Shown piece after piece: positions 1 through 64,000 of a stretch of 64,000 bases of DNA; within the stretch, counting starts at the first letter, position 1; each line of letters begins with the position of its first letter. The position numbers and the translations under genes are program-made. Below the pieces are notes generated by a model. That model was not told the DNA's origin and made no database searches. It saw nothing but the letters and a program-made list of their open reading frames with translations. Source of the DNA: Chara braunii (lineage: Eukaryota > Plantae > Charophyceae). The stretch spans positions 552,867 through 616,866 of the forward strand of contig BFEA01000016.1 in the NCBI GenBank assembly GCA_003427395.1. The letters are read 5' to 3'.

Positions 1-2920
1 GGGTAAGGGCAGTCCAGTTGTGCGTATTCTATCTATTATTTAGGCAGATCAGATACACTCTTCTATTCAGGTGAGTCTGATCGTATGCCATAGGTGAGGG
101 GGTTTATTAAAGGGAAAGAACTGAATNATCTAANGAACTACTTGGGCAAATTGANGTGNGATTGTNAGAGATGCTTGTTTATGCATGCCTATGGGCTCTC
201 ACTTGGGGCGTCTTTTTGATAGGATAGTTGCTTTANATGCTCACCAAGTGNTAGAGCCNCAGGTAGGTCAGATGGATGATGGGAGGGGGAACTTGGGATG
301 AAGATAGGACTGACCCTCCTAAGAAGTAGGGTCAATGCTAACCCACAATCTCACCTGAGGTTGTGCGAACTGTNATTGATCCTGAGTNATCAAGCNNGTG
401 TCAGGAGTTNGTCCCAAGTGTAGCCTTGNTTGTNTTTTCATCTTTCANCTTCGTATAAATCTTGGCAGCCTCNTGCTCCTACGGGAAGCGCTACCGAAAT
501 TTCTACAAATCTGAAAGAGTTAGTCATTTTGAGCTTGTAGAAATTCTGAAAAGGCACTTTTCCTACGGGAAGCGCTGCCGAAATTTCGTAGAATTTGAGG
601 AGTTANAATGTTTTTCAGCCAGAAGTTACTTAACAGATCTATNCTGACTAGAGGAGATACTTAGTGAGTTGATACTAGTAGAGGAACTAGGATACGACTA
701 GGGGGAATGTTTTCCCCTTGGCACAGGCATAAGTAGTACTCGTTTTTTGGCGTGTACTGTGATGCAGGTTTCCGTGTTGTCGCTTGAAGGCTTGATCTGT
801 TCAGCCTTTTCCTTCGAAAGATCACTCTTCTGTTATCACTGATAACAGGTCGGTTGCCGAACCGTCGGTTTACGACTCAACCCCAATTCACCCTCAATAC
901 TCAACCTAAAGAGGCTTTAGCCCTGGTGTTTTTATTGTTTTGTTGAGGTTTCACCCGGACTTTTATTGAATGGNCATTTAACAGAGGTACTCAGTATTTA
1001 TTTATGGTCGGTTGGCTGGAGGTTAGGGCTTGCCTGGCTAAAGCAAGGGGTATGAGTGTGGAGGTTGGTTGGAGTTGACTNCGTGTAGTGCATGAATCTT
1101 TGNTTGACTCTCTGATGTGATTGCATGTACGTGTGAGAGAGTCTCGTTGGATTTATGTTGAGTGATACTGCTTGGATTCAGATGGGCAAACCACATAACT
1201 GTCNTGAGAGTGAACTACCCCACAACCCTTTGTTTGAGTGAGACTGTTTTATCCCCGTCCTGCTGAAGTTATAATCTAAGTAGGCGTACGCTCACAGAGC
1301 TAATCCCGNCAATGCCTCTTCTAGTGATATTAAGNGTGCTTGTTNTATCCTTGTTGGGATTTCTTTGGTGGAACGATAAAGCTCCGGGCGNAAGGGTTAG
1401 CGTGTCGCTGGTGGTGCGTCAGACAACTCACCACCGCTCCTAATTCCTTCCTGCCCTAGAGGTCGTCTTACCCCGCACCCTTTGGGACACCTAAGGGTGC
1501 AGAAGACGAAAATGCCCTCAGGCCTGTTGTGCGCTCGCCAAAGGGTTACCTCCCCTTAGCGCGCCCCTCAGCCAACGCCTGAGCGTCGGATGCAACCCCA
1601 TGACTCAAGATAGGCCATTTGGGTATGGGCACCGCATAATGCGCCGTCATCACAGATACTCACGTAGAGCTACATAATGAATTGGTGTGTGCGGGTACTG
1701 CGCCTGCGCAATCTTTATACTAAGTCCATGCGCGCAGCACTCGCCGATTCTCGCACTGAAAGTTATGGGTCAGGCGGCGAGACCAAAAGCGCGGTGTGGC
1801 CGATAGACTCAAGGGGGGGTCGGTATCGCGAAGCGACACTTGGGCGGAGGACTAGTCCCAGTCGGCCTATGGGAGTCCGTGTACGGGCCTCACTATCCCG
1901 GACATCGGATAGCCTACGGGTAGGACTTTGGGCCTCCTCCGCACACGTGTTGTTTGGGCTTGCCTACCCCTTTCATTCTAGGAGGCCACTAAACTAATGA
2001 GAGCTGAAGTGAGTTTTCGTTTTGAATTTTCATGGTTGGAAGTTATAGTCCATGGCAACCATCAAAGTCAAACCCCTTGATGCTTGACCGCCACGACAGC
2101 TTAAAAGTTGTCTACTCAACCCCTCTGCCCCGGGTGTAGAAGAGGGTGTGGTCTTCAACCGCACACGGCGGTTGTTTGGCGTCGAGAGGTTACCCCTGCA
2201 AAGCGTCTGTCAGCCGAACGCAACCCCTTAGATTATCAAGGGCCGCGAGGCTACGAGTACCACATAGTACCCCATCAGCGCGAACGATTGCGGGTGTCCG
2301 CATGGCTGGTTGAGATAAGAAGGCCACCCGTTTGCTCGACTTTTATATGGAAGTCCGGCGCGCGATACTTACCTGATTCTCGTCGCCTAAAGTTATGGGT
2401 CAGATACTGAAGGGACTAGGAGTTGTTGCGTCGTGGCGTTGTGTGTGGTGTTTGTTTGTGTGTGTTTTATGTGTTATAAGTGGTAGGTGTGAGTGTTGTG
2501 GTGTAACGCATGGTGTGTGTAGTGCATCCCAGTCGACCAGCGTCGAGTCGCGTTTGGGACTTCAGCCCCCCAGTACGGCGGCTCGCGTACGGGTTCGATT
2601 CTTGGGTGTTCGACCGCGCGTAACCCCCTATGCTACAACGAACGAGAAACGCCCTCGGCAAGGCCACCTTTGGAATTCCATACGAAAGCTTTCGCATGTG
2701 GTTCAGTAGCTCGGCAGGGATACGCCCACCTAAGGGATGGTGACAGCTCCCGCAGGTGGAGGTAGGCGGTGCCTCGCTTGACTCCGTCCTGTCGTAGGGG
2801 CTCGCGAGAGGTACGGCTGGCGCACTCGGCCGGAGCGGCAAACGCTCTCCGCGACTAGTCCTGCCAAATCTTGCGTGACGCGGCCGGGAGGGTCCCCGTG
2901 GGGGACCGATGCGCTCGACA
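1..2920 (+). mobile_element. Giant LTR copy A (3' part; start lies outside the window), apparently inserted into copy B
   Basis: 820-1130 matches 8045-8355 and 2030-2920 matches 9020-9991. Ends in the family terminus CCGATGCGCTCGACA, followed by CCGG. Confidence 0.8.
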
Positions 2921-2975
2921 CCGGGGATGTCCGGGTGGCCTTCGAAAAAATGCAAAGGGGGGCCACTACGGGTGA

Positions 2976-4034
2976 TTCCTTCGGGACACCCATTGAGGTT
3001 GAGGCTAAACAGAGAGGGCTCGTACGACCCCTATGTGGGGTGAGGCACGAAAGGCCTGGGGATGAACTCGGACGCGAGCCGGGTCAGGTGCACGCGCGAG
3101 AGCAAGGGGGAGGCCGAATGGCCGTCGGAAGACCTGCGGGGCATCGCCCCGGCCGAAGTCCTTCGGCACATCCGTTAAAATTGGAATAATACAGAGAGGA
3201 TTTGCAAGGCCCCCACGTGATGCTGACACGTATAAACCCCAAAGGAGGCGCCAGGTTCGTGTGCCGAAGTAGGGTGGGGTCGCATCCGTACGGAGTTGGG
3301 AAGTTGTGGGGCACTGCCCCGGCCTAAGTTCGTCGGGATGTCCGTTAAAACTGGCGTGATACGGAGGAGGTTCGCCCGACTACTGTGCCTAAGGATGGCA
3401 TGTGCCAAAGTCCGGGAGTAAAACCGGACGTGGGCCGGACTAAGGGCGTGCAAAAGGTGGCGAGAGGGGGTAAGCAGGCCGAGTGGCCTTTGGTGCCGTG
3501 GCAGGGAGGTTAGCTCATGGTCGCCGTGCAAGGGTGATATCCCAGGGGCCTGGAATGAACCCGGACGCGGGTTGCACCGGGTGTGTGTAAATAAGAAAGG
3601 GGACAGGTCCGAACAGTTGCTGGAGTTAAGGTGGTAGGTGCCTGAACCGGGGCCCGAAAGGAGGCCAGGTTCGTGCAGGGATAGCAGAACAGAAGGAGGA
3701 ATTACTGCGGGAGGAATCGTTCGGGGAAAGTTTGTTACGCCGGGAAGATTAGCACGGCCCCTGCGCAAGGATGGAGCATAAGGATTTGGAAAGAAGCCGG
3801 ACGCAGGTTGCACCGGGTACATACAGATAAACGGGGAGGCGGGGGGGGGGGGGCGATCAGATCATCCCGTGGTTGGGTCCTCCCGGCGGCTGCCCGTGGC
3901 GGTAGTGGAGAGGGGCCAGTCGGCACGAAGTCCTTCGAGACTTCTGTTAAAATTGGAACGATGCAGAGAAGATTAGCCTAGCTCCTACGACCAGGCAGGG
4001 CATATAAATCTTGAGGGTAGCTCAGGTTTCTTTT
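2976..4034 (+). pseudogene. U6: Tandem array of at least 5-6 degenerate U6 snRNA copies inside LTR B
   Basis: 3948-3977 TAAAATTGGAACGATgCAGAGAAGATTAGC and 3744-3773 GAAGATTAGCAcGGCCCCTGCGCAAGGATG each match the conserved U6 sequence (recalled) at 29/30. Further copies start near 2976, 3158, 3328 and 3490. Confidence 0.9.
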
Positions 4035-4789
4035 ATTGTTATTTTCTTTTCTCTATCGCGGTCGTTTTGTCGGAGACGAGAATCACCGGATCGGGCGCTG
4101 CCAGGCAACCTGTTGAGCGGCCGCAGGAAACTGAGGAAAGCGCTGGGCGGGGTGCCGTTGACGTCAACGGGGTCGAGCGAAGAACGAAGGGGTGAATTGG
4201 GATGGGAAGCTGCGGCAGGTGCACGCGGCGCAGCGGACTCGGAGGTGTCGGAGAGGCGAGGTCGGGGCGCAGTGAGGAGGGGGCTCTAGGCCAGGGCGAA
4301 CGTGACTATGAAGCCAGATTTGGAGAAAAGTCAGTAAAGCAGGGGAGTGAAATGATATTGAAAAAGGGGGAAAGGAATCAGTGAGATGCCGATGTACATA
4401 GCCGGTCACCGGTGGTAGGTTCTTTCGAGCTTGGTCGTCTTGCTGATCAAAAAGGGGGGGCGGTGAGGTGCTGCGAAGTGGGTGGTGTTCGCGGACCTAC
4501 CCTGCAGGATGGCGGGAGATCCGCCCTCGCTCTGTTTGTCGAACGAGAAGCAAGCGGGGGCAGAGCTGGGACGGACGAGCGGGCCTACCTACTAAGACGC
4601 GCCAGGCCCCGTGCTGGTAAAGGGATTCGACTTTGCCTCTGCATCTTGTCCGACCTGGGGATTTAGTCGGACCACGCTCATCCGACGACAGTGATAGCCA
4701 TGGTGATTGCGAAGGTATCGATCCACGTACCACTGATAAGATTGCTCCAGGTCTGAGGGGCGACGGGTTGAAGACGTAGGCTCGGAGTC

Positions 4790-4860
4790 AATGACCAAGC
4801 TTAGTTGGTTAAACGCTCGAGTCGTGTTCGGAAGGTCTTGGGTTCAACCCCCACGGCCCT
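4790..4860 (+). other. tRNA-derived segment with Pol III A/B-box-like motifs inside LTR B
   Basis: AGCTTAGTTGG (A box/D arm) and GGTCTTGGGTTCAACCCCCA (T arm/B box) at tRNA-like spacing. The acceptor stem is poor. Confidence 0.5.
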
Positions 4861-6054
4861 CTTGGGCATCAACAGGCTGTTTTCTAGCAAGGTGACAACA
4901 GGCCAGCTGCGTGAGCTGCCGATCGGACTGTTAGCCAATGAGCTGACTGTCCTTTCGGCCTGCGCGATTATGGACTGTGGGCTGCGGACAGGAGGCTATG
5001 GACTGCAGACTGCGCACTACTGTGGACTGCGGGCCACTGTGTACCGCTGCTGCTACTGCTGATCTACATCGTTGTGTGCTGTTGCAAGGGCGGCCGCTGG
5101 GCACGCAGTCTTGCTGCCTTATGTTACTGTGCACTATTGCTCGCTGTGTACTGACGCTGTGCTTGCGGACTAAGTGCGGGCAACGACTGTTGTAGACTGT
5201 TCGCGTTTACTGTTGACCGTCGCCGTGCACGGCTGCGGCCTACGGCTGGCTGGGCACAAGTTACACGGTTGCTGTGGACTGCGCCCGGACTGCTGATTGC
5301 GGGCGACTATGACTCCGGTTGTTGACCATCGCCGGATACAGCTGCTTCCTGCCGTTAGTGTTGCGTGTTCCTGCATACTACCATAGGAGGTGGCTGGTTG
5401 TTATGCGCTGCGGTGGATGGATGTAGGGGAGTGACCGGGCTGGAAGGGGGGGGGTTATTGCTGCAGATTGGGGGGTCATCAGGGGCGGGACATCAGCAGT
5501 TGATTCAGAATTGACCGAGCTGTCACATTGGCTACCACTTGTGGGGCCCTCAGGCGCTGAAGGATTGAAGACCCTCTCGAGCGAGTCTGAGTATATCTTC
5601 CCTGAATCTGAGAGTCTCAAACCTCCTCTCCCTGCCCTTCTTACTCTAAGTCTGGTCCTTTGGTTCTGAGAGGAAGGCGGCAGGCGGGCTTGTGACCCGT
5701 GAGCCGCGCCAAGGCCTTTGTGGGAGGTTCGCCCCACCGATTGCGGGAGCTCTGCCGGGACTCAGGAGGAGTCCTGGAGGCAGGGAACTGAGTGGTGATT
5801 CCCGGACTCCCTCTATAAACCCAGTTATAACCCCTACTTGTACACCGTTCTACGGTTGACTGAGCGTATGGTGTGAACCCTGTATTTGATTTTGGGTTGA
5901 CTTTCGGGACATAAGTCAGACTAAAGTAAACGAACGTGTATGCAACCTCAGTTTCAGCCTTGTTGATTGTCTAAAAGCAGATTGTGAACAAAGGGGGTGC
6001 ATCTGGAGGAAGGTTGGGAGGAAGGCAGTATTGTGTGCAGTTTGACTGGGTCGT

Positions 6055-7005
6055 TAAGGCTGGAAGGTCTCCATAAGTTTGGGGAAGCCCAGCGCTTTGT
6101 TTATTTTGGTTTTGTGTGGAACAATTATGCCGCTCTATAAGTTTAGGTAGCCTGAGTGCTCTGAAGGTTGGGGAGTCCCCATAAGTTTGGGGAGACCCGG
6201 TGCTGTGAATTGTGTGGAGGGTCGGGACGCTCTATAAGTTTAGGTGACCTGACTACTTTGACTTGTGAGGGTTTGATTGTGGATGATTTTCAGGGACTCA
6301 GGGCGCTCTATAAGTTTAGTTACCTTGGGTTGCCTTGTTTTACTTGGAGGTTCTTTCAGTTTCTTTGATTCTGAACGAGGAGGTCTGAACCGCTCTATAA
6401 GTTTAGGTGGTTCAACCCTTCTCCTGTTTGTTATGAGGGGGTAATTCTAGTAGGGGGCAGACCGCTCTATAAGTTGAGGTGGCCTGGCCTACTGCCTCAT
6501 ATGGACTGGATCAGAGAGAAATGAATCTGACAGAGGATCAGACCGCTCTATAAGTTTANTTAGTCTGACCCAATGCCTCGCACATGTTGGAACCCAATGA
6601 CTATAATTTGGTTATATTGTACTACTATATTACTGGATCATAATAGGCCAGTCAGACCGCTCTATAAGTTTAGGTAGCCTTGCTATAGCTTATCATAACT
6701 GAAGAGAGTATAATTAAGAGGCATAACTGAATGTAAGCCTGGGAAGGCTGAGCAATGTTCTAAGTTGAGCGACCCAGCCTTATGTCCACTTTAAGATTAA
6801 GTTCAGAGAAATATATACAACTTGGCTATTTAAACAATTCAGGGCGGCTAGAATGGTCTAGTCATATGCCTAAAGAAGAGATAAATAGTTGTGTCCTCTG
6901 TTTGGTGTATATTTGGCTAAGTCAGATGCGCTNTATAAGTTTAGGTGATCTGACTTTAGGCCTGGTTAAGTTGGGCGCGCTCTATAAGTTCAAGTGGCCT
7001 GACCT
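6055..7005 (+). repeat. Hairpin array I in LTR B: ~12 stem-loops with conserved loop GCTCTATAAGTTTAGGT and non-repetitive spacers
   Basis: Motif near 6070, 6131, 6177, 6228, 6304, 6391, 6463, 6544, 6658, 6929 and 6978, mostly flanked by its own inverted repeat (TGAACC/GGTTCA 6386-6414; AGTCAGAT/ATCTGACT 6920-6955). Confidence 0.9.
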
Positions 7006-7289
7006 ATGCCTTATGTAAGTTGGGTATAAATGGGTAACTCACAGAGGGAGCATGAACTATTGCTTGCTAAGAACTTGGGGTTGGTGAGAGTACTTACCTT
7101 TGTGGTTTGGCCTGCATGTGACTGAGTGGGATTACTACTTGGTCTGGGTTTCAGGTTGACAGGTAGTTGTTTTAGAGGCTCGCCACGTGCTAGAGCAATA
7201 GGAGTTAGTTCAATTCCTGCATTTTCTGAGCTGATTTTATTTTACTTAGATCGATTCTTGCATTTTCTGAGACCCTTGGTTATACTTGG

Positions 7290-7780
7290 GTTTGTATAAA
7301 TTTTGGCAAGCTACTTTCTCTATGGAAAGCGCTGCCGAAATTTCTACAGGTTCAAGGAGTTAGTCAAATTTTTACTTGTCAAAAGTTCAAATTGTCTTTT
7401 TTTTGTATCTGACTAGGCAAAATTGGACTTTGAGAAGTTAAGGTTAGTTCCAAATTCGGAACTTAGCCTTGTATAAATTTAGGGAAAGCACTTTTCTAGA
7501 GGGAGTGCTGCCGAAATTTTTCCAAAACTGAGGAGTTAGTAAGATTTTGTCTGGGTTGAACTCGAGTTGCCTTTTGAGTTCGAATCTGACTTAGTATAAA
7601 TCTGGGAAGTCTCCCTTTCTAAAGGGAGTGCTGCCCAAATTTCTACTAATTCGGGGAGTCAGACAAAACTTGACTTTCCAGAGTTACAGATTATTTTTAT
7701 TTTTCATATTCGAGCGTATATAACTTTTGAAAAGACACTTTTCCTACGGGAAGGACTGCCGAAATTTTCTTAGTTTAAAG
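7290..7780 (+). repeat. Hairpin array II in LTR B (about 4 long imperfect hairpins)
   Basis: Repeats of TTGTATAAAT..CACTTTTCCTACGGGAAGYGCTGCCGAAATTTCTACA. The same unit is at 450-600 in copy A. Confidence 0.85.
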
Positions 7781-8054
7781 AAGTTAGATTATATTTTGGC
7801 AGGTGGCGATTCTGGTGATCCACTCTGTATAGGGGGGATTATACCATGATCCACCCTTACTTTGGGCCCTGCTTAAAGGTAGGTTCAGGCTTAGTCAGTA
7901 AGAGGGATCTTGGATGAGAATGTGTTATGGAGTTGTATTCTCCATACACTTATGATTTCAGCTTGGTGGTTGGCCTGCCTTGTGTTACAGGTCATCTTGA
8001 CCGTTTGATTCAGGATTTTGACTAGTGTCAGCTTGATCTTACAAGGATCATCTT

Positions 8055-8073
8055 CTGTTATCACTGATAACAG
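8055..8073. other. Conserved palindrome CTGTTATCA-C-TGATAACAG in the LTR core
   Basis: Perfect 9-bp inverted repeat; also near 830, 13665, 20805 and 36449. Confidence 0.7.
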
Positions 8074-8393
8074 GTCGGTTGCCGATTCGTCGGTCTACGA
8101 CTCAATTCCAACTCACTCTCCATACCCAACCTAAAAGGCTTTAGCCCTGGTGACTTTATTGTTTGTTAAGAATTTCACCCGGACTTTTATTGAATGGCCA
8201 TTTGACAAAGGTACTGAGTATTTAATTATGGTTGGTTGAACAGGAGGTTGGGGTTTGCATGGCTAAAGCAAGGGGTATGAGTGCGGATATTGGTTTGGGT
8301 TGACCCCGTGTAGTGCGTGTTTTGTCGTTCGATTCTTGATGTGATTGCAGGTACGTCCTGTGGCTCGGATTTTGGATTTGGATTGCCTGCGAT

Positions 8394-8410
8394 CCCTTAT
8401 ATATACATAT
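8394..8410 (+). promoter_or_regulatory. Candidate LTR TATA box (CCCTTATATATA)
   Basis: C-run plus TATATA, typical of plant LTR promoters. Present at the orthologous site in C (~13290) and E (~36045). An alternative CTATAAA lies at ~5815. Confidence 0.4.
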
Positions 8411-10260
8411 GGTTGTGAGGAGTCCCACTGTGCCTGTGAGAAGTGATCGTCTCAACTCTATCTCCCTTATGCGTGTATGCTTGGGTGTACCTATGGTGGG
8501 TGTTCGCAATGCCTGAAGGGCCCCGCGTTAGAAGTCTGCTTAGAGGTTAAGACTGAGAGGCATAGGGAAAAACTTTCCTTTTGCTTGTTTGCTTCTTGGG
8601 GGGTTTCTTAGTCGGACGCTGGTCCTGGGTCGAGATTCAAGGTCCTTGTCCAGGACATCCCAAGCCCTAGACTCTGCAGGGGAGGAACTTCCCCTCGTAC
8701 AGAGCCTATCTGCATTGGTTGTTGAGACACCCAACCCTAAAGGCGGAAATGTCGTGAGGGCCGAACAGCGTGTCCCTCAGCCGTTCAATATCGTGAGCGG
8801 TGACCCCTCACGATATATTCCTTCACCCACTCAATATCGCGAGGCCGGAACTGCGATTACCACGTATGACCGACATCGTATGGTTGGTATGTGATTGACC
8901 TGCAGCCGCGCGACTTTATACTAGAATCGTACGTGCGACGCTCCCCACACTAGCGTCTAAAGGTTATGGGATCAAAAGGGGCGCACACATTGCACGAACG
9001 CTTGGGATTATTAGATTTTCGTGGTTGGACGTTGTAGTCCGTGGCAGCTGTCAAAGTCAAACCCCTTGACTTCCACCCAAACCTGGAGTAGGACTTAACC
9101 CCAGGGCCGCATGAAACGACTACCACCACAGGTATGGACCTGTGTACCACCCACTCTGCACAGAGTGCAGAAGAGGGTGTGTGGTCTTCAACCGCGCATG
9201 GCGGTTGTCCAGCGTCGAGAGATTAACCCTCAAGGCGCATGTTAACCGACACTTGAGTGTCGAAGGCGACCCTCCAGATTAACGAGGACCGCACGAGTAT
9301 AGGTACTACATAACACCCCATCATTGCAACTGCTTGCATACGTTTGCGTTGCTAGTCGATATGAGTAGGCCCTTCGTCCGCGCGGTTTTATACTAAGTCC
9401 CACGCGAGACGCCCAGCCGGATTCCGCATCGGAAAGTTATGGGTTGGCTACCGAGGGGCTAGGAGCGTTGTCGCGTTGTTTGTGTTGTGTCATTTTGCGT
9501 GTGTGTGTGTGTTCCATTTTTTTTTTGTTCGTAAAGTGGTGTGCGCGTGGGGGGGGGGGGGGGGGGATGCGTCCTAGTCGATCGACTACGGGCCACGCTT
9601 GGAACTTCAACCCCCAAGATGTCGGTTCGCGTGCGGGTCCGATAGGCGTGCTACCGCTCGTACTCCCTGTGCTACAGCGAACGAAAAACGCCCTCGGCTG
9701 GTCCACCTCTTCGATTGCAACTGATTAGCTATTGTACTGTGGACTGATAGCTCGGCGGGGATACGCCCACCGAAGGGAGGTGACAACTCTCGTAAGGTGG
9801 AGGTAAGATGTGCCTCGCGTAGGCCCTATCCTGTCGTAGGGGCTCGCGAGAGGTATGGCTGGCGCACTCGGTCGGAGCGGCCTAAGGAAGCTCCTCTTGT
9901 GTGTTCGTAACGAGGTTGGTCCAACTCCTGCGTGACGCGGCCGAGAGGGTCCCGCGTTGCCATGTGCGGTGCCGGACCGATGCGCTCAACAGCGGTGGTA
10001 TACAAGTTGCCATAAATTCTTGCCTTTGAAAAACACGTGGTAAAAAAAAAAATGTACAGATTATAAAGACTATATCACCAGCGGTCAAGTTTTTCGTGGG
10101 TATCTAGAAATCGTATTTTATTGTGAAAAATTAACAGTCTAAGTGAAATTGTCATAGCATGATAGAGACAAAAAACTGAAAGGATACGTGTGATATAAAA
10201 CCAAATTGATGTTATTGCCATAGCCTGCGGGCTTTGTTCTCTTCCAGAGCCTTTAACCCC

Positions 10261-11147
10261 TTAGGCTAAATTCTGGACTTTTATCAACTTTTGAGGTTCA
10301 AACTCTTTTTCATTCCCGTCTTCTTTTTCTTCCGGCTTTTCCGTTACTATTTGTTTTCCTTTCCCTCGTGTCTTTGACATATCCATTACCTTCTTAAGGA
10401 TTCTGACCTCCCGCGTGGCTGCCAATTGAGTCACCACTTCCTCCACTATTTTTTTAACGTCCGCCCCACCGCCAACTATGGTCTCTCTCGCTTTCCTTTT
10501 GTGCCTTTGCTGTCTCATTTGGAAGAGGTAAACTTAGTCTAATTCTCCAACTGCCATACTGTCCTTTATTGTTGCCTACATCAGCTTCTTCTCAACTGCT
10601 TTTTTGGTGGTCACGATTGCTGCCTCTGTCTGCGAGAAGTGTCTAAAAAACATGACACACTGATCTTCCTTTGACATACCTGACACTCTCCTCGCCATCT
10701 TTTAAAAGGCAGTGACAAAGGTTCCGGCCGTAGTGAAGTCAACGTGACTTAGGGCCTTACAAATTGGCCACCTTGAGCAACCCATCGCCCAAACTAAAAG
10801 CGTCTCTGCATATCGTCTTTGAAGTTGTCCCATCATCCCGCTGCATCTATTATAACGTTTTTCACTTCTGACTGCATCTCCCACAAGATACACCTTGGCA
10901 TTCGTAAAAACTTATCTGCCTCAGTAGCCTCAACCAACACTTGCTATAAAAGTTTTAACCACTGTGATACTCTTTCTCCCTTGAAGTGAAAGATATCGAC
11001 CTTCAGTAGTTGGGACCGTATCACGTCCGTTTTATCAAGTTCTTTCACAAACTCATCCGTCGATATGACCCGATTTGCAGAGCCTTCTCGCGACACCTGC
11101 GTTCCCCATTTTGACTGCCTTGTTTTTTTCTTGAAAACACAATCCAA
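10261..11147 (-). pseudogene. gag: Decayed Ty3/Gypsy gag-like ORF downstream of LTR D and its PBS
   Basis: Broken minus-strand ORFs (KVDIFHFKGERVSQWL...; basic/acidic C-terminal part) lying ~0.6 kb after a PBS; contains stops and frameshifts. Confidence 0.6.
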
Positions 11148-11707
11148 AATAACACATTATCATTCTTTTACACAATCTTGTCCTCGCTAACTCCTTTACT
11201 ATTTTTTACTATAACAGACATCATTCGAGACTTTGGTAATCGTCACTAAGATCATTCTACTGAAAGCCTATGACATCAATCCCTTTAGAGGAGGGGTCCT
11301 TGCACCTATATTAACGCATGCGCACCATGACACTTGTCATGACAACTTAGGTAGCTTAGTGACTGTGTTGAAGTACCAAAGATCCTTGTTCGGGTAACTG
11401 AACACGCAGAGTCGCAATACTGCAAATGACAATAAATCTAGGGCATTAGATACGCATAGCGTAGTCCGAATTACTTTCTGGTACCTCGATCCGCAAATTT
11501 CTAACTGCAGTTGTCAGTACTAGCCTACTAGGTGCCAAAGTACATAAACGTCCGATTGCGCATTACTATTCAATAGTGCAATCCCGTTAACACACCACAC
11601 ACCACTCACCTATTTAACACTATTAACAAAAATTGTCGATTCGTCAGGATCATCGGTCTGCTTCTAACCTAGGTTCGTTTACTAAGGACCCCGGTAGGTA
11701 TCCGAGA

Positions 11708-11725
11708 TCCCTAGCAACGACGCCA
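11708..11725 (-). promoter_or_regulatory. Primer-binding site, tRNA-Asp type (Athila-like)
   Basis: Minus strand reads ...CTCGACA-GG-TGGCGTCGTTGCTAGGGA, 15/18 to TGGCGCCGTTGCCGGGGA. All three differences are CpG-type transitions. Confidence 0.85.
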
Positions 11726-12588
11726 CCTGTCGAGGGCATTGCTCTCGCAAACGGACCCTCCCGGTCGTGTAACGCAAGATTTTGCATGACTTCGTCGTAG
11801 AGCGTTGCTGCTCCAGCCGAGTGCCGGAGCCATACGTTTCATGAACCCCTACGATAGGATAGAGTCACGCGAGGTACAACTTACCTCCACCCATGGGAAT
11901 TATCACCATCCCTTAGGTGAGTGTATCCTCGTCGGGCTACCAAACCATACAAAAGTTTTTTGTTTGCTATCGCAGAGGTGATCTTGTCGAGAACGTTTCT
12001 CGTTCGCTGTAGCATCGGGGGTACGTGCGGTTAACGTCCGAATCGGACCCGCTGTCAAGCGCATCGGTCCTACAGAGGGGACCCGTTGTCGGCCACGTCA
12101 CGCATAATTTTTCAAGACTTCATCGTAGAACGTTGCTGCTCCGATCGAGTGCGCTAACCATACCTCTCACAATCCCCTGCGATAAGATAGGGTCACGCGA
12201 GGTAAAACTTACCTCTACCCGTGGGAGTTGTCACCATTCCTTAGGTGGGCGTATCCTCATTATGCTACCGAACCACATGCGAAAGCTTTTCATATGCAAT
12301 TGCAGAGGTGGTCTGGCCGAGGGCGTTTCTTGTTCGCTGTAGTATAAGGGGTATGCATGGTCCTATGCCTCTATTAGACCAGTACGCGAATCGTCGCACT
12401 GGGGGCTGTGGTCCCACGAGCGACTCGATGTCGGTCGACTAGGATGCTTCCTTCTTACCACACGTTACACCACACCCCAAAAAAGTATCAAGTTACTCAC
12501 ACAAACACTGCTAATAATGGAAACAACATATGTTATGAAGAACAATAAAATGAACAAGAAAGTATCAAGTTACTCACACAAATCCGCT

Positions 12589-13263
12589 TAGGGGACCCCT
12601 TGGAAATGCGTTCGAGCGTTCGGTCCGAACGCGGACAAAAAAAACAAAACAAATCTGAAAAAAACATATATTATAAAGAACAATAAAATGAACAACATTT
12701 GCTTGAGCATTGCATCGAACTTTCTTACCAAATTTGAAATAAAAATAAAATACGAAAAATATAATAATAAAAAAATAAATTAAAATCAGTGAGTGAGCGA
12801 GCACGTTTTCAACACCGCCATCTTTGACGATTGTTAATTTTGTTTTGGCATAGCCAAATGCCCTGAAAATTTATAAATAAATACTTCACACAATAAAAAA
12901 CTTATTAAAAAAGTTTCAAATTTTAATAAATTGTTTAAGTTTCGCAGTAAAGTAAAAAAAAAAACTAAAAAGTGAAAAAAAAAACAAATAGTGAGTGGGC
13001 GAGCACGTTTTGACACCACCATCTTTGGCGATTCTTAATTTTTGTTTGGCTTAGTTAAATGACTTCAAAATTTATATCCACGTACCTCACATCAAAGAGA
13101 ACTAAAAAAGAAAAAATCAAAAAAAATAAATTAATTTTAAGTCCCGAAATATTTTTTTATGGGGGCCGAACGCCTTCGGGCTTGGACCCCGAATGGGACC
13201 CCGAACCTCCGTACGTACGGAGGTTGGCCCAAGAACTTCTGTACGTACGAGCTCGTGACCCTG
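12589..13263. mobile_element. Probable hAT-type non-autonomous insertion in LTR C
   Basis: Absent from other LTR copies; TAGGGG...CCCTG ends; AT-rich core with internal duplication. No intact TSD, and an adjacent LTR segment is deleted. Confidence 0.45.
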
Positions 13264-13839
13264 TATATATCTATATATATGTATATACATATATATAGGG
13301 GTATAAGACACGAGAGGATCACTTTTCACAATCACAGTGTGACTTCCTCCATACATATATACATGATCACAGACAATTCAAATTTGAATCTTAAATCACA
13401 AAACATACCTGCAATCATATCAAAGATTCTCACATTGACCGAGCACACACTACGCACTGTCAACTTTAACCACTCTTTGCGTTTGCGTTATTCACAGAAG
13501 CCCCAACCTTTGTCCATTCTTCCAAAAGAAAACACTTAGTCTTTTTTTAAATGACCATTTATTAAAAGTCCCGGTAAAACACAAAAAAAAACATTTCAAC
13601 CCACAAGGGCTAAGATCATAGATTGAGTAGCGATAATGAGTAAGAGTTGGGTCGAAAACCAACTTGTTATCAAAGGATAATAGAATATGATCCTCGTAGA
13701 ATAAACTTAAAGTTAGTCAAGCTTCGAATCAATCTGAATAACAGTGACCTGCGACACAGCACAGCCTTGTGCCAAAGTCATTCTTGAGCAATCATGAAAT
13801 AATCCTACCTTCCATATTGATCTCTAATACTTGTTTGAA

Positions 13840-14425
13840 AATGTAATAAATTTCGGCAGTATATCCCCTAAACGAAGTTCTAAAATACTTTAATACCTTT
13901 AAAATACAAGAAATTTCAGCAGCACTTCCCGTAGGGAAAACACCTTTGCATAATTTATAGACGACTAAATATAAAATCTGAAAGTACTCCTTGATTTAAT
14001 AAAAATTGGGCCAGCATCCTCTAAAGAGGTAGGTTTCCCTGATTTATACTAAGTCAAATATAAACTCAATATAAAACTTGAATTCTGTCAAAACAAAATT
14101 CAATTATCTCTTTAGATTTGTAAAAATTTTAGCAAAGTTTCTCGTAGGAAAGATGTTTTTTCAAAATTTATACAAAGCTAAGTACAAGATAGAAGTAACT
14201 CTCACTTTTAGACAACCAAAATTTGTTTAACTCTTTGAATTAGTAAAAAATTGGGCAACATTTCCTTTAGAGAGGTAGGCTTCTCAGATTTATACTAAGT
14301 CATATATGAAGTCGGATTAAATCGAACTTTGTGAAAGATAAAATTTAACTAACTCCTTGAATTTGCAGAAATTTCGGCAACTCTTCCCGTAGGAAAAATG
14401 TCTTTACAAAATTTATACAAAGCCA
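13840..14425 (-). repeat. Hairpin array II in LTR C (~6 units, mostly ~120-bp period)
   Basis: Repeated GAAATTTCGGCAGCACTTCCCGTAGGAAAA...ATTTATAC on the + strand. Confidence 0.85.
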
Positions 14426-14724
14426 GAAATATAAAATAAAGTTGCATCTCATAAAATGTTGAACTTGAACTAAGTAATAAACTTAACTAGAAAATGCAGA
14501 AATTTGAACTAATTCTTATAACTCCAATATATGGCGAGTCTGTAAAACAACTACCTATCAAAGCTGAGGCTCCAAACAAGTAGAACTCACACTCAACAAC
14601 ATACATATTCATATCCCAATGGGTAAGTACTCTCATCAAATGCTCAAGTTATTTTTACACAAGTAGTTCATTATTTATCAGTTGAGTAAAACCCCAATAT
14701 CATAGCTTACATATGGCATAAGAA

Positions 14725-15530
14725 AGGCTAAACCATTCAACTTAGAAACAATGTTCATTTTTTGTCTTTACTTATAAACAAAACACGGAGCATAATAAAG
14801 TTTCTATATTCATTGGGCATATGACTAAGCGATTCAACTTAGAAACCCTGCTTAGTCGCTCTAAACTGTTTAATATCAAAGTTATATATATATTTCTTCA
14901 CTTTTATAATCAAAAGCAGACATATGACTGAACCATTCAACTTAAAAACACATATTCAGCCTGCCTGAATCTTATCGCTGATTATATTCTTAGTTGGGTA
15001 TTCTCTTCTTTTAGTGATAGGATATACTCATACTATTTAACTTAGAAACCCTGTCTGAACAGCTTGTCCATATAAAATATATAATATACAATATAGGAAA
15101 AAATACTTTTAAATTTCTATTTTTATATGCGTGGCCTCTCATACTAAGTCATTCAACTTAGAAACAATACTTAGTCTCAGCTTCAATTCCCTGAAAAAAA
15201 AACACAGAAATAGTTGAGTTATTAAACTTAGAGATAGATACTCAACCCCCTCTTTCATAACTAAAAGAAAAACAGGGATCCCTAAGCTATTCAACTTAGA
15301 AACAAATGTCAGAGGTCGGTTGAAAAACCTCCAAAAAAAGCAGGTAGACCAAGCCATTTAACTTAGAAACAAATGCTTGGCCTAGAAATGCAAACCATTC
15401 AGGTCCCGCCAAACAAAGCCACCACGACTTGACTACTGAACTTTGAAAACATTGTCTGACCCATCAGAAGACAATTTAAAGAAACATAGTAGTCAGACCA
15501 TTCAACTTACAAACAATGTCTGACTCTTTG
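14725..15530 (-). repeat. Hairpin array I in LTR C (~10 units; loop ATTGTTTCTAAGTTGAATG in LTR sense)
   Basis: + strand CATTCAACTTAGAAACAAT flanked by different stems: GACTAAGC/GCTTAGTC 14823-14857, AGTCAGAC/GTCTGACT 15491-15525, CCAAGC/GCTTGG ~15349-15380. Confidence 0.9.
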
Positions 15531-18129
15531 TTGGACCTTTAACCTCGAATCAAAACCACCTTCCCCCCACCTTCCCCCCACCTTCTCCCCACCTTCCCCC
15601 AATTTAAAACCCTTTTCAGAGTTCGACTTGAGATAAACAAAAAAAAGAAAACTGAAGTTTGCGTATGCATTCCTTTATTTTACTCTGACTTAATCCCGAA
15701 AGTCAAACATAAAACGTGTGGGGATGCACGCAGTATAATCCTGCCATAGAGAGATGTACTCATAAGGGTTTTAGCATGAGTTTATAGAAGGAGTCGAAGG
15801 ATTACCACTCAGTTCCATGCCTCCAAAACTTCTCATGAGTTCCAGCAGAGCTCTCGCAATCGGTGGGCAAACTCCCTACAGAGTCTTGATGTGGTCCTAC
15901 GGGTTGCAATCCCGCCTGCGGCCTTCCTCTCGTAACCTTAGACTATACTTAGAGTAAGAAGGACAGGAGGAGGGGTTTCACACACTCGAGATACACGGAA
16001 GGGACAAACGCAACTCGCGTGAGAGGGCCTTGCAATATGGACGCGCCTGAGGACCCCGCAATGGCAGCCAAATACGCAACAGAATAACCACACCATAAGT
16101 TGAACCCGGTGTATCAATACTCTGACAATCTCCCCACTTGTAATGACAACCTCCCTGCAAAGCCTAATCATTTTATCAAACTTGCAACACCATTTCCCTT
16201 TTTTTAACTACTGCTATGCAGCCTTGAAAGTTAATGTTCACATAGAGCACCCCTCCCTTCGCTTTAAAAGAAATAAAGGCAAAAACTCAGTAGGTCTTAA
16301 CAACCCCACTGCGCGCAACAGTCGTACACAGTGGCAGGGAAAAATAGCAATGTCCTGCAGTGTGTCTCGCAAAACCCAACCATTTACCACAGTAGCCAGC
16401 CACTACTGCATGTACAACAACCGCACGCAGCAACCATATGTTGTTGTAATGACCAGCCAATTACGCCAGCAACCAGCAAATATTGCACACACAACAACCG
16501 TGCACATCAACATATATCGCTATAATGCCCAACAACGTGTAGCAGAGGGCGCAGTTCCACATAAACATAGTTTTAGCAGAACTCGTAGCTTTAGTAGGAA
16601 CAACAACCGAAGCACGGTCCTTTTGTTCTGCAGATGAACTCCCTCTCCGGAGGCCAATTCCAACGAGAGGGTGTGAGCGGTCCGCTTAATCCGACACAGC
16701 ACACCTCCTCCGCTCACCCGATCGATTGTGAACAACACCGGTTTGCTTGATTGGCTGAGACAATACGCCCACTTGCTCAGTTGCGGCAGCATGCTCACTT
16801 ACTTTTCTCTCTCACTGTCTCTCTCTTTCCCTCTCGCTCTCACTCTTTGCCAACTCTGCTTACCACAAATGACCTACTTGGACCATACTCGACTTTCTAT
16901 TCATCCGCATCGCTAGTTCCAGTTGTCAGGTTAGTGCTCCTTCTCCGTCGTTTCTTGTTGTCGTCACCCCAGTCGCCTTCTTTGTTGTCCTTACCTACGG
17001 TGCATAAGTGCACTTGATCGTCAATCCGACCAGGTTCAAAAATTGGCTTGCTGGGCGAATGCTTCGAGGCAAGATTCTCACGGCCACCAGGTACGTATGC
17101 TTCTCACTTCCACTCTCGCTTTTTTTTTTTCTCTCTCCATTACTGTTATCAGCAACTGATGCACCTAGCCGTTAGTATGGCCAGGTTCATTCACTTCGAA
17201 GGAGAATTATGAAAACGACGAAACACAAGTATCGTGAACACAGTCCTTGAGACGAGTACGACAAGCGCCTTACCCCCGGGCGATTACGGCGACCACGAGG
17301 AGCGCTCGAATCAAGGTAAGCACAACTATTCACCTGACAGGCGATGATGACGATATCAACCATGAGGTGGCAAGGACGCACCAAAGTGGAGGTAAGAGGT
17401 TTTATCGAAAGAGGATGAAAGTCACCACGGGAAGAAAGAAGGCCGCACAATCACGATTCCAAGCAATCATGAATACTGACGCCGACTCGATCTGCATGTC
17501 CCAAATGAATTTCGCGTTAGAGTATGGAACGATACGTCACGATACTCCCGTAGTGGCTGCGCACCTGCTACTACTAGTAGAGGCCAAACCATCATCCGAA
17601 CTGAGAATCAACATGCCAATCGAATCGCAATGCGCGAAAACCTCGGAAACGCCTCCTCGTTCGTGGAAAACAACCGAGAATCTAGCGGATGCTTCAACAC
17701 TCGCCCTCCCTTTTTTGGCTCCCTCTCTTTTTCCGCGCACCCCCTTTCTCTTCATCCTCCCCTTCTACTAACTCTCCTCCAGATCTAACTACACCATTTA
17801 ATCCACCTTGCCAAAATAACTCTATTTACAATCTTCCCCTACTCGTTTTCGTCAAGATACGAGTGTGTTGTAGTTGTTTACTCCCGCCATAGTTTCTTTC
17901 CCCGTGGCTACCTCCATCCCTGTTTTAAATGCACATGGCGCGATTTGCGTCCAGATTCACCCCTTTCTTAAGGCCTGTTGCTTCTTCCTCCCTCCTCGAT
18001 TCTACCTTGTCTTTTTATTTTTCTCCTTTTTCATTATCAGTGCCGTCTTCCCGATCATTACTAACACATCTTCATGGAAAAGCAGTCAATGACCCAAACT
18101 TACATGGAGCTATTCGTTAGTCTCAGCGA

Positions 18130-18955
18130 CTCTGTGAAACTTCGGATGCGACAACTATTAGATGGATCAATTAGCCTTTCGCCCCTATACCCAAGTCCGA
18201 CGAACGATTTGCATGTCAGTATTGTTGTGGGCCTCCACCAGAGTTTTCTCTGGCCACGCCTTGCTCATACATAGTTCGTCGTCTGCAGGTCCCAACGGAC
18301 AATGCTCACACTCACACCTCTCACAACAGATCATGGTTAGTGGGTGACGCATTTCCCAGTTGTGCCCCACCCTGCTTCAACTCCTGCTGCCCTAAAGGAA
18401 ACTTCGAAGGAACCAGCTACCAGATGGTTCGCTTAGTCGATCGCCTCTATACCCAGGTTCGACGATTGATGGACATTGCTACTGCGGCAGACCTCCGCCA
18501 ACGCTTCTCTCTGCGCTCAACTTCGGCATAGTTCTCGTCTTTTGGGTCCCATAGGGCATGCTCTAATTCACATCTCTCAGAGCAGATCGTGGTTAGTGGG
18601 CGGCGTATTCCCCAGTTGTGCCCCGCCCTGCTTCAGCTCCTGCTGGCCCAAAGGAAACTTCGAAGGAACCAGCTACCAGATGGTTCGCTTAGTCGTTCGC
18701 CCTTATACCCAGGTCCGACGATCGATGGGCACATTGCTATTGTGGCAGGCCTCCGCCAGCGCTTCTTTCTCTGCACCCAGCCTAGGCATAGTTCATCGTC
18801 TTTTGGTTTCCATAGGGCATGCTCACACTCACACCTCTTACCACAGATCGTGGTTGGCGGACGGTGCAATCGTAGAGCCCTCGCCACTCATGTTTCTTTC
18901 GCCTTGTGGCTTAGCCACCCACCCACTCGTATGTACACCGAGCTCCTCGGCCCTT
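18130..18955 (-). pseudogene. Three tandem degenerate LSU (25S/28S) rRNA fragments (LR3-LR5/D3 region) inside LTR C
   Basis: + strand matches the LSU reverse complement GGAAACTTCGGAGGGAACCAGCTACTAGATGGTTCGATTAGTCTTTCGCCCCTATACCCAAGTC.GACGAACGATTTGCA.GTCAG (recalled). Units start near 18130, 18390 and 18647. Confidence 0.9.
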
Positions 18956-21044
18956 TCCTCAACAATTCATGGGTGTACCAACTGAGCTAGGCGCAACCCG
19001 TTCGAAGATCGGCCCCAGTACCAACGCCGGGATCAGCCTAAAAACAAAATAGAGAATAAAATACATAAATTTACTAAAGCAATGGTTAAATAAAAATAAA
19101 AAGTTAAAAAATAGAAGACGGGGCTAGGGGGACCACAGACACCCTTTTGTCCCGCCAAATGGGCCTGCTGTTGTGGTTGTTAACAAAACCGAGGGGGATA
19201 ACCCCGCCAGACCCTGAACCCCTCGGTCCCTTCAAGCTGCTTCAATGCTCTTTCGTCGTCGTGTTCTGGGCCCGATCCCTGAACCTGCTGCCTGAAACTC
19301 AAACACCATAACCGATAGTGCTCTGCCCAAGGCTGGTACTGATACTATCAGATAACTTTATAAATACGTTCAACCAGTTGCACGCCCCAATGGAAATGCC
19401 CCAGGGCTGCACTTTGGCCTATCGGTCAGTTTCACGACTACCAAAACCGGTATCTTTTGTTATACAGGTGTCGGGTTCCACGCACGACCCTCACTCACTC
19501 GTCACTAGCTACAAGCCTATTCATCATTGATACTCAATTTTATCAGATATAGGAAAAATCACCCGCGCCTTAAGCTCGCGCGTTCACACACCCCCTAATC
19601 TTACCTTGCACGCGCCCGTTGTTCGGCTACAAAGAGTCAACCGTGGGCCGTGCAATACGTACATAGGCTCCTACCTTATATATCATCCTAGGTATCATTT
19701 GTGTAAAGTGCAAATATACGCATGAATATCCTTGTAAGGGTATTCACATCGACACCGTGCGAGAATTGTCGCCCGAGGCGTTGATCTCCCAACGTCAATC
19801 CTGCTCCGGTCGGCTAGGACGACCAATTTAACCATGCAACACACTTCAGAAAATAAAATCAAGCTTCATACGTAAATCACGCCCAGTCCCTTGTTTGCAT
19901 CCGATCCATAACTTTCGACGTAAGAATTAAGCAGGTGTCACGTGCGAGACTCTGAATAAATATCGGGGCGATGTAGACTTTCTCATGTCGACTAGCCACA
20001 CATGAATGGGCAAGTTGTCGCAATCGTGGCGAACTATGTGGTACATAGAACCACACGATCCTTAAAGATGTCGAGGTTCATTTTCGACACTCAAGTGTCG
20101 GATGACACACGCCTTGAGGGGTTAATCCCTCGACGCTCGACAATCTCAAGTGCGATTGCGAGACCTACCCTCTTCTGCACACTATGAAGAGGAGGGGTAA
20201 GTGGGCTTCGACCCTTGGTGGTGGCCAAACGCCTCTACCTCTGGGAGCAGGGCTCCATCATCGGAGGCCTGAAAACATGTTAAGGGGTTTGACTTCGGCA
20301 GTCGCCACAATTATAAAAATAAAAAAAGCAAAAATAAAAGGGGATCTCCCTTTGCTCTCAGTAAAAGTTTGCTCAATCCTTCCGTATGGTCAAAGTATAC
20401 CGCGTGAGTACTTAAAAACATGAATATAACGACCTTATTGGACACGAGGTGATCACTCTCACAATCACAGTGCGAATCCCTTCAAAATATACACATGATC
20501 GTAGACAAATTCAAATATGGACTTAAACTCACAAAGCATACCTGCAATCATACCAAAGATTTAACATCAACAGACCACGCGCTACACGGGATCAACTTCA
20601 ACCATTTTTTGTACTCACACCCCTTGCCTTAGTCAAACAAGTTCCCACCTTTGTCCAACCTTCAAAAATAAGATCACTCAGTCCCTTTTTAAATGATTAT
20701 TTAAGAAAAGTACAGCTAAAAATCCAAACAAGCATTTTAACCCACAAGGGTTAAGGCCTTAAGTCGAGTAGCGAGATTGAGTTAAAGTTGAGTCCAAAAC
20801 CGACCTGTTATCAAAAGATAACAGAAGATGATCCTCGAAGGATCAGCCTGAAGTTAGTCAAACCTTCGAACAATAAAAAAAAAAAATGACATGCAACACA
20901 ACATAAGTCAGTGCTCAAACTATGATTCAGTGAATATATGATCGAGTAAATATACGATTGAGTGAAGACATGATTAAGTGAATATATGATTGAGTGATGA
21001 AATGATCATACCTTCCTACCTTATCTTTGACACTTATCTAAAAA

Positions 21045-21670
21045 TATCAAGAGTTTTGGCAGAATCTCCTTTAGCAGGGGTAGATCATTAAAACTTTCAA
21101 AGTCCAAAAATATTATAAGTCCTTTTGAATTAAGACATTCTGGCAGCGCTTTCCGTATGATAAGTGTCTTTGCAAACTTTATATAAGACTAATGAAAATC
21201 CCAGAAAACTTCTAACTGAAAAAACTAAAATTTTATTTAATTATTCAGATTAACAAAAATTGGGGTAGCACCTCCCCTAGGAACCTACAATCAAAAATAT
21301 TATGCTAATCCAGAAGCGAGTCACGTAAACTTCCTAGCTTTTTCAAAAACAAACTTTGTCTAACTCCCTTAACTAGTAACAATTTGGGCAGCATCTCCTT
21401 TAGAGAAGGTAGCTTCCCAGATCCCTACCGACTCATAAATATGAAGTAAACAAAAACTTATAACTTTGCATAAAAGGATATGTCTAACTCTTTGGATTAG
21501 TAAAAATTTCGACAACATTTCTTTTAGAGAAGGCAGAGTGTCAAATTTATACTAATCCAAAAATGACTTAGACAATTTTATTATGCAAATCTTGAAAAAT
21601 TATCTAACTTCTTAAATCCTGTATAATTTGGGGCAGCAACTCTTTTAGAGAGTTAATATTCCAAATCATA
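21045..21670 (-). repeat. Hairpin array II in LTR D (~6 units)
   Basis: Repeated AAATTTKGGCAGCAYCTCYTTTAGAGA...ATTTATAC at ~120-bp period. Confidence 0.8.
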
Positions 21671-21734
21671 TAAGTATAAGTCCTAAAACAAAAATTAATG
21701 AAAAACTTAAAACTATCTCAAATCGCTTCAACAC

Positions 21735-23302
21735 ATGGTGAGTCGGCTGGAGGGAATTCACCCTATGTTGAGCAACGCGAAGAACATACCGCGTGTTTTG
21801 GAACACGATCGAGCAGTGAGTCTACAGAAGGAGATCGCAGCAGGTTTTGACTTGTGGAAAATTTGTCGGAAGAAACCTCCTCTGGTTCCTATCAACACAA
21901 TACGCGAATGTTTTTCCCAAGTTGAATCTTGCGCACATTCCTTGTATGAGCACCATGTTTATGATGTGAAAAGTCGTTTTGAGGGTTTGGTACTTACTCC
22001 CCTCGATCGTAACCCCGGGGAGACGCTCGTAATATGCCCAACCATATTCTATGAGGGGATGATGGATACGTTTGTACGAAACCCTAGGTACATGATTAAA
22101 GTGCCAAGTGAACAGGAAACGCTGAGGGAGATTAACAAAGACGTGAGGGAGGCCGGCTTAAGCGATTTTGCTAAATGGGATAGGTCGGGGACTTTCGGAT
22201 CGGCATATATTATACATAAGCATAAGGACTTGGGAAGGTATAGACCGATATGCCCAACGTTTAGTGAACCGATGATCAAAACTGGGAGGGTCGTCTCTAG
22301 AGCACTTAATTACTTGTTGTCAACTATTCCCCGAAACGGGCATTTTAACTTGCCTTCCGTTTCCGCGTTACCTCAGCGCTTGCATGATGCAAACAGACGG
22401 ATCTTGAGCTTGGGGCAGGGATATGAGGTGTCCTCCTACTCATTTGACATTAAGGAAATGTTTAGTCGTCTGCCACACTGTGATGTCCTACGGGCAGTGG
22501 AGTGGGTTATAGCATTCCATATGTCGAAGGGTCGTACTTTCGTTCGGGTGAACACGAGAGGGAAGGGTTCTTCCTTCGGGGTTACTACAGGCGCAGACCA
22601 TTGGTGTAAACTGAACCTCACAGAGATTTTGATCTTTTTTAAGTTAGAACTGAAACATACTTACACTTTCGCCATGAGTGTATTGCTGCAGCAGGTGGTT
22701 GGTATCCCGATGGGAAAAACTACCAGCCCCCCGTTAGCTTGTATCTTGTGTGCCTATTCGGAATTTATGTACCTTCGTAGTCTGGGTAGATACGCCCGCT
22801 GTGTGTTCGACTATCGATTGGTGGATGACGTCATGTTCATCACTGTGACTAAGAACTAGGACTTAGCGGCGAGATTGTTGACTGGCTTCGAGAACTGCTA
22901 TCCAGACTCATTAACTTTGAAAAAGACCGATGACGGCGGCGGGACCTTTGATTTCTTGGGCTGCCAGATTCGGACGTCCAGGTGCTTTCCCTATCTGAAT
23001 TGCGTCCAGATGTCTAAGAATGAGGACTGCGTTTGGACAGATAAACCGCTGAAGATCCATAACGGGCAGTCCTTTCTGTCCTGGGATGTAAAAGGCAAAA
23101 AAACGCAGTCGTCAGTGGCTACCTACATCGGATTGACAGGAACACCGCGATCAGATCGGAGATACCGCGACGGGTGCTGACACTGAAACAAGAACTCATG
23201 AAAAAGGACTTCCCGGACTCGTTTTTTCATCGAGTACTGAAGCACTTTGCAGTGAGACATGACAAAATTTGGCAACATACTGTCCGCTTCTTGGAGCAAT
23301 AA
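21735..23302 (+). pseudogene. Penelope-like reverse transcriptase (truncated; internal stop and frameshift)
   Basis: Motifs PLDRNPG, HKHKD..YRPI, FDIKEMFSRLPH, QQVVGIPMGKTTSPPLA, RLVDD, DFLG. No C-terminal GIY-YIG is visible. Confidence 0.85.
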
Positions 23303-23309
23303 GACAGGG

Positions 23310-23510
23310 TATGGACACTTTCTGTGTGGTGCATTTGAATCTTTGGCTGAAGTGTTTTGTTTTTTTCGATTGTTTTTTACGATCTCGTGAGCAATAGGAC
23401 AGGGTGTGGACAGTTTCTGTGTGATGCAGTTGAATCTTTGGTTGAAGTGTTTTGTTTTCTATTTTTTACGATCTCGTGAGCAATAGGACAGCGTGTGGAC
23501 ATTTTTTGTG
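23310..23510 (+). repeat. ~85-bp tandem duplication in the PLE 3' UTR
   Basis: TTTTTTACGATCTCGTGAGCAATAGGACAG occurs twice; GGACAC/AGTTTCTGTGTG.TGCA..TGAATCTTTGG occurs twice. Confidence 0.8.
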
Positions 23511-24097
23511 TCGTGGATTTCTGTTGTTGGTGTAAAGCGCTTTGTTTTCTGCTTTTATGATTTCCTGGAACAATAGAATAGGATGAGGACAATTCTAGTG
23601 TGTACTGTTGCATTTTAGATTCTGGTAGATGTGGTCTGTTTCAGCGAAGTTGGTCGTTCGGGTCGGTTCGTGTAGTAGTTTGCACTGGGTTGATCGCAAG
23701 ATAACCGGGTCTGGATATCCTGTGCGGCTGCTCAGATATTGCGACAGGGAGTACAGACTAGGATGACACCTTTTTTGAGTGGAGGTTGTGCCAAGGATAC
23801 GGGGCCTTGTGCCTGCTTTTCGGTTGTCTGGAACTGTAAAAACCTGGTGTTTCGCTTATACGAAAGGTCTGGCTCTGCAGGTCCTATTCGAAGGGACGGC
23901 CATGTTGGGGCTACCGGCAGAAACATGGGATACGTTTTGTTGTTTGTAGAGATGGGGTAGACTATATGTGCATTGGTTGTGTGTAGGAGCAACAGGACTA
24001 ACGACCGGAACTGCATTTGGTTTTCGAAGACCGATAGCAGCGACGGACGGGAGAGGGTTGGAATGGGAAGTTTGACTAGTGGAGGATAGTGGCGGAA

Positions 24098-24138
24098 CCC
24101 CCTGATGAGATGACGGCGGCCATCGAAACACGTCGGGG
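24098..24138 (+). ncRNA. Minimal type I hammerhead ribozyme
   Basis: CCCC-CTGATGA-GATG(acggcggc)CATC-GAAAC-AC-GTC-GGGG: complete core, stems I and II, and a very short stem III. Predicted cleavage after 24134. Confidence 0.88.
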
Positions 24139-24444
24139 ACGCAATCCCGGGATAATTTTTTCTATCTTGTACATGCAATGACATGCAATGATGCTTTGTG
24201 AGTTTGAACGTCCTTGCTTTGGATGCTTTGACTCTGTGATATCACCATTACCATTACATGGTGAACTCTAAAGCTACCTACCAACTCAAAGATTCAGGAT
24301 AGGCAGTTTACACACAATCCACATGCAAATTGATATCACGATAAGTAAGCACTCTCACCAAAACCCCAAGTTATTTTTCACATAAGGAGTTCATTATCTC
24401 TCAACTAGATAAATCCTAATACCCTAGCTTACTTCATGACATAA

Positions 24445-25232
24445 AGACTAGAACATTCAAGTTGAAAACAATGTATAGCCTTGTCTTATTTATAAACAAA
24501 ACACAGGGCAAAGTAAAGTTTCTTTCTTCATTTGGCATATGACCAAGTCATTCAACTTAGAAACCTTGTCTGGTAAACCCGAGCATTTAATATTTCATAT
24601 TTAAAAGTACTTCTTTGATCCTTTTATGTCCGGTGAGGCATAAGGCCGAATCATTCAACTTAGAAACAATACTCTGTCTGCCGAAGTTTCTTTTGGAACA
24701 TTCATAATTTCATACTCTCTTCCTTCAATGATAAACTATAGTCAAACCATTCAACTTAAAAACCTTATCTGAATAGCATGTTCTCATAAAATATATAATA
24801 TAAAATCTAAAAATAATTATTATCAAATTTCATGTTTGTATGCGCAACTTCTTAGACTAAGTCATTCAACCTAGAAACAATACTCAGTCTCAGCCTAGAT
24901 CCCCTCAAACGAAAACACAGTAAGATTTGAGTTATTCAACTTAGAATCAATTTTGAACCTTTATTTTCAAAACTTCAAGAAAAGCAAGGATCCCTCGACC
25001 ACTTAACTTAGAAAACATGCTTAGAACTTGTTAAAAAACCTTCCAAAAAAATAGGTAGACCAAGCCATTTAACTTAGAAACAATGATTGGCCTCATAATC
25101 AAACCATGCACACCTCAAAGCAAAGCTACAACAACCAAACCATTCAACTTGAAAACATTGTCTGACCCTTCAGAAAACAAATCAAAGAAACATAGCAGTC
25201 AGACCATTCAACTTAGAAACATGCCTGACCTT
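24445..25232 (-). repeat. Hairpin array I in LTR D (~10 units)
   Basis: CATTCAACTTAGAAACAAT motif with flanking inverted repeats, e.g. AGACTAAGT/ACTCAGTCT 24854-24890. Confidence 0.9.
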
Positions 25233-26054
25233 TTTTTTATCCAAAATCTCAAAGATCACGTCCTCCGACCTTCCCCTAATCATCCCCGTTTGTCTGATTT
25301 CAAACAATAATGCAAAGTAGGATTCACACAATTTTTTTTTATGATATTTAATTTGATTAAATAAGAAAGAATGAATAAAACATAAGGGTGCACGCATACA
25401 TTAATCAAACTAGAGGGATATATGTAAATAGGGGTACAACGGACTCACACAGGGCAAATAATATTACCTGATAGTTCTCTACCTCCAAAACTCCTCCTTG
25501 ATCTCGATAGAGCTCCCGCAATCGGTGTGTGGGTCTTCCACAAGGTCTCCCTGCGGTCTTGTGAGTTAAAATCTCACTTGTCGCCCTCCTCTTCAAACTC
25601 ACATTAGACTTAGAGTAAGAAAGATGGACAAAGGGGTTTCAGACTTGAGATACAGGAAGGGACTAACTCAACTCGCATGAGATGGTCTTGGTATCTTGAT
25701 GCGCATGAGGGCCCCGCAATGGTGGCTAAAACGCATAAAAAGTTGGCCAACCAATGCCAAAACACAAAATCGCTGCCCTATGACAACTCCCTACTTGGTA
25801 GCAATAACCCATTTGCAGAAGCCTGGTCACTCCTCAAGTCGCAACGTCGTCCCCCTCGACCAAAACTGTCACTACCCAACTTAAAAATGTTGCGTTCAAA
25901 TACAGCACACCCCTATGCTCTATTCGAAACACGGGTAGAACACAACAACATCCAACAAAAACTACTCGCACCGCAACCGTGCGCGGCAGCCAGTAGAAGC
26001 ACAATCGGGAACCTCGCCGTGAAAAGTACAAATTCAAAAACACATTTCTTGTAA

Positions 26055-26250
26055 GAAAGAGAAAATGCACAGACTTAGATAACACAGTTTTTGTAAAAGA
26101 CGATGTGCACAAACTCAGATAGCGTTGTCTGTGTAGATGACGATGTGTACAAACTCAGATAACACTGTTTGTGTAGAAGAAAAAAATGCACAGGCTTAGA
26201 TAGCACTGTCTGTGTAGAAGACAAAAATGCACAGACTCAGATAACATTAT
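26055..26250. repeat. ~40-bp minisatellite (about 5 copies) in LTR D
   Basis: Repeats of TGCACARACTYAGATARCACTGTYTGTGTAGAAGA. Confidence 0.8.
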
Positions 26251-26847
26251 TCGGGCCCCGCACCGAATACACAGGTGGACCTTGCCATAATAAGGTTGCT
26301 TGCACGCGGACCTCAATTAATTGAACGTGGTTGACAAACTGTGCTTCGGAGCTCTTATTACCCTGGCTCCTCCTGCCCCTCTACACAAAGCAAAAGACAT
26401 GAAACTGCTTTGTTGTCACCTTGCTTTCTCGTCGGACCTCGAACCCGAAACTTATAAGTGGATGGAATAAGAGTGATTAATTTGCTATATCGCAGTGAGG
26501 CACACATACCCAATGCGCAACTGCTGCAATTACATCTACCTGCTGGCTAGCACATGGCGACCTCCATGACAGGAGGCATCAAGACTGGAACGTGCCCAAA
26601 GGAGATTTGCAACGAAAGCAAACCCTCCCCTAAAATGGGATCAGGTACACCAGCAAGCACGATGTCAAGCACCACTTGGCTGAGCGGAATTACAAGCAAC
26701 CGGATCGACTCCTATTCTTCCTAATGCGCAATATGAGGATGAGTTTTCTGCGAGAACCTGGAAGGGTACACCGCCCCATGGAGCTAATCCCTATGAGCTC
26801 GAATGTGGGGATTAGCATGCCGACAAACAACAACACAAACAACTCTA

Positions 26848-26855
26848 GCTATCCC

Positions 26856-26890
<35 letters not shown>

Positions 26891-27080
26891 CTCGATTAGT
26901 CTCTTGTTGCTATACTCAAGACAGGCGAATGACTCGCACGTTAGTATCACTCCCATCCACTACCAACGCTTCTTCTAGGCTCGCCCTGCTCAAGCATATT
27001 TCCCCATTTTTTCGGGTCTCAATAGGCATGTTGCCACTTATGCCTCTCCACTACATATCGCGGTTGGGGGATAGTGCATG
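26848..27080 (-). pseudogene. LSU rRNA fragment inside LTR D
   Basis: GCTATCCcGAGGGAAACTTCGGAGGGAACCAGCTACTAGATGG, 42/43 to the conserved LSU antisense around the LR5 primer site (recalled); degenerate after that. Confidence 0.88.
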
Positions 27081-27091
27081 CACATATGGTA

Positions 27092-27093
<2 letters not shown>

Positions 27094-27164
<71 letters not shown>
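27094..27164. repeat. (CT)n microsatellite
   Basis: Seen directly. Confidence 0.95.
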
Positions 27165-27169
<5 letters not shown>

Positions 27170-27832
27170 TGCCCATCCACTTAGCTACCCGTAGTTGAGC
27201 CCGTTGCTTGCGTTGTGCCTCATGCGCACCTATCCCGTAGTTGTGCCCGCTTGTTGTCTTCCGCTGCCACTGGCTGTCCCGATCTCAGCGGGGACGAGGG
27301 GCAGTGCTTGGATGAGTGTAATCGCCTCAATGAGATCGGGGCAAGCCCAACAAGCACACTGAGGAACGCGAGCACGACCACCAAGGTGGAATCGGACTCA
27401 GTAGTTCGATGATGATGATGATCAGACCAACACCCCAATCGCAGTGATAATGACGACCATGTTTAAACACTACAACGATATACGCGGCCAATCTTCTCTA
27501 CTCACTCTTCTTGCTAGCCGCTTTCACCAACTTGTCTTCTTCTTTTGACCGTACCTAGTGTGGATGCGCGTCCAGGTTCATTTCACTCTTCTACCTTTCC
27601 TTTGGCTCTCAATCTCTATTCTAACTCCTTATTTTTTTTTCTCTTTTCGTCTTCTTCAACCCGCTTCTTCCTCCCCCTCTCCCTTGTTTCTTAGTCAGGT
27701 TAGCGCAGCCCGTGAACTTATAAGTTCCAACAACAGTATATTAATATCTCTCCCTTGTTTCTTAGACAGGTTAGCGCAGCCCGTGAACTCATAAGTTCCA
27801 ACAACAGTGTACTAATCTGTCCAACAGTTCCC

Positions 27833-28145
27833 GCTATTATGAGGAAATCGTCGGGGAGGACCAACTGCTAGGTAGTTCGATTAGTCTTTCGCCCCCATAC
27901 CTTAGCCCGACGAACGATTTGCATGTCAGTATCGCTGCGAGCCTCCACCAAAGTTCCTCCAGTCTCTCCCTGCCCAAGCGTGGTTTACCAGCTTTCGGGC
28001 CCTAGCAGGCATACTCACACTCAAACCTCTCATAACAAATTGTGGTCGGAGGACGGTACCCTTAGCAGAGGGTCCCCACCACTCAGGTTTCCTTTTCCTT
28101 GTGGGTCAAAACACCCACCGGCTCACGTGTACGTTGAACTCCATA
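27833..28145 (-). pseudogene. Second LSU rRNA fragment inside LTR D
   Basis: GTTCGATTAGTCTTTCGCCCCcATACC...GACGAACGATTTGCAtGTCAGTATCGCTGCGaGCCTCCACCA. Confidence 0.9.
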
Positions 28146-29934
28146 ATCGACCTTCAATACTCCATAGGTGTATCAACTGAGTTGCGCCAGTAGGTTCTGA
28201 CAGCCGGTCCCGGAACCAGCACCGGTACCGGTTCAGGAAATGAAACTTAAAAAAAAAAAAAAAAAAGTAATAAAAGAAAAAAAGAAAAAATTGGAATTAT
28301 ACAGAGAGCAGGAAGGGGGGGGGGCAGCGACACCCCTTTTGTCCCAGCAGTCAGTCCCGAACTCAGAGCCGACGACAAAAGTGAAAGGGATAACCCCGTC
28401 GGGCCTTCAACCCAAGAGTTTCCTTCGTGATTCTTCTTCGCTCCTCCATCGCCGGTAGCCAGCCTCAATCCCTGAATCAGTTGCGTAGTAGTCGGCCACC
28501 GTAACCAATAGTGCTATGCTCAAGGCGAATACTAGCATTAGTGAAAACCCATATGAACGGGTTCCGCACACTAGATGGCCTCACCATTGTGCCCCAAGGC
28601 CATATCTTGGTCTACCACTCGGGCTTCCGACTGCCAAAAACAACGCCTTTGCCGCACGAACGACCGACCCTCCCTATGGTCGTATGCCTACAACGGCCAA
28701 CTATGATTTCAAGTTTTTAATCTCAATTTTTAATCAGATAAAGAACGTTTTATTCACTGTTACTGACCTATGGTACACAAAAAGCACCCGCGCCTTAAAC
28801 TTGCGCGTCCACACACCCTTCAACCCCATCTCATGCGCCCCCGTTCTTGCTGCTACAGAGAGTCACCCACGGGCTATGCAACACTTATCTAACTGGCTGC
28901 TTCAAGTACCGCCTTAGGTGCAGCTTGTGCGAAGTGCGGAAAAATACGCGAATACCCTTGTGAAGGTATTCACGCCGATAGCGTGGCAACTGCAAATTCC
29001 CAAGTTCCCAAACCTAGGTTGTGGAGTATGGGTTCTTGCATCTATATGGTGCAAATTCTCAAAATGACTAAATGCACGAAAATTGGCTTGAAAAAGGGTT
29101 TTGTTGCATATAGACCACCCCTTCAGGTCACAACGAGTGACCAACATGCATAAATAATACCTTGAAAATTGTAGGACTGGTCCTACCTTGTGAGAAATGG
29201 TCCCAAATAGGGGTTCAAAATCTTGGATTGATGCAATTTTTTAGGTCACTCAGTTCTTAATATCTAAAAGCGGCTAGTGGGCTTAGCGATGAGCGGTGTC
29301 GGAGCAGAAACCCATACAAGGGTATCTGCTCGGTAAAAAAATGTTGGGCATTGTCCGACTCTTGATGGGATTTTGTTTGAATGATTTGACTTGATGAGAA
29401 TGAGGCATTTGCCAAAGTCTATTCAGACATGACCTGCGACCAAAAGACTAGCGCATTTAATCTAGAGTTAAGACACCTGCGGCTTGTGAGAATGACAGTG
29501 AGGACTGGCGGTACGGTCGGTCACGTCTCGCGTTTGGCAAGGTCTTGAGGATGTACGACCGTTGGAATATTAAATAAAAAATATATTATATCCAAAACTG
29601 TGAAGCCGCATGATTCAGGTTTTAACTCGCCTAAAAGAGCAGTCGCGTTGTGTTGGAAATCATGTGTTTTTAGGAATTACCCTCGTCGGGGCTCGAACTT
29701 GTGTCGATATTGCAAAGGGTCGGTATCCTAGGTTGAATACGCGGTTGACCGAAGGATTAACAACCGACATGAAAAATGACACGGGCTGCTGATGTTTGTC
29801 ATGCCATGGAAGGACATTCCACTAAGGCGAAACTCTTCATACGGGAAAACAACTCCTATTGTAGACTGGGCTAGCCCCTTTTTGGTAAGGAGTGGTCCGA
29901 CACCTGGGCACAACGTGAATAATCTCGGATGCAC

Positions 29935-30040
29935 GATCCTTGGGATGACACGACTGAAATTATTCGCACCGCGCTAAGATTAGCATGACCCCTGCGCAAG
30001 GATGACACACATATATAGGGGAAATGGTCCGAGTTTTTTT
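29935..30040 (+). pseudogene. U6: U6 snRNA copy (3' half well preserved, 5' half degenerate), probably within old LTR copy F
   Basis: 29976-30008 AAGATTAGCATGaCCCCTGCGCAAGGATGACAC (32/33), then GAAATGGTCC..TTTTTTT. Confidence 0.9.
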
Positions 30041-30143
30041 ATTCCCGATGGGAATCAAACTCTGATCTGGATTTCAGCAGTTCGAGGAAGTGTCAGTGAG
30101 GCCGTGCCAACAAAAATTACGGTCGTTGACTTATGTCAACGAC

Positions 30144-30174
<31 letters not shown>

Positions 30175-31176
30175 GAGAAGACAAAGCATCAGGTGGCACA
30201 TTTGGGAGGAATAGGGACTTAAAGCGCCTAAGGTAGAGAATGAACACCCGTTTCCAGGGCGTCAGTTCATTTTTTTTACGTATTTTTATTTTTTCTTCTT
30301 TGTTGTTGTTTTTTAGTTCCCCTTCCCGTTTTGGTAAGGCAACATGCGTTACGAGGGGAGGGCCACCACTACACTCCACATGCATAACAAACAAAAATCA
30401 TGGCGGTGTATCTCTCCACGTTCCAGCAGGAGATTCGTTCTCCTGTGAACGTGGGAGGTGGTGAAGAAGGCGCCAATAACTTTTGACGCCTAGTTTCGAA
30501 CTTTGGTTTGCATATGGACAGTTTGACAACGAGCAGGTAAGTCGGTTTTTTTTTTTTTTAATCTCTTTGTTTTTTCTTTTCTGTCTCTTTCCCCCCTCGT
30601 TTCCTGGTCGTTATGAGACGTTGAAGCTGGAGAAACGGGGAGGGGAGAGGCTGCAACGAAAAAAAAAAAAAAAAAAACAAGGCAACTGTGTCTCGTTGTT
30701 GGGGAAACAACCACGTTGGCTGTGTGGGAGCGCACTTCCCACCCCAGTTGGCACAAATATTTTCGGCTGCAGGATCATAGATCCCGTGACTCACGACGCG
30801 CGCACGAGAATAGGAAGGTTAGGAAGGTTCGAAGAAAGAGAAAGAGAGAGAGAGAGGTAGCGGGGAGAGTTGGGAGGGGGATGGCCTGCTCCTCCCAACT
30901 TGCCAAATGCCCTCCTCGTTTTCAAGTGAGGGCAGAGGAAACTAAGGGGGTGTTGTTTGAATTAACAGCACGAACCTGGCTAGAACTAGAGCCACAGGTG
31001 TTGCGGTTTTGGGGGTTGAGTTTGATTTTATTTTTTTTACTGTTTTTTTTTTTTTTTGTCACGTCCTCGTGAGGGCACTTGTCCGGTACCTGGAAATTAA
31101 AAGTCGCATAAGGGAAAAGTCTAAGTTCAACGTTTCCCTCCACGTATCAGCCCTGGAAAAAAAGGTTAGATACATC

Positions 31177-32038
31177 CTGTGTTGCACGTTGTACACGTAC
31201 GCGGTGCGTACGCGTACGTATTCTCGCGTACATGTATGTGACCAGAAACCCGCGTACGCGTACGCATTTTTTATTTATTTTTTCAAAAATATATATATAT
31301 GTCGTGCCAGGCCCTTTCCTCGAGGGGGGAACACACATGTATTCACAATTTCAGAGTCTTCACACCTTTACACACACACATACACAGTATTAGACATACA
31401 CATACACACACACAGACACACACACACACAAAGTCTTTGTCAGACAGTTTGATTGTCACATACGGACTGCTTAACAGAGTGAGTGACAGACAGACAGTCA
31501 GACATGACAGACAAATAGATAGACGAACAGAAGGATAAACAGGCACAGAAACAGATCGACAAACAACTACCTAAAAATTGACAAACAGACCGACAGACAT
31601 CTACCTACACACAGATGGACAGACTGACAGACACGCATATGGACAGGGTGACAAAATGACGTGGCACATGGACAGGGTGACAAAGTGACAGATGGACAGA
31701 CAGGTACACGTGACAGGCCCTTGCAGACAGACAGACTGACAGACAGACACACACACACACAGACCACCCAGAGTGACAGACAAACAGACAAACAAACGGA
31801 CAGATAGACAAATTGACCACGACATAACTTGACTGAATGAGAGACTAACAGACCGACAGATAGCTGTACAGCCAGCCAAACAGCCAAAAAGCCAGCCAGC
31901 CAGACCGACAGCCAGAAAAACGGCCCGGAAAAGGCCCCCTGCGACCACGTACGCGGGAGGCTTTTTGACGTACCCGCGCACTTGCGTACGTGTACGCGTG
32001 TGCGCGGGGGCCGCGTACGTGTACGCCGTGCAACAAAG
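31177..32038. mobile_element. hAT-type MITE
   Basis: TIR CTGTGTTGCACG / CGTGCAACAAAG; perfect 8-bp TSD GATACATC; internal GACA/CA simple repeats. Confidence 0.85.
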
Positions 32039-35000
32039 GATACATCAAACTGAAAGGGGTTGTATCTTTTCAACCCCTTATCATAAAAATAAAATAAAAA
32101 CAGTTTTGAAAATCCCAAAATTTTAGCTATCTCGTGAAATTATGAGAACGTTGAAATAAAGAAAAGAAAACTAAGAAATAGGGTAGTTTAAAGAAAGGCT
32201 ATCGTGCGGCCACAATTAGTTTTTGATCTTGGGCAGATCAAGGTCTCACTGTGAGTTCGCGATTTTGCCTGGTGACTAGAGTGACGAGTAATCCTCCTCA
32301 ACCACTACCAGAAAGGCAGTTGTCCCCAGCTGCCACATAGAAGCACTCGTGCTGCCAGTGTGTGACAACGCACTTGAGTGTTATTGGGCTGCTGGAGGAG
32401 CTGTTGCAGGAGATTGGAGGGCTGCAGAGGAGCGTGGGAAGAGGAGCAGGACAGCTGAGGCAGGGGGCACTCTGCTCCGCCCTTAGGCTGGTGGTGGTCC
32501 TTTGAGACTACTCCTGGTCCACTCAGGTGGACCGAAACTCTACTCCACTGTTGAGGAACGGTGTTTTGGACCATGATTTTTCTAAGGTCCAAAGTTTCAT
32601 CAATTCTACGGTACTTTTCGACGTCAGTATCGACAAGACTTTCTTTGAGGAGGTGTTGGTACTACATTGTGGCAGGCTACACCCCATTTGGTGGGGTTAT
32701 TCTGCCGGATTTTTGGTACGTTGGTAGCACCGTTTTTTCTGCAAGGGAAATGCTGGTCGTTTTACGGCGTGGTTGTCGTTTTTACGGTACGGCAACGGTA
32801 ACGTTGTTCGGTGGGAGAATGCTGCCTGTTTGACGACGGGGAGTGTTCTTTTTTTAGGGGGGGACGTGCTGATGCGGTATTTGCAGTTTTTAGCAGGGGA
32901 TCGTGGTGGTATCAGTTGTAGTGCGCACATGAGACTTAGTTCCAAGGGCGGTGCTCGACTACGCTGCGTGACATTTTTTTTTTAGGAATACTGCAAGGTG
33001 CGGTCGACAACCTTGGAACATGCTTGGTGATACACGTGAAGATTATGCTGTGTGGCACCTGCGAATGAGTTGGGACACACGCATCAGGCTTTTTACTTTT
33101 TGGGGGGGCTACGTGACTCAGTGCGCGGGCTAGCAAAACCGGTTGGAACACGAGGAAGAAGCGAAGTGGTGATCGGGATTCACAACACGCACAGTTTCGA
33201 CATTCAGGGCCACCTTTATTTTTTCTGGGCCACACGGAGTCAACGGTTCTGATAATTGGAGTCATCTGGTGATGAAGGCGATAATGTGGGACCACGTAGG
33301 ACCGCCTGGATCCAGTTGGGACCAACACGGGATACACGCGGCCAAGGCGACGGTTTTCTGCGCTTGCGGTTTTGGGTTTTGACGCAGTTTTTTTCTTTTT
33401 TAATACGTGACGTTTTTTTTTTTTTTTTTTTTTTTTTTTTGAAGACCGTTCGGTGTTGTGGTGCATGAAACCATCTAAAACCGCTTGGGAACAGTTGGGA
33501 CTGTTGTGGGACAAGTGATTGCTTTTTTTTCTTTATGTGTGCAACTCGCCATCTTCACACTTGGGGTCACTGCATGTGGTATGTGTGAGTTGGGGACAGA
33601 CTGGGACTACCAGTTAGCGCGAGACTTACCTCGAGATTGCATTTTTTTTCAGCTACACGTATAGTTTTATTGGCTTTCTTGAGTGAGACAGGATGTGTTT
33701 GACAACACTTCACTCAATGCCAGTTTGTGACTCACATTCCTTTCACACCTGTGTGGACCCACACTTTGTTCAACCCTACATTTCATTGAAGATTCAAAGG
33801 GAAAAGGTGGGGTAGAAAATGTGGGGTCATGCATATGAAGAATGAGGATCTAACGGGAGTATGGGTTGCTGGATTGTTAGACTGTTGGTTGTTTTCTAGT
33901 GTGTTGGTAGTTAGAAGGATGTTTGCAAAGGGATTTGATTGTGCTTACTTACAGATAGTGAAAAAGATTGTTTTTTTTTCTACTTATCACTTGCCTGCTT
34001 GTCAAAAAAACTCATGTTTTGAAAATGATTAATTATGTGAGCACCATAAGAGAAACTTGTTTTAAATAAAGAAAGACAAAATTAAACTAATTTAGTATTT
34101 TCTTGAGATCTACCCCCTCTATCCCAAGTAACCTAAGTTGTTTATACATGTGCAAATGATTCTCATCCTCGATCTCCTCTGTTTTTTTTCATCTAAGTTA
34201 CCCTGAGCTTAGGAAAAACAAGAGCAATGAAAATCTACTCGCAGTGGACATGCCATCTTTATAGGAAGCATTTGAGGCGGGGGNTCATTGCTTTAGGAGC
34301 CGACCTTGTTATCGACCCAGAGTGGACTGTTCTACTAAGGGGTACTCTGCCGATCCGGTGGAGACCGCCCGACTTATGAGATACGAGTCTTGTGCTCGGG
34401 TGAGGAGGAGTACCCCATACCACTTCTTAGACAGTGAGACGTGGAACACTTCGAGTAATGCAAATGATCAATAATTATCCACAAAGCAGCTTGTCATTAA
34501 GGTCATTGACAAAGGGTGGCATGAGTGTATGCTTTGTATTCGGCCACTCTATGAATGAAATGAAAAACATTTGGCGGTCCAACTCATCAAGTCAAAACTA
34601 AGATAGTTTGACTACCTTGTCAACGGTCTTTTAAAGTCTGATCTCGTGTTGACTCGATTTTTCGTGTTTGGATCTGTGAAATTCGACCGACGTCATTTTG
34701 ATTTATGTTTCGCCTTGTGATATTTAAAAACTTGCAGTTATTCTTTCGACTTCCATATCGAAATGGACTCGCAACTGTCTAGTTTGTCGTAAGAGTTGTT
34801 TTTTGTTACAGACGGTTTCCTACCAGCTACCGTTACTCCGGTTTGATGAAGTTAGGTAAAGTTATATGTAAAAGGGACTAAGATTATTTGTAGGTTTCAC
34901 GCTAGGTTGAGACCACCCTAGTCGACCGAAATACATTCTGTAGCTAGGAGATCAACGTTGTCGAGCGCATCGGTCCGACACCGCACAAACGGGACGGGAC

Positions 35001-36749
35001 CCTCCCGGCCACGTCACGCAGGAGTTGGTTTATTCCTCGTCGCGAATACATATGGAGCTTCCGCAAGCAGCTCCGACCGAGTGCGCCAGCCATACCTCTC
35101 GCGAGCCCCTATGACAGGATAGGGCCTACGTGAGGCACGACTTACCTCCACCTTACGGGAGTTGTTACCTCCCATCGGTGAGCGTATCCCCACCGAGCTA
35201 CCAGTCCATAGTACGAAAGCTAACCAGCTGCAATCGTAGAGTTGGACCAGCCGAGGGCGTTTCTCGTTCGCTGTAGCATAGGGGGTACGCACGGTTTTAC
35301 TCCTCTATCGAACCCGCACGTGAACCGACGCCTTGGGGGGCTGAGGTCCCAAGCTCGACTCGTTGTCGGTCGACTAGGACGAATCCCACGCACCACACGT
35401 ACATCACTCTAAAGACATAAAAATTAGAATATACACTCACACACAAACAACACAAAACAAACAACGAGACAACACTCATAGTCCCTTCGTAGTCATCTCA
35501 TAACTCTCCGATGCGGAAGTCGGATAGGCGTCATGTGCGAGACTTAGTATAAAACCGCCCAGACGCAGGGCCTTCCCATATCGACTAGCAATACATGAAT
35601 ACGCAAGCAGTCGCAAAAATGACATACTATATAGCGTCCATAACCGTGCGGTCCCTCGTGGATCCAAGTATCGCCTATGACACTCAAGTGTCAGACTCGA
35701 AGTATCGTGAAGGTTTACTCCTTCACGATATTGCACGGCTGACGGAACAGTTGTGCGGCCTCCGCTGCACCTCCGACCTTTAGGCTGAGTGTCCCGGCAA
35801 GCAGGGCAAATAGGCTCTGTGCGGGGGGGTGATCCCTTCCATGCAGAGTCTAGGACCTGGGATGTCTTGGACAAGGACCTCGAATCCAGGCCCAGGACCA
35901 ACGTCCGACTAAGAGGTCTATAAAAAGCAAACAATCAGTAAAGGGAGGAAACTTCCCTTCCTATCTCAGCCTCGACCCCAATTGACCCTTAAGTGTGGGC
36001 TCCTTAGGCCACACGAACACCCAGCATAGACATATACATGTATATATATATATAAAGGGGGATTAAATATGTGACGATCACTTGTCACAATCACAGTGGG
36101 GCTCCTCACAGCCATATTATGTGTGCGATCGTAGACAGTCAAATCCAAAATCCGAACCACAGAACATACCTGCAATCACATCAAAGAGTCAACCAGAAGT
36201 CCATACACTACACGAAGTCAACTTCAACCAATCTCTATACTCATACCCCTTGCTTTAGCCATGCAAGCCCCAACGTTTGTCCAACCTTCCATATTTAAAT
36301 GCTCAGTACCTTTGTTAAATGGTCATTCAATAAAAGTCCGGGTGAAAACCTTAATAAAACAATAGAAACCACCAGGGCTAAAGCCTTTTAGGTTGAGTAT
36401 TGAGGACGAATTGGAGTTGAGTCGTAGGCCGACGAATCGGCAACCGATCTGTTATCAATGATAACAGAAGATGATCCTCTTGGGATCAACATGAATTTAG
36501 TCCAAATCCTGAATCAAACGATTGTGAGGACATGTAACACATGACAGACCAATACCCAAGCTAAATTCATAAGTGTATGGAGAATAACGCTTCATAACAC
36601 ATTCTCACCCAATGTCTTCTACAAGCTAAGCCTAGGCATGCCTCTAAGTCAGTGTCCAACGCAAAGTAGACCTATGACAACATCTCCTCTATTCAGGGTG
36701 GATTGTCAGAGTCGCCACCTGTCAAAATATAATATCATTCCTCTAAACT

Positions 36750-37295
36750 AAAAAAATTTTGGTATCACTTCCCGTGGAAAAAGTGTCTTCTCAGAACTTA
36801 TAATAACTCAGATATGAAAACAAAAAATAATATTTAATCCTGGAAAACCAAAATGTTGTTTAACTATTTGAATTAGTAAAAATTTTGGCAGCACTCCCTT
36901 TAGAAAAGAAGTTTTTCCAAATTTTTACTAGGTCAGATATGAACTCAGAAACAAGATCTGAGTTCAAATAAGATAAATTTTAACTAACTCCTCAGATTTG
37001 TAGAAATTTCAGCAGCACTCCGTTTAGAAAAGTGTTAATCCAAGATTTATGCAAAGCTAAGTTCAAAATCTAAAGTGATATTGTCTTCTCAAAGTCCAAT
37101 TTTTGTCTAACTCCCTGAAGTAACAAAAATTTGTGCAGCATCCTCTTTGAAAAATGAGGCTTTCCAGATTTTTACTAAGTCAAAAAGTCAGACAAACTGT
37201 ATCTAGAAAAGACAAAATCTGACTAACTCCTTGGTTTTGTAGAAATTTCGGCAGCACTTCCCGTAGAGAAAGTGACTTACCAAGATTTATACAAG
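36750..37295 (-). repeat. Hairpin array II in LTR E (5 units, ~120-bp period)
   Basis: e.g. TTGTAGAAATTTCGGCAGCACTTCCCGTAGAGAAAGTGACTTACCAAGATTTATACAA at ~37237-37294. Confidence 0.88.
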
Positions 37296-37587
37296 ACCAA
37301 GTATAACAAAAGATCCCAGAAAATGCGGAAATCGATCTAAGTAAATTAAACTTAGCTAAAAAAATGCAGGAATTGAAACTAACTCTTATGGCTCTAGCAA
37401 GCAACGAGCAGCTAAAACAACTACCTATCAAACCAAAACTCAGACCAAGTAGTAATCACACTCAGTCATATGCAAGGTCATACCACAAGGAGTAAGTACT
37501 CTCACCATCCCCAAGTCAAAATCCTCATAGATAGTTCATGAATCTTTCAGATGATTTAACTCTTATACCCAGCTTTCACATGGCGTA

Positions 37588-38345
37588 GTGCTAGACCATT
37601 CAGCTTAGAAACAATGTATAGCATGCCTTTAAAATATACACGAACAGGTTGCACAGCTATTTTTTTCTTCTTTGGCCATATGACTAGACCATTCAGCTTA
37701 GAAACAATGCCTAGTCGCCCTGAACTGTTTAATAGCTGAAGTTTAATACTTTTCTGACTTTGTTTTCAAAAGAAATAAAAATATGGGCAGGGGACTTAGT
37801 CATTCAGCTTGGAAACAATGCTCAGTTTGCCCATATTATTTTCAATTATACTCAGTACTTTCCTTTCTCTTCTTAATGATATGGCTTAGTATTGGACCAT
37901 TCAGCTCAGAAACAATGTTCAGTTCGCATGCAAGTATAGATAAAGTATTTTCTTGTTTATACCCAATTTATATTTATGTGCGTGGTTTTCAGGCTAAACC
38001 ATTCAACTTAGAAACAATACTTAGCCTTAGACAAAAAATTATCCCTAAAAAATAAACAAAAGACTGAACCATTCAACTTAGAAACAATATTCAACCCATC
38101 CTCAAATCATTCAAAGCATGAAGTTGAATTATTTAGTCAAACTTCAGTCAGAAACCCCAAACGAAACAGACAGACCAAGCCATTCACTTAGAAACAATGC
38201 TTGGTCCTAGAGATCAGTCAGACAGACCCTGCTAAATAAACACAACAACCAGGTCATTCAGCTAAGAAATTATGTCTGGTCCTTTAGAAAATATTCAAAT
38301 TAACATAGCCCTTAGCCATTCAACTTAGAAACAATGCCCAATCCT
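37588..38345 (-). repeat. Hairpin array I in LTR E (~9-10 units)
   Basis: CATTCARCTTAGAAACAAT with stems such as GACCAAGC/GCTTGGTC 38173-38206 and GGCTAA/TTAGCC ~37992-38026. Confidence 0.9.
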
Positions 38346-41177
38346 TGGTTGACCCGGTCAAACGCATACAAACTGTCTTCCTCCCACCTTCCCCCAGTTC
38401 ATCCCTTAGTCTGCTTTCAATCAAAATAAAGAGAAACTTAGGTTTTTCACACACATTCCTTTCATTTAGTCTGATTGAATCCTAAAAGAAAGCAAATTCG
38501 TAGGAGCACACATGCATACAGTCAGTCAAACTAAAAAAGGAAATAGTCAAACAGGGGTATAGTGGGGTCATACAAATAGAAAAAGATATACCTGATGGTT
38601 CCCTGCCTCCAGAACCTCGCGTAGGTTCCAGCAGAGCTCCTGCAATCGGTGGGTGGACTCCCCAAAGAGTCTTGCTGAGGTCCTGCGGGTTGCAATCCCG
38701 CCTGCCACCTTCCTCTCAGAACCAATAGACCAGACTTAGAGTGAGAAGGGCAGAAGGAGATGGGTTTGAGACTCTCGGATCCAAGAAAGGTGCTCTCGGA
38801 CTCGCGTGAGAGCGCCTTGATACCTTCACACAAATGAGGACCCCGCAATGGCAGCCAACCGCGTTGCAGTTTTTGTCAACTGAAGTCATAACACCATTTG
38901 TTGGCCTCCCCTTCAACGAGCTCAGCCACCCCGCCTGACTCACGACCTGGAGTATTCAGGCCATCAGTACGCTTGCAACCTCGTGGCCTTTCCTTCAACC
39001 ACTTTGCTCAGTGGATGAACAACGCACCCTCAATAGGTAAGCTTTCAGGCTAGCTGCTCATCTCTTTGTCACTCCTATTCGCCAGGAAGAGCATCGCCCC
39101 AGCACACGGGTAAGTATCGTAAACACGATCTGCTTGCAATCCCTATTCCACAAGTTGGGCAGTTCTCTCTCCTACATGTAGGTATTCAACCCCCGTAGCC
39201 CACCTCTCATTGTTCTCAAACATCGAAATGATCAGTCCCTTCGACCAGCAAGCAGGTCCTCCGCCCCCCGTGATCTGCTCCTTGATTCCACAGTCGACAG
39301 GGTAAGACAACGAACATGTCAGGATGGAATGAGTAATGCATCACCCAACAAGTGGGTCTCCAAGCTTGTGGTTCCCCTCCTTCGCTGCTCCTGTTCAACG
39401 GGGTAGGCAGGACCACAACCAGTAGGTAAGTCTTCAATCCCGTTGTTTGTTACCTCCCCCCCACCTTGCTGCTCTATGCAGCGAAACGGGCAGTGCCTTG
39501 CTGCGTCTGCCCCTTCCCGCTTCGTAGGTGGGCACTCCGACTATGAACCTTGGGCATGTGAGTCTCTCCCCTATTTATGTCTTTCTTACTTCGGTCAGTC
39601 GTTTATGCGAGACCGAACCGAATCTTTCCTGAATCCGTGGCTTGCTGGCGAGCATAACCGGATGAATCCTCCGCTCGGGCCTGAAAGCATGCGCACCTCC
39701 TCGATTACATTTATCCCCAGGTAAGTGTTGCTCTCCTCGCCCTTATCTCTGTCGCTCCCCCTGACTACCTCAGTCGCGCTCCCATGATACTTTAGTCGCG
39801 CTCCCTTGCTACCTTAGCCGTGCTCCCTCACTACTTTAGTCGCGCTCCCTCGCTATCTATCGCGAAATCTGATATAACCATCTCATTCGCAATGGTCTCG
39901 AACCTCCTGCTAGCCTCCTTTCGCTCTCGATTTCAAAGCGACTCGTGCGAGACTTTCATCTTCTCGCTCGACCATTCCGCCATCTCCATGTACTACTTCT
40001 CTTGGCTAGCTCCAAATTCACTTGCTCTCTATTGAATCTAACACCGGATTTGGATCCGCCTATCTCCAAAACCCTGATTTAGGCTCCTCTCTCCCTCATA
40101 TATACAAAAAAATTAGTAAGATAATCCTTTCTTCACCTTGTCATATCTGTTCCCGCCATTCTCTCGCGCATCATTTCTTCCTTCTACCACCTATCCTACT
40201 AACTTTCGCCTCATTCTATCAACATATTCGGGGTCGCCTGCCCCAGCAACCCCAAACTGAAATCTCCGATTCCCCCGATTTCATCAAAGATCGGGGAAGA
40301 ACTCAATTCCTTTCTTCGTCATGCCTGTGCGTAGCTTCGCCTTCTCCATCGACAGCCGTATCTGGCATACAATCCCGTCCAAGTTCGTCTCCGCTTCCGC
40401 CACTATGCCCTGCCTTCGGTCCGCTCCCTTCTTACGCCCGTTCTCTCAGTTGTTCGTCACCTCGCCTGCCCATCGCCCTGCTTACCCGCTTTTGACTCCG
40501 TACGTGGCTAGCGCACCCGTCGCAAAGTTGCTTCTCGACTCCCGCTGCACCTCTTATCCGTCCGCCGACTCGCCCCCTGCAACTTTCCTCGATAGGCTGT
40601 GCAACGCACCTCCCACCATGTAAGTCACCAATTTCACGGCCGTTCCTCCGCGCTACGTTTGTTCCATCGATGCGCAGCGCCCCGACCGCTATGTAAGTTT
40701 TCAAAGTAACGGTTGCTCTCATGCCACTTCCCTTGAAGGTAAGAACTACCTCCGTCGAGTCTTCCGCCAGTTCATCAACTGATCTACACGGCTGCCAGTA
40801 GTAACCCCTGTCTACGGCCGCCCTCGCGCTCCCATTGGTAGAACGAGCACGGATCAAATGCATCTTTCACTAGAACGTGGAAGTATGCATCGCCTACTTC
40901 CTAGGTAGATCCCCTACCCCACAACTCGCCTCTCCTTCAATTCCTTGACCCCACGGCCGCTTTCCGCAATACCTGCTTTGGCCGAATGAGTTGCGCATCC
41001 GACAACAGGTGAGCCCCTGCTTTGCCTGCTGATGGAATGACTAAATCGGAGTGAATCTTCCATCAGATCACATAAAAAAACAATCCGGCGTCATCGACTG
41101 CCCTGCTCCTGCGACCGTTCTCATGCCTTCTGGGTAAGTCCTCGACCCAATGACTGTTCTCGACAGGCCCCAGCCAA

Positions 41178-41352
41178 CCCGATGAAACTCTTGGATGGAA
41201 TTAGTGATTAGATGATGTGCTTAGTCTTTCGTCCGTTTACCCAGGTCTGACAATCAACTTGCACACGTCAGTATCGCTGCGAGTCTCCATCAGAGTTCCC
41301 TCTGGCCACACCCTGTTTGGGCATAACTCACCGCCCGCAGGTCCCAATGACT
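41178..41352 (-). pseudogene. LSU rRNA fragment inside LTR E
   Basis: TTAGTCTTTCG...CACGTCAGTATCGCTGCGaGtCTCCAtCAGAGTTcCCTCTGGC; the same LSU segment as in C and D. Confidence 0.8.
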
Positions 41353-42111
41353 GTCGTGATGGTCCCCCCCCAAAAAAATTCAAGTCTTATACCGCCTGGT
41401 CAACGGTTTCTAAATCTGGTGCCGCATCCATCCAAAAAGGACCATCGAGACACAAGCAAAACTTGATACTGGCGTTAAATAATACAACATTCAGCAAAAT
41501 TACTCGTCGGAAAGTACTGGCGGGGGGAAGAAGGAGCCATGTATACTGCCTTGGCTCTATCGACGGCAAAACCAAGGGGGATAGCCTCGTCAGGCCTTCA
41601 ACCCTTCGGTCTCCTCACACTGCTTCAAATACTCCCTCGCTGCCGCCTGTTGGCTTCGACCTCCGAGTCTCCTAGTTGACAATCCGACACCATAACCAAT
41701 AATGTTAGACCCTGGTTGGTTCTAACACAGGCGGACACCTAGATAGGCGGTTACTGCGCAACATGTAGATTTACCGAAATGTCTTCAAATTGACACTTTT
41801 TATCGACGTTGTCCTCCGTACGTACGCACAAGTCACAGCAAGTGCATCAATCAATGGGACCTAATCTTTTTAATCATAGTTTAATTAGAAATAAAGATCT
41901 GGCCGGCAACCAACGTCGACTTTCACAATCATCAAAGGGGAAACAGATCACGCGCGCCTTACGTTTGCATGCCCACCCACTCTCTTACTCTAGTCAACCA
42001 TTCAGTCAATCGTAAACTACAGACACAGTTGCGCCTCGCGCGGTATACTCAAACTTTAAACTAACCTATTTTCTGTCACCTGCAAAAAAACAAGGCGAAT
42101 ACCCTTGTAAG

Positions 42112-42603
42112 TTAGGTTAAGGGGCCGGACGTCCGGGATGTCCGAGCGGACGTCTGGTCGGCTGTGGACCGGACAGGGTATGTCCGACCTACCGCAAAAA
42201 AAAAAAAAATAATAATAATAATAAAATAAAAAAAAATTGTGTGGCTTTCACCTCGCATAAGGTGTATGCCACCACATTTAGGCTCATTTGGGCAAGTAGA
42301 ATAAACAATAAAAATCTTCAAAGATTCTAATCCCCACCGATACCCCTCCCATCCCCACCAAAACCCCTCGTACCCCCCCCCCTTACCCCAAATACTACCC
42401 TATCACCAAAAGTTTAGAAAAATCTGAAAATTTTTGTGGGGGATCTCTAGGGCATGCACAACACTGTCATTTTTTTTTTTTTTTTTTTTAATATTATTCA
42501 GAACCAAAAACCCATCATCGGGAAATCCGGACGACGGGGGTACCAGACGTATGGGGGAAACGTCCGGGAGAGACGTTCGGTCTCCGGACCATTGGTACCC
42601 TAG
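42112..42603. mobile_element. hAT-type non-autonomous element inserted in the terminal palindrome of LTR E
   Basis: 8-bp TSD CTTGTAAG (42104-42111 / 42604-42611); imperfect TIRs TTAGGT.../...ACCCTAG. Confidence 0.75.
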
Positions 42604-44501
42604 CTTGTAAGGGTATTCACACCAACAACGCCTTAGGGAGCGGACGACGTCCGAGTTCATATGACGTTCTAACTGCGCATACCTATAGTACAACGAACGA
42701 GAAAACGCCCTCGACGACCTACCTCTACGCCTGCATGTAACAACTTTCCCACGTGGGTCAGTAGCTCGGTAGGGATACACTCCTAAGGGTGGTGACAACC
42801 CCTTACGGAAGGTAACTTGTGCCCCTCGGAACCTATCATGTCGTAGGGGACCGCGACAAGTACGGTTGCCACACCCGGCTAGAGCGGTGAAGGGACGACA
42901 CAACTGCGTCCATATCAATGATTCACAAGGTTATTTTGCGTTGTCCCCAAGTTGCCTCTCGTTTCAATTTTCTTTAACTCCTGCGTGACATGGTCAGGAG
43001 GGCTCTCGCTTTTTGCGCGAAACGCGGGAGCCGATGCACTCGACAAGTGATTAATGACACATCGCAAAATATTAAATAGGGCGACTTTGGCAGTTTTACG
43101 TGATCAATATAATTGATATGATTTTAAAGAACATAAATTTAGTGAATCATCGTTAAAAAAAAAAAAATCATGGCAATAAAAAATAATGGTGAATAAAGTT
43201 GTGGCTCAATTGGTTAAACTTGGAATAGAAGTATCACCGTATTAAGATAATCTTAAAAACTTGAGAACAATTGTGGTACGTTTACAAGTTAATAATTTTC
43301 GATATGGGCACAACCTTATGTTAATTGATATCCAGAGCAAAACGTCTAAAGTGCCGATGATTCAAATAAAGGACATTTTTTGTTTTTCAATGGTGAATCT
43401 CAAAGTTATGGTGTCCAAAGATAGGGAATAAAAGTGTCCACTCTAGAAGTTGAACATCAAATGATCATTTTATTACAATGATAAAGGTCAAATGGTCTGA
43501 AACAGTTAAATTAAGAAGGATTGGATTGCTTGCACATAAATAAAAACAAACAATAAGAATGGGTTTTAAGACCTAAGAGAATCTGCAACACCTAGTTGCC
43601 CAGTTGACCTTTGGGTTGAGGTTGTTATGAGACCGTTTATTGTTTTTTTGAAGCAAAGTAGCATCAAAATTTTATGACTGATCCTTTAAAAAAAAAAAAA
43701 AAACATGCCGGTTGGGTTTTAGGCATAGGCCCATACAAGTCATTTCATCAAATCCCTTATGTCTAACATACCTTCCCTAATTAGTACCTCAAAGAGTATT
43801 TCTCACCCGCTTCATCCTTAAGATTGGGTGACTTCGAGTTTTCCTACCTTTTATAAACTTGGAGTGGACACATTCTATGATAGCTCAATATGCGGAATGT
43901 GGTGATGTTTTAAGTTAGTTTCAAAAAGCAGTATTGCACTTCACGACACAAGCAATGAAACGTGCGCAATGAAACCAAGGTGCGTCGTTTTCAACAAAAA
44001 ATGTTGTGTTTTTTTTACTTTTGACATTGTATGCGCACAATTGATTGTATATGTGTCTGAGACAAAGGGAGGTTAGGAGCAGTTGCACGTTTAAAATCAA
44101 CGAGCAACTTCGTTTTTCCCATCCCCTCTCTCTTTTTCTTTTCCTTTCTCTCTCCCCATGGAAACAAAGAGGCTCATAGCGGTGCATTACTCATGTCCCG
44201 CGATTAACCTATATGTACAGTGCATCAAACAACAAGTAGAAAGAATAAGATACTAGCCCCATAATCGAATGAAGCCATGACCATACGAGTAGGTTACCTG
44301 GGACACTAGTTGGGCAGCGAGGTCATTGTTCGGACGGTCTTCTGCCCAGATCAACCTAGGCAAGCTCAAAATGCAAGTTTTTTTTGTTTTTTTCTTTTGT
44401 TGATGAGGCATTTATGCCCTTTGTAATCCCAACTTTATGTTTGGTTATCATTGCTATTGGTTGGAGGGTGGAAGGGGGGGCGATATAAATAGGGTTAGAA
44501 T

Positions 44502-45174
44502 CTGGGTAGCACAGCGTACGTGTACTTGGGTTCCGCGTACACGCGCACATGTATTTCAGTACGCGACACATACACATGTACACTTACTCCCGTACGTGGG
44601 AATACGTAGAAAAAAAAAACAAAAATCATTGAAAAAATCTGAAGAAAGAACGTATGTTATGCAAAATGATAGTTCAAACAACATTTGTTTGAGACTCATC
44701 TCAAAATTCTGTACCAAATTCGAGTTAAAAATCATAGACAAAAAAATAATAAAATAATAAAATAAAAATAATTTTTAAATAAATATATGTTATCCAGAAA
44801 CATGATAGAAACAACTTTTGTTTGGGAGTCATCTGCGAATTCTCAACCAAACTCGAGTAAAAAGTCAAAAACTCTAAAAAAAATAATATTATCATAATAG
44901 TTGAAAAATTATAAAAATATGCATATATATTTTTTAATTTTTAATTTAAAAAAAAAATCTTTTAGCTTTTTAATTTTTAAATCGAGCTTGGTTGGCAATT
45001 CGGGTACGAATCTCATACAAAAGTTGTTTATATTACTCTTATGCACAATATATATATATATATATATTTATTTCTTTATTTATTTTATGTACATGACGCA
45101 CAATTTTGGGTTCGTGCGCATACGTCGGAATCCATACACGTACGCACTGCGTACGCGTACGGAGTGGTACCCAG
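44502..45174. mobile_element. hAT-type MITE
   Basis: TIR CTGGGTAGCAC.GCGTACG / CGTACGGAGTGGTACCCAG; TSD GTTAGAAT/GTTAGAAC. Confidence 0.85.
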
Positions 45175-45592
45175 GTTAGAACTCTTAAGTGGGTTTCTAA
45201 ATGACCATAACCAAAAGTTGTTTACATTGAAATTGTATGGACGATGTTTTTTCCTAAAATTTGTTATTTACTTCTTTCAATTTGTTTTTTAAGTCAGTGG
45301 AAATGGTATTCTAGCCATCATGTGTCGTTTTGGTAGGTAGGTGCTATCAGGAGCGCCACACCACACTCGAATTGCTTTGCTTTGCACTGGAATATCTGCA
45401 AGCGAGGCTGGTGCATGTGTGTTCGACCTGCGTGTGTCAAAGTTGGAAGCACCTCGCTCTCTCGGTAACTCTTAGGCGAGGGAGTGGGGCGCTCTAGAAG
45501 GTGCAACTGCTTTGGGGGAGGCAGGTTGGTTCGTGGTATTTCACCATAGCCCATTAGGGTGAGGTGCATGGAGGTTTGAAAGTTGCAAGAGG

Positions 45593-45921
45593 CTACGTAG
45601 CACTGTGTTCGCGTCCGGAGGCGAACGCGAACATGTTCGCCTGAACGTGAACAAGCGCCATAAAACCTCCGAACACGAAAAAAAAAAAAAAAAAAAAAAA
45701 AAGTTATCAGAAAAATCTGAAACAATATATGTTATGTAAAATGACAAGACAAGCAACTTTTGCCTTGGAGTCATGTTCAAATTTGTAGCCAATCACGAGC
45801 TAAAAATAAAAAACCGATCTTTTTTTTTTATTATTTTTTTATGAAAAAAAAAAAATGTTCGCCTGAACATGTTCGCAAGCTGTTCGTGCGAATGCGCGAA
45901 CACGTTCGCCGTGCTACGCAG
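45593..45921. mobile_element. hAT-type MITE
   Basis: TIR CTACGTAGCAC / GTGCTACGCAG; perfect 8-bp TSD GCAAGAGG. Confidence 0.85.
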
Positions 45922-48020
45922 GCAAGAGGGATGGGTTGAACGTTTCGCCCTTCTCCGGTGCAAAGTTAGAGTGGTGACGTCAATAAAACTAGAGAGTGGA
46001 AGGGCAAAGATGTTATCATACATCAAGGTACGTCTGCTGTTTGAAAGCACAATAGAGCCATCTCTGGCTTCATGCTCCATCCAACGATGTTGCGGGCTAG
46101 CATGTTGAGTGAAGGAGATTTTTGCCTTTAATGAGACGCGAGGCTTCATGAGAAGCGGGTATATCAGTAGTATGTGCTCCTATATTCGCGTATGCTAGTG
46201 GTACTGACTGAAAGAGGAGTGAGTCCTGACTCACAATGAAATGTTCGAGCAAACTCGATGGTGATAATGATTTATATAGTGGAGTATGGTGCCTCTTGCG
46301 GGGATCTTACTATCTCTGACACTCTCGCCGTTTCCTTCCTGTTCACATATTAGTTCATAAACCGTATGATTGCTTTGTTCATGCTCTATCTTTTGATTTT
46401 TATATAACCTTAAATCATAACTATTATCTCTCGAAATATTTCGAGAGTTGGACTAGCATTGTCAAAGAGGCGAGACTCTCGAAATACCCGCCTTCGCTGC
46501 ACTTACTCTATAACCTATTACACTAGGTGAATTCTCGAAACCCTTTGCGTCGTCCTACTCGACAGAAGAATTGCACCACTGCGCTACGGGACGAAGTCTG
46601 GCCGCCGGGACAAGAGGTCCACTATCGAAAAACGAGCCTGATGGCGGGTAACTCTCGAGGACACTTGCAAATTTCGTTTTTGCAGGCGGGGGACTCTCAA
46701 CGTTTCGAGAGTTGCATTATAGAGTGCCTTTTGACAACTCTCAATCGGGTTTGTGAGGCCCATAATCTCAATTTTCAATAATCGAGTTTCTACTGTTCTA
46801 AATTTTTATTGTATGATTTCTAGATCCTAGTATAGAATCGTTATTAGTCCAACATCTTAAAGTCGCTACAAACGGTTATCAAACATTTTTTCTTATAGTC
46901 ATAACGTAACTTCTCAGTCATCTTAATTGAGTTTCATAAGCTTCAGTACAAGTTCGACTTCTTAATCACTACAATCATCATCCTTTTATTGTCTCAAGAG
47001 TCACCATCTTCCCCCGAACATAACGCCGATCTGTTCTATTTGAACAACCATAATTTTTTAATACAACGCATATACATTCTATTCGATTTTTCAAATTGTT
47101 CAGAAACTCGAATACAATGCATATGCGTTATGTTCGGGGAAACCGGTAATATAAATCGTTATCAAACCTTTAGTGTTGTAGCCATTATTTTAAATGTCGT
47201 ATTACTAAGATCTAACTTTAATTTGATTTTTATTTTTTTATCTATAGGGTGTGGATTTATAAGCTTGATTCTGAATGGTCAAATTATAAGGTATGTTTTT
47301 CGAGATTGGGGGGGGTGCCAAATTCTTGATGGACACAGGGAGTGTAGGAGAAATTAAAATATTTTTCTCGCTGCTTTAGGTATCCTTTGCTGCAAAATTT
47401 TGAAAGACTCGTGGAGTTTGTGAGTTATTGCATATTGTCGTAGCTAACATATGTTTCCTTTTAAATTACATGCTACTTAAATCTCATATCATTATGGTTG
47501 ATTCAACTTCTTTATCAATCTAATAACAAACAGTCATCAACGATTCAATTGAAACGTTGTGGGATGGGTTATGAGAGATATGGTTTTTCAGGACCACCTT
47601 TTTCAGGGTTGGTCCTTTTCACTTGAGGATGGGAACCTCGCATTGCGAGGATTGCACAGGGTGGCCGGTGTATATCCTTGAGAGGGTATGGATGAATATC
47701 AGTGTAGTCCTTGGTACGTCGTATGAGGTATCTCTGTATAGGCCGTCTAACCGAGGACCAACCCTGCTGCCAAGCCATTTCAGTTTCGCGTCGGAATTTG
47801 TGATATTTATTTTGGATCTTTCTGTTTTTGCATCGCAAAGACATGGGTCGATGGCTACCGCCGCCTCTACGTCACAAACCTCTTCCAGTCTTCTTCGTCA
47901 GGAGCAGGGTAGGGTGGATCGAGTGCAGTTAGTTAGTTTGTTGATTTGCAAGTCAGCCAGCAGAGTCCACTCACACCGGAGGATTTAGAAATCCGACAGG
48001 CAGAATAACTTCAGGATGAG

Positions 48021-49574
48021 TTGCAACGGCAGTTGGACGAAGCAGCAGAGAGGAGAAGAATATCAATACTCAGAAAGGCTAGACTAGGAAGTAGAGTGCA
48101 TGAGCTAGGCAGACTGGAAGGGCTAGATGAGGCGGCATTAGACCCTGCTGTCCGTGTGCTGCGTAGTGTTTTACTATCAGTGGCAGAAGCGCAGAATGTC
48201 CAGCAGGAATTGCTGACCGAATTGGTGGCAGGCCAGAAACAAATTCTGGCTGAACTTCGGGCTCCTCGTACAGTGATGAGGCAGCCGCAGTTTGCTGTAA
48301 CTGCCCCTGCGGGTGCGGGTCCTTCATCAATGGCGCAACCCACAGGGCCATCTTTCTCTCCTATGTTTGGCATGCCCCCTCCAGGTGGTTTAGTAGCAAC
48401 TAGTGGTCCGGTTCATAGAGTCTCAGCAGTACCATCTACGACAGTGGTAACTACAGTCCCACTGTCAAGCCAAACCCATGTTAGTGTGCAACAACCTATT
48501 TCAGTGGCTATGCAGCCACTGCAGCAAGCCCTTGGGCCCATGCAGCCTATGCAGTGGATGCCAAAGATTCCTCTGCTGAGTCCTAAACCTTTTTCCGGAG
48601 ACAGGAAGAAGGATGAGGATTTTGACACCTGGGTAAGAACTGTGCCTACGTATGTGAGGCATAAGCTTACAAAGCCAGAGCAGGAAGTTGTAGTGGCTGC
48701 CTCCTTTTTAGAGGGGTCAGCAGTTCCCTGGTTGAATGGCTTAGTGCAGCAGCAGGGTTACGGTCAAAACTTCGATGCTTGGGCACAGACCCAGACATTG
48801 GAAGAGTTCGTATGGTCCGTGTATAACAGGTGGTATGACTCGCAAGGGGCTCAGAAGGTCACCGATGCAATCAACAGTCTTTGTTCCCGTAGGTACAAGA
48901 ATGTTAGAGAGCTAATGGATACCGCAGAACGTTTACTCGTGGTACCAGGTGTGCGCTTTGACCAGCAAGTTCGCCTGACGGATTACCTAAGGTGCCTGCC
49001 TACAGAGGTAAGGACCAAACTGGTAGACGAGGCCTATGTCGAACAGCACAACTTCGTTACTTTTAGTAAGAAAGCTCTGGACATAGAGGCAAAATTGGGA
49101 TCTGCACATCAGAGTCAGGGAAATGGTAGGAAGAAGAGAATCCCTCAGGACTGGAAGAAGAAAGGGCAACTAATGTTCGTCGACCATGATGGTCAGGCGA
49201 CTGAAATTGACGACTTCACGGACTTGGGGGAAGAAACAAAGCACAATGGGGCCGGTGAGACTTCGGATGGGGGAGTCGTGGCACCCATCAAGGATAAGGC
49301 TAGGGGTATCGGGAAAAAGAAGGTAGTACGGTCCACGGGTCAGGGCGACCAAGGGACACCCGCATGGGTGAAAATTGGTTTAGACTACGAGGTATGGAGG
49401 GACCGAGTTGCCAGGGGCACATACATGAACTCTGCCAATTATGACCACATGTCACGAACATGCCGAGGCAAAAAGGTCACCACGAAGGTAGCATCACCAG
49501 CAGTGGTGGGCTTATCTTCGAACCCTGGCAGTGCTTCTGCGAGCACTTCGCAGGGAAACTCCTCGGGCCAGTAG
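48021..49574 (+). CDS. gag: Retrotransposon Gag (N-terminus probably frameshifted; true start near 47850)
   Basis: PKPFSGD...W...AASFLEGSA..W Gag motif and a degenerate CCHC knuckle near the C-terminus. Confidence 0.85.
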   Translation: MQRQLDEAAERRRISILRKARLGSRVHELGRLEGLDEAALDPAVRVLRSVLLSVAEAQNVQQELLTELVAGQKQILAELRAPRTVMRQPQFAVTAPAGAGPSSMAQPTGPSFSPMFGMPPPGGLVATSGPVHRVSAVPSTTVVTTVPLSSQTHVSVQQPISVAMQPLQQALGPMQPMQWMPKIPLLSPKPFSGDRKKDEDFDTWVRTVPTYVRHKLTKPEQEVVVAASFLEGSAVPWLNGLVQQQGYGQNFDAWAQTQTLEEFVWSVYNRWYDSQGAQKVTDAINSLCSRRYKNVRELMDTAERLLVVPGVRFDQQVRLTDYLRCLPTEVRTKLVDEAYVEQHNFVTFSKKALDIEAKLGSAHQSQGNGRKKRIPQDWKKKGQLMFVDHDGQATEIDDFTDLGEETKHNGAGETSDGGVVAPIKDKARGIGKKKVVRSTGQGDQGTPAWVKIGLDYEVWRDRVARGTYMNSANYDHMSRTCRGKKVTTKVASPAVVGLSSNPGSASASTSQGNSSGQ

Positions 49575-49594
49575 GAGTGTTAGCCGCTCTTACT
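49553..49594 (+). promoter_or_regulatory. Putative -1 ribosomal frameshift signal (gag-pol)
   Basis: In-frame slippery heptamer G GGA AAC (49553-49559) and a 10-bp stem AGTAGGAGTG/CGCTCTTACT. The -1 frame is open past the gag stop. Confidence 0.7.
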
Positions 49595-52500
49595 CTCGCT
49601 GAAGTGGTTATGTTGCCTTCCCCACTTCAGGCGTTGGCCAAGGTTAGTGACCTATACATCGCCCCGCAGACACATTCAGAACCACCGACGCTTTGTTCGA
49701 GAGATGTGTCTGAGCCCTAGAGGAGTTAGAGACTGAGTGGTCAGGCAAGGACCCCAGGGACTCTTGGGCGATGATCAGTAGAGGTCCAAGGGGTGAACAT
49801 TTCGTGGTAGAGGTTGATGTAGGTGGCCGTAAGGTTGGCGCCTTCGCAGACATAGGCTCTACACGAAACTTCATCAGTCGTGCTTGTGTGGATAAACTGC
49901 GCTTAGGGGACCAAGTGCAGCGGCTTAGCAGAACTGTAGCTTCTACGCTAGCCAACAAGCACCAAATGGTAGTCAAGGATTATGTCAAGGATGTAGTCTG
50001 CACCTTCTCCTATGGAGGAGGGGAAGTGAGCCACAAGATCTCCTTCCTGATTAGCGACGAACTGCCCTTTGATATGCTATTAGGCATGTACTACCTCGAG
50101 GTTTTTCAACCTCAGTTTGATTGGGATAGAAAGGTGTTGATACACAAGCTTCCAAACGGTAGGACCGTTAGGCTGCAAAAGTATAAAGCTAACAGTCTAG
50201 TGGAAAACTACGGTTGCATGTGTGCCTCCTCTTTCTATAACCACCATAAACAAAATCACGAGGAGGGCATGTACTTAGTTTTTGTCTCTGAGAAAGGGGA
50301 GGCCGTTAAATCACCCCCAGAGATAGAATCAGTCGTCGCTCAATATTCAGACTTTTTTTAGGAGCCCACAGACGTGGTAGAAAGTGAGATTGTACATGCA
50401 ATAGAGGTTATCCCAGGTAGTAAGGTGCCTAAGGCTGGCGGCGGAGCTCACAGAGAAGGGATGGATTCGGCCTAGTACCTCCCCTTACGGCGCTCCAGTA
50501 CTATTCGTACCTAAGAAGGGAGGTACCCCGAGAATGTGCATTGACTATAGGGATCTCAATGCCATCATTGTTAAGAACCCAGAGCCCCTACTCCACATCG
50601 ACGACCTATTGGACAGAGTGCAGGGATGCCGGTACTTTACTAAGATAGATCGAAAGTCCGGATACCATAAAATTGCTATTAGACTTGAGGATCAACACAA
50701 AACCGCATTTCAGACCAGGTATGGTCTGTACGAGTTTGTGGTGATGCCCTTTGGTGTATGTAATGCCCCTGGTATGTTCCAGCACGCAATGAATATGATT
50801 TTTCATGATTACTTAGATAAGTTTATCGTTGTGTACCTCGACGATATCCTCATCTTTAGTAAGACGACAGAGGAGCACGCTGAGCACCTGAATACAGTGC
50901 TAGGTATCCTAGAACAGCACCTGTACAAGATTAACTTCGAGAAATGCGTGTTTGGTCGCACCAAGATTTTGTACCTGGGTCACGAGATTTCAGCAGATGG
51001 GTTGAGGCCGGAAGATGCAAAGGTGGCCAGCATACGTGACTGGCCTAGACCTCAGATTGTTACTGAGGTCAGATCGTTCTTGGGAATGACAGGCTATTAT
51101 CGTCCTTTCGTCAAAAACTATAGTACGGTAGCCTCCCCATTAATAGATCTAACTCGACTGGACACCCCTTGGGACTGGACTGAAGAGTGCGAAGCAAGCT
51201 TCAAGAAATTGAAGTATGCTCTAACACACTATGAAGTTCTCAAGCTTCCAGATTCTGACAAGCCGTTTGTTGTGACCACAGACGCCAGCCAATATGGCAT
51301 AGGCGTGGTCCTTGCGCAACAGGAGGGGCCAAAGTTGAGACCGGTCGAGTACATGAGTAAAAAGATGCCTTCTCAAAAGTTAACTAAGTCCACATATGAG
51401 AGGGAGTTCTACGCCCTGTACAGAGCATTAGTTCATTGGAGACACTACCTCCTAGGAAGATTCTTTTTTGTGAGGTATGACCATGAGACTTTGCGCTGGA
51501 TTAAGACACAGCCTGGAATATCTGACGCACTCAAAAGATGGATTCAAGTGATAGACATGTATGACTATTAACTTGATCCTATCAAGGGTACGTATAACAA
51601 AGTGGCTGATGCACTATCACAAAGGGAAGATTATTTGGGCGCGCTAGTCACTGAGTTCGGCATATCTGACGAACTCACTCGATCGCTGGTGGAAGCCTAT
51701 CAGGGAGATCCAGTTATGTCAGAGATCATCTGTAGATTCCAAGCAAAGGACAAAAAGACTTTGGACAAATTTACGATGGTAGATGACTTGTTGTTTCTCG
51801 AGAAGGCAGGGAATAAAAGACTATGTGTTGCTAATAGTGAGTCTTTGCGTAGTTTATTTTTAGGAGAATGTCATGATGCAACTGGTCATTTTGGCTATAG
51901 GAAGACATCAGTGAACTTAGTGCAGAGGTTCTGGTGGCCTTCTGTGATGGAAGATGCGAAACGCTATGTTGAAACCTGCTAGGTTTGTCAAAGGGACAAA
52001 CCAAGGACTCAGGCTCCGCTTGGGCTGATCAAGCCCTTGCCGATCCCTGAAGGACCAGGCCAAAGTGTGTCCATGAATTTCATGGATACCCTGGCGACCA
52101 GCAGGTCTGGAAAAAGACACATTTTTGTTATAGTGGATCGCTTTACTAAGTATGCAAGACTAATCGCTATGCCTGAAACTGTTAAAACTGACTTTGTCAT
52201 CAAACTCTTCATGGACAACTGGGTACGGGATTTTGGTCTACCTACGTCTATTGTTAGTGATAGGATGTAAGATTCACGAGCGAACAGTGGCAGTCTACTG
52301 CTGAACAAATGGGTACAAAACTCCAAATGACTTCAGGGAATCATCCTGAGTCAAATGGTCAAGCAGAACAGATGAACCGAGTAGTATAGCACCTGCTTAG
52401 GCACTATATCAAGCCAAGTCAGGACGACTGGGATGAGAAACTACCTCTCGTTGCCAGCCTGTACAAAAACGTTGTGCATAGTACTACAGGCATGACTCCC

Positions 52501-53184
52501 AACCAACTGCATCTCGGTTGGAAGCCGCGAACCGCCCTTGACTTTCTGCTACCAGAAAGAGAACCCATTGCAGCACCCGGCAGCATAGAGTTTGTTGTCA
52601 AGTATGAACAGATGCTACAGCAGGCCGTTGAACATATCAGGAAATCTCAGGAAACAATGATTGCATATGAGAATAAGCATAGACGACCTTCTAACTTTCA
52701 GGTAGGCGAGAGAGTCTGGGTTAAGTCCGTTGAGCTTGGTCAAGAGTTACGCATATCCCGCAAGCTAATGCCACAGTACTTTGGGTCCTGGGAGATCTTA
52801 GACATTGTAGGAGATCAACCAGACGATCCTTCATATGTAATCCGCATCCCACCTCACTTACGTACCTACCCTGTGTTCCATGCCTCCAAGTTAGCACCTT
52901 TTGCTGCCACTGAGCAGTTTCCCTCCAGAAGATCAATGTTGCCCCCAACCATGGATGGCGAAGTGGACGTGGACCAGATCATTGAGCATCGAGTGATGCC
53001 TGTTCCTCGACCATCAGGCAGAGGGCGCCCTCCTAAACCGAGAATGCAGTATCGTGTGAGCTTCAGACATCATCTGGATCCTAAGGAGGATCGCTGGTTC
53101 ACACGAGAAGAACTCATGAGAACAACACCTCGAGTGATCTCAGGCTACGAAAGAGCACTCAAGGGGAAGATGCCTGCAGAATAA
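49560..53184 (+). pseudogene. pol: Pol polyprotein (protease, RT, RNase H, integrase, chromodomain), disrupted
   Basis: FADIGSTRNFIS; MPFG..NAP, YLDD; TTDASQYGIG; HDATGHFG..C..C; IVDRFTK, SIVSDR; C-terminal chromodomain. Several stops and frameshifts. Confidence 0.95.
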
Positions 53185-53204
53185 GAGACTTCTCAGAGGA
53201 CTCA

Positions 53205-53224
53205 GGAAGCAAGGGAGGAGGGAA
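53205..53224 (+). promoter_or_regulatory. Polypurine tract
   Basis: GGAAGCAAGGGAGGAGGGAA immediately before TGCGAGG. Confidence 0.8.
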
Positions 53225-53845
53225 TGCGAGGATCAGGGTCCTCGGTAGGCCTACGGGGCCCTGTTTGAAGCATTGCCCGCCCTAAGTGAAGGCGGAGGTG
53301 TCCGCCCTAAGTGAAGGCGGGCCTGACATATCGCAAGAGGCCCTCGACTGTCAATTTCATATTTGGGGTCCAGGCAGTTGCGAAGCGCCAGTTGGTTGAG
53401 CGAAACTCAGGCCCGACAACAAAGACATTTCCACAGCCTTCCGGGCTTTTCCAAAGAATGCAGACCCTGGGCGTGATTCGCAGCCTCATATAAAGACAGT
53501 TGGGCGCCCAACCGAACGAGGCCCAACAACTCAGTAGCTATTGTACATAGGCTGCCTCATGGGGCCTTCCGGAAGCTTCTGGGCCTAGACCAGTGCAGCC
53601 AGGCTGCACGAGCAGGGCAGCTCTTTCCATAAAGGAACGAGCTCACCCCTGGCAGCCTCATTCAGGCACTCACATGCTAGCAGCAGTGCTGCTGGAGCAA
53701 GAGCTCGCGGTTGCTGGCTGGCGCTGAGAGGCGAGGTGCAGCACGTGCGGTCGTGCAGGGAAGAAGGGTGCTGCTGAGGGCAGCGCCATAGCCCAGCCAT
53801 CATAGCTGGTGGGCTTGGTCTACAGTGAGGCGCAGGGGTGGTCCT

Positions 53846-54640
53846 NNNNNNNNNNNNNNNNNNNNNNNNNNNNNNNNNNNNNNNNNNNNNNNNNNNNNNN
53901 NNNNNNNNNNNNNNNNNNNNNNNNNNNNNNNNNNNNNNNNNNNNNNNNNNNNNNNNNNNNNNNNNNNNNNNNNNNNNNNNNNNNNNNNNNNNNNNNNNNN
54001 NNNNNNNNNNNNNNNNNNNNNNNNNNNNNNNNNNNNNNNNNNNNNNNNNNNNNNNNNNNNNNNNNNNNNNNNNNNNNNNNNNNNNNNNNNNNNNNNNNNN
54101 NNNNNNNNNNNNNNNNNNNNNNNNNNNNNNNNNNNNNNNNNNNNNNNNNNNNNNNNNNNNNNNNNNNNNNNNNNNNNNNNNNNNNNNNNNNNNNNNNNNN
54201 NNNNNNNNNNNNNNNNNNNNNNNNNNNNNNNNNNNNNNNNNNNNNNNNNNNNNNNNNNNNNNNNNNNNNNNNNNNNNNNNNNNNNNNNNNNNNNNNNNNN
54301 NNNNNNNNNNNNNNNNNNNNNNNNNNNNNNNNNNNNNNNNNNNNNNNNNNNNNNNNNNNNNNNNNNNNNNNNNNNNNNNNNNNNNNNNNNNNNNNNNNNN
54401 NNNNNNNNNNNNNNNNNNNNNNNNNNNNNNNNNNNNNNNNNNNNNNNNNNNNNNNNNNNNNNNNNNNNNNNNNNNNNNNNNNNNNNNNNNNNNNNNNNNN
54501 NNNNNNNNNNNNNNNNNNNNNNNNNNNNNNNNNNNNNNNNNNNNNNNNNNNNNNNNNNNNNNNNNNNNNNNNNNNNNNNNNNNNNNNNNNNNNNNNNNNN
54601 NNNNNNNNNNNNNNNNNNNNNNNNNNNNNNNNNNNNNNNN
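53846..54640. other. Assembly gap (further gaps at ~59805-59829 and 62678-63244)
   Basis: N runs. Confidence 0.99.
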
Positions 54641-56933
54641 AAAAAAACGGAAAAAAAAAAAAAATCGCAAAAAAAAACGAAAAAGAAAACCCAAAAAAAA
54701 GGGGTCACGTGCCTGCTGAACTGCTAAAAAAGGCCAACAGCATTTGAAACTCGGGCCCTGACTAAACCTGCTAAATCACAGTTTGAAATCCAATTACAAA
54801 CTGCTTTCGTGACTGCACCGTAATTTTCTCTTTTTATTAATTGTAGGACATACTGTATACGTATATATGTTATGAGGGACACTGTTGAAACTTCAAAATT
54901 AACTACCGAATCTACCTAGGTTTTTTTATTTCTGCATTGCCTGTAGACAGTAGTCAATAGCATGGCTTATGCTCGGCACGTGGATGCATGTACAACAGCA
55001 CCGGTGAAACTAGATTGTTCATGTAACACAGCACCGGTGAAACTAGATTGTTCTTCTTGGGTATGCACAATCAACGATATGCCCAATTAGCTACCGAACG
55101 GTGTAAGGTAGAAACAAGGTACCTTATACTAGGTGATTAGCTATTTCAACAAGGTTTATACGTAGGGCGACAAAACGGTCGTCGACAGGTAGGAGGACTT
55201 TTAGAAGTGGTACTGCAAGGGTTCCTCTCGTGTTCCGGCATCTGCTTGATGGTCGGGAACAGGAATTGGGACAGACGTTTGTTATGACTACATCACAAAG
55301 TTCTCAGTCTGCAGTTTTGGGTGCTCGCAGGTTTGCTGTTAGCAGTTTGGCTGTGCTCTAGTTCGTCTCTAGCCGGAAGTGTTCGCTGTGGTGTTAGCAT
55401 CCCTGTGGTAACCATTCATAGATGCAGATTGGAGGACGAGCTTTAGATTAGTCGCTGGAGGATAAAGAGGAGAGAAAAAAACAAGTACGCCCCAAATCTA
55501 TGGGCAGGAGAACTATAGAAACTCGAAACGTGGGCGGTAGCAAAGCGTTTATTAGAGATATGTAAGGCGGTGTATATGGTCGTAATCTGCCTTGGCAACC
55601 ACAAGGGGTCCATTAAGTCCCGGCTGGAACAGTTTCCTGTTAGGACACGAGTCCCAACCAACTTTTTTTTTTTTTTTTTTTTTTTGGGACAAAAAACTCC
55701 AATCTATTCGTGGGGAGCAACACGTGCTGGGAACCGGGCCCAGTGTCCCATATAGAATTATACAAAAGATTTGAAATACCAGGGTCATTACCTGGCTTCG
55801 GCTAAGAGCAATCTGAGAACTATGAAAAGGTTCTAGAAAACATGGAAAAACATGGATAACCGCTAACCTATTGCTAGGCTACTCAAGCAGCACTTACTAA
55901 GTCAAAACGGAAAACCGGAGAAGCCCTTTGAATGCTCAGAACCCCTGGAATCTTCAGCGAGGCGGTGAATTAGGCGTGCAGCGGTGAAAGTCGCCAGCTA
56001 AACATTCTAAAATTTTCTAACACTGTCTTATTCCCAGCCGAGCTTTCCCAGGCCTCATGCCCCCATCCTGCTAGGTTACAGGGCAACACAACTCACCCCA
56101 GCTCCGGCCAGCGTCGTACCGACAGCGACCCTTGGTTTTCCCTTGGAATGCCCGGCCCAGGCATCCCCAGATCTCTCTACCAGGCCTCACGCTCCTGCTG
56201 TCAACAGGTTATAGGGCAGCCCCCCTGCTCCGGCCAGCATCGTTCTGGCATCGAAAAATCGCAGGTCCATGAATATAACAGCATTACAAACCTAAAATGA
56301 TTTGCGAGAGGTACCCAGAATCCTAACGCATTCTCAAGACCTCATGAGATAGCCTAAAACTTCAGAGTCTGAAAAAGTCTTGGAAAATTATGTGAGCGGG
56401 GGGTCAAAACTGAAACTGCCTACCATCCAAAAACTCTTCCCCTCAACAGATGGAACGTCCGTCCAGGTTTTCAGTCCTCGTACCAGAACTCACTTGGTCT
56501 CATACCCCCTTCTGCTAGGGTAACAGGGCACCACAACCTTCCCCAGTACTGACCAACCTAGTTCTGACAAACAGGAAGTGCCTTCCTCCCTCGACACTTC
56601 CCGTCTGTAGCGGACCTCTGGTTGGCCTGTGAGACCAGCCCCTTGGCCTGTTCTCACAGGCCTGTCTTGTATTCGGGGCAGTCCAGTCCAGGCCGGTACC
56701 TCTGTCGGTACCAGCCAGTCCAGTCCAGTCCCGTCAGTCCGCTGGGGTATACCCCAGCTGTTGTCTGTTTTCGGATTCATTCTGCATTCGCACAGTTTGG
56801 AGTACGTGTGTTGGAGTCTGGCGTGGGAGCTGCGCTGCGCTGTGCCATCTCGCTCCCCTTCTTCCTCCATCTCCATCTCTGTCCCAGGCGGAGCACCACA
56901 CCTGGTGGGTCCGCCACATCGTCCCGACCTTAA

Positions 56934-57094
56934 ACCAACAGTACCTTTCCCAGCTATTTTTTTCAGAGGCGCACCGGGTAACGCGCTGGCCTGCAGCGGA
57001 AGGGCGGCCGCCGATAAATCGAATCGGCAGCCTCTCTCGATTTCGGGCCGGCGTGCAGTGGCCGCAGCCGACATATGGGAAAGGTACTGGTGGT
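56934..57094. mobile_element. 161-bp TTAA-flanked MITE
   Basis: TIR ACCAACAGTACCTTTCCC / GGGAAAGGTACTGGTGGT with TTAA on both sides. Confidence 0.8.
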
Positions 57095-60000
57095 TTAAAT
57101 AGCGGCCAGAGTTGCAGAGCACTTGTCTTGAGTTCCAGTGATGGCCCAATCCAGGCCCAGCACCGCCGTTGGGTGCGACAGGCCCTTTGCCGCTCCCGTA
57201 TTCCTCCAGATACATTATCGAAAGGGAGATTGATGCCACCGAATTGTTTTTACAGGGTTCCGCAGTTGTATGGTAGAACGGAGTAGGCCTTGGGAGAGAA
57301 CAAGGGGCTTGGTCAAGAACCATGACCTTGGAGGGGTGTTGTACTTATCACTGGTTCTCTCGAGGCCTTCCCAAGAACTGTTAGGAATTTGCTGGCCAGT
57401 GAGGTCAACACAACCAAATACGACAAAACAAAATAATCTCGCATCCTCAGTAGCAAAGTGCAGCACACAGAGGTAAAGTGAGGGACGCCAAATGTGGGCA
57501 TAGGGAATGGTAGTGGAAGCGAGAAGACGCCGCCGGCCCAAGCCCGAACGAAATCCCTTTTTCCACTGCCTGCCTGTGCATCAATGTTGATAGCAACCAG
57601 GATGAAATGACAGAATGGCACCCTTCGGACCTGGTAGACACAAAGCATGGGAAGGGTTGTGGTCAACCAACCCAGTTGCGAGCGAGAGGGGTAACCATCG
57701 CTCGACAGGCTAAGGAAGCTGGTTCGGAAGAGCAAGCAAAGCGTCAGGGACGTGGGAAAGGAGTCCAAGTCCAGCAAGGAAGCACATGCCTAAAATTGTT
57801 TGCCGAAAGGTTTAACGTATGTTTGTGCTGAACCTGAATTTCACTGCGCCCCGAGATTTGCCGAGCCTGGGTCCCATCGTTATTTCTTTTCTGGTACTCA
57901 CGGCAGTGACATCTGAAAAAGAACCAAGAAAATAAAATAAAGAAGAACAAAAAAAACAGAAAGAAACTTCCCTAAGGCCGTGATAGCCATCGGATACATT
58001 CTCTGAGGTGCTGTTGGGACTGTGTCCTCAGTGACGACATGCATCCCATGGAAAACAAATGAAGAGGGGCAAAAAAAAAAAAAGCCTAATACTGTCATTA
58101 TGGCCGATACAGGACGCTACCGTACTGGTGCCCCTCGTCTCGTGGAATCCGCCCTCCCTCACAGGCAGGACACAAACAGGACCAGATTTAAAAAAAAAAA
58201 AAAAAAAAAAAAAGGCCAGATACATACCTCAAAGCACTGGTTTTACTTCCACCCCCGTGAGGGCCTTCCACGGACGAAATCAAATGAAAAGCAAGAAAAC
58301 AAAAGAAATCCCCTTATGCTGTGATCGGGGTCCAATACAGGACACTACAGTGACAGTGTGAGTAAGACGTGAGCGAGGCAGTTCCTCGCGTGGAATCCGC
58401 CCTGCCTCCTCGGCACGGCAGGAGAAGGAAACCAGAACGACATACACAAAACTGACACGTTGCACATTCACATTCCACACATGATGGCCAGATACATTCG
58501 TCAAGGCACTCACATTCCACACATGATGACCAGATACATTCGCCAAGGCACTGGTGTCACTTCCACCATGAGAGGGCCTTTCCTGATGTCGCAGGATTCG
58601 AAGCTCTCAGTTCTTCTTTTTTTTTTCCCTTTCTCTCATGGGGCCCCACAGGGTCCCAATCTTTTCTTTTTCTTTTGCTTCCTGCCAACCCTACACCGCC
58701 CCCCCAAACTTTGCGGTTGAGGTCATTTTCCCCAAGAGCCAGCAGAGATACCAGACCAGCCAGTAGAGACTTTAGCCACCACTATAGACGTAGGTGAGTG
58801 TATGGAGCGAGCGTGGTGGGAGCCGGTCACATTAAGTAATACTGTCCCAAGAGCCAGCAGAGATACTGGACCAGCAAGTACAGACTTTAGCCACCTCTAT
58901 AGAGCTTGCAGAGATAAGAAGAGAGTCAGTTTTAGCTAGACTGACAGAATCTCCCTCGCCCTCTTAAGGCATCGGCCATGGCTATTGGCTCTTCAGCTGT
59001 ACCCCTCAGTAGTGACATGACTGAATCCTTAAGAGGAGTTGGAAGTAGATGCTTCACAGTAAAATCTGACAGAATCTTGGGTAGCTTCAGAGACTGGACT
59101 ACTGTGGGCCAGGGGATCCCGCCGCGACCACCCACCCAATTTCCCGACCGCTTCCCACCCCACCAGCTGGCAATGGAGGATATGCAACGGTACGGAGCAG
59201 ACTGAACGGGTGATACAGGGCAGGTACAGAGCAGACTGGTATTCCAGAGGAAACAGGAAGTAGCCGCTAGGGTAATACGAGTGATCTGGTGGTCTGGTGC
59301 AGACTGAAGAGGCGGTCCTTTGTTTGTCCATCGTAATTAGCACCAAACCTGCGCAGTTAAAAAATGATTTCTCTTATTTCTCTTATGTTGGAGAGTTATC
59401 CTCAGGCCCAGTTCTCAGCATAGGTAGACCAAACCAGCAGGTAGTATAGCTAGTGCATTTAGCATAGGTAGAGCCTGTTGGAAGGCGGGGCAGGGAGCAG
59501 ACAGGGAGCACTGGTGTCCCCCAGAGGCCCTGGCTGGGCCCTGCCCTTGGGCCTCAGTTCTAGGAATACAGGACAGACAGTGATGAGACGCTGAACCAGT
59601 ACCTGTGTTCTCCCGCAACTTATCTCATGGTTTTCTTAAAAGGGACGCTGGACCTGGTTTCCAGCAGGTGATGCTCCCCACCAATAGATGGAGCGGCCCG
59701 CTGACAAAGCCTCAATCCCGGTGGTTCTCTTAACACCACTGGGATAGAGGCCTTGCACCACAAGGGCCTTCGGGGAAAAAAAAAAAAAAAAAAAAAAAAA
59801 AAAANNNNNNNNNNNNNNNNNNNNNNNNNAAAAAAAAAAAAAAAAGAGGAAGAAGAAGAAGAAGAAGAAGAAGAAATGGCCCATGGGAAGACTTGATTGT
59901 GGTAAAAGTGTCTCTAGGTGGGCTCAAGGAAGGTGCGCTCGCAAACTAGGTGGACATGCAGTTACATTATAGCAGGCTTTGTGCAAAGAGTGTGCATCAG

Positions 60001-60719
60001 CGGACCGGCTGCAACAGGTAAGTAGATTTGTAGTATCTACGTCAGCAAATAACAAGACCAGCACTGAAGTAACACAGTGCATGAAGGAAGCCGTCAGTAC
60101 CTTCTCCTGTGGAAGAGGAGAGATCAGACACGAGTTGTCTTTTCTCATTCGCAGGGGTGATTTGCTGTTCTGCATAATCATGGGTACACACTGTCGAGGG
60201 GGGTAGACAAACACCTCAGCTAGAGTGGTGCTTAAAAAGCCTGCTCTTCACCATTCCAAAGCAGGCAGGATTGTACAAGCAGGTAATACACTGTGTACAT
60301 GAGGGTAATTTCGAATGTCCTGATTTCATGAACGAAACAAATGGATGGAGGTGTGTTCCTATTGTTTGCCTCCCAAGAAACATGCCTGTGAAACACCAAG
60401 GGAAATAGACCATGTCATGGAGTTCTGTATTTCGGAAGATCGCTGAATAAGTGCGCTTGGATAAGCGCAGCAGAGGCCGGCTGGGCCTCTGGTGTGTCGA
60501 CGACAGAAGTGCTGGAGCCGACTGAGTCCCACTCTTGATGGGTCCCCCATGCACACAAGAAGGAAGGAATCATGAATGCTATGGATGTGCATTGGTGATA
60601 GGGGTGTAAATGCCATCAGTGCTTGTATTGCTGAGCCCCTATCTGGCACAACGATCTCTAAAACAGAACGCGGGATGCAAGTGCTAAAACAAGACAGATC
60701 TGAAGTCTGGGTTTGTCAT

Positions 60720-60822
60720 GGATCAGCTCAAGCTGAATTCCAGACCTGATGGTCTGTACGAGTTTCTGGGGATGCCATTTGGGCTCTGCAATGTGCCTGG
60801 TACATTCCACCACACCATGATG
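60720..60822 (+). pseudogene. Small Ty3/Gypsy RT fragment
   Basis: GLYEFLGMPFGLCNVPGTFHHTM resembles GLYEFVVMPFGVCNAPGMFQHAM at ~50720. Confidence 0.7.
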
Positions 60823-61059
60823 TGTGTGGAAATCTTCTTCTTCTTCGTTGTTTTCTTCTTTCTCCTTCTTTTTTGGAAAAAGGTTGACGGCCTTGAGATA
60901 TCATCATTGAGCTGACCGGCCCTAGGCAATTCAGAAGTACACATTGTTGTGTTAATTTTGACTTCATCTGGTTTCGTACTTGGGTCTGTGTTTCAACAGT
61001 TCGCTGGGTGGACCAACTGAGCTAGGCCCGTCGGTGCTTCTTTGTTTTTCTTTTGCATA

Positions 61060-62419
61060 TCCGGCCTTGGGACGGAATAGATGGGCTCCCTAAGGAATTC
61101 CGGGAGACCATGTGGAGTACTTTAGCGCAGGACCTAATGAACTACTATCACGCAGTATGGATCACGGGTCACATGGGGGAATTGGTGGGACAAGGTGTCT
61201 TGACCTTGCTGTGTAAGAAAGGGGATCAAATGAGCATAAGAAACTATAGGCTGATCACCCTCTTAACTGTGGTGTATAACTAGTGGCAAAGGCACTGGCA
61301 AACCTCCTGGGGGAGGGTATGAGAGACATTATCCACCCGGCGCAGTCTAAAGGCACTCTAATGAAGCCTCTGCTGCGGATTTTCCGCAGCAGAGGCTTCA
61401 TTAGAGGGCGGAAAATCCAGGACAACATTCTATTGGTTAATGAGGTCATCAAATTATCAAGGCAATTATCTTTGTAGATTTTGAAAAGGCATATGACCAT
61501 GTCGATTAAACTCTGGACAAATTCCTCGAGAGGATGAATTTTGGTCCAACCTTTAGAAGGTGGGTCAAAATCTTGCATCAAAACGCCACAACAACGACCG
61601 TCGAAGTAAACGGTAGACTGGCCCCTGATATACACTTAGAACGGTCGGTCAGGCAAGAAGACCCTATCGGCCCTTTTCTCTTCGTCATTATTATGGAGGC
61701 CCTAGCAGCAAACTTAAGGGTCCATAAGGACCTTCAACAGATAAGGTTGTCTTCTATCCCAGAGGACGCCATCCCGGTTGCTCTCTTTTTGCAGATGATC
61801 TTACCATAATGATAGATGCGTCTCATGGAAATATGTTGGAAATCCAAAAGCTGATGGACCGTTTTTGTTCCCTCTCATATATGACAGTAAATTGGGGGAA
61901 CAAGACACAAGGGTGGTGGGTACACCCCAAGTATTAGATGGATGCTCACAGAAGCCCCGATTAAAATCTTGGGAGTTCAGATGACAGCAGAGGGGAAACC
62001 ACCCTTGAATGATGAATGACTCACACAACCAGTCCTAGGGAAACCGACCTAGTGGAAAGATCGATAAACTTCCTTAAGCCACCAGTACCTACCGGTGTTC
62101 AAGGCCCGTCCCCGCAACTACCGGTAGGCGTAGCCTGCGGCTACCACGCCGAGCCTGCGACTACCGGTAGATGAGTGACAAGGCCTTTTACAGTCTTTTT
62201 ATTGGAATGAAATGAGAATAAATAATAAAAAAAAAAACAATGAAAACTTCATACATGAAAAGAAAAAAAACAACGGAAAAAGGAAGTCTGACACTGCATT
62301 GTTCCCCGAGAGAGAGAGAGAGAGAGAGAGATGTGCAAATAGAGAATGCATCTTTCCTCCTTGTCGGGGAAGATTCGTTCTCAATTTCCACGTTTGTCCA
62401 AGGGCCCGCGCCTTGGAAA

Positions 62420-62472
<53 letters not shown>

Positions 62473-62505
62473 GCGCGTTCGACGCGGCCAGCCGTGCAAT
62501 GCGCC

Positions 62506-62574
<69 letters not shown>

Positions 62575-63244
62575 CACAGCCGGGCAGTCCAAAGAAGAAA
62601 ATAAAAACACGAATGAATCATGCCGCCTTGTGGCGAAAGATTCATTCCCATTCTTCACAGTGGTAACGCGATCGATGNNNNNNNNNNNNNNNNNNNNNNN
62701 NNNNNNNNNNNNNNNNNNNNNNNNNNNNNNNNNNNNNNNNNNNNNNNNNNNNNNNNNNNNNNNNNNNNNNNNNNNNNNNNNNNNNNNNNNNNNNNNNNNN
62801 NNNNNNNNNNNNNNNNNNNNNNNNNNNNNNNNNNNNNNNNNNNNNNNNNNNNNNNNNNNNNNNNNNNNNNNNNNNNNNNNNNNNNNNNNNNNNNNNNNNN
62901 NNNNNNNNNNNNNNNNNNNNNNNNNNNNNNNNNNNNNNNNNNNNNNNNNNNNNNNNNNNNNNNNNNNNNNNNNNNNNNNNNNNNNNNNNNNNNNNNNNNN
63001 NNNNNNNNNNNNNNNNNNNNNNNNNNNNNNNNNNNNNNNNNNNNNNNNNNNNNNNNNNNNNNNNNNNNNNNNNNNNNNNNNNNNNNNNNNNNNNNNNNNN
63101 NNNNNNNNNNNNNNNNNNNNNNNNNNNNNNNNNNNNNNNNNNNNNNNNNNNNNNNNNNNNNNNNNNNNNNNNNNNNNNNNNNNNNNNNNNNNNNNNNNNN
63201 NNNNNNNNNNNNNNNNNNNNNNNNNNNNNNNNNNNNNNNNNNNN

Positions 63245-63297
<53 letters not shown>

Positions 63298-64000
63298 CCT
63301 CCCCACGCCCTTCAATTTTGTTGTTTCATTTTCTTTTTTCTTTTCTTGTTTTTTGAATTTTTTTTTTTTTTTTTTTTTGGGGGGGGGGGGTTAAGTTCTA
63401 AATAAAAAGAGCTCCTACCGGTCCTTCAACTCCCCGACCCCCGAAAGTCGCGGTGCGTTAACGGCCGCAACTTTTTTTTTTAGCTGGGCGAGGTACTGGT
63501 GGTTTAAAGGGTCGGTCCCTAGTAATCAACAATGTAATATTGGCGGCCCTTTCGTATAAAACAGCAATCTGGGCTCTCGGTAAACCTGTAACAACTTCCC
63601 TCCAAAGACAGGGGGCAACTTTCTTATGGAGAGGGAATCACGAGTTTTCGATATCAATAAAGCTAGAGGGGGGCTAGGGATAATCGACCCGACTACTCAA
63701 GTGATGACCCTGGCCCTTCAATGGGTAAAAGGTCTTCTCTTTTCCACACAAGCGCCATGGCAACCTTTGGCCTTGCAGCAAATTGCTAGCTAGCACCACC
63801 GCCGGCGCCCACTTAGGTAGAACCGGAGACGTGGCTTGAGGACAGATACTGGACCATTCCGCAAAAATCAACCCGGACCAATGTGGTGGGAGGGTCAGAC
63901 AAACAGGCGCCCAGACAAGACTTAAAAAAAGACCCTCTTTGGGCCACGATACTTAAGAAATGACGTAAGCTGCACCTACCCGACAAAGTCCCTCCAATGC
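61060..64000 (+). pseudogene. Decayed L1-clade LINE ORF2 (RT), interrupted at 62078-63503
   Basis: GIDGLPKEF, LCKKGD..IRNYRLITL, GFIRGRKIQDNI, DFEKAYD, SVRQEDPIGP.LF, FADD; LKGRSLVINN rejoins across the insertion. Confidence 0.88.
62078..63503. mobile_element. TTAA-flanked TIR element with (AG)n/(CT)n tracts, spanning an assembly gap
   Basis: TTAA-GCCACCAGTACCT...AGGTACTGGTGGT-TTAA; same TIR family as 56934-57094. Confidence 0.8.

Follow-up and report, generated by a model that had tools for sequence, protein, structure and literature searches.

Giant LTRs with host RNA pieces and hairpin arrays in a family of Ty3/gypsy retrotransposons from Chara braunii

Closest described elements and the giant-LTR family

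PBS types of nonchromoviruses comprise Ala, Arg, Asp, Lys, and Trp, and the PBS type differs among Tat subclades, as stated in Neumann 2019. Ogre elements of legumes (Tat clade) have LTRs of 1.9 to 6.5 kb and an interior of 11 to 13 kb with extra ORFs, for a total of 16 to 25 kb (PMC6431247), and PMC6317226 describes them as having an aRH domain, with a spliced intron separating gag-pro from pol. Host RNA sequence within LTRs is known from Cassandra, Helenus, and Ajax (TRIMp3), whose LTRs contain 5S rRNA- or tRNA-derived sequence (PMC10886601).

The window analyzed here, the whole stretch of 64,000 nt of Chara braunii DNA, contains in positions 1-43045 a nest of six diverged copies (65 to 85% identity) of a single repeat, colinear in self-BLASTN. 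All six giant repeats are LTRs, and the retrotransposons to which they belong form a Ty3/gypsy family in Chara braunii. No Pfam domain was found in ORFs of the LTR copies, so the LTRs are noncoding. The original prediction of six related noncoding repeats was confirmed, and its grounds for calling them LTRs, namely, TG..CA ends, target site duplications (TSDs) around copies C and E, and PBS plus gag after copy D, were all borne out. The whole explanation, combining LTR identity, the nest in the window, RNA-level capture of host pieces, and selected hairpins, is highly probable.

Five other Chara braunii loci (L003 to L007), all carrying the LTR modules, were compared with the window. The search for two-LTR elements flanking gag-pol found them in L003 and L004. 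In L003, the 5' LTR (1830-9651) and the 3' LTR (from 20865) were 99.8% identical over 3009 nt, LTR length there depending on assembly gaps, and the paired LTRs of L004 were 97.9% identical over 579 nt. The full-length layout is a giant LTR, GG, the 20-nt PBS TGGCGCCGTTGCCGGGGATC, a leader of about 350 nt, gag, DUF4100-PR, RT-RNaseH, INT, three extra ORFs, and a second giant LTR. LTR length ranged from 5.7 to about 8.7 kb across the family and was about 7 to 8.7 kb in intact elements, which total about 27 to 30 kb with an interior of 11.2 kb. Pfam assigned the L003 ORFs, in order, to DUF4100 and aspartyl protease, RVT_1 and RT_RNaseH, and Integrase_H2C2; three ORFs without assigned domain and a long noncoding stretch follow INT. 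The PBS, 2 nt past the LTR end, was exact in L003 and had one mismatch in L004, L005, and L007, and a conserved, only partly purine-rich GACGGGGA..CTTAATAAGGTCCGGAAAAC precedes the 3' LTR in L003, L004, and L007. The close RT and gag matches were all from Chara braunii.

Judged by sequence features, the nearest known relatives appear to be Athila (shared PBS) and Ogre (LTR gigantism). The PBS string has been published both as the tRNA-Asp PBS of FIDEL (tggcgccgttgccggggat, identical) and as the ATHILA seed (TGGCGCCGTTGCC of ATHILAfinder, included in it), and by the published assignment it is the complement of the tRNA-Asp 3' end. The likeness to Athila, drawn from PBS and domain order and not from an RT/INT tree, extends to the Gag-PR-RT-RH-INT order, the extra ORFs and long noncoding stretch after INT, and the lack of a visible chromodomain or second RNase H. 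In contrast to Athila LTRs, which are typically 1 to 2 kb, those of Chara are far longer, and the Chara family has a TSD of 4 bp. The Athila ORF-1 domain PF03078 had no match at E up to 5 in the L003 gag and post-INT ORFs, but it is reported in just 16% of Athila elements, so its absence is a weak test.

As in Ogre, element size comes mostly from very long LTRs, and the interiors are similarly large; the Chara LTRs exceed the Ogre maximum, their PBS is of the Asp type, and no ORF lies upstream of gag. Ogre is said to have a tRNA-Arg PBS. Pfam found no second RNase H (aRH) in L003, where ORFs are broken and the absence is not firm. The original prediction had called the LTRs long for plants, which stands, with the yardstick revised: since Ogre LTRs reach 6.5 kb (PMC6431247), the Chara LTRs widen the known range without forming a new category and represent an extreme form of an already known element type. 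Full-text literature searches found no prior description of such an LTR family.

Nested LTR copies in the window

Each LTR has two parts, a hypervariable 5' third (about 3 kb), where low-complexity tracts lie together with pieces of host RNA (a 280-nt LSU rRNA segment or U6 in full length), and a conserved 3' two-thirds with a block of about 200 nt, array I, array II, a palindrome of 30 nt, and the last 900 nt. The modules follow the order terminal palindrome, U6 or LSU piece, conserved block, array I, array II, core palindrome, and 3' end, and the expected conservation across genomic copies was found, with the same order kept in L003 to L007. The 5' third was without homology between subfamilies. 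The features of the window are as follows.

1..2920, plus strand: 3' part of LTR copy A, the rest lying beyond the window edge; runs colinear with the L003 LTR and with B and E; 3' end motif at 2906-2920
447-615, plus strand: two array-II hairpins of copy A, from array-II matches
2921..2940, plus strand: 20-nt spacer CCGGGGATGTCCGGGTGGCC between A and B, compared by eye with L003 CCGGGGATCTCGGCTGCC
2941..9991, plus strand: LTR copy B, 7051 bp, with its 3' end at 9991
3135-4030, plus strand: U6-derived tandem units of B
about 5632-5790, plus strand: conserved block of B
6067-7011, plus strand: array I of B
7282-7799, plus strand: array II of B
8788-8816, plus strand: core palindrome of B
9992..11727, minus strand: first part of the internal region that follows 5' LTR D, stopping where the B 3' end abuts
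10243-11069, minus strand: gag remnant after D with many stops (tblastn, L003 gag query)
11706-11725, minus strand: PBS after D, sole match in the window, three transitions from TGGCGCCGTTGCCGGGGATC
11728..12052, minus strand: last 325 nt of LTR D, cut off by the C insertion; aligns with 3' ends of other copies
12053..19754, minus strand: solo LTR copy C, 7702 bp without gaps, nested in D, TSD CCGC/CCGT
13904-14430, minus strand: array II of C
about 14720-15370, minus strand: array I of C
19759..28980, minus strand: most of LTR D, the 5' LTR belonging to a truncated element
21106-21564, minus strand: array II of D
about 21660-24300: unrelated insertion of about 2.6 kb inside D
24449-25223, minus strand: array I of D
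28951-28975, minus strand: terminal palindrome of D
29702..34958, plus strand: 5' part of LTR copy F, divergent subfamily, beginning TGTCGATATTGCAAAGGG
34959..42627, minus strand: solo LTR copy E, nested in F, TSD ACGT/ACGC, 7169 bp without a 492-bp MITE
about 35733, minus strand: core palindrome of E
36735-37304, minus strand: array II of E
37580-38342, minus strand: array I of E
42112-42603: MITE interrupting E
42632..43045, plus strand: last 414 nt of LTR copy F, ending ...CGATGCACTCGACA; aligns with 3' ends of all copies

The LTR ends were TGTCGA...TCGACA in C, E, F, and L003, giving inverted termini of 6 bp, with variants in D (TATCGG), L004 (TGTCTG), and L007. The 15-mer LTR terminus CCGATGCGCTCGACA occurred 7 times versus 0.8 expected. 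Integration of the family produces 4-bp duplications, each with one transition in C and E; for B, D, and F, comparison of the flanking sequences gave no matching TSD. The terminal palindrome GAATACCCTTGTAAGGGTATTC was present in C, D, E, and L003/L007, and the core palindrome ATATCGTGAG...CTCACGATAT (about 30 nt) was kept in B, E, and L003.

Copy C sits about 325 nt from the 3' end of its host LTR D and copy E about 414 nt from the 3' end of F. When D was rejoined, a single HSP with the L003 LTR spanned the junction (D 9170-9557, junction about 9232, in coordinates of a D build with 10 extra flank bases), and the F sequence continues through the E insertion site, judged against the homologous D stretch. 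Copy F totals 5671 bp (29702-34958 plus 42632-43045) and shares with other copies only the termini and U6. After D, the leader was 79% identical to L003 9652-9747 and the gag remnant 42 to 49% identical to L003 gag over about 270 aa (E 2.7e-52, tblastn). The 400-bp inverted LTR 3' end at 42632-43045 belongs not to E but to F, as the tail that the E insertion cut off.

Copies A and B, with the 20 nt between them, could be read as one internally deleted element, a weak reading because A/B similarity is no greater than B/E similarity. The spacer CCGGGGATGTCCGGGTGGCC is probably, on a tentative comparison, what is left of the PBS 3' half and leader; the L003 CCGGGGATCTCGGCTGCC used for it comes after the L003 PBS start.

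Nonautonomous DNA transposons of a Pack-MULE or foldback type, with TIRs of about 400 bp and captured host fragments, would account for host sequence in a noncoding mobile unit and for the first impression that the 3' end of E (34959-43045) recurs, inverted, at its other end. This reading has a negligible probability, as the inverted copy is the F tail and F runs on both sides of E, the real inverted repeat at the ends measures 6 bp, the TSD has 4 bp and not 9 to 11, PBS and gag follow D, and gag-pol of L003 and L004 lies between two direct copies. A TIR DNA transposon (MULE/foldback) was rejected on the TIR being a nesting artefact, a TSD of 4 bp versus 8 to 11, and the full-length L003 and L004.

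The gag-pol at 47.8-53.8 kb of the window shares its orientation with F, which ends at 43045, and might be taken as the interior to which the giant repeats belong. There is hardly any chance of this: no PBS was found after 43045, the window gag-pol has its own 3' LTR starting at about 53233, its family has LTRs of 0.85 to 1.0 kb and the PBS TGGTATCGGAGC in L001, and its RT shares only 28% identity with that of the giant-LTR family. It was rejected as the partner of the giant LTRs, being a different gypsy family with its own LTRs (about 1 kb), PBS, and RT.

Conserved block and hairpin arrays

Array I consists of 6 to 11 units, each of about 100 nt and built around TAAGTT, with short hairpins bearing a TAAGTT loop and unit-specific stems, and array II of 2, 4, or 5 units of about 123 nt, each with a hairpin of roughly 72 nt and a stem of about 31 bp. 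In array II, 77% of cells were paired versus 40 to 56% when slid, and 37 double-change cells were counted versus 18 ± 4.6 in shuffles (0/500 as high). In array I, arms of a unit paired better with each other than with arms from other units (0-2/20000 permutations), and the array as a whole folded no better than shuffles (z = -0.28). Compensated changes were present in 9/40 consensus pairs of the conserved block, in which several G.U pairs were invariant. For all these pairing results, CpG decay can imitate compensatory change in GC-rich stems, and neither the units of one LTR nor their orthologs in other LTRs count as independent samples.

The arrays may instead be DNA-level tandem enhancer or promoter modules, or by-products of palindrome slippage, with no RNA-structure function. 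Tandem repeats are common in LTR U3 regions, array-II units contain a nearly invariant GTATAAAT and array-I cores TATAAG/CTAAGTT, and the unit numbers vary. The folding z of array II was close on the two strands (-7.4 sense, -7.0 antisense), so DNA-level palindromes remain compatible. In contrast, stems differ among units yet are complementary within a unit, the block has its conserved G.U pairs, and G.U exceeded A.C on the sense strand (95 versus 53 cells), an excess that could partly reflect base composition. The DNA-level reading is a serious possibility that falls short of being the probable one.

No LTR part other than the conserved block and the two hairpin arrays appears to be under selection. 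From the hairpin covariation, some cis-acting role is likely. Selection on base pairing would keep the block and arrays, which would most likely act in cis, in handling of the genome RNA or in promoter/enhancer function on their own transcript or transcription. The more specific proposal that the conserved two-thirds is a modular functional RNA, in which the structured 200-nt block and the hairpins with their conserved loops form a set of multivalent cis signals for the genomic RNA of the element, is tentative and one of the less likely options, with Gag binding and packaging, nuclear export, and small-RNA production as candidate roles. If true, room for signals together with a tolerant junk region absorbing U6 and rRNA switch products would explain LTR growth to 7 to 9 kb.

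Array-II hairpins as precursors of miRNA- or siRNA-like small RNAs are unlikely: the units are in tandem and the stem length and shape fall in the pre-miRNA range, but no Rfam miRNA family matches array II and the stems are broken in many old copies.

Captured host RNA pieces

Host RNA fragments, called by Rfam at the gathering threshold, were all in LTR-sense orientation and were located in the window as follows.

3158-3260, plus strand: U6 in B (Rfam)
3740-3805, plus strand: further U6 copy in B
3930-4030, plus strand: further U6 copy in B
18167-18277, minus strand: LSU rRNA in C, duplicated (Rfam)
18669-18941, minus strand: LSU rRNA in C, duplicated (Rfam)
27861-28137, minus strand: LSU rRNA in D (Rfam)
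29975-30038, plus strand: U6 in F (Rfam)
41207-41335, minus strand: LSU rRNA in E (Rfam)

The LSU pieces correspond to model positions 675-954. U6 always starts at model position 1; it spans the complete model (1-105) in B, F, L003, and L007 and covers 1-80 in L004. In L003, the youngest element by its LTR pair, U6 scored 27.9 bits versus a gathering score of 44, and in L007 it was well preserved (71.7 bits). No match to the plant-type USE consensus was found upstream of the U6 pieces. The host RNA pieces look like promoter-less sense passengers.

The original prediction had gone further, proposing selection on the LTR in its entirety, captured RNA as well, as a multi-kb RNA scaffold that would serve packaging or self-recognition or act as a decoy for host RNPs. 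Its giant LTRs with captured noncoding RNA and two hairpin arrays were upheld; the RNP-decoying scaffold was not supported and is very unlikely. The constant sense orientation and recurrence of host pieces across subfamilies, the structured LTR parts with covariation, and the well-kept L007 U6 fit a scaffold. Against it stand the hypervariable 5' third carrying the host pieces, nonhomologous between subfamilies, the switch of piece identity by subfamily (U6 versus LSU), the decayed U6 of L003, the z of array I as a whole, and the missing USE motif.

The likeliest source of these passengers is template switching by reverse transcriptase, the evidence for which consists of the sense orientation, the full-length U6, and the absent promoter. 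U6 or rRNA would be copackaged, and RT would switch onto the host RNA and back during minus-strand synthesis; pieces entering at the RNA level would then be tandemly duplicated and decay.

As in Cassandra and other TRIMp3 elements, a small host RNA sequence lies inside the LTR and is inherited with it. Those elements are miniature and nonautonomous and captured an internal Pol III promoter, whereas the Chara elements are giant and autonomous, and captured U6, which has no internal promoter and whose upstream promoter was left behind, and a promoterless LSU fragment, pieces that decay. U6/L1 chimeric retrocopies are template-switch products made by the LINE enzyme and are dead-end pseudogenes. 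The Chara LTRs resemble them in having sense U6 from its first base, complete in most copies and fused to a retroelement without the U6 promoter, but the Chara U6 piece became a heritable LTR part and spread with the family.

Giant LTRs inserted into one another

The composition of the window was patchy. An ungapped repeat finder reported no repeats of 200 nt or longer in the window because the copies differ by indels and by 15 to 35% divergence, so that BLASTN is needed. Window-versus-window BLASTN gave many colinear matches of 65 to 85% identity on both strands between 1 and 43 kb. The interval 1-43045, with no assembly gap apart from single Ns, holds six diverged copies (A to F) of one LTR. 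Multiple alignment of their most conserved part showed a 3' end common to all copies, ...CCGATGCGCTCGACA, and this 15-mer with up to 3 mismatches occurred 7 times versus 0.8 expected. The opposite end is TGTCGA(T/G)..., with the short palindrome GAATACCCTTGTAAGGGTATTC within about 7 nt in C, D, and E. Lengths without gaps were 7,702 bp for C, 7,169 bp for E with its MITE removed, 7,051 bp for B, and 5,671 bp for F. The giant repeats of the original prediction were borne out, and their interpretation as LTRs was supported. No tRNA genes were found in the window.

Nested LTR copies and the insertion in E
11728-12052 plus 19759-28980, minus strand: D, host copy split by C
12053-19754, minus strand: C, inserted in D, duplication CCGC/CCGT
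29702-34958 plus 42632-43045, plus strand: F, host copy split by E
34959-42627, minus strand: E, inserted in F, 4-bp duplication ACGT/ACGC
42112-42603: hAT-like MITE-like insertion of 492 bp inside the terminal palindrome of E, 8-bp TSD CTTGTAAG

Initially, the 400 bp at 42632-43045, an inverted counterpart of the 3' end of E, seemed to belong to E itself, as in a DNA transposon with 400-bp TIRs. This reading was ruled out by the short palindrome, the MITE, and the read-through of F, which place the end of E at 42627. When C, D, and E are aligned at their 5' ends, their homology extends no further than ...TATTCAC(A/G)(T/C)CGA(C/T)A, which in E is position 42627 after excision of the 492-bp insertion. 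The left flank of E, ...GGAGATCAACGT, and its right flank, ACGCCTTAGGG..., form, once joined, a single stretch that agrees with both the corresponding segment of D, GGGAGATCAACGCCTCGGG, and the consensus of the remaining 3' ends; E was therefore inserted into plus-strand F. Around the C/D junction, the 3'-end motif occurs twice (12053-12067 and 11728-11742) and the 12053-12067 motif is directly followed by the terminal 325 nt of an LTR, so C was inserted into D. Rejoined D aligned in a single piece, spanning the junction, to an intact LTR elsewhere. The precise insertion of C and E, each flanked by TSDs, excluded a tandem satellite with 7-kb monomers. At least two self-insertions have taken place within these 43 kb, and the family leaves solo LTRs readily.

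Matching flanks were absent at B, D, and F, which for D is explained by its being the 5' LTR of an element. A and B may be the two LTRs of a single A-20 nt-B element, with B at its 3' end, that sits in the gag of D and has lost its interior; against this counts an A-B similarity no higher than that between B and E.

Both landing sites, of C in D (region 11769-12353) and of E in F, lie 325 to 414 nt from the 3' end of the host LTR, at most about 90 nt apart in LTR coordinates and beside ACG(N). The 5' flank of D is also CACGC. The shared landing zone may represent a preferred target inside the family's own LTR, or chance. Copies of this LTR that lie inside or beside elements of its own family, in opposite orientation, were also seen at two other Chara braunii loci, L005 (17096-23340, minus strand) and L006 (8726-9248 and 17934-23006, both minus strand), and self-nesting therefore seems common. 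A relative of the MITE, 77% identical, lies on another Chara contig (L002, 32072-32542). Copy D also carries an unrelated insertion of about 2.6 kb (~21660-24300) on the strand opposite to D, with an intact 374-aa ORF (21735-22859, plus strand) and an adjoining tandem repeat of 89- to 95-nt units (23294-23600). The ORF had no Pfam or PDB match; by eye, it shows RT-like motifs (GIPMG..SPPLA and YRLVDD) reminiscent of Penelope/TERT-type RTs.

Primer binding site, coding region, and complete elements

Two bases past the 3' end of D, the PBS TGGCGTCGTTGCTAGGGATC was found at 11706-11725 on the minus strand. It is three transitions away from TGGCGCCGTTGCCGGGGATC and is the sole such site in 64 kb. 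The TGGCGCCGTTGCCGGGGATC string, complementary to the 3' end of plant tRNA-Asp, has been published both as the tRNA-Asp PBS of FIDEL, an element of peanut, and as a seed for finding ATHILA elements. Downstream on the same strand follows a gag-like frame with about ten stop codons. In Pfam, neither the gag pieces nor 30 ORFs from the LTRs and flanks had a match. TBLASTN with the intact gag of a different locus (L003) matched 11069-10243 with 42 to 49% identity over about 270 residues (E 2.7e-52); together with the PBS, this match confirms the earlier claim of a PBS plus gag after D.

The gag-PR-RT-RH-INT region at 47.8-53.8 kb was ruled out as the interior of the giant LTRs with the help of loci L001 and L002, and its RT shares only 28% identity with the RT of the giant-LTR family. 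It belongs to an unrelated element, of which L001 holds an intact relative (2417-11175) with LTRs of 0.85 to 1.0 kb, 94 to 97% identical, and the PBS TGGTATCGGAGC.

Unrelated elements in the window
47851-53845, plus strand: 5'-truncated Ty3/gypsy element with gag, PR, RT-RH, and INT with Tf2-type SH3; own 3' LTR from ~53233, followed by a gap of 795 Ns (53846-54640)
~59973-60912, plus strand: decayed protease/RT remnants of a further gypsy-type element, 42 to 44% protein identity to the 49.7-51.6 kb element; N gaps nearby at 59805-59829 and 62678-63244

Searches with RT and gag pointed to Chara braunii. The longest gag piece, used in phmmer, yielded five proteins, whose genomic loci were fetched; a protein search for further copies, with an ORF located in the conserved 3' end of the LTR as query, had no matches. 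A full element was found on BFEA01000142.1 (L003), with the 5' LTR at 1830-9651, the interior at 9652-20864, and the 3' LTR from 20865. The 5' LTR starts with TGTCGGCACCATTACCCTTACAAGGGTAA, as does the 3' LTR, and ends in ...CGATGCGCTCGACA, followed by GG and a perfect 20-nt PBS. The two LTRs are 99.8% identical over 3,009 nt, which marks a young copy. The LTR comprises at least 8,479 determined bases and two gaps, and every one of the six window copies aligns to it colinearly. Pfam assigned the ORFs of the interior to DUF4100 with aspartyl protease, RVT_1 with RNase H, and an integrase zinc domain. The three ORFs after the integrase (379, 129, and 247 aa; 16550-18967), which matched no Pfam family, are possibly accessory or env-like genes.

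A second element, L004, has an internally shortened interior and LTRs 97.9% identical in their overlap; its LTR measures about 8,746 nt without gaps when the 3' LTR (9027-16066, contig end) is combined with the non-overlapping part of the 5' LTR. At L005 and L007, the LTR end is likewise followed by GG, the PBS, and the interior. The prediction of two such repeats flanking gag/pol thus stood, with paired LTRs in both L003 and L004. The family consists of LTR retrotransposons that prime on tRNA-Asp and generate 4-bp duplications on integration.

Ogre elements reach 16 to 25 kb from LTRs of 1.9 to 6.5 kb around an interior of 11 to 13 kb (PMC6431247). Compared with these LTRs, the prior long extreme in plants, those of Chara measure 7.0 to 7.7 kb gap-free and an inferred ~8.7 kb in L004. 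In a survey of 80 plant species, elements ranged from 4.4 to 24.1 kb, whereas whole Chara elements reach about 27 to 30 kb; in the same survey, non-chromoviruses primed with tRNA-Ala, Arg, Asp, Lys, or Trp, and 4-bp TSDs occurred in 6.2% of elements (PMC6317226). LTRs above 3 kb have been described as infrequent (PMC3485330). ATHILA LTRs are 1 to 2 kb long, and the ATHILA PBS seed is the same as that of the Chara family. From this comparison with published elements, the family works like an Athila/Ogre-type element and widens the size range. It does not show those Ogre and TRIMp3 characters that were testable, and its PBS sequence suggests Athila membership. With an Athila-type tRNA-Asp PBS present in a charophyte, the lineage may predate land plants. 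Common LTR finders limit LTR length to about 7 kb, and such families would therefore be missed or split in Chara annotations, perhaps likewise in other large streptophyte genomes. Full-text searches on Chara braunii LTR elements, with the genome paper and Repbase outside the search, returned no description of the giant-LTR family.

Conserved block and hairpin arrays

The module order was the same at all loci scanned: terminal palindrome, array I, array II, core palindrome, 3' end, and PBS. Beyond approximately its first 3 kb, the LTR is conserved. The best-kept stretch is a block of about 200 nt with 72 to 84% identity across subfamilies, for which RNAalifold gave a multi-helix consensus with compensation in 9 of 40 pairs and several invariant G.U pairs. 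B, E, and L003 share a conserved core palindrome of 30 nt, ATATCGTGAG...CTCACGATAT.

Array I has 6 to 11 units of about 100 nt around TAAGTT. The bases flanking this core pair mutually and vary by unit (GTCAGAC/GTCTGAC, ACTAAGT/ACTTAGT, CTACCC/GGGTAG, and CACC/GGTG). The mean Watson-Crick run was 5.1 between arms of the same unit versus 4.0 with arms of other units, a value reached in none of 20,000 permutations; the corresponding count was 2 of 20,000 for the outer arms in C, D, and E alone, and the chimera test on MFE gave 5/10,000. Significance is confined to the unit-level arm test; the whole of array I folded no better than shuffles (z = -0.28).

Array II has 2 to 5 units of about 123 nt, each with a hairpin of about 72 nt and about 31 pairs. 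Over 20 units, 77% of cells were paired versus 40 to 56% with the partner slid by 1 to 3 columns; the test structure was the MFE structure of unit B1, set by hand, which biases this value and leaves the double-change shuffle test unaffected. The latter counted 37 double-change cells versus 18 ± 4.6 in shuffles, with none of 500 shuffles as high. RNAalifold on the array II alignment returned no structure. The z-scores were alike on both strands (-7.4 and -7.0), and the excess of G.U over A.C cells (95 versus 53) leans toward the sense strand as RNA. These numbers support pairing under constraint and stop short of proof of RNA function because a single unit supplied the structure and the units are relatives of one another.

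The conserved block and the hairpin arrays are candidate cis-acting modules. In order of rank, they might act first as promoter or enhancer repeats at the DNA level, then as signals for RNA packaging or export, and last as small-RNA precursors. The covarying arrays are a concrete candidate for cis-acting RNA signals, which to our knowledge are almost unknown in retrotransposons of the plant lineage.

Host RNA pieces in the 5' third of the LTR

Only the first 40 nt of the first ~3 kb are common between subfamilies, and this region is the site of low-complexity tracts and host RNA pieces.

Host RNA pieces in the window (Rfam)
3158-3260 (B) and 29975-30038 (F), plus strand: U6, two matches at the gathering threshold
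3740-3805 and 3930-4030 (B): additional U6 copies from a laxer scan
18167-18277 and 18669-18941 (C), 27861-28137 (D), and 41207-41335 (E), minus strand: LSU rRNA at the gathering threshold

All pieces are in LTR sense. The U6 pieces of B and F are located near +220 to +270. Those of L003, L004, and L007, near +1.1 kb, scored 27.9, 56.8, and 71.7 bits, respectively. Every copy begins at the first base of U6; B, F, L003, and L007 carry all of it (1-105), and L004 carries 1-80. In C, D, and E, the LSU pieces are found between about +0.8 and +1.6 kb, and all four match one part of the model, positions 675-954. The U6 unit forms three to four tandem repeats in B, and the LSU piece is duplicated in C. 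Upstream of the U6 pieces, no TATA or USE-like element was found.

The functional roles speculated for these pieces in the original prediction were not supported, as the most decayed U6 is that of L003, the youngest element, which is evidence against selection on the U6 part. Reverse transcriptase probably switched templates onto co-packaged U6 and rRNA, and the resulting pieces, presumably fixed where U3 is permissive, would later have multiplied in tandem. LTRs with embedded small-RNA sequences have been described in Cassandra, Helenus, and Ajax, miniature elements that each gain a Pol III promoter (PMC10886601). Unlike the promoter-bearing 5S or tRNA sequences captured by Cassandra and Helenus, the U6 and LSU pieces of Chara come without a promoter. 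They represent a clean natural record of host RNA captured into an LTR that later spread.

Copy F additionally has its own 174-nt palindrome (30526-30699), which on each strand weakly matches several models of miRNA precursors below threshold, and a diverged tandem array (31361-31929) with an offset of about 165 nt; both are particular to F and absent from the other copies.

Follow-up and report, generated by a model that had tools for sequence, protein, structure and literature searches.

The LTRs of the non-autonomous retrotransposons Cassandra, Helenus and Ajax ('TRIMp3') contain sequence resembling 5S rRNA or tRNA (PMC10886601; 10.1101/2023.07.14.548913; PMC7215508). Cassandra and TRIMp3 elements are tiny TRIMs; in all members, both LTRs have the cargo and its internal Pol III promoter at a fixed position (PMC10886601; 10.1101/2023.07.14.548913). 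Their architecture is miniature, with short LTRs and a tiny internal part that includes PBS and PPT. No snRNA is mentioned in one of these reports (PMC10886601). The second closely related system involves LINE reverse transcriptase, which switches templates onto U6 and so produces chimeric U6 retropseudogenes. U6 is a preferred target of this switching, and its promoter-less copies, fused to other sequence, decay as pseudogenes. Each chimera made in this way starts with a single full-length U6, continues into the 3' part of a LINE or mRNA, and has a poly(A) tail and target-site duplications (PMC4476161; PMC2104539; PMC11838501). In the library that we searched, no paper on U6 within LTR elements was found. 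Promoter-less reverse-transcribed copies of U6 are well known in mammals and fungi.

The 64,000-nucleotide stretch of Chara braunii DNA analysed here (the window) contains a tandem array of U6-derived sequences beside copies of a giant LTR family. Our main reading, to which we give a probability of about 0.65, is that the six or seven U6 snRNA-derived units, which repeat every ~120-215 bp, form a dead and decayed array in a low-copy segment outside the conserved LTR sequence. The locus has two features in common with Cassandra and TRIMp3: a derivative of a Pol III-transcribed small RNA beside or within LTR sequence, in the sense orientation, and a tandem arrangement, which is also known from those families. 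Unlike in those families, the LTRs here are 4.6-7.7 kb long and not miniature, no convincing primer-binding site lies behind the LTR end at 2920, and the array is low copy, absent from the other four LTR copies and without an upstream U6 promoter. The original prediction had described the locus as a U6 analogue of Cassandra. With neither a fixed place in both LTRs nor a family-wide distribution, the array does not fit that description.

With the LINE-made U6 chimeras the array shares its promoter-less, decayed state and a likely first step, namely a reverse transcriptase jumping onto U6. It differs from them in having six or seven tandem units with a common non-U6 leader and spacer. No LINE part, A-rich tract or flanking repeat was found in 2921-5413, and a whole-window repeat search with a minimum length of 150 gave no flanking direct repeat around this segment. 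It is unusual to find a multi-unit tandem U6 array beside giant LTRs in a streptophyte alga, and for now the locus is mainly of use as one more entry in a survey of U6-derived sequences across this genome.

The U6 model of Rfam (RF00026) matched 3158-3260 on the plus strand with 49.1 bits (E-value 2.6e-9 over the whole 64-kb window), which was the one unit to pass the gathering score of 44 bits. The match at 3930-4030 (+) fell just under this score with 43.9 bits, and a partial match at 3740-3805 (+), covering only model positions 43-105, reached 27.6 bits. A nhmmer profile built on three units, upstream leader included, added 2957-3073 (E-value 2.6e-6). A second profile, made without 2957-3073, added 3506-3582 (E-value 4e-4 in the window and 1.5e-6 in the gap alone). 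Since the unit at 3301-3451 is a member of both profiles, its separate support was taken from a blastn match to the unit before it (3135-3196 to 3305-3366, 77% identity, E-value ~1e-7). The gaps at 2930-3157 and 3262-3740 yielded no U6 match when searched with Rfam, which is blind to the decayed units there; these units are thus identified through paralogy alone.

In all, six units are supported and a seventh is doubtful; they lie on the plus strand and recur at the period given above. This agrees with the original prediction of at least 5-6 tandem U6-derived units in LTR-sense orientation, as the units run the same way as both flanking LTR copies. Unit 1 (2952-3096) is heavily decayed, keeps the ACAGAGA box and has lost the AGC triad (nhmmer, MAFFT alignment). 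Unit 2 (3134-3289) has a GC-hairpin leader and is the best full-length match, with an AGC triad that reads TGC. Unit 3 (3302-3451; blastn match, MAFFT alignment) has the same leader as unit 2, and both its ACAGAGA box and its AGC triad are mutated. Unit 4 (3506-3582) consists of the 3' half, tail and spacer, and its 5' half (~3446-3505) is hardly recognisable. The doubtful unit 5 (3598-3680), which would have an internal deletion, was missed by both nhmmer profiles and was recognised by eye and in the MAFFT alignment only.

The last two units correspond to the two Rfam matches below the gathering score. Unit 6 (3694-3825) has a well-kept AGC triad and internal stem-loop, while its ACAGAGA region is deleted and its 5' part decayed. 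Its model positions 44-73 differ from the consensus at position 55 only in the cmscan alignment, which confirms the 29/30 identity originally noted for the unit at ~3744. Unit 7 (3905-4038) again carries the leader. Over 3948-3977 it also shows the 29/30 identity first noted, the sole change being a G in place of the first A of ACAGAGA (cmscan alignment). This unit has a terminator-like site at 4010-4026 followed by T-rich bases, and a T-rich tract at 4017-4056 (+), as read from the sequence, ends the array. The other units have no T-rich tail, and the T-run is absent from six of the seven.

The units share more than their U6 part. A GC-rich leader of ~20 nt lies just upstream of U6 position 1 in units 2, 3 and 7 and, in a looser form, in unit 1, much as the original prediction had noted for several units. 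Leader similarity links 3135-3196 to 3305-3366 and 3150-3205 to 3921-3977, and the tail and spacer at 3551-3582 are 91% identical to those at 3787-3818. We take the tail motif of the units to be a diverged U6 3' end by comparison with a separate U6 3' fragment at 29976-30038, which retains a terminal run of seven T. Since leader, tail and spacer recur between units, the copied unit was longer than the U6 RNA and comprised U6 plus ~50-90 nt of other sequence. Considering that non-U6 sequence was copied along, we suggest a single founder that was duplicated in tandem rather than six or seven separate U6 captures. Of the earlier idea of repeated template switching onto U6, the origin by reverse transcription is still plausible, and the repetition is replaced by a single founder.

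The founder would have been one promoter-less U6 copy with a GC-rich leader of ~20 nt and a short trailing spacer. This copy was most likely reverse-transcribed from U6 RNA. The U6-plus-spacer unit may then have been duplicated in tandem at this site; unequal crossing-over, slippage and template jumping on a single RNA are the candidate routes. After the amplification the units would have decayed, mostly by transitions and small deletions. A 344-bp dimer was considered as a higher-order repeat and found no support in the pairwise unit scores.

The surroundings of the array are dominated by a giant LTR family of roughly 10^4 copies, at least five of which, 4.6-7.7 kb in length, lie in the window. 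Copy 1 (1-2920, plus strand) is a 3' part that is cut by the start of the window and ends in ...CTCGACA at 2920. Positions 450-2932 are colinear with positions 7284-9997. The conserved core of copy 2 (5414-9991, plus strand) starts with TG and ends in ...CTCAACA. It matches the other copies from 5528, with weaker similarity from ~5427. The minus-strand copies C, D and E are of a long type with 3.1-3.7 kb between the 5' terminus and the core, and their termini form the inverted repeat TGTCGA...TCGACA. The 5' terminus motif TGTCGATG... occurs only in these three copies (19730-19747, 28956-28973 and 42603-42620), with none upstream of the array. They also carry LSU rRNA pieces or arrays 1-2.8 kb upstream of the conserved core. 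The 3' end motif is found in five copies, at 2920, 9991, 43045, 34959(-) and 12053(-), with unrelated sequence behind each.

The array had been predicted to lie inside an LTR. We find that the LTR of the family ends at 2920, right behind which 182 DNA contigs of public run X1 diverge from the window (their continuations agree at 0.36), and that the core resumes at ~5414-5540. The array begins 30-50 nt after the LTR end, and neither blastn nor the nhmmer profiles found it in the other four LTR copies of the window. No convincing primer-binding site or conserved leader follows 2920; an apparent conserved leader in a multiple alignment of the sequences behind the LTR ends was not significant pairwise. 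A minus-strand LTR from 4016 to 2929, in which the T-rich tract would serve as polypurine tract, was also set aside, being backed by its TG...CA ends only. The array is therefore not part of the conserved LTR sequence, nor is it a feature of the LTR family as such.

The segment between the two LTR copies (2921-5413, plus strand) is low copy and G-rich; in it, the U6 array is followed by a single-copy middle part and, on the right, by T/G-rich sequence. Its GC content is 0.58-0.59 and its GC skew +0.11 to +0.26, with +0.24 to +0.26 in the first two parts. Apart from U6 scraps it has no match elsewhere in the window, and it contains no terminus motif and no LSU piece. A weak tRNA-like relic lies at 4790-4862, in the orientation of the array, with a recognisable D-loop and T-arm and broken stems. 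Its score against RF00005 was 15.4 bits, where the gathering score is 29 (E-value 0.83 in a search of 161 bases), and ARAGORN found no tRNA at this position. An antisense ORF at 3175-3822 and an ORF at the LTR end (2467-2955) gave no matches as protein queries.

We next estimated the copy number of the segment from summed contig depth, using DNA contigs of two public runs (X1 and X2) in which single-copy contigs have a depth of ~5-14. In X1, summed depth was ~200,000 in the LTR bins 2588-2981 and 8,000-300,000 in the LTR bins 5543-7700. The non-U6 part of the array at 3376-3572 had a summed depth of 78 (X1) and 42 (X2), and 3573-3769 had 445 (X1) and 194 (X2). Further right, the X1 depth was 16-40 over 4164-4754 and 46-96 over 4755-5345, and it stepped from 201 to ~71,000 between the bins 5346-5542 and 5543-5739. 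Outside the U6 blocks, the segment thus has summed depths of 16-450, compared with 10^4-10^5 in the LTR. This puts the non-U6 parts of the array, together with the 1.5 kb that follow, at about 1-8 copies.

The paralogs of the segment, which are known from short contigs only, comprise one contig over 3742-4008 (~85% identity, with the match starting at 3742, in unit 6), 2-5 contigs over the spacer at 3812-3925, and contigs at ~84% over 5019-5421. In addition, a near-identical second copy of 5010-5403 enters different sequence at 5403|5404. The outcome that the original prediction had set against itself was an array in flanking DNA and not in an LTR. What we find comes close to this. It is not strictly so, because a few paralogs exist and because the segment could be the private variable region of one LTR copy.

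We judge the chances to be even that 2921-5413 is separate DNA between two LTR copies. A less probable account, which we still take seriously, is that the segment is the hypervariable 5' region of a long-type copy 2 that lost its conserved 5' terminus, or had it displaced, when the copy-1 element inserted, and that U6 is LTR cargo. Copies C, D and E do have 5' regions of 3.1-3.7 kb, the core-adjacent part of which is unalignable even among themselves, and the GC content and sense-strand G-skew of the segment resemble those of their variable regions. The array lies 1.4-2.5 kb upstream of the core, a position matching that of the LSU rRNA arrays in the other copies. In a comparison of 4-mer profiles, the equivalent region of copy C in sense orientation ranked first among ~500 windows on two strands as a match to 4900-5413. 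The unit tail also has a weak profile match at 17963-17928, in sense orientation in the variable region of copy C (E-value 0.007-0.045).

Other observations speak against U6 as LTR cargo. The segment is low in copy number, contains no LSU piece and has no alignable homology to any LTR 5' region, and the 5' terminus motif is missing upstream of the array. Moreover, GCGG flanks 5414-9991 on both sides (5410-5413 and 9992-9995) with TG at 5414, and the near-identical paralog of 5010-5403 departs into other sequence at 5403|5404. Copy 1 ends directly at the left side of the segment, and the 5' terminus could be hidden by a nested insertion there. The core-adjacent regions are unalignable among copies C, D and E, and missing homology is thus weak evidence against LTR membership. 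Positional homology between 5000-5413 and the core-upstream regions of these copies was also considered and rejected (z of 0.7-1.3, with C against D itself at z = 1.9). Histories other than separate DNA or a private variable region take the remaining share of the odds.

More tentatively still, the hypervariable 5' region of the giant LTRs may repeatedly capture abundant nuclear RNAs and amplify them in tandem at the same place. The array would then be the private cargo of one lineage, acquired when reverse transcriptase switched templates onto RNAs that were co-packaged with the element. Seen this way, three copies in the window have LSU rRNA in that region, and copy 2 has U6 and a tRNA-like scrap. 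An origin of the unit 7 leader from the LSU rRNA unit of copy D was rejected; its basis, a shared 12-mer and z = 4.6 among 27 comparisons, was treated as chance, and Rfam gave no LSU match at the leader. If the segment is LTR cargo, U6 would join the short list of host RNAs carried by LTRs (5S, tRNA), and an RNA-capture hot spot in giant LTRs would be indicated.

It is unlikely that the array goes back to a genomic cluster of formerly functional U6 genes that decayed after it was abandoned or swamped by transposon insertions. Regular spacing, full-length units, a single orientation, the low copy number of the region and the terminator-like T-rich tail of the last unit would all suit such a cluster. 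Against this, six of the seven units lack a T-run, the leader is a GC hairpin and not a promoter, and the array is surrounded by a tRNA-like relic and LTR copies. The spacers are, furthermore, only ~50-90 nt long and GC-rich, with neither a USE nor a T-A-rich box visible. Land-plant U6 is transcribed from upstream promoter elements. The plant USE motif occurred 42 times in the window compared with 41.6 in shuffles and never upstream of any unit on the plus strand, although the combination of USE and TATA-like box is the land-plant type of U6 promoter and may not be that of this alga. The absence of a plant U6 USE promoter noted in the original prediction thus holds.

Returning to the reading of a dead, decayed array, we looked at how the decay is distributed within the units. 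As reference we used a proxy U6 that combined the best-kept units and was inspected visually alongside the Rfam consensus. The 5' core block (U6 positions 24-54) was compared with the 3' block (positions 55-78) by Fisher test in units 1-4, 6 and 7. Unit 7 retains 29/31 positions of the 5' block and 11/24 of the 3' block (p = 0.0001). The corresponding values are 18/31 and 14/25 for unit 1 (p = 1.0), 27/31 and 16/24 for unit 2 (p = 0.10), 22/31 and 15/26 for unit 3 (p = 0.40), 15/33 and 16/24 for unit 4 (p = 0.18), and 19/31 and 20/24 for unit 6 (p = 0.13). The blockwise decay that had been described for the array is therefore significant in unit 7, and the five other units decay evenly.

Transitions outnumber transversions among the changes in the units by 72 to 32, and A-to-G is the largest class (37/104). 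A slower decay of the AT-rich 5' half is therefore not the explanation for the well-kept blocks; in addition, units 1 and 4 lose their 5' block as fast as their 3' block. The two well-kept blocks of ~30 nt sit in the neighbouring units 6 and 7, on either side of one spacer. Plain uniform decay does not explain two adjacent units that each have one almost perfect 30-nt block. Considering that these blocks flank one spacer and that the match of the paralogous contig begins exactly at 3742, they may belong to a younger patch, a conversion tract or a secondary insertion. Such an origin suits the two good blocks better than selection does.

Selection had been suggested in the original prediction on the grounds of the blockwise decay. 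In the cmscan and MAFFT alignments, no unit keeps the ACAGAGA box, the AGC triad and the internal stem-loop together. Unit 2 has TGC in place of the AGC triad and retains 16/24 positions of the stem-loop block, and the box of unit 7 reads GCAGAGA next to a 3' block of 11/24. The U6 5' stem contains non-standard pairs and deletions in the cmscan alignments. As no array-specific RNA reads were found either (see below), nothing points to selection. That the units are selected as U6-variant or U6-decoy RNAs, with different units keeping different functional halves, is highly improbable: the 29/31 retained in the 5' block of unit 7, its significant block difference and the 29/31 retained over positions 43-73 of unit 6 are set against even decay in five units, a sole change in the good block of unit 7 that falls in the ACAGAGA box itself, good blocks around one spacer with a paralogous match from 3742 that suit a younger patch or conversion tract, and the lack of a promoter and of reads on array-specific sequence.

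RNA depth in two oligo-dT runs, of which 6-12% of the reads were used and in which a short non-polyadenylated Pol III transcript would be missed, was 0 on 3376-3572 (maximum 0.08, in one column), 0 on 4164-4754 and below 2 on 3573-3769. The LTR-specific U6-variant reads that were to be looked for in RNA-seq data were accordingly not found on the array-specific parts in these two runs. In the oligo-dT data, the array looks like a silent, decayed relic without sign of function. RNA reads on the U6 blocks start exactly at U6 position 1 (3158 and 3930), are unlike the array in the letters before it, and leave the array sequence at 3197 or 3971. This indicates that they derive from other U6-bearing RNAs. 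At the DNA level, the high contig depth in the bins of units 2 and 7 is likewise due to the U6 blocks alone, and position 3218 is covered by one contig. The U6 5' block reaches a very high contig depth, in keeping with an abundant repeat elsewhere that carries U6.

Reads from the two oligo-dT RNA libraries that align at 3158-3197 and 3930-3971, in units 2 and 7 of the U6-derived array, match only the U6 5′ block. The match begins exactly at U6 position 1, while the letters 5′ of this position are diverse and unlike the window (agreement 0.36-0.4). Given these start points and the diversity of the preceding letters, various polyadenylated transcripts of the organism seem to carry embedded U6 sequences.

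U6 sequence was also found beyond the array. A separate U6 3′ fragment lies on the plus strand at 29930-30040, beginning at about U6 position 44, and scored 48.1 bits against the Rfam U6 model RF00026 at 29975-30038, where its seven-T run is intact. This fragment and the well-preserved block in unit 6 start at the same point in U6, and on its 5′ side the fragment is preceded by a scrap similar to U6 positions 66-80. Closer to the array, 4189-4227 (+) resembles unit 1's tail and its spacer, with a local score that was reached by one of 60 shuffles. The array may once have been longer, extending past 4034.

The array region (2921-4034) has a strong G-skew of +0.26, and A-to-G is the most frequent change relative to U6 (37 of 104 changes). 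The same excess of G on the sense strand occurs in the LTR copies. Together, these observations suggest that mutation is biased in a strand-asymmetric way.

Roughly 760 nt 3′ of the array and in the same orientation, we found a weak tRNA-like relic at 4790-4862 (+; Rfam tRNA model, 15.4 bits, E-value 0.83 in a 161-base search). Its stems are broken, the D-loop and T-arm are still recognisable, and ARAGORN predicted no tRNA there. Further right in the segment, the T/G-rich part at 5010-5403 is an independent repeat module. It is present a second time in nearly identical form (contig depth 23 versus ~12); this other copy runs into different sequence at 5403|5404, and matches to ~84% paralogs of the region end at 5019 and 5421.

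The giant LTR family is bounded by the terminal inverted repeat TGTCGA...TCGACA. Its termini were located at 2908-2920, 9979-9991 and 43033-43045, and on the minus strand at 34959-34971, 12053-12065 and 19730-19754. Four-base flanks of the form NCGN (CCGG, GCGG, ACGT and GCGG) follow the 3′ ends. From the summed contig depth, the family seems to number in the thousands genome-wide. In copy C (-), the last ~330 bp are tandemly duplicated (12053-11728; 2497-2925 matches 12474-12048 and 2590-2920 matches 12051-11728), so that its true end may be 11728 rather than 12049.

All three long LTR copies contain eukaryotic LSU rRNA fragments (model positions ~675-954) in their 5′ regions, on the minus strand at 18167-18277, 18669-18941, 27861-28137 and 41207-41335. 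Those of copy C are repeated in tandem (18136-18603 to 18398-18864, 78%). A Ty3/gypsy internal region occupies 49771-53184 (+), with Pfam matches to protease, reverse transcriptase, RNase H and the integrase SH3 domain. Just 5′ of it, a 517-aa ORF (48021-49574) had no Pfam match; a plus-orientation LTR 3′ end is located at 43045.

What the first reader, a model, noticed from the sequence alone, without database searches (positions are those of the whole stretch)
6055..7005. Array of stem-loops with an invariant loop and position-specific stems (hairpin array I)
Seen: about 12 copies of GCTCTATAAGTTTAGGT separated by unrelated 30-150 bp spacers. Most are closed by a different 5-8 bp stem (TGAACC/GGTTCA, CAGAC/GTCTG, AGTCAGAT/ATCTGACT, GTCGGG/CCTGAC). 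The stem mismatches I checked are G-T on the LTR-sense strand here and A-C on the + strand in minus-oriented copies (24854-24890, ~37682-37716), i.e. G-U pairs in LTR-sense RNA. Inference: a multivalent protein-binding or loop-loop pairing platform (like an MS2 array or multiple psi hairpins) under structural selection, not a satellite.
Basis: partly seen in the sequence, partly recalled or inferred. Interest (0 to 1): 0.9.

Follow-up and report, generated by a model that had tools for sequence, protein, structure and literature searches.

The report
Hairpin array in giant retrotransposon LTR
Twelve look-alike hairpins sit inside the unusually long (about 7,000-base) end-repeat of a very common jumping gene in a stonewort alga; their stems keep pairing through matched changes, so they likely form an RNA landing pad for one protein, possibly the element's own packaging protein.

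Summary
The array is real. 6055-7005 holds 12 hairpin units, all with a TAAGTT loop (the 17-mer covers loop plus a 3-bp closing stem). Three more copies in the window carry colinear arrays with a different apical sequence. Over 40 units, lower stems pair with their own partner far more than with swapped partners (215/280 Watson-Crick against 173±5), and closing stems covary. The host is a Ty3/gypsy LTR of about 7.2-7.7 kb in a Chara braunii-like genome: TG..CA ends, 4-bp NCGN target duplications, a tRNA-Asp/Asn primer site and broken gag on the array's strand. Read depth suggests thousands of copies. The LTR also carries a second hairpin array and U6 or 28S rRNA fragments. Best reading: an RNA platform binding many copies of one protein (likely Gag) to mark genomic RNA; this is inferred, not shown, and transcription of the array is not demonstrated. 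Ten library searches found no description. New variant of a known kind; interest 0.55.

The parts
6055..7005 (+). Hairpin array I of LTR copy c1: 12 units (loops at 6074, 6138, 6182, 6235, 6311, 6398, 6470, 6551, 6665, 6761, 6936, 6985); 9 of the GCTCTA-TAAGTT-TAGGT type, 2 CCA/TGG, 1 ancestral TTC/GAG
5528..5800 (+). Conserved block A just upstream of the array; ends in a donor-like GGT(R)AT in 4 of 4 copies; candidate R region or first exon (inferred)
7085..7097 (+). TGAGAGTACTTAC, conserved in 4 of 4 copies between the arrays; contains the complement of a 5' splice site (function untested)
7284..7790 (+). Hairpin array II: long stems with TACG or TAAAG caps; 4 units detected here, 23 in five copies
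7981..8355 (+). Conserved block B with acceptor-like start and donor-like end (CAG/GTAYG in 4 of 5 copies)
8700..9470 (+). Two diverged C modules (TTTATACTAAGTC ... AAAGTTATGGG)
9570..9991 (+). Block D and LTR 3' end (...GATGCGCTCAACA), followed by GCGG; highest read depth; c1 is a solo or 3' LTR whose 5' end is not in the window
3158..4030 (+). U6 snRNA-like fragments (3158-3260, 3740-3805, 3930-4030) upstream of c1, same strand; likely in its U3 part
1..2920 (+). Partial LTR copy c0 (array II, B, C, C, D; 3' end 2920 followed by CCGG)
12053..19754 (-). Solo LTR c2 (7,702 bp with insertions), nested in block D of c3, 4-bp duplication ACGG/GCGG; array I at 14723-15528; three 28S fragments at 18167-18941
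11728..28980 (-). 5' LTR c3, interrupted by c2 and by a Penelope-like element (~21700-24270); array I at 24443-25234; 28S fragments 26848-28137
11713..11725 (-). Primer-binding site, 11 of 13 matches to the published tRNA-Asp/Asn site, 2 nt after the c3 LTR end
10207..11069 (-). Broken gag (stops and a frameshift), 40-54% identical to N-termini of Chara Gag-Pol proteins; cut off by the inverted c1 copy
34959..42627 (-). Solo LTR c4 (7,669 bp, ~0.5 kb of it an insertion), nested in an inverted block D, 4-bp duplication GCGT/ACGT; array I at 37586-38346; 28S fragment 41207-41335
42628..43045 (+). Remainder of block D and 3' end of an older copy c5, split by c4

Best explanation
The array is a module of the roughly 7-kb LTR of a high-copy Ty3/gypsy retrotransposon family, its hairpins keep pairing through compensatory changes, and it likely works in the element's own RNA as a multivalent landing pad for one protein, most likely the element's zinc-knuckle Gag, which would mark unspliced genomic RNA for packaging or export. 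Shown: LTR identity and strand, unit anatomy (position-specific lower stem, bulge or internal loop, 3-bp stem, UAAGUU loop), covariation, and a subfamily-wide switch of the apical sequence in c1 while spacers stayed colinear. Inferred: that the structure forms in RNA; that different lower stems stop units from mis-pairing while one apex is presented 9-12 times; that the apex switch reflects co-evolution with a binding protein; that the array lies in an intron-like stretch between a donor after block A and an acceptor before block B, as retroviral packaging signals lie behind the major donor (recalled). Whether it is in U3 (3' UTR of the RNA) or R/U5 (leader) is not settled. My odds: LTR identity 0.9, selected RNA structure 0.7, element-encoded partner about 0.45.
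For: Termini TG..CA with a 6-bp inverted end: three 5' ends, six 3' ends. Both testable nested copies have 4-bp duplications with one transition, and the flanks of c2 overlap block D by exactly 4 nt. The only match at up to 2 mismatches to the published Asp/Asn primer site in 128,000 positions lies 2 nt after an LTR end, p about 3e-4. 656 nt further on the same strand lies gag homology (80 hits at E<=0.001); 15 of 18 scanned hits carry protease, RT, RNase H or integrase, in gypsy order where several occur; 19 of 80 have a CCHC knuckle. Pairing: 215/280 against 172.7±5.1; 51 cells with two-sided change against 24.3±5.6 and score 0.488 against 0.311, 0 of 500 shuffles, all slid registers lower; closing stem 17 against 5.4±1.8. 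Of 11 listed majority differences in array I, the 4 that fall in units all restore a pair or the motif (6560, 6681, 6966, 6984). A second hairpin array follows.
Against: G-U bias equals composition; shared non-Watson-Crick pairs are 2 G-T, 2 A-C, 1 other. Whole-array folding z-scores: sense -3.3, -1.3, -0.1, -1.4; antisense -4.1, -3.8, 0.7, -0.5. Pairs with a two-sided change (8) were reached by 299 of 500 shuffles; the closing-stem count rests on two or three events. Poly(A) reads over the array are few and on both strands (X8 depth 6.5-27.8, X7 at most 1.8), follow the DNA profile, and show no start or end peaks; no A-to-B splice joint among the 15 joints shown of 261. Only four old copies were available. 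No second LTR or polypurine tract of the same element is in the window.
Confidence: 0.45

Rival explanations
1. The same RNA hairpins bind a host protein (TAR-like activation, export, splicing repression or silencing evasion) rather than Gag.
For: Same structural evidence. Stem, bulge, short stem and hexaloop recall HIV TAR and the iron-responsive element (recalled). Splice-site-like motifs flank the arrays.
Against: The apical sequence switched in 9 of 12 units of c1; a conserved host protein would not obviously allow or drive that. No host partner is identified.
Confidence: 0.2
2. The units are repeated DNA sites for a transcription factor in U3, like the palindrome region of maize Sirevirus LTRs, and hairpins are a by-product.
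For: The array lies 4.2-4.3 kb inside the 5' end and 2.6-3.0 kb from the 3' end, so it could be U3. No strand bias beyond composition; weak RNA signal. TTTATACTAAGTC occurs in both orientations in the LTR.
Against: The conserved core is not a palindrome; arms outside it differ by position yet stay complementary to their own partner across an asymmetric internal loop, which a double-stranded site would not need.
Confidence: 0.17
3. One chance hairpin was tandemly duplicated and homogenised, and template switching within inverted repeats during replication or reverse transcription produced apparent compensation without selection.
Against: Spacers diverged and differ in length while the apex stayed fixed; unit number and order are kept between copies about 25-35% apart; the asymmetric internal loop is kept rather than perfected; a second array with its own fixed asymmetry follows.
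Confidence: 0.15
4. The whole 7-kb unit is a non-autonomous Ginger-type DNA transposon or a Penelope-like element rather than an LTR.
For: Ginger1 has TGTNR ends and 4-bp CCGG/CCGT/ACGG duplications; read depth rises towards the 3' end; the middle 2 kb differs between units.
Against: Inverted ends are about 6 bp, not 40-270; primer site and gag follow one copy; 9 of 10 family motifs searched are absent from the Chlamys supplement and the tenth hit is inside an unrelated coding stretch.
Confidence: 0.03

Closest known systems
Non-chromovirus Ty3/gypsy lineages Phygy, Athila and TatII (PMC6317226; passages and supplement 3 read)
   Same: TG..CA LTR ends; 4-bp NCGN target duplication as in Phygy; tRNA-Asp/Asn primer site as in Athila and TatII; long non-coding regions as in the Ogre/Tat/Athila group.
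   Different: The combination fits no listed lineage except loosely TatII (Phygy: Trp primer, whole element 7.7-10 kb; Athila: 5-bp duplication). Lineage by RT tree not tested.
Palindrome region of maize Sirevirus LTRs (PMC4728375; four passages read)
   Same: Several copies (mean 7.3) of a short motif inside a plant LTR, predicted to fold.
   Different: Sireviruses are copia (recalled); their motif is itself a palindrome upstream of the TATA box and hairpins form between copies. Here each unit is its own hairpin with a non-palindromic apex and a private stem.
Retroviral psi stem-loops, HIV TAR/RRE, CTE-type export elements (recalled, not read)
   Same: Stem-loops with a fixed apex in LTR-element RNA that bind Gag, Tat/Rev or host factors.
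   Different: Those have one to four hairpins, not 9-12 plus a second array; no sequence likeness tested; no Rfam match over the array.
Cassandra elements with 5S rRNA in the LTR (recalled, not read)
   Same: Pieces of a structural RNA gene carried in an LTR.
   Different: Here decayed U6 or 28S domain-II pieces, in a 7-kb LTR of a gag-bearing family; no promoter role is evident.
Ginger1 DNA transposons (PMC2836005; passages read)
   Same: TGTNR ends and CpG-centred 4-bp duplications.
   Different: No 40-270-bp inverted repeats; primer site and gag present.

Membership tests
Ty3/gypsy LTR retrotransposon | LTR ends TG..CA with short inverted ends | tested here: met
   6 of 6 3' ends finish in ACA; 2 of 3 5' ends begin TG, the third TA
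Ty3/gypsy LTR retrotransposon | 4-6 bp target-site duplication | tested here: met
   2 of 2 nested solo copies, each with one transition; c2 flanks overlap block D by 4 nt; the c4 short flank alignment is not significant alone
Ty3/gypsy LTR retrotransposon | tRNA primer site just after the 5' LTR | tested here: met
   11/13 match 2 nt after the c3 end, unique in the window; seen after 1 of 6 ends
Ty3/gypsy LTR retrotransposon | gag then PR-RT-RH-INT on the same strand | tested here: met
   gag in the window; domain order only in homologous proteins, as this copy is cut after gag
Ty3/gypsy LTR retrotransposon | Two LTRs around an internal domain, polypurine tract before the 3' LTR | not testable with these tools
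   No genome is held; the internal domain is cut by c1
Phygy | 4-bp NCGN duplication | tested here: met
   7 of 9 terminal flanks are NCGN; one of the other two is the primer site
Phygy | tRNA-Trp primer, short non-coding part | tested here: not met
   Asp/Asn-type primer, 7-kb LTR
Athila | tRNA-Asp/Asn primer | tested here: met
Athila | 5-bp duplication | tested here: not met
   4 bp
Tat (TatII) | Extra archaeal-type RNase H; RT phylogeny | not tested
   No reference set on hand
Ginger1 DNA transposon | 40-270 bp terminal inverted repeats | tested here: not met
   About 6 bp
Chlamys/PLE-X Penelope-like elements of C. braunii | Sequence shared with the published consensus elements | tested here: not met
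   Exact-word search of the supplement only, 10 motifs
Retroviral packaging signal / TAR / RRE-type element | Folds in RNA and binds Gag or a trans-activator | not testable with these tools
   Only covariation could be tested
Tandem satellite | Head-to-tail units of fixed period | tested here: not met
   Tandem Repeats Finder lists nothing at 6055-7005; spacing 44-175 nt

The most novel reading that the evidence does not exclude
A plant-lineage gypsy family has a 7-kb LTR that is a modular RNA machine: two hairpin arrays inside a retained intron form a multivalent lock whose apex co-evolves with an element-encoded zinc-knuckle key (Gag, or the second CCHC protein behind integrase), so subfamilies package or export only their own RNA, as complex retroviruses do.
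Probability: 0.25. Interest if true: 0.8.

Novelty: new variant of a known kind. Interest (0 to 1): 0.55.

Why it matters
How plant LTR retrotransposons pick their own RNA for packaging is poorly known (my own knowledge). A natural array with a fixed apex, private stems and two apex versions in one genome makes the question testable by swapping apex and Gag between subfamilies. If structure is not selected, this is only an unusually long, modular LTR.

Tried and rejected
No genome is held. Run search: no RNA holder listed. Collection scans: 0 hits; three short chance matches L001-L003 with no further likeness. Rfam: nothing over the arrays or blocks A-D; no tRNA. Blocks A and D do not fold better than shuffles (z 0.58, 0.20; antisense -0.51, 0.32); four-copy consensus folding of D gave a covariation term of -0.12. 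A gapped arm alignment was too loose and included one false unit (15546), dropped later; the hand-set registers were wrong for several units (G-T:A-C 44:31) and were replaced. Units 6551 and 6936 (with N) are not in alignment A4; A7 has only the 29 canonical units; two out-of-register rows were left out of the lower-stem count. The covariance model found only its 29 training units and none of the 11 c1-type units. Word-seeded protein searches and Pfam missed the gag pieces. The 2-kb middles of the four LTRs share no DNA or protein likeness. Rejected: rDNA spacer or ETS (no 18S, fragments internal to 28S), non-autonomous Penelope element, Ginger transposon, satellite, kissing loops. TTTATA in the C modules as TATA box is doubtful because the motif is also the complement of an array II arm. 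Flanks of LTR ends in other genomic copies could not be examined, so the primer site rests on one copy. Literature searches without a description of this family or array; the Chara genome paper was not read, and subscription papers are not searched.

Full report
Observation. The 17-mer occurs 9 times at up to 2 mismatches, all on + between 6132 and 6995; 0.01 are expected and 0 of 100 shuffles reach 9. Three variant units bring the count to 12, each with TAAGTT, spaced 44-175 nt; no tandem repeat is called there. Each unit folds as a lower stem of 6-9 bp, a bulge or internal loop, a 3-bp stem and a UAAGUU loop.

Family. Self-comparison shows five or six diverged copies of a multi-kb non-coding repeat in the first 43 kb. 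Four carry array I (c1 on +, c2-c4 on -) and align unit by unit, spacers included. Copies c2-c4 read TTGTTTC TAAGTT GAATG; c1 has GCTCTA TAAGTT TAGGT in 9 units, CCA/TGG in 2 and the older form in 1. The apex was therefore replaced along the c1 array while spacers stayed in register. A neighbouring reverse transcriptase has 26 of 29 homologues named Chara braunii. In one DNA run, single-copy pieces have depth 8-13 while bins over array I have 11,318-34,410, block A 120,253 and block D 1,033,760; the tool warns that summed depth is no copy number, so I read only orders of magnitude: thousands of copies or more.

Structure tests. With registers chosen by Watson-Crick count alone, 215 of 280 lower-stem cells pair in 40 units, against 172.7±5.1 (max 187) when arms are swapped within a copy and 153.0±5.5 when shuffled, 300 rounds each. 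On 29 canonical units, 85.3% of cells pair, 51 cells show a two-sided change (24.3±5.6 shuffled) and the score is 0.488 (0.311±0.024), 0 of 500 shuffles; the number of pairs with such a change (8) was reached by 299 of 500. On 38 units the closing stem shows TTC/GAA, CTA/TAG and CCA/TGG, 17 cells against 5.4±1.8, which reflects few events. Among the 40 differences shown of 862, 11 lie in array I; the four inside units restore a pair or the motif in the majority of related copies. Against: G-T:A-C is 26:16 (p=0.16) or 38:20 (p=0.025 against 1:1), but composition predicts a share of 0.665; folding z-scores do not favour the sense strand. Pairing is kept; the strand is not shown by this route.

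What the repeat is. Six 3' ends finish at ...GATGCGCTCGACA-like sequence and three 5' ends begin TGTCGA-like followed by GTGAATACC. Unit c2 (19754-12053) sits inside block D of c3: its flanks align to D 7-87 and 84-442, a 4-nt overlap, ACGG/GCGG. Unit c4 (42627-34959) sits in an inverted D with GCGT/ACGT; its short flank aligns only weakly. Seven of nine flanks are NCGN. The c3 end at 11728 is followed after 2 nt by the only match at up to 2 mismatches, in 128,000 positions, to the tRNA-Asp/Asn primer site printed in bioRxiv 10.64898/2026.03.20.713144 (passages read). Broken frames 656 nt further on the same strand hit 80 proteins; 7 of 7 looked up are Chara braunii gene models; 15 of 18 scanned carry protease, RT, RNase H or integrase domains, in gypsy order where several occur; homology spans 11069-10207. 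So the repeat is a Ty3/gypsy LTR of about 7.2-7.7 kb: c2 and c4 solo, c3 a 5' LTR, c1 a solo or 3' LTR inserted into c3's gag. This fixes the array's strand as the genomic RNA strand.

LTR layout. 5' arm; one to three 28S fragments (model 675-954) or, in c1, U6 fragments, all in sense; about 2 kb unrelated between copies; block A; array I; TGAGAGTACTTAC; array II with 23 long hairpins in five copies (82 of 120 outer-stem cells Watson-Crick); block B; C modules; block D. Donor-like motifs end A and B and an acceptor-like motif begins B. Start and poly(A) sites are unknown, so U3 against R/U5 is open; either way the array is in the genomic RNA.

Expression. 726 of 8.9 million and 6,828 of 16.7 million poly(A) records were laid, some poly-G artefacts; depth over array I is low and on both strands, with no start or end peaks. 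Block A shows a one-strand excess in X7 (26.2 against 0.33); the library's strand was not controlled. Transcription of the array is not shown.

Mechanism. A fixed apex on private stems presents one site many times without mis-pairing between units, and an apex switch across a subfamily is what a co-evolving partner would produce. Gag homologues have CCHC knuckles, some a second one near the C-terminus (19 of 80 with any). I put 0.45 on an element-encoded partner marking genomic RNA, 0.2 on a host RNA-binding protein, 0.17 on DNA enhancer sites, 0.15 on unselected duplication and 0.03 on a non-LTR element. Binding is untested.

Known systems. Neumann et al. (PMC6317226; passages and supplement 3) list NCGN 4-bp duplications for Phygy, Asp/Asn primers for Athila and TatII, and LTRs up to about 5 kb. 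Sirevirus LTRs carry palindrome clusters (PMC4728375; four passages). Ginger1 shares ends and target but has long inverted repeats (PMC2836005; passages). Chara Chlamys elements (PMC8557442; passages, section 9, supplement searches) likely explain the insertion at 21700-24270, not this family. TAR, RRE, psi and Cassandra are recalled. Ten searches found no description of this LTR or array; supplements of preprints and subscription papers were not seen. Unchecked earlier notes describe hairpin rows in long LTRs of other genomes, a lead only.

Verdict. Real feature, LTR context established, structure kept, function inferred. New variant of a known kind; interest 0.55.

Noticed in passing
window 18167-18941, 26848-27071, 27861-28137, 41207-41335 (-) and 3158-4030 (+): LTR copies carry decayed 28S domain-II pieces (tandem in c2) or U6 pieces at the same place, always in LTR sense; the U6-like bin has DNA depth 40,799.
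   Followed up: partly
window 38858-41200: The variable middle of c4 has 7 GGTAAG donor motifs on the antisense strand in 2.37 kb (1 on sense; 4 in the last 20 kb, both strands), as from a captured spliced gene.
   Followed up: partly
window 21700-24270 (+): Penelope-like element inserted between arrays I and II of c3, with a reverse transcriptase like Chara gene models and a hammerhead-like core near 24105-24140 seen by eye.
   Followed up: partly
window 9387, 1714, 35553 against 7588-7600: The C-module motif TTTATACTAAGTC is the exact complement of an array II left arm: possible long-range pairing or a two-way DNA site.
   Followed up: no
block D, at 19755/12052 and 42628/34958: Both nested solo LTRs landed in the first 90 nt of block D of older copies, at CpG-centred sites.
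   Followed up: partly
P0041, P0061, P0068, P0070, P0091, P0100: Several Gag-Pol homologues have a CCHC knuckle near the C-terminus, behind integrase: a possible accessory nucleic-acid-binding protein, or a gene-model fusion.
   Followed up: no
window 5915-5935 and equivalents: An AATAAA-like hexamer followed by T-rich sequence lies between block A and array I in all four copies; a candidate poly(A) signal.
   Followed up: no
window 28943-28974 (-): The LTR 5' end forms a 13-bp hairpin, -17.9 kcal/mol in c3.
   Followed up: no
window 48009-53184 (+): An unrelated broken gypsy element (protease, RT, RNase H, SH3).
   Followed up: no
window 29975-30038 (+): A separate partial U6 copy.
   Followed up: no
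joint 9996 to 3151: One DNA contig joins an LTR end through 21 letters to U6-like sequence; the letters loosely resemble a Met primer site (recalled motif). Single contig.
   Followed up: no

Follow-up and report, generated by a model that had tools for sequence, protein, structure and literature searches.

Arrays of transposon-borne motifs that change jointly have been described in Arabidopsis. One report states that the repeats of different VANDAL subfamilies "often diverged together" (PMC5735166). In this study, we analysed a 64-kb stretch of Chara braunii DNA (the window), in which several transposon-borne units also change jointly between subfamilies. According to that report, VANC reads duplex DNA, and its sites are genuine tandem repeats in a DNA transposon that is autonomous (PMC5735166), whereas the units here are predicted compensated hairpins between unique orthologous spacers, in copies that encode no protein. 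In Sirevirus LTRs, palindromes were reported to be hotspots at which siRNAs match and the sequence changes (PMC4728375). Both they and the present array are fast-evolving, hairpin-forming regions of retroelements. The Sirevirus region is a Copia LTR cis-region, and its abstract-level description does not mention compensated stems that carry a fixed loop and are separated by unique spacers (PMC4728375).

A previous report showed that green algae carry abundant Penelope-like elements with head-to-tail non-autonomous partners (PMC8557442). As described there, non-autonomous Chlamys/Penelope-like elements such as MRC1 share with the present repeat the pseudo-LTRs once taken for LTRs, the head-to-tail copies, a 3'-biased abundance and the green-algal host, and perhaps also a truncated copy in inverted orientation close to the 5' end. 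Unlike the MRC1-type elements as described there, the family here is 7-8 kb long and carries hairpin arrays and U6/28S pieces (PMC8557442). LARDs (Sukkula) and Cassandra TRIMs, in the parts of the report considered (PMC7215508), resemble the present family in being non-coding, with a large repeated part (~4.4 kb here), a non-coding middle and a repeat-middle-repeat tandem. The captured structural RNA of Cassandra TRIMs is 5S, whereas it is U6/28S here; unlike in the LARD/TRIM elements as presented, there is no primer-binding site (PBS), the flanking repeats are not sisters, and the RNA-gene pieces lie in the head and not in the repeat (PMC7215508). LINE-1 chimeras were reported to carry sense full-length U6 and ~270-nt 28S pieces on the 5' side (PMC13174262). 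Sense U6/28S pieces lie 5' of a retroelement in both systems, but unlike in the chimeras covered by the cited part of that report, the pieces here are multiplied in tandem and set 200-800 nt into the head, and another region of 28S is represented (PMC13174262).

No description of the hairpin family or motif was found in searches of mainly open-access literature, which did not extend to the Chara genome paper. The loop patterns were absent from viral contigs and prokaryote genomes, and two metagenome matches of a terminal 20-mer were taken as chance, the similarity not extending beyond 20-22 nt. The locus points to a large, apparently undescribed Chara repeat family with U6- and 28S-derived heads. 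Our best reading, to which we give a probability of about 0.5, is that the array is a multivalent RNA hairpin platform, kept uniform by conversion and held in shape by selection from one kind of partner.

Copies of the repeat and class of the element

The window holds five related copies, A to E, of one 7-8 kb non-coding repeat. Copy A (1-2930, +) is incomplete, with the bulk of its array outside the window, and copy B (2930-9995, +) follows it head-to-tail. Copy C (11728-19745, -) consists of a 5' head, 28S pieces, an unrelated middle and the common 3' part of ~4.4 kb; its 3'-terminal module of ~330 nt is duplicated, and it is broken at ~12500-13260 by another repeat. That interrupting repeat has internal inverted and tandem parts and recurs at 44610-45810. 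Copy D (19746-28990, -) lies head-to-tail before C and is split at ~21600-24270 by an unrelated Penelope-like RT element. Copy E occupies 34950-42110 (-). In the RNA sense, the 5' head is followed by sense pieces in tandem, of U6 in B and of 28S in C, D and E, and then by the middle and the ~4.4 kb common part. The middles are unrelated between copies, and the head and middle of B had no match to C, D and E at E<=1e-3; upstream of the ~4.4 kb part, the sequence common to C, D and E is the head and 28S part only.

The head of B contains four decayed sense copies of U6 snRNA (3158-4030, +), three detected with Rfam (3158-3260, 3740-3805 and 3930-4030) and a fourth at ~3330 by self-match. A separate 3'-half U6 pseudogene with a T-run end lies outside the copies (29975-30038, +). 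Three tandem sense 28S fragments were found in the head of C (18130-18941, -), the longest spanning model positions 675-954, and further pieces lie in D (27861-28137, -) and E (41207-41335, -). Directly before the 28S pieces stands a word resembling a tRNA A-box in C (18959-18992, the word at ~18989) and D (~28186), both on the minus strand. Hundreds of reads and contigs run from this word into a B-box-like word, which suggests an abundant expressed tRNA-derived SINE.

In the ~4.4 kb part, the hairpin array follows a conserved module and precedes another array, one of long hairpins; additional modules, of which some are duplicated, complete this part. The conserved module lies upstream of the array (15535-16130, -, in C); a purine tract followed by TGTCA is present in C (~16127) and D (~25786), and is not kept in B and E. 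In the second array, predicted hairpins of ~70 nt (13900-14450, -, in C) have orthologues at 7290-7800 in B, 36750-37310 in E and 450-600 in A, and also occur at 21100-21570. These long hairpins alternate, and one class has a UNCG-type cap, C(UACG)G, on the sense strand (6 exact sites).

We examined the coding capacity and the ends of the copies. No transposon domain was found in 74 stop-to-stop frames of at least 75 aa from the non-array parts, one of which gave two weak low-complexity hits; no frame-specific conservation was seen, since translated matches between copies fell in all frames alike. The likeness of the flanking repeats was 0.68-0.79 for A/B and 0.62-0.76 for D/C, and that of the separate copies B and E was 0.67-0.87. 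The flanking repeats are no more alike than separate copies, whereas an LTR element is expected to have two near-identical terminal repeats from one event. D and E begin without an upstream repeat, and no primer-binding site (TGG...) follows the repeat ends at the A/B and D/C junctions. The first-pass annotation had treated the copies as LTR subfamilies; with no PBS and no closer kinship of the flanking repeats, this class is not established.

The 3' module ends in ...GACA/AACA in 5/5 cases. Target-site duplications of 4-6 bp were not seen for E and C, and the two 5-mers found for D-C lie off the ends, the boundaries being uncertain. Partial head-to-tail tandems form pseudo-LTRs at the A>B and D>C junctions, and the terminal module is duplicated in C. 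A fragment of the 3'-terminal module is found in inverted orientation upstream of E (42680-42930), ~500 bp off and 0.61 identical. The 5' start was compared with the 3' module as a possible divergent version of it, and this idea was rejected (z<=2.6). The D/C junction itself is palindromic (19715-19760), with 11-bp arms and a centre of 4-6 nt; the palindrome is whole at the start of D (~28960), has half sites at 42095 and 42620 near E, and is absent from the A/B junction. Given this palindrome, the element may be of the tyrosine-recombinase type (DIRS/Ngaro/Crypton), which is marked by inverted or split direct terminal repeats. Helitron ends carry CTRR with a subterminal hairpin. A subterminal hairpin is predicted in the family, and no shared CTRR end or terminal repeat was seen; Replitrons have short terminal direct repeats, as described in part of PMC10288648.

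Several traits were likened to TPRT, namely mixed head-to-tail tandems, no PBS or target-site duplication found, a depth peak at the 3' end, and sense U6 and ~270-nt 28S on the 5' side. We tentatively regard the element as a non-autonomous target-primed (Penelope-type) retroelement, at somewhat under even odds. Some other class is less probable, and a LARD-type LTR element slightly less so again; we therefore assign the repeat to no family.

The hammerhead ribozyme is missing from many Chlamys. In the family there is no canonical hammerhead and none by Rfam, the matches at 24102 and 23115 lying solely in the inserted RT element. Of 22 exact short words compared with the Penelope-like supplement of PMC8557442, one matched, in a context that looks unrelated, in a type of search that misses diverged or line-broken sequence; the word search gave no link between the 3' end and any curated autonomous family. 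The Penelope-like element inside D (+) has an RT frame (21711-22859), a 95-bp tandem repeat (23294-23640) and a minimal hammerhead core (24102); 26 of the 29 matches of its RT frame are Chara braunii proteins, the best at 54% identity, in keeping with a Chara-like algal host. A broken gypsy-type element (48009-53184, +) has gag-like, protease-like and RT/RNase H frames and an integrase tail. Both were rejected as helpers because they have no sequence in common with the family, and no partner protein or autonomous element for the family was found in the window.

Hairpin tips and orthologous spacers

The array of copy C (14725-15530, -) has 10 units with an A-type tip, TTC-TAAGTT-GAA, and their hexaloops start at 15509, 15444, 15365, 15298, 15230, 15160, 15044, 14944, 14841 and 14744. 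Copy D has 10 A-type units (24450-25235, -) and copy E 10 positions of the same type (37590-38345, -), the third with a 1-nt deletion and the fourth with its loop lost. The array of copy B (6050-7010, +) has 13 positions, nine of which carry a B-type tip, CTA-TAAGTT-TAG; the rest are two units of a third type with a CCA/TGG stem (6074 and 6182), one A-like unit (6761) and one unit without a loop (~6852). The last array unit of copy A (45-92, +) shows a further tip type without TAAGTT. In these array comparisons, which rest on five old copies in one window, TTTCTAAGYTGAAT (at most one mismatch) had 23 matches (8 in C, 7 in D and 8 in E) against 0.05 expected, and CTCTATAAGTTTAG had 8, all in B (+), against 0.02 expected. 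The first-pass annotation had assigned one loop to C, D and E and another to the whole array of B. The A-type words do all fall in C, D and E and the B-type words in B, but the switch covers just 9 of the 13 B positions.

Each unit is predicted to fold into a UAAGUU hexaloop on a 3-bp inner stem, with an internal loop or bulge between this stem and an outer one; the 19-nt "loop" would thus be a short stem with its cap. The inner pairs, from the loop outward, are C-G, U-A and U-A in the A type, A-U, U-A and C-G in the B type, and A-U, C-G and C-G in the third type. The switch from A to B tips is made of compensatory pair changes (C-G to A-U and U-A to C-G). Covariation was then counted in 38 units, 34 of them distinct, with two B units containing N and two damaged E units excluded. 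Among the distinct units, pair -1/+6 was C-G in 15, A-U in 6, U-G in 4 and unpaired in 9; pair -2/+7 was U-A in 32 and C-G in 2; and pair -3/+8 was U-A in 22, C-G in 7, U-G in 3 and unpaired in 2. Cells changed on both sides numbered 17, compared to 6.8 in shuffled sets (0/500 as high) and 0-3 in slid controls. The covariation is support and not proof, since it goes back to about three independent events, and the same sequences were used to derive the structure. The TAAGTT core had been noted earlier as all that the loops share. It is common to the types, but it is more than a leftover core, being a hexaloop on a 3-bp stem with covarying pairs. The idea that a conserved structural core suggests a reader has held up, as UAAGUU on a short stem is kept across types. 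The part left unchanged between A and B tips, UAAGUU and an isosteric stem, is the likely read-out surface.

Folded singly, many units were weak, 18/42 having a z above -1. Outer stems had 29 G-U against 18 A-C (p=0.07), a strand asymmetry of wobbles that is not significant, and sliding-window folds were not clearly better on the sense strand. The UNCG-capped hairpins downstream share the sense strand of the array. The wobble counts leave RNA and DNA function undistinguished, which is a point against the platform reading. The same two results favour an array that acts in DNA or in silencing, either as repeated sites for an anti-silencing or transcription protein encoded by the element (VANDAL/VANC-like) or as a palindrome-rich, Sirevirus-like siRNA battleground in which tip change is an escape from host small RNAs; uniformity would be a by-product of conversion. 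The joint divergence of VANDAL repeats (PMC5735166) and the siRNA hotspots in Sirevirus palindromes (PMC4728375), as far as the cited portions describe them, fit with this as well. A reader of duplex DNA, however, would need no compensatory pairs around a fixed loop, the spacers are unique and not tandem copies, and the copies encode no protein. We consider this explanation doubtful.

The loop was exact in 12/12 units of B, 9/10 of C, 7/10 of D and 3/8 of E. A private AGCT variant was present in 5 of the 8 intact E units, and the other E loop changes were at loop positions 1-2. The hexaloop is therefore not strictly invariant, given these five changed E units and the visible unit of A. The private variant has a bearing on a kissing-loop zipper, in which the hexaloops of two RNAs would pair through a self-complementary AG(U/C)U core, giving dimerisation without protein and leaving the stems free to drift. 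It converts AGUU into the fully Watson-Crick AGCU, with the other E changes outside the core, and such pairing would account for the free compensatory change of the stems. However, the core offers just four pairs, and in most units two of these are wobbles; it is broken in one D unit, and U-to-C is the commonest change anyway. We regard a zipper as rather improbable.

We then compared the spacers with tips and stems trimmed. B spacers 5-11 against spacers 3-9 of C, D and E ranked 1, 8 and 7 of 5040 orderings, with 6/7 rows best on the diagonal, at a two-unit offset picked after an earlier look at the data. The four spacers wholly between B-type tips ranked 9 of 840, and spacers within one copy were unrelated (mean z 0.07-0.72). 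The positional orthology claimed in the first-pass annotation was confirmed by this collinearity, and its match between B 6860-6895 and E 37652-37686 is present. Its further observation, that dispersed tips changed in concert without homogenisation of the spacers, was also borne out, for 9/13 B positions. In three of five modules, namely post-array, R and terminal, B was closer to E (0.79, 0.83 and 0.87) than to C or D (0.64-0.72), and in the remaining two the distances were equal. Since B is nearest to E while the tip of E is the same as that of C and D, the B tip is a derived state.

Tip identity between any two C/D/E units was 0.79-0.83, and that of orthologous spacers, gaps ignored, was 0.60-0.84. 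Loop-less units occur at B position 11, subfamily-wide, and at E position 4, and the number of units varies. The array could in principle be an old one of no current function, in which template switches at strong pause sites made the units alike and which simply persists, and the tolerated loop-less units and varying unit number agree with this. The C/D/E tips are nevertheless more conserved than the orthologous spacers, and stem changes are compensated, so that we hold a functionless array to be very improbable.

RNA, abundance and the linkage of tips to heads

Other copies were sampled as DNA contigs and RNA reads placed on B at 80% likeness, with the best 40 of 279 substitutions considered. 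Most B-like contigs have G at 6772 and T at 6774, by which the 8-bp outer stem of the A-like unit is complete. Among the best 12 of 16 indel rows, there was no insertion restoring the loop near ~6852 in B-like copies. The A-like unit with its perfect outer stem and the lack of a listed loop-restoring insertion indicate that B-like arrays are stable mosaics. An A-like relic had been proposed at ~6753; the unit is there, but with an outer stem complete in most B-like contigs it is not decaying. Loose ends of other copies showed further stems on the same hexaloop, CCA/TGG (in an A/B-intermediate context), CTT/AAG and CTA/TAG, and the intermediate tips were found beside B-like spacers.

Summed contig depth, which is a rough guide and not a copy number, was 14,820 on the B array and reached 394,000 near the 3' end, where the bin contains a G run; on the unique flanks it was ~20. 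Read roughly, the family is very abundant and richest at the 3' end. On the U6 head and middle of B the summed depth was 47-520 in three bins. As this is far below the array depth, a B-like U6 head would be missing from the majority of B-type arrays. The division into a U6 type (B) and a 28S type (C, D and E) stands as far as the pieces are present, but the pairing of U6 with the B tip is one lineage, and the depth contradicts a linkage.

These results bear on a subfamily barcode, as proposed in the first-pass annotation, in which each tip type would be read by a Gag/nucleocapsid-like protein of its own helper lineage, conversion spreading the tip while the reader co-evolves, so that self is told from non-self in packaging. 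The joint change of dispersed tips is what such a code would explain, but no gag is present in any copy and no domain in the 74 frames, the apical loop and stem shape are common to the tip types, B arrays are stable mixtures with intermediate tips adjoining B-like spacers, and the link between cargo and tip is one lineage that depth contradicts. The barcode is unsupported, and we judge it unlikely.

The strand of RNA run X9 was calibrated with rRNA reads over the 28S pieces of C. X9 gave 38 reads on the B array, with sense signal in 29/30 bins and antisense in 2. None of these reads was at least 95% like B, so they derive from related copies, and RNA depth was low. Such sense-strand RNA is consistent with a reader-bound RNA. 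Run X8 fell on both strands, with antisense ~2x sense over the 3' part of B (6808-9800); this excess may reflect DNA carry-over or antisense transcription. RNA joints at 3853/9547 and 9566/3833 were rejected as splicing, being poly-G artefacts with G runs as loose ends, and no splice or circle junction was found among the best 15 of 1028 joints.

Joint change of the tips and candidate readers

Independent point changes are implausible, because the switch involves about nine differences at nine sites. The outer arms of B were 0.51 alike to other B arms, 0.48 to orthologous and 0.45 to non-orthologous arms, in pairs that are not independent, and the outer arms of C keep their position (0.67 vs 0.50). 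The B tips come with 9- and 19-nt insertions and one split position. Variants common to non-adjacent units were seen in E (five units) and in C and D (units 7 and 9). Single contigs skip between units, one contig each, and may include alignment artefacts. The pattern of arms, insertions and shared variants points to whole-hairpin conversion.

On the platform reading, hairpin-to-hairpin copying would have made the tips uniform, by template hopping of the RT at hairpin pause sites or by short-tract gene conversion. Each copying event would replace a whole cassette of 25-35 nt and sometimes gain or lose units, and selection would then retain the variants that fold into the same shape. Conversion may take place during reverse transcription or in DNA. 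Since conversion alone can produce uniformity, co-evolution with a reader is unnecessary for it. In this eukaryotic mobile element, short hairpins that are dispersed among unique, orthologous spacers have clearly evolved in concert, and the natural compensatory variants, present in apparently thousands of copies, make it a system in which short-tract conversion during retrotransposition can be measured.

A row of about ten hairpins would dock one kind of RNA-binding partner that reads the UAAGUU loop on a short stem. By a weaker inference, the partner could be a helper protein (an RT or a zinc-knuckle ORF1) or a host RNA-handling factor. The array also bears on how a protein-free element recruits its helper. 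A convertible identity code would differ from the platform in that tips are swept array-wide by template hopping, each type is matched to a different reader encoded by a helper, and non-autonomous lineages switch helpers as ten docking sites are rewritten together. We regard such a code as quite unlikely; if the tips were helper-specific, they would constitute a new kind of RNA identity code.

A mimic of U1 or of a 5' splice site, in which the loop pairs with ACUUA and an ACTTAC word follows the array, was set aside, as G+1 is missing and the E variant weakens the pairing. The word after the array, GAGAGT(A/G)CTTAC, is conserved in 4/4 copies, at 7086 (+) and at 14634, 24356 and 37503 (-); its sense strand resembles the 5' end of U1 and its opposite strand a splice donor. 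A sense splice-site-like word, TTGCAG/GTA, is conserved in the R module at 8343 (+) and at 13416, 20549 and 36177 (-).
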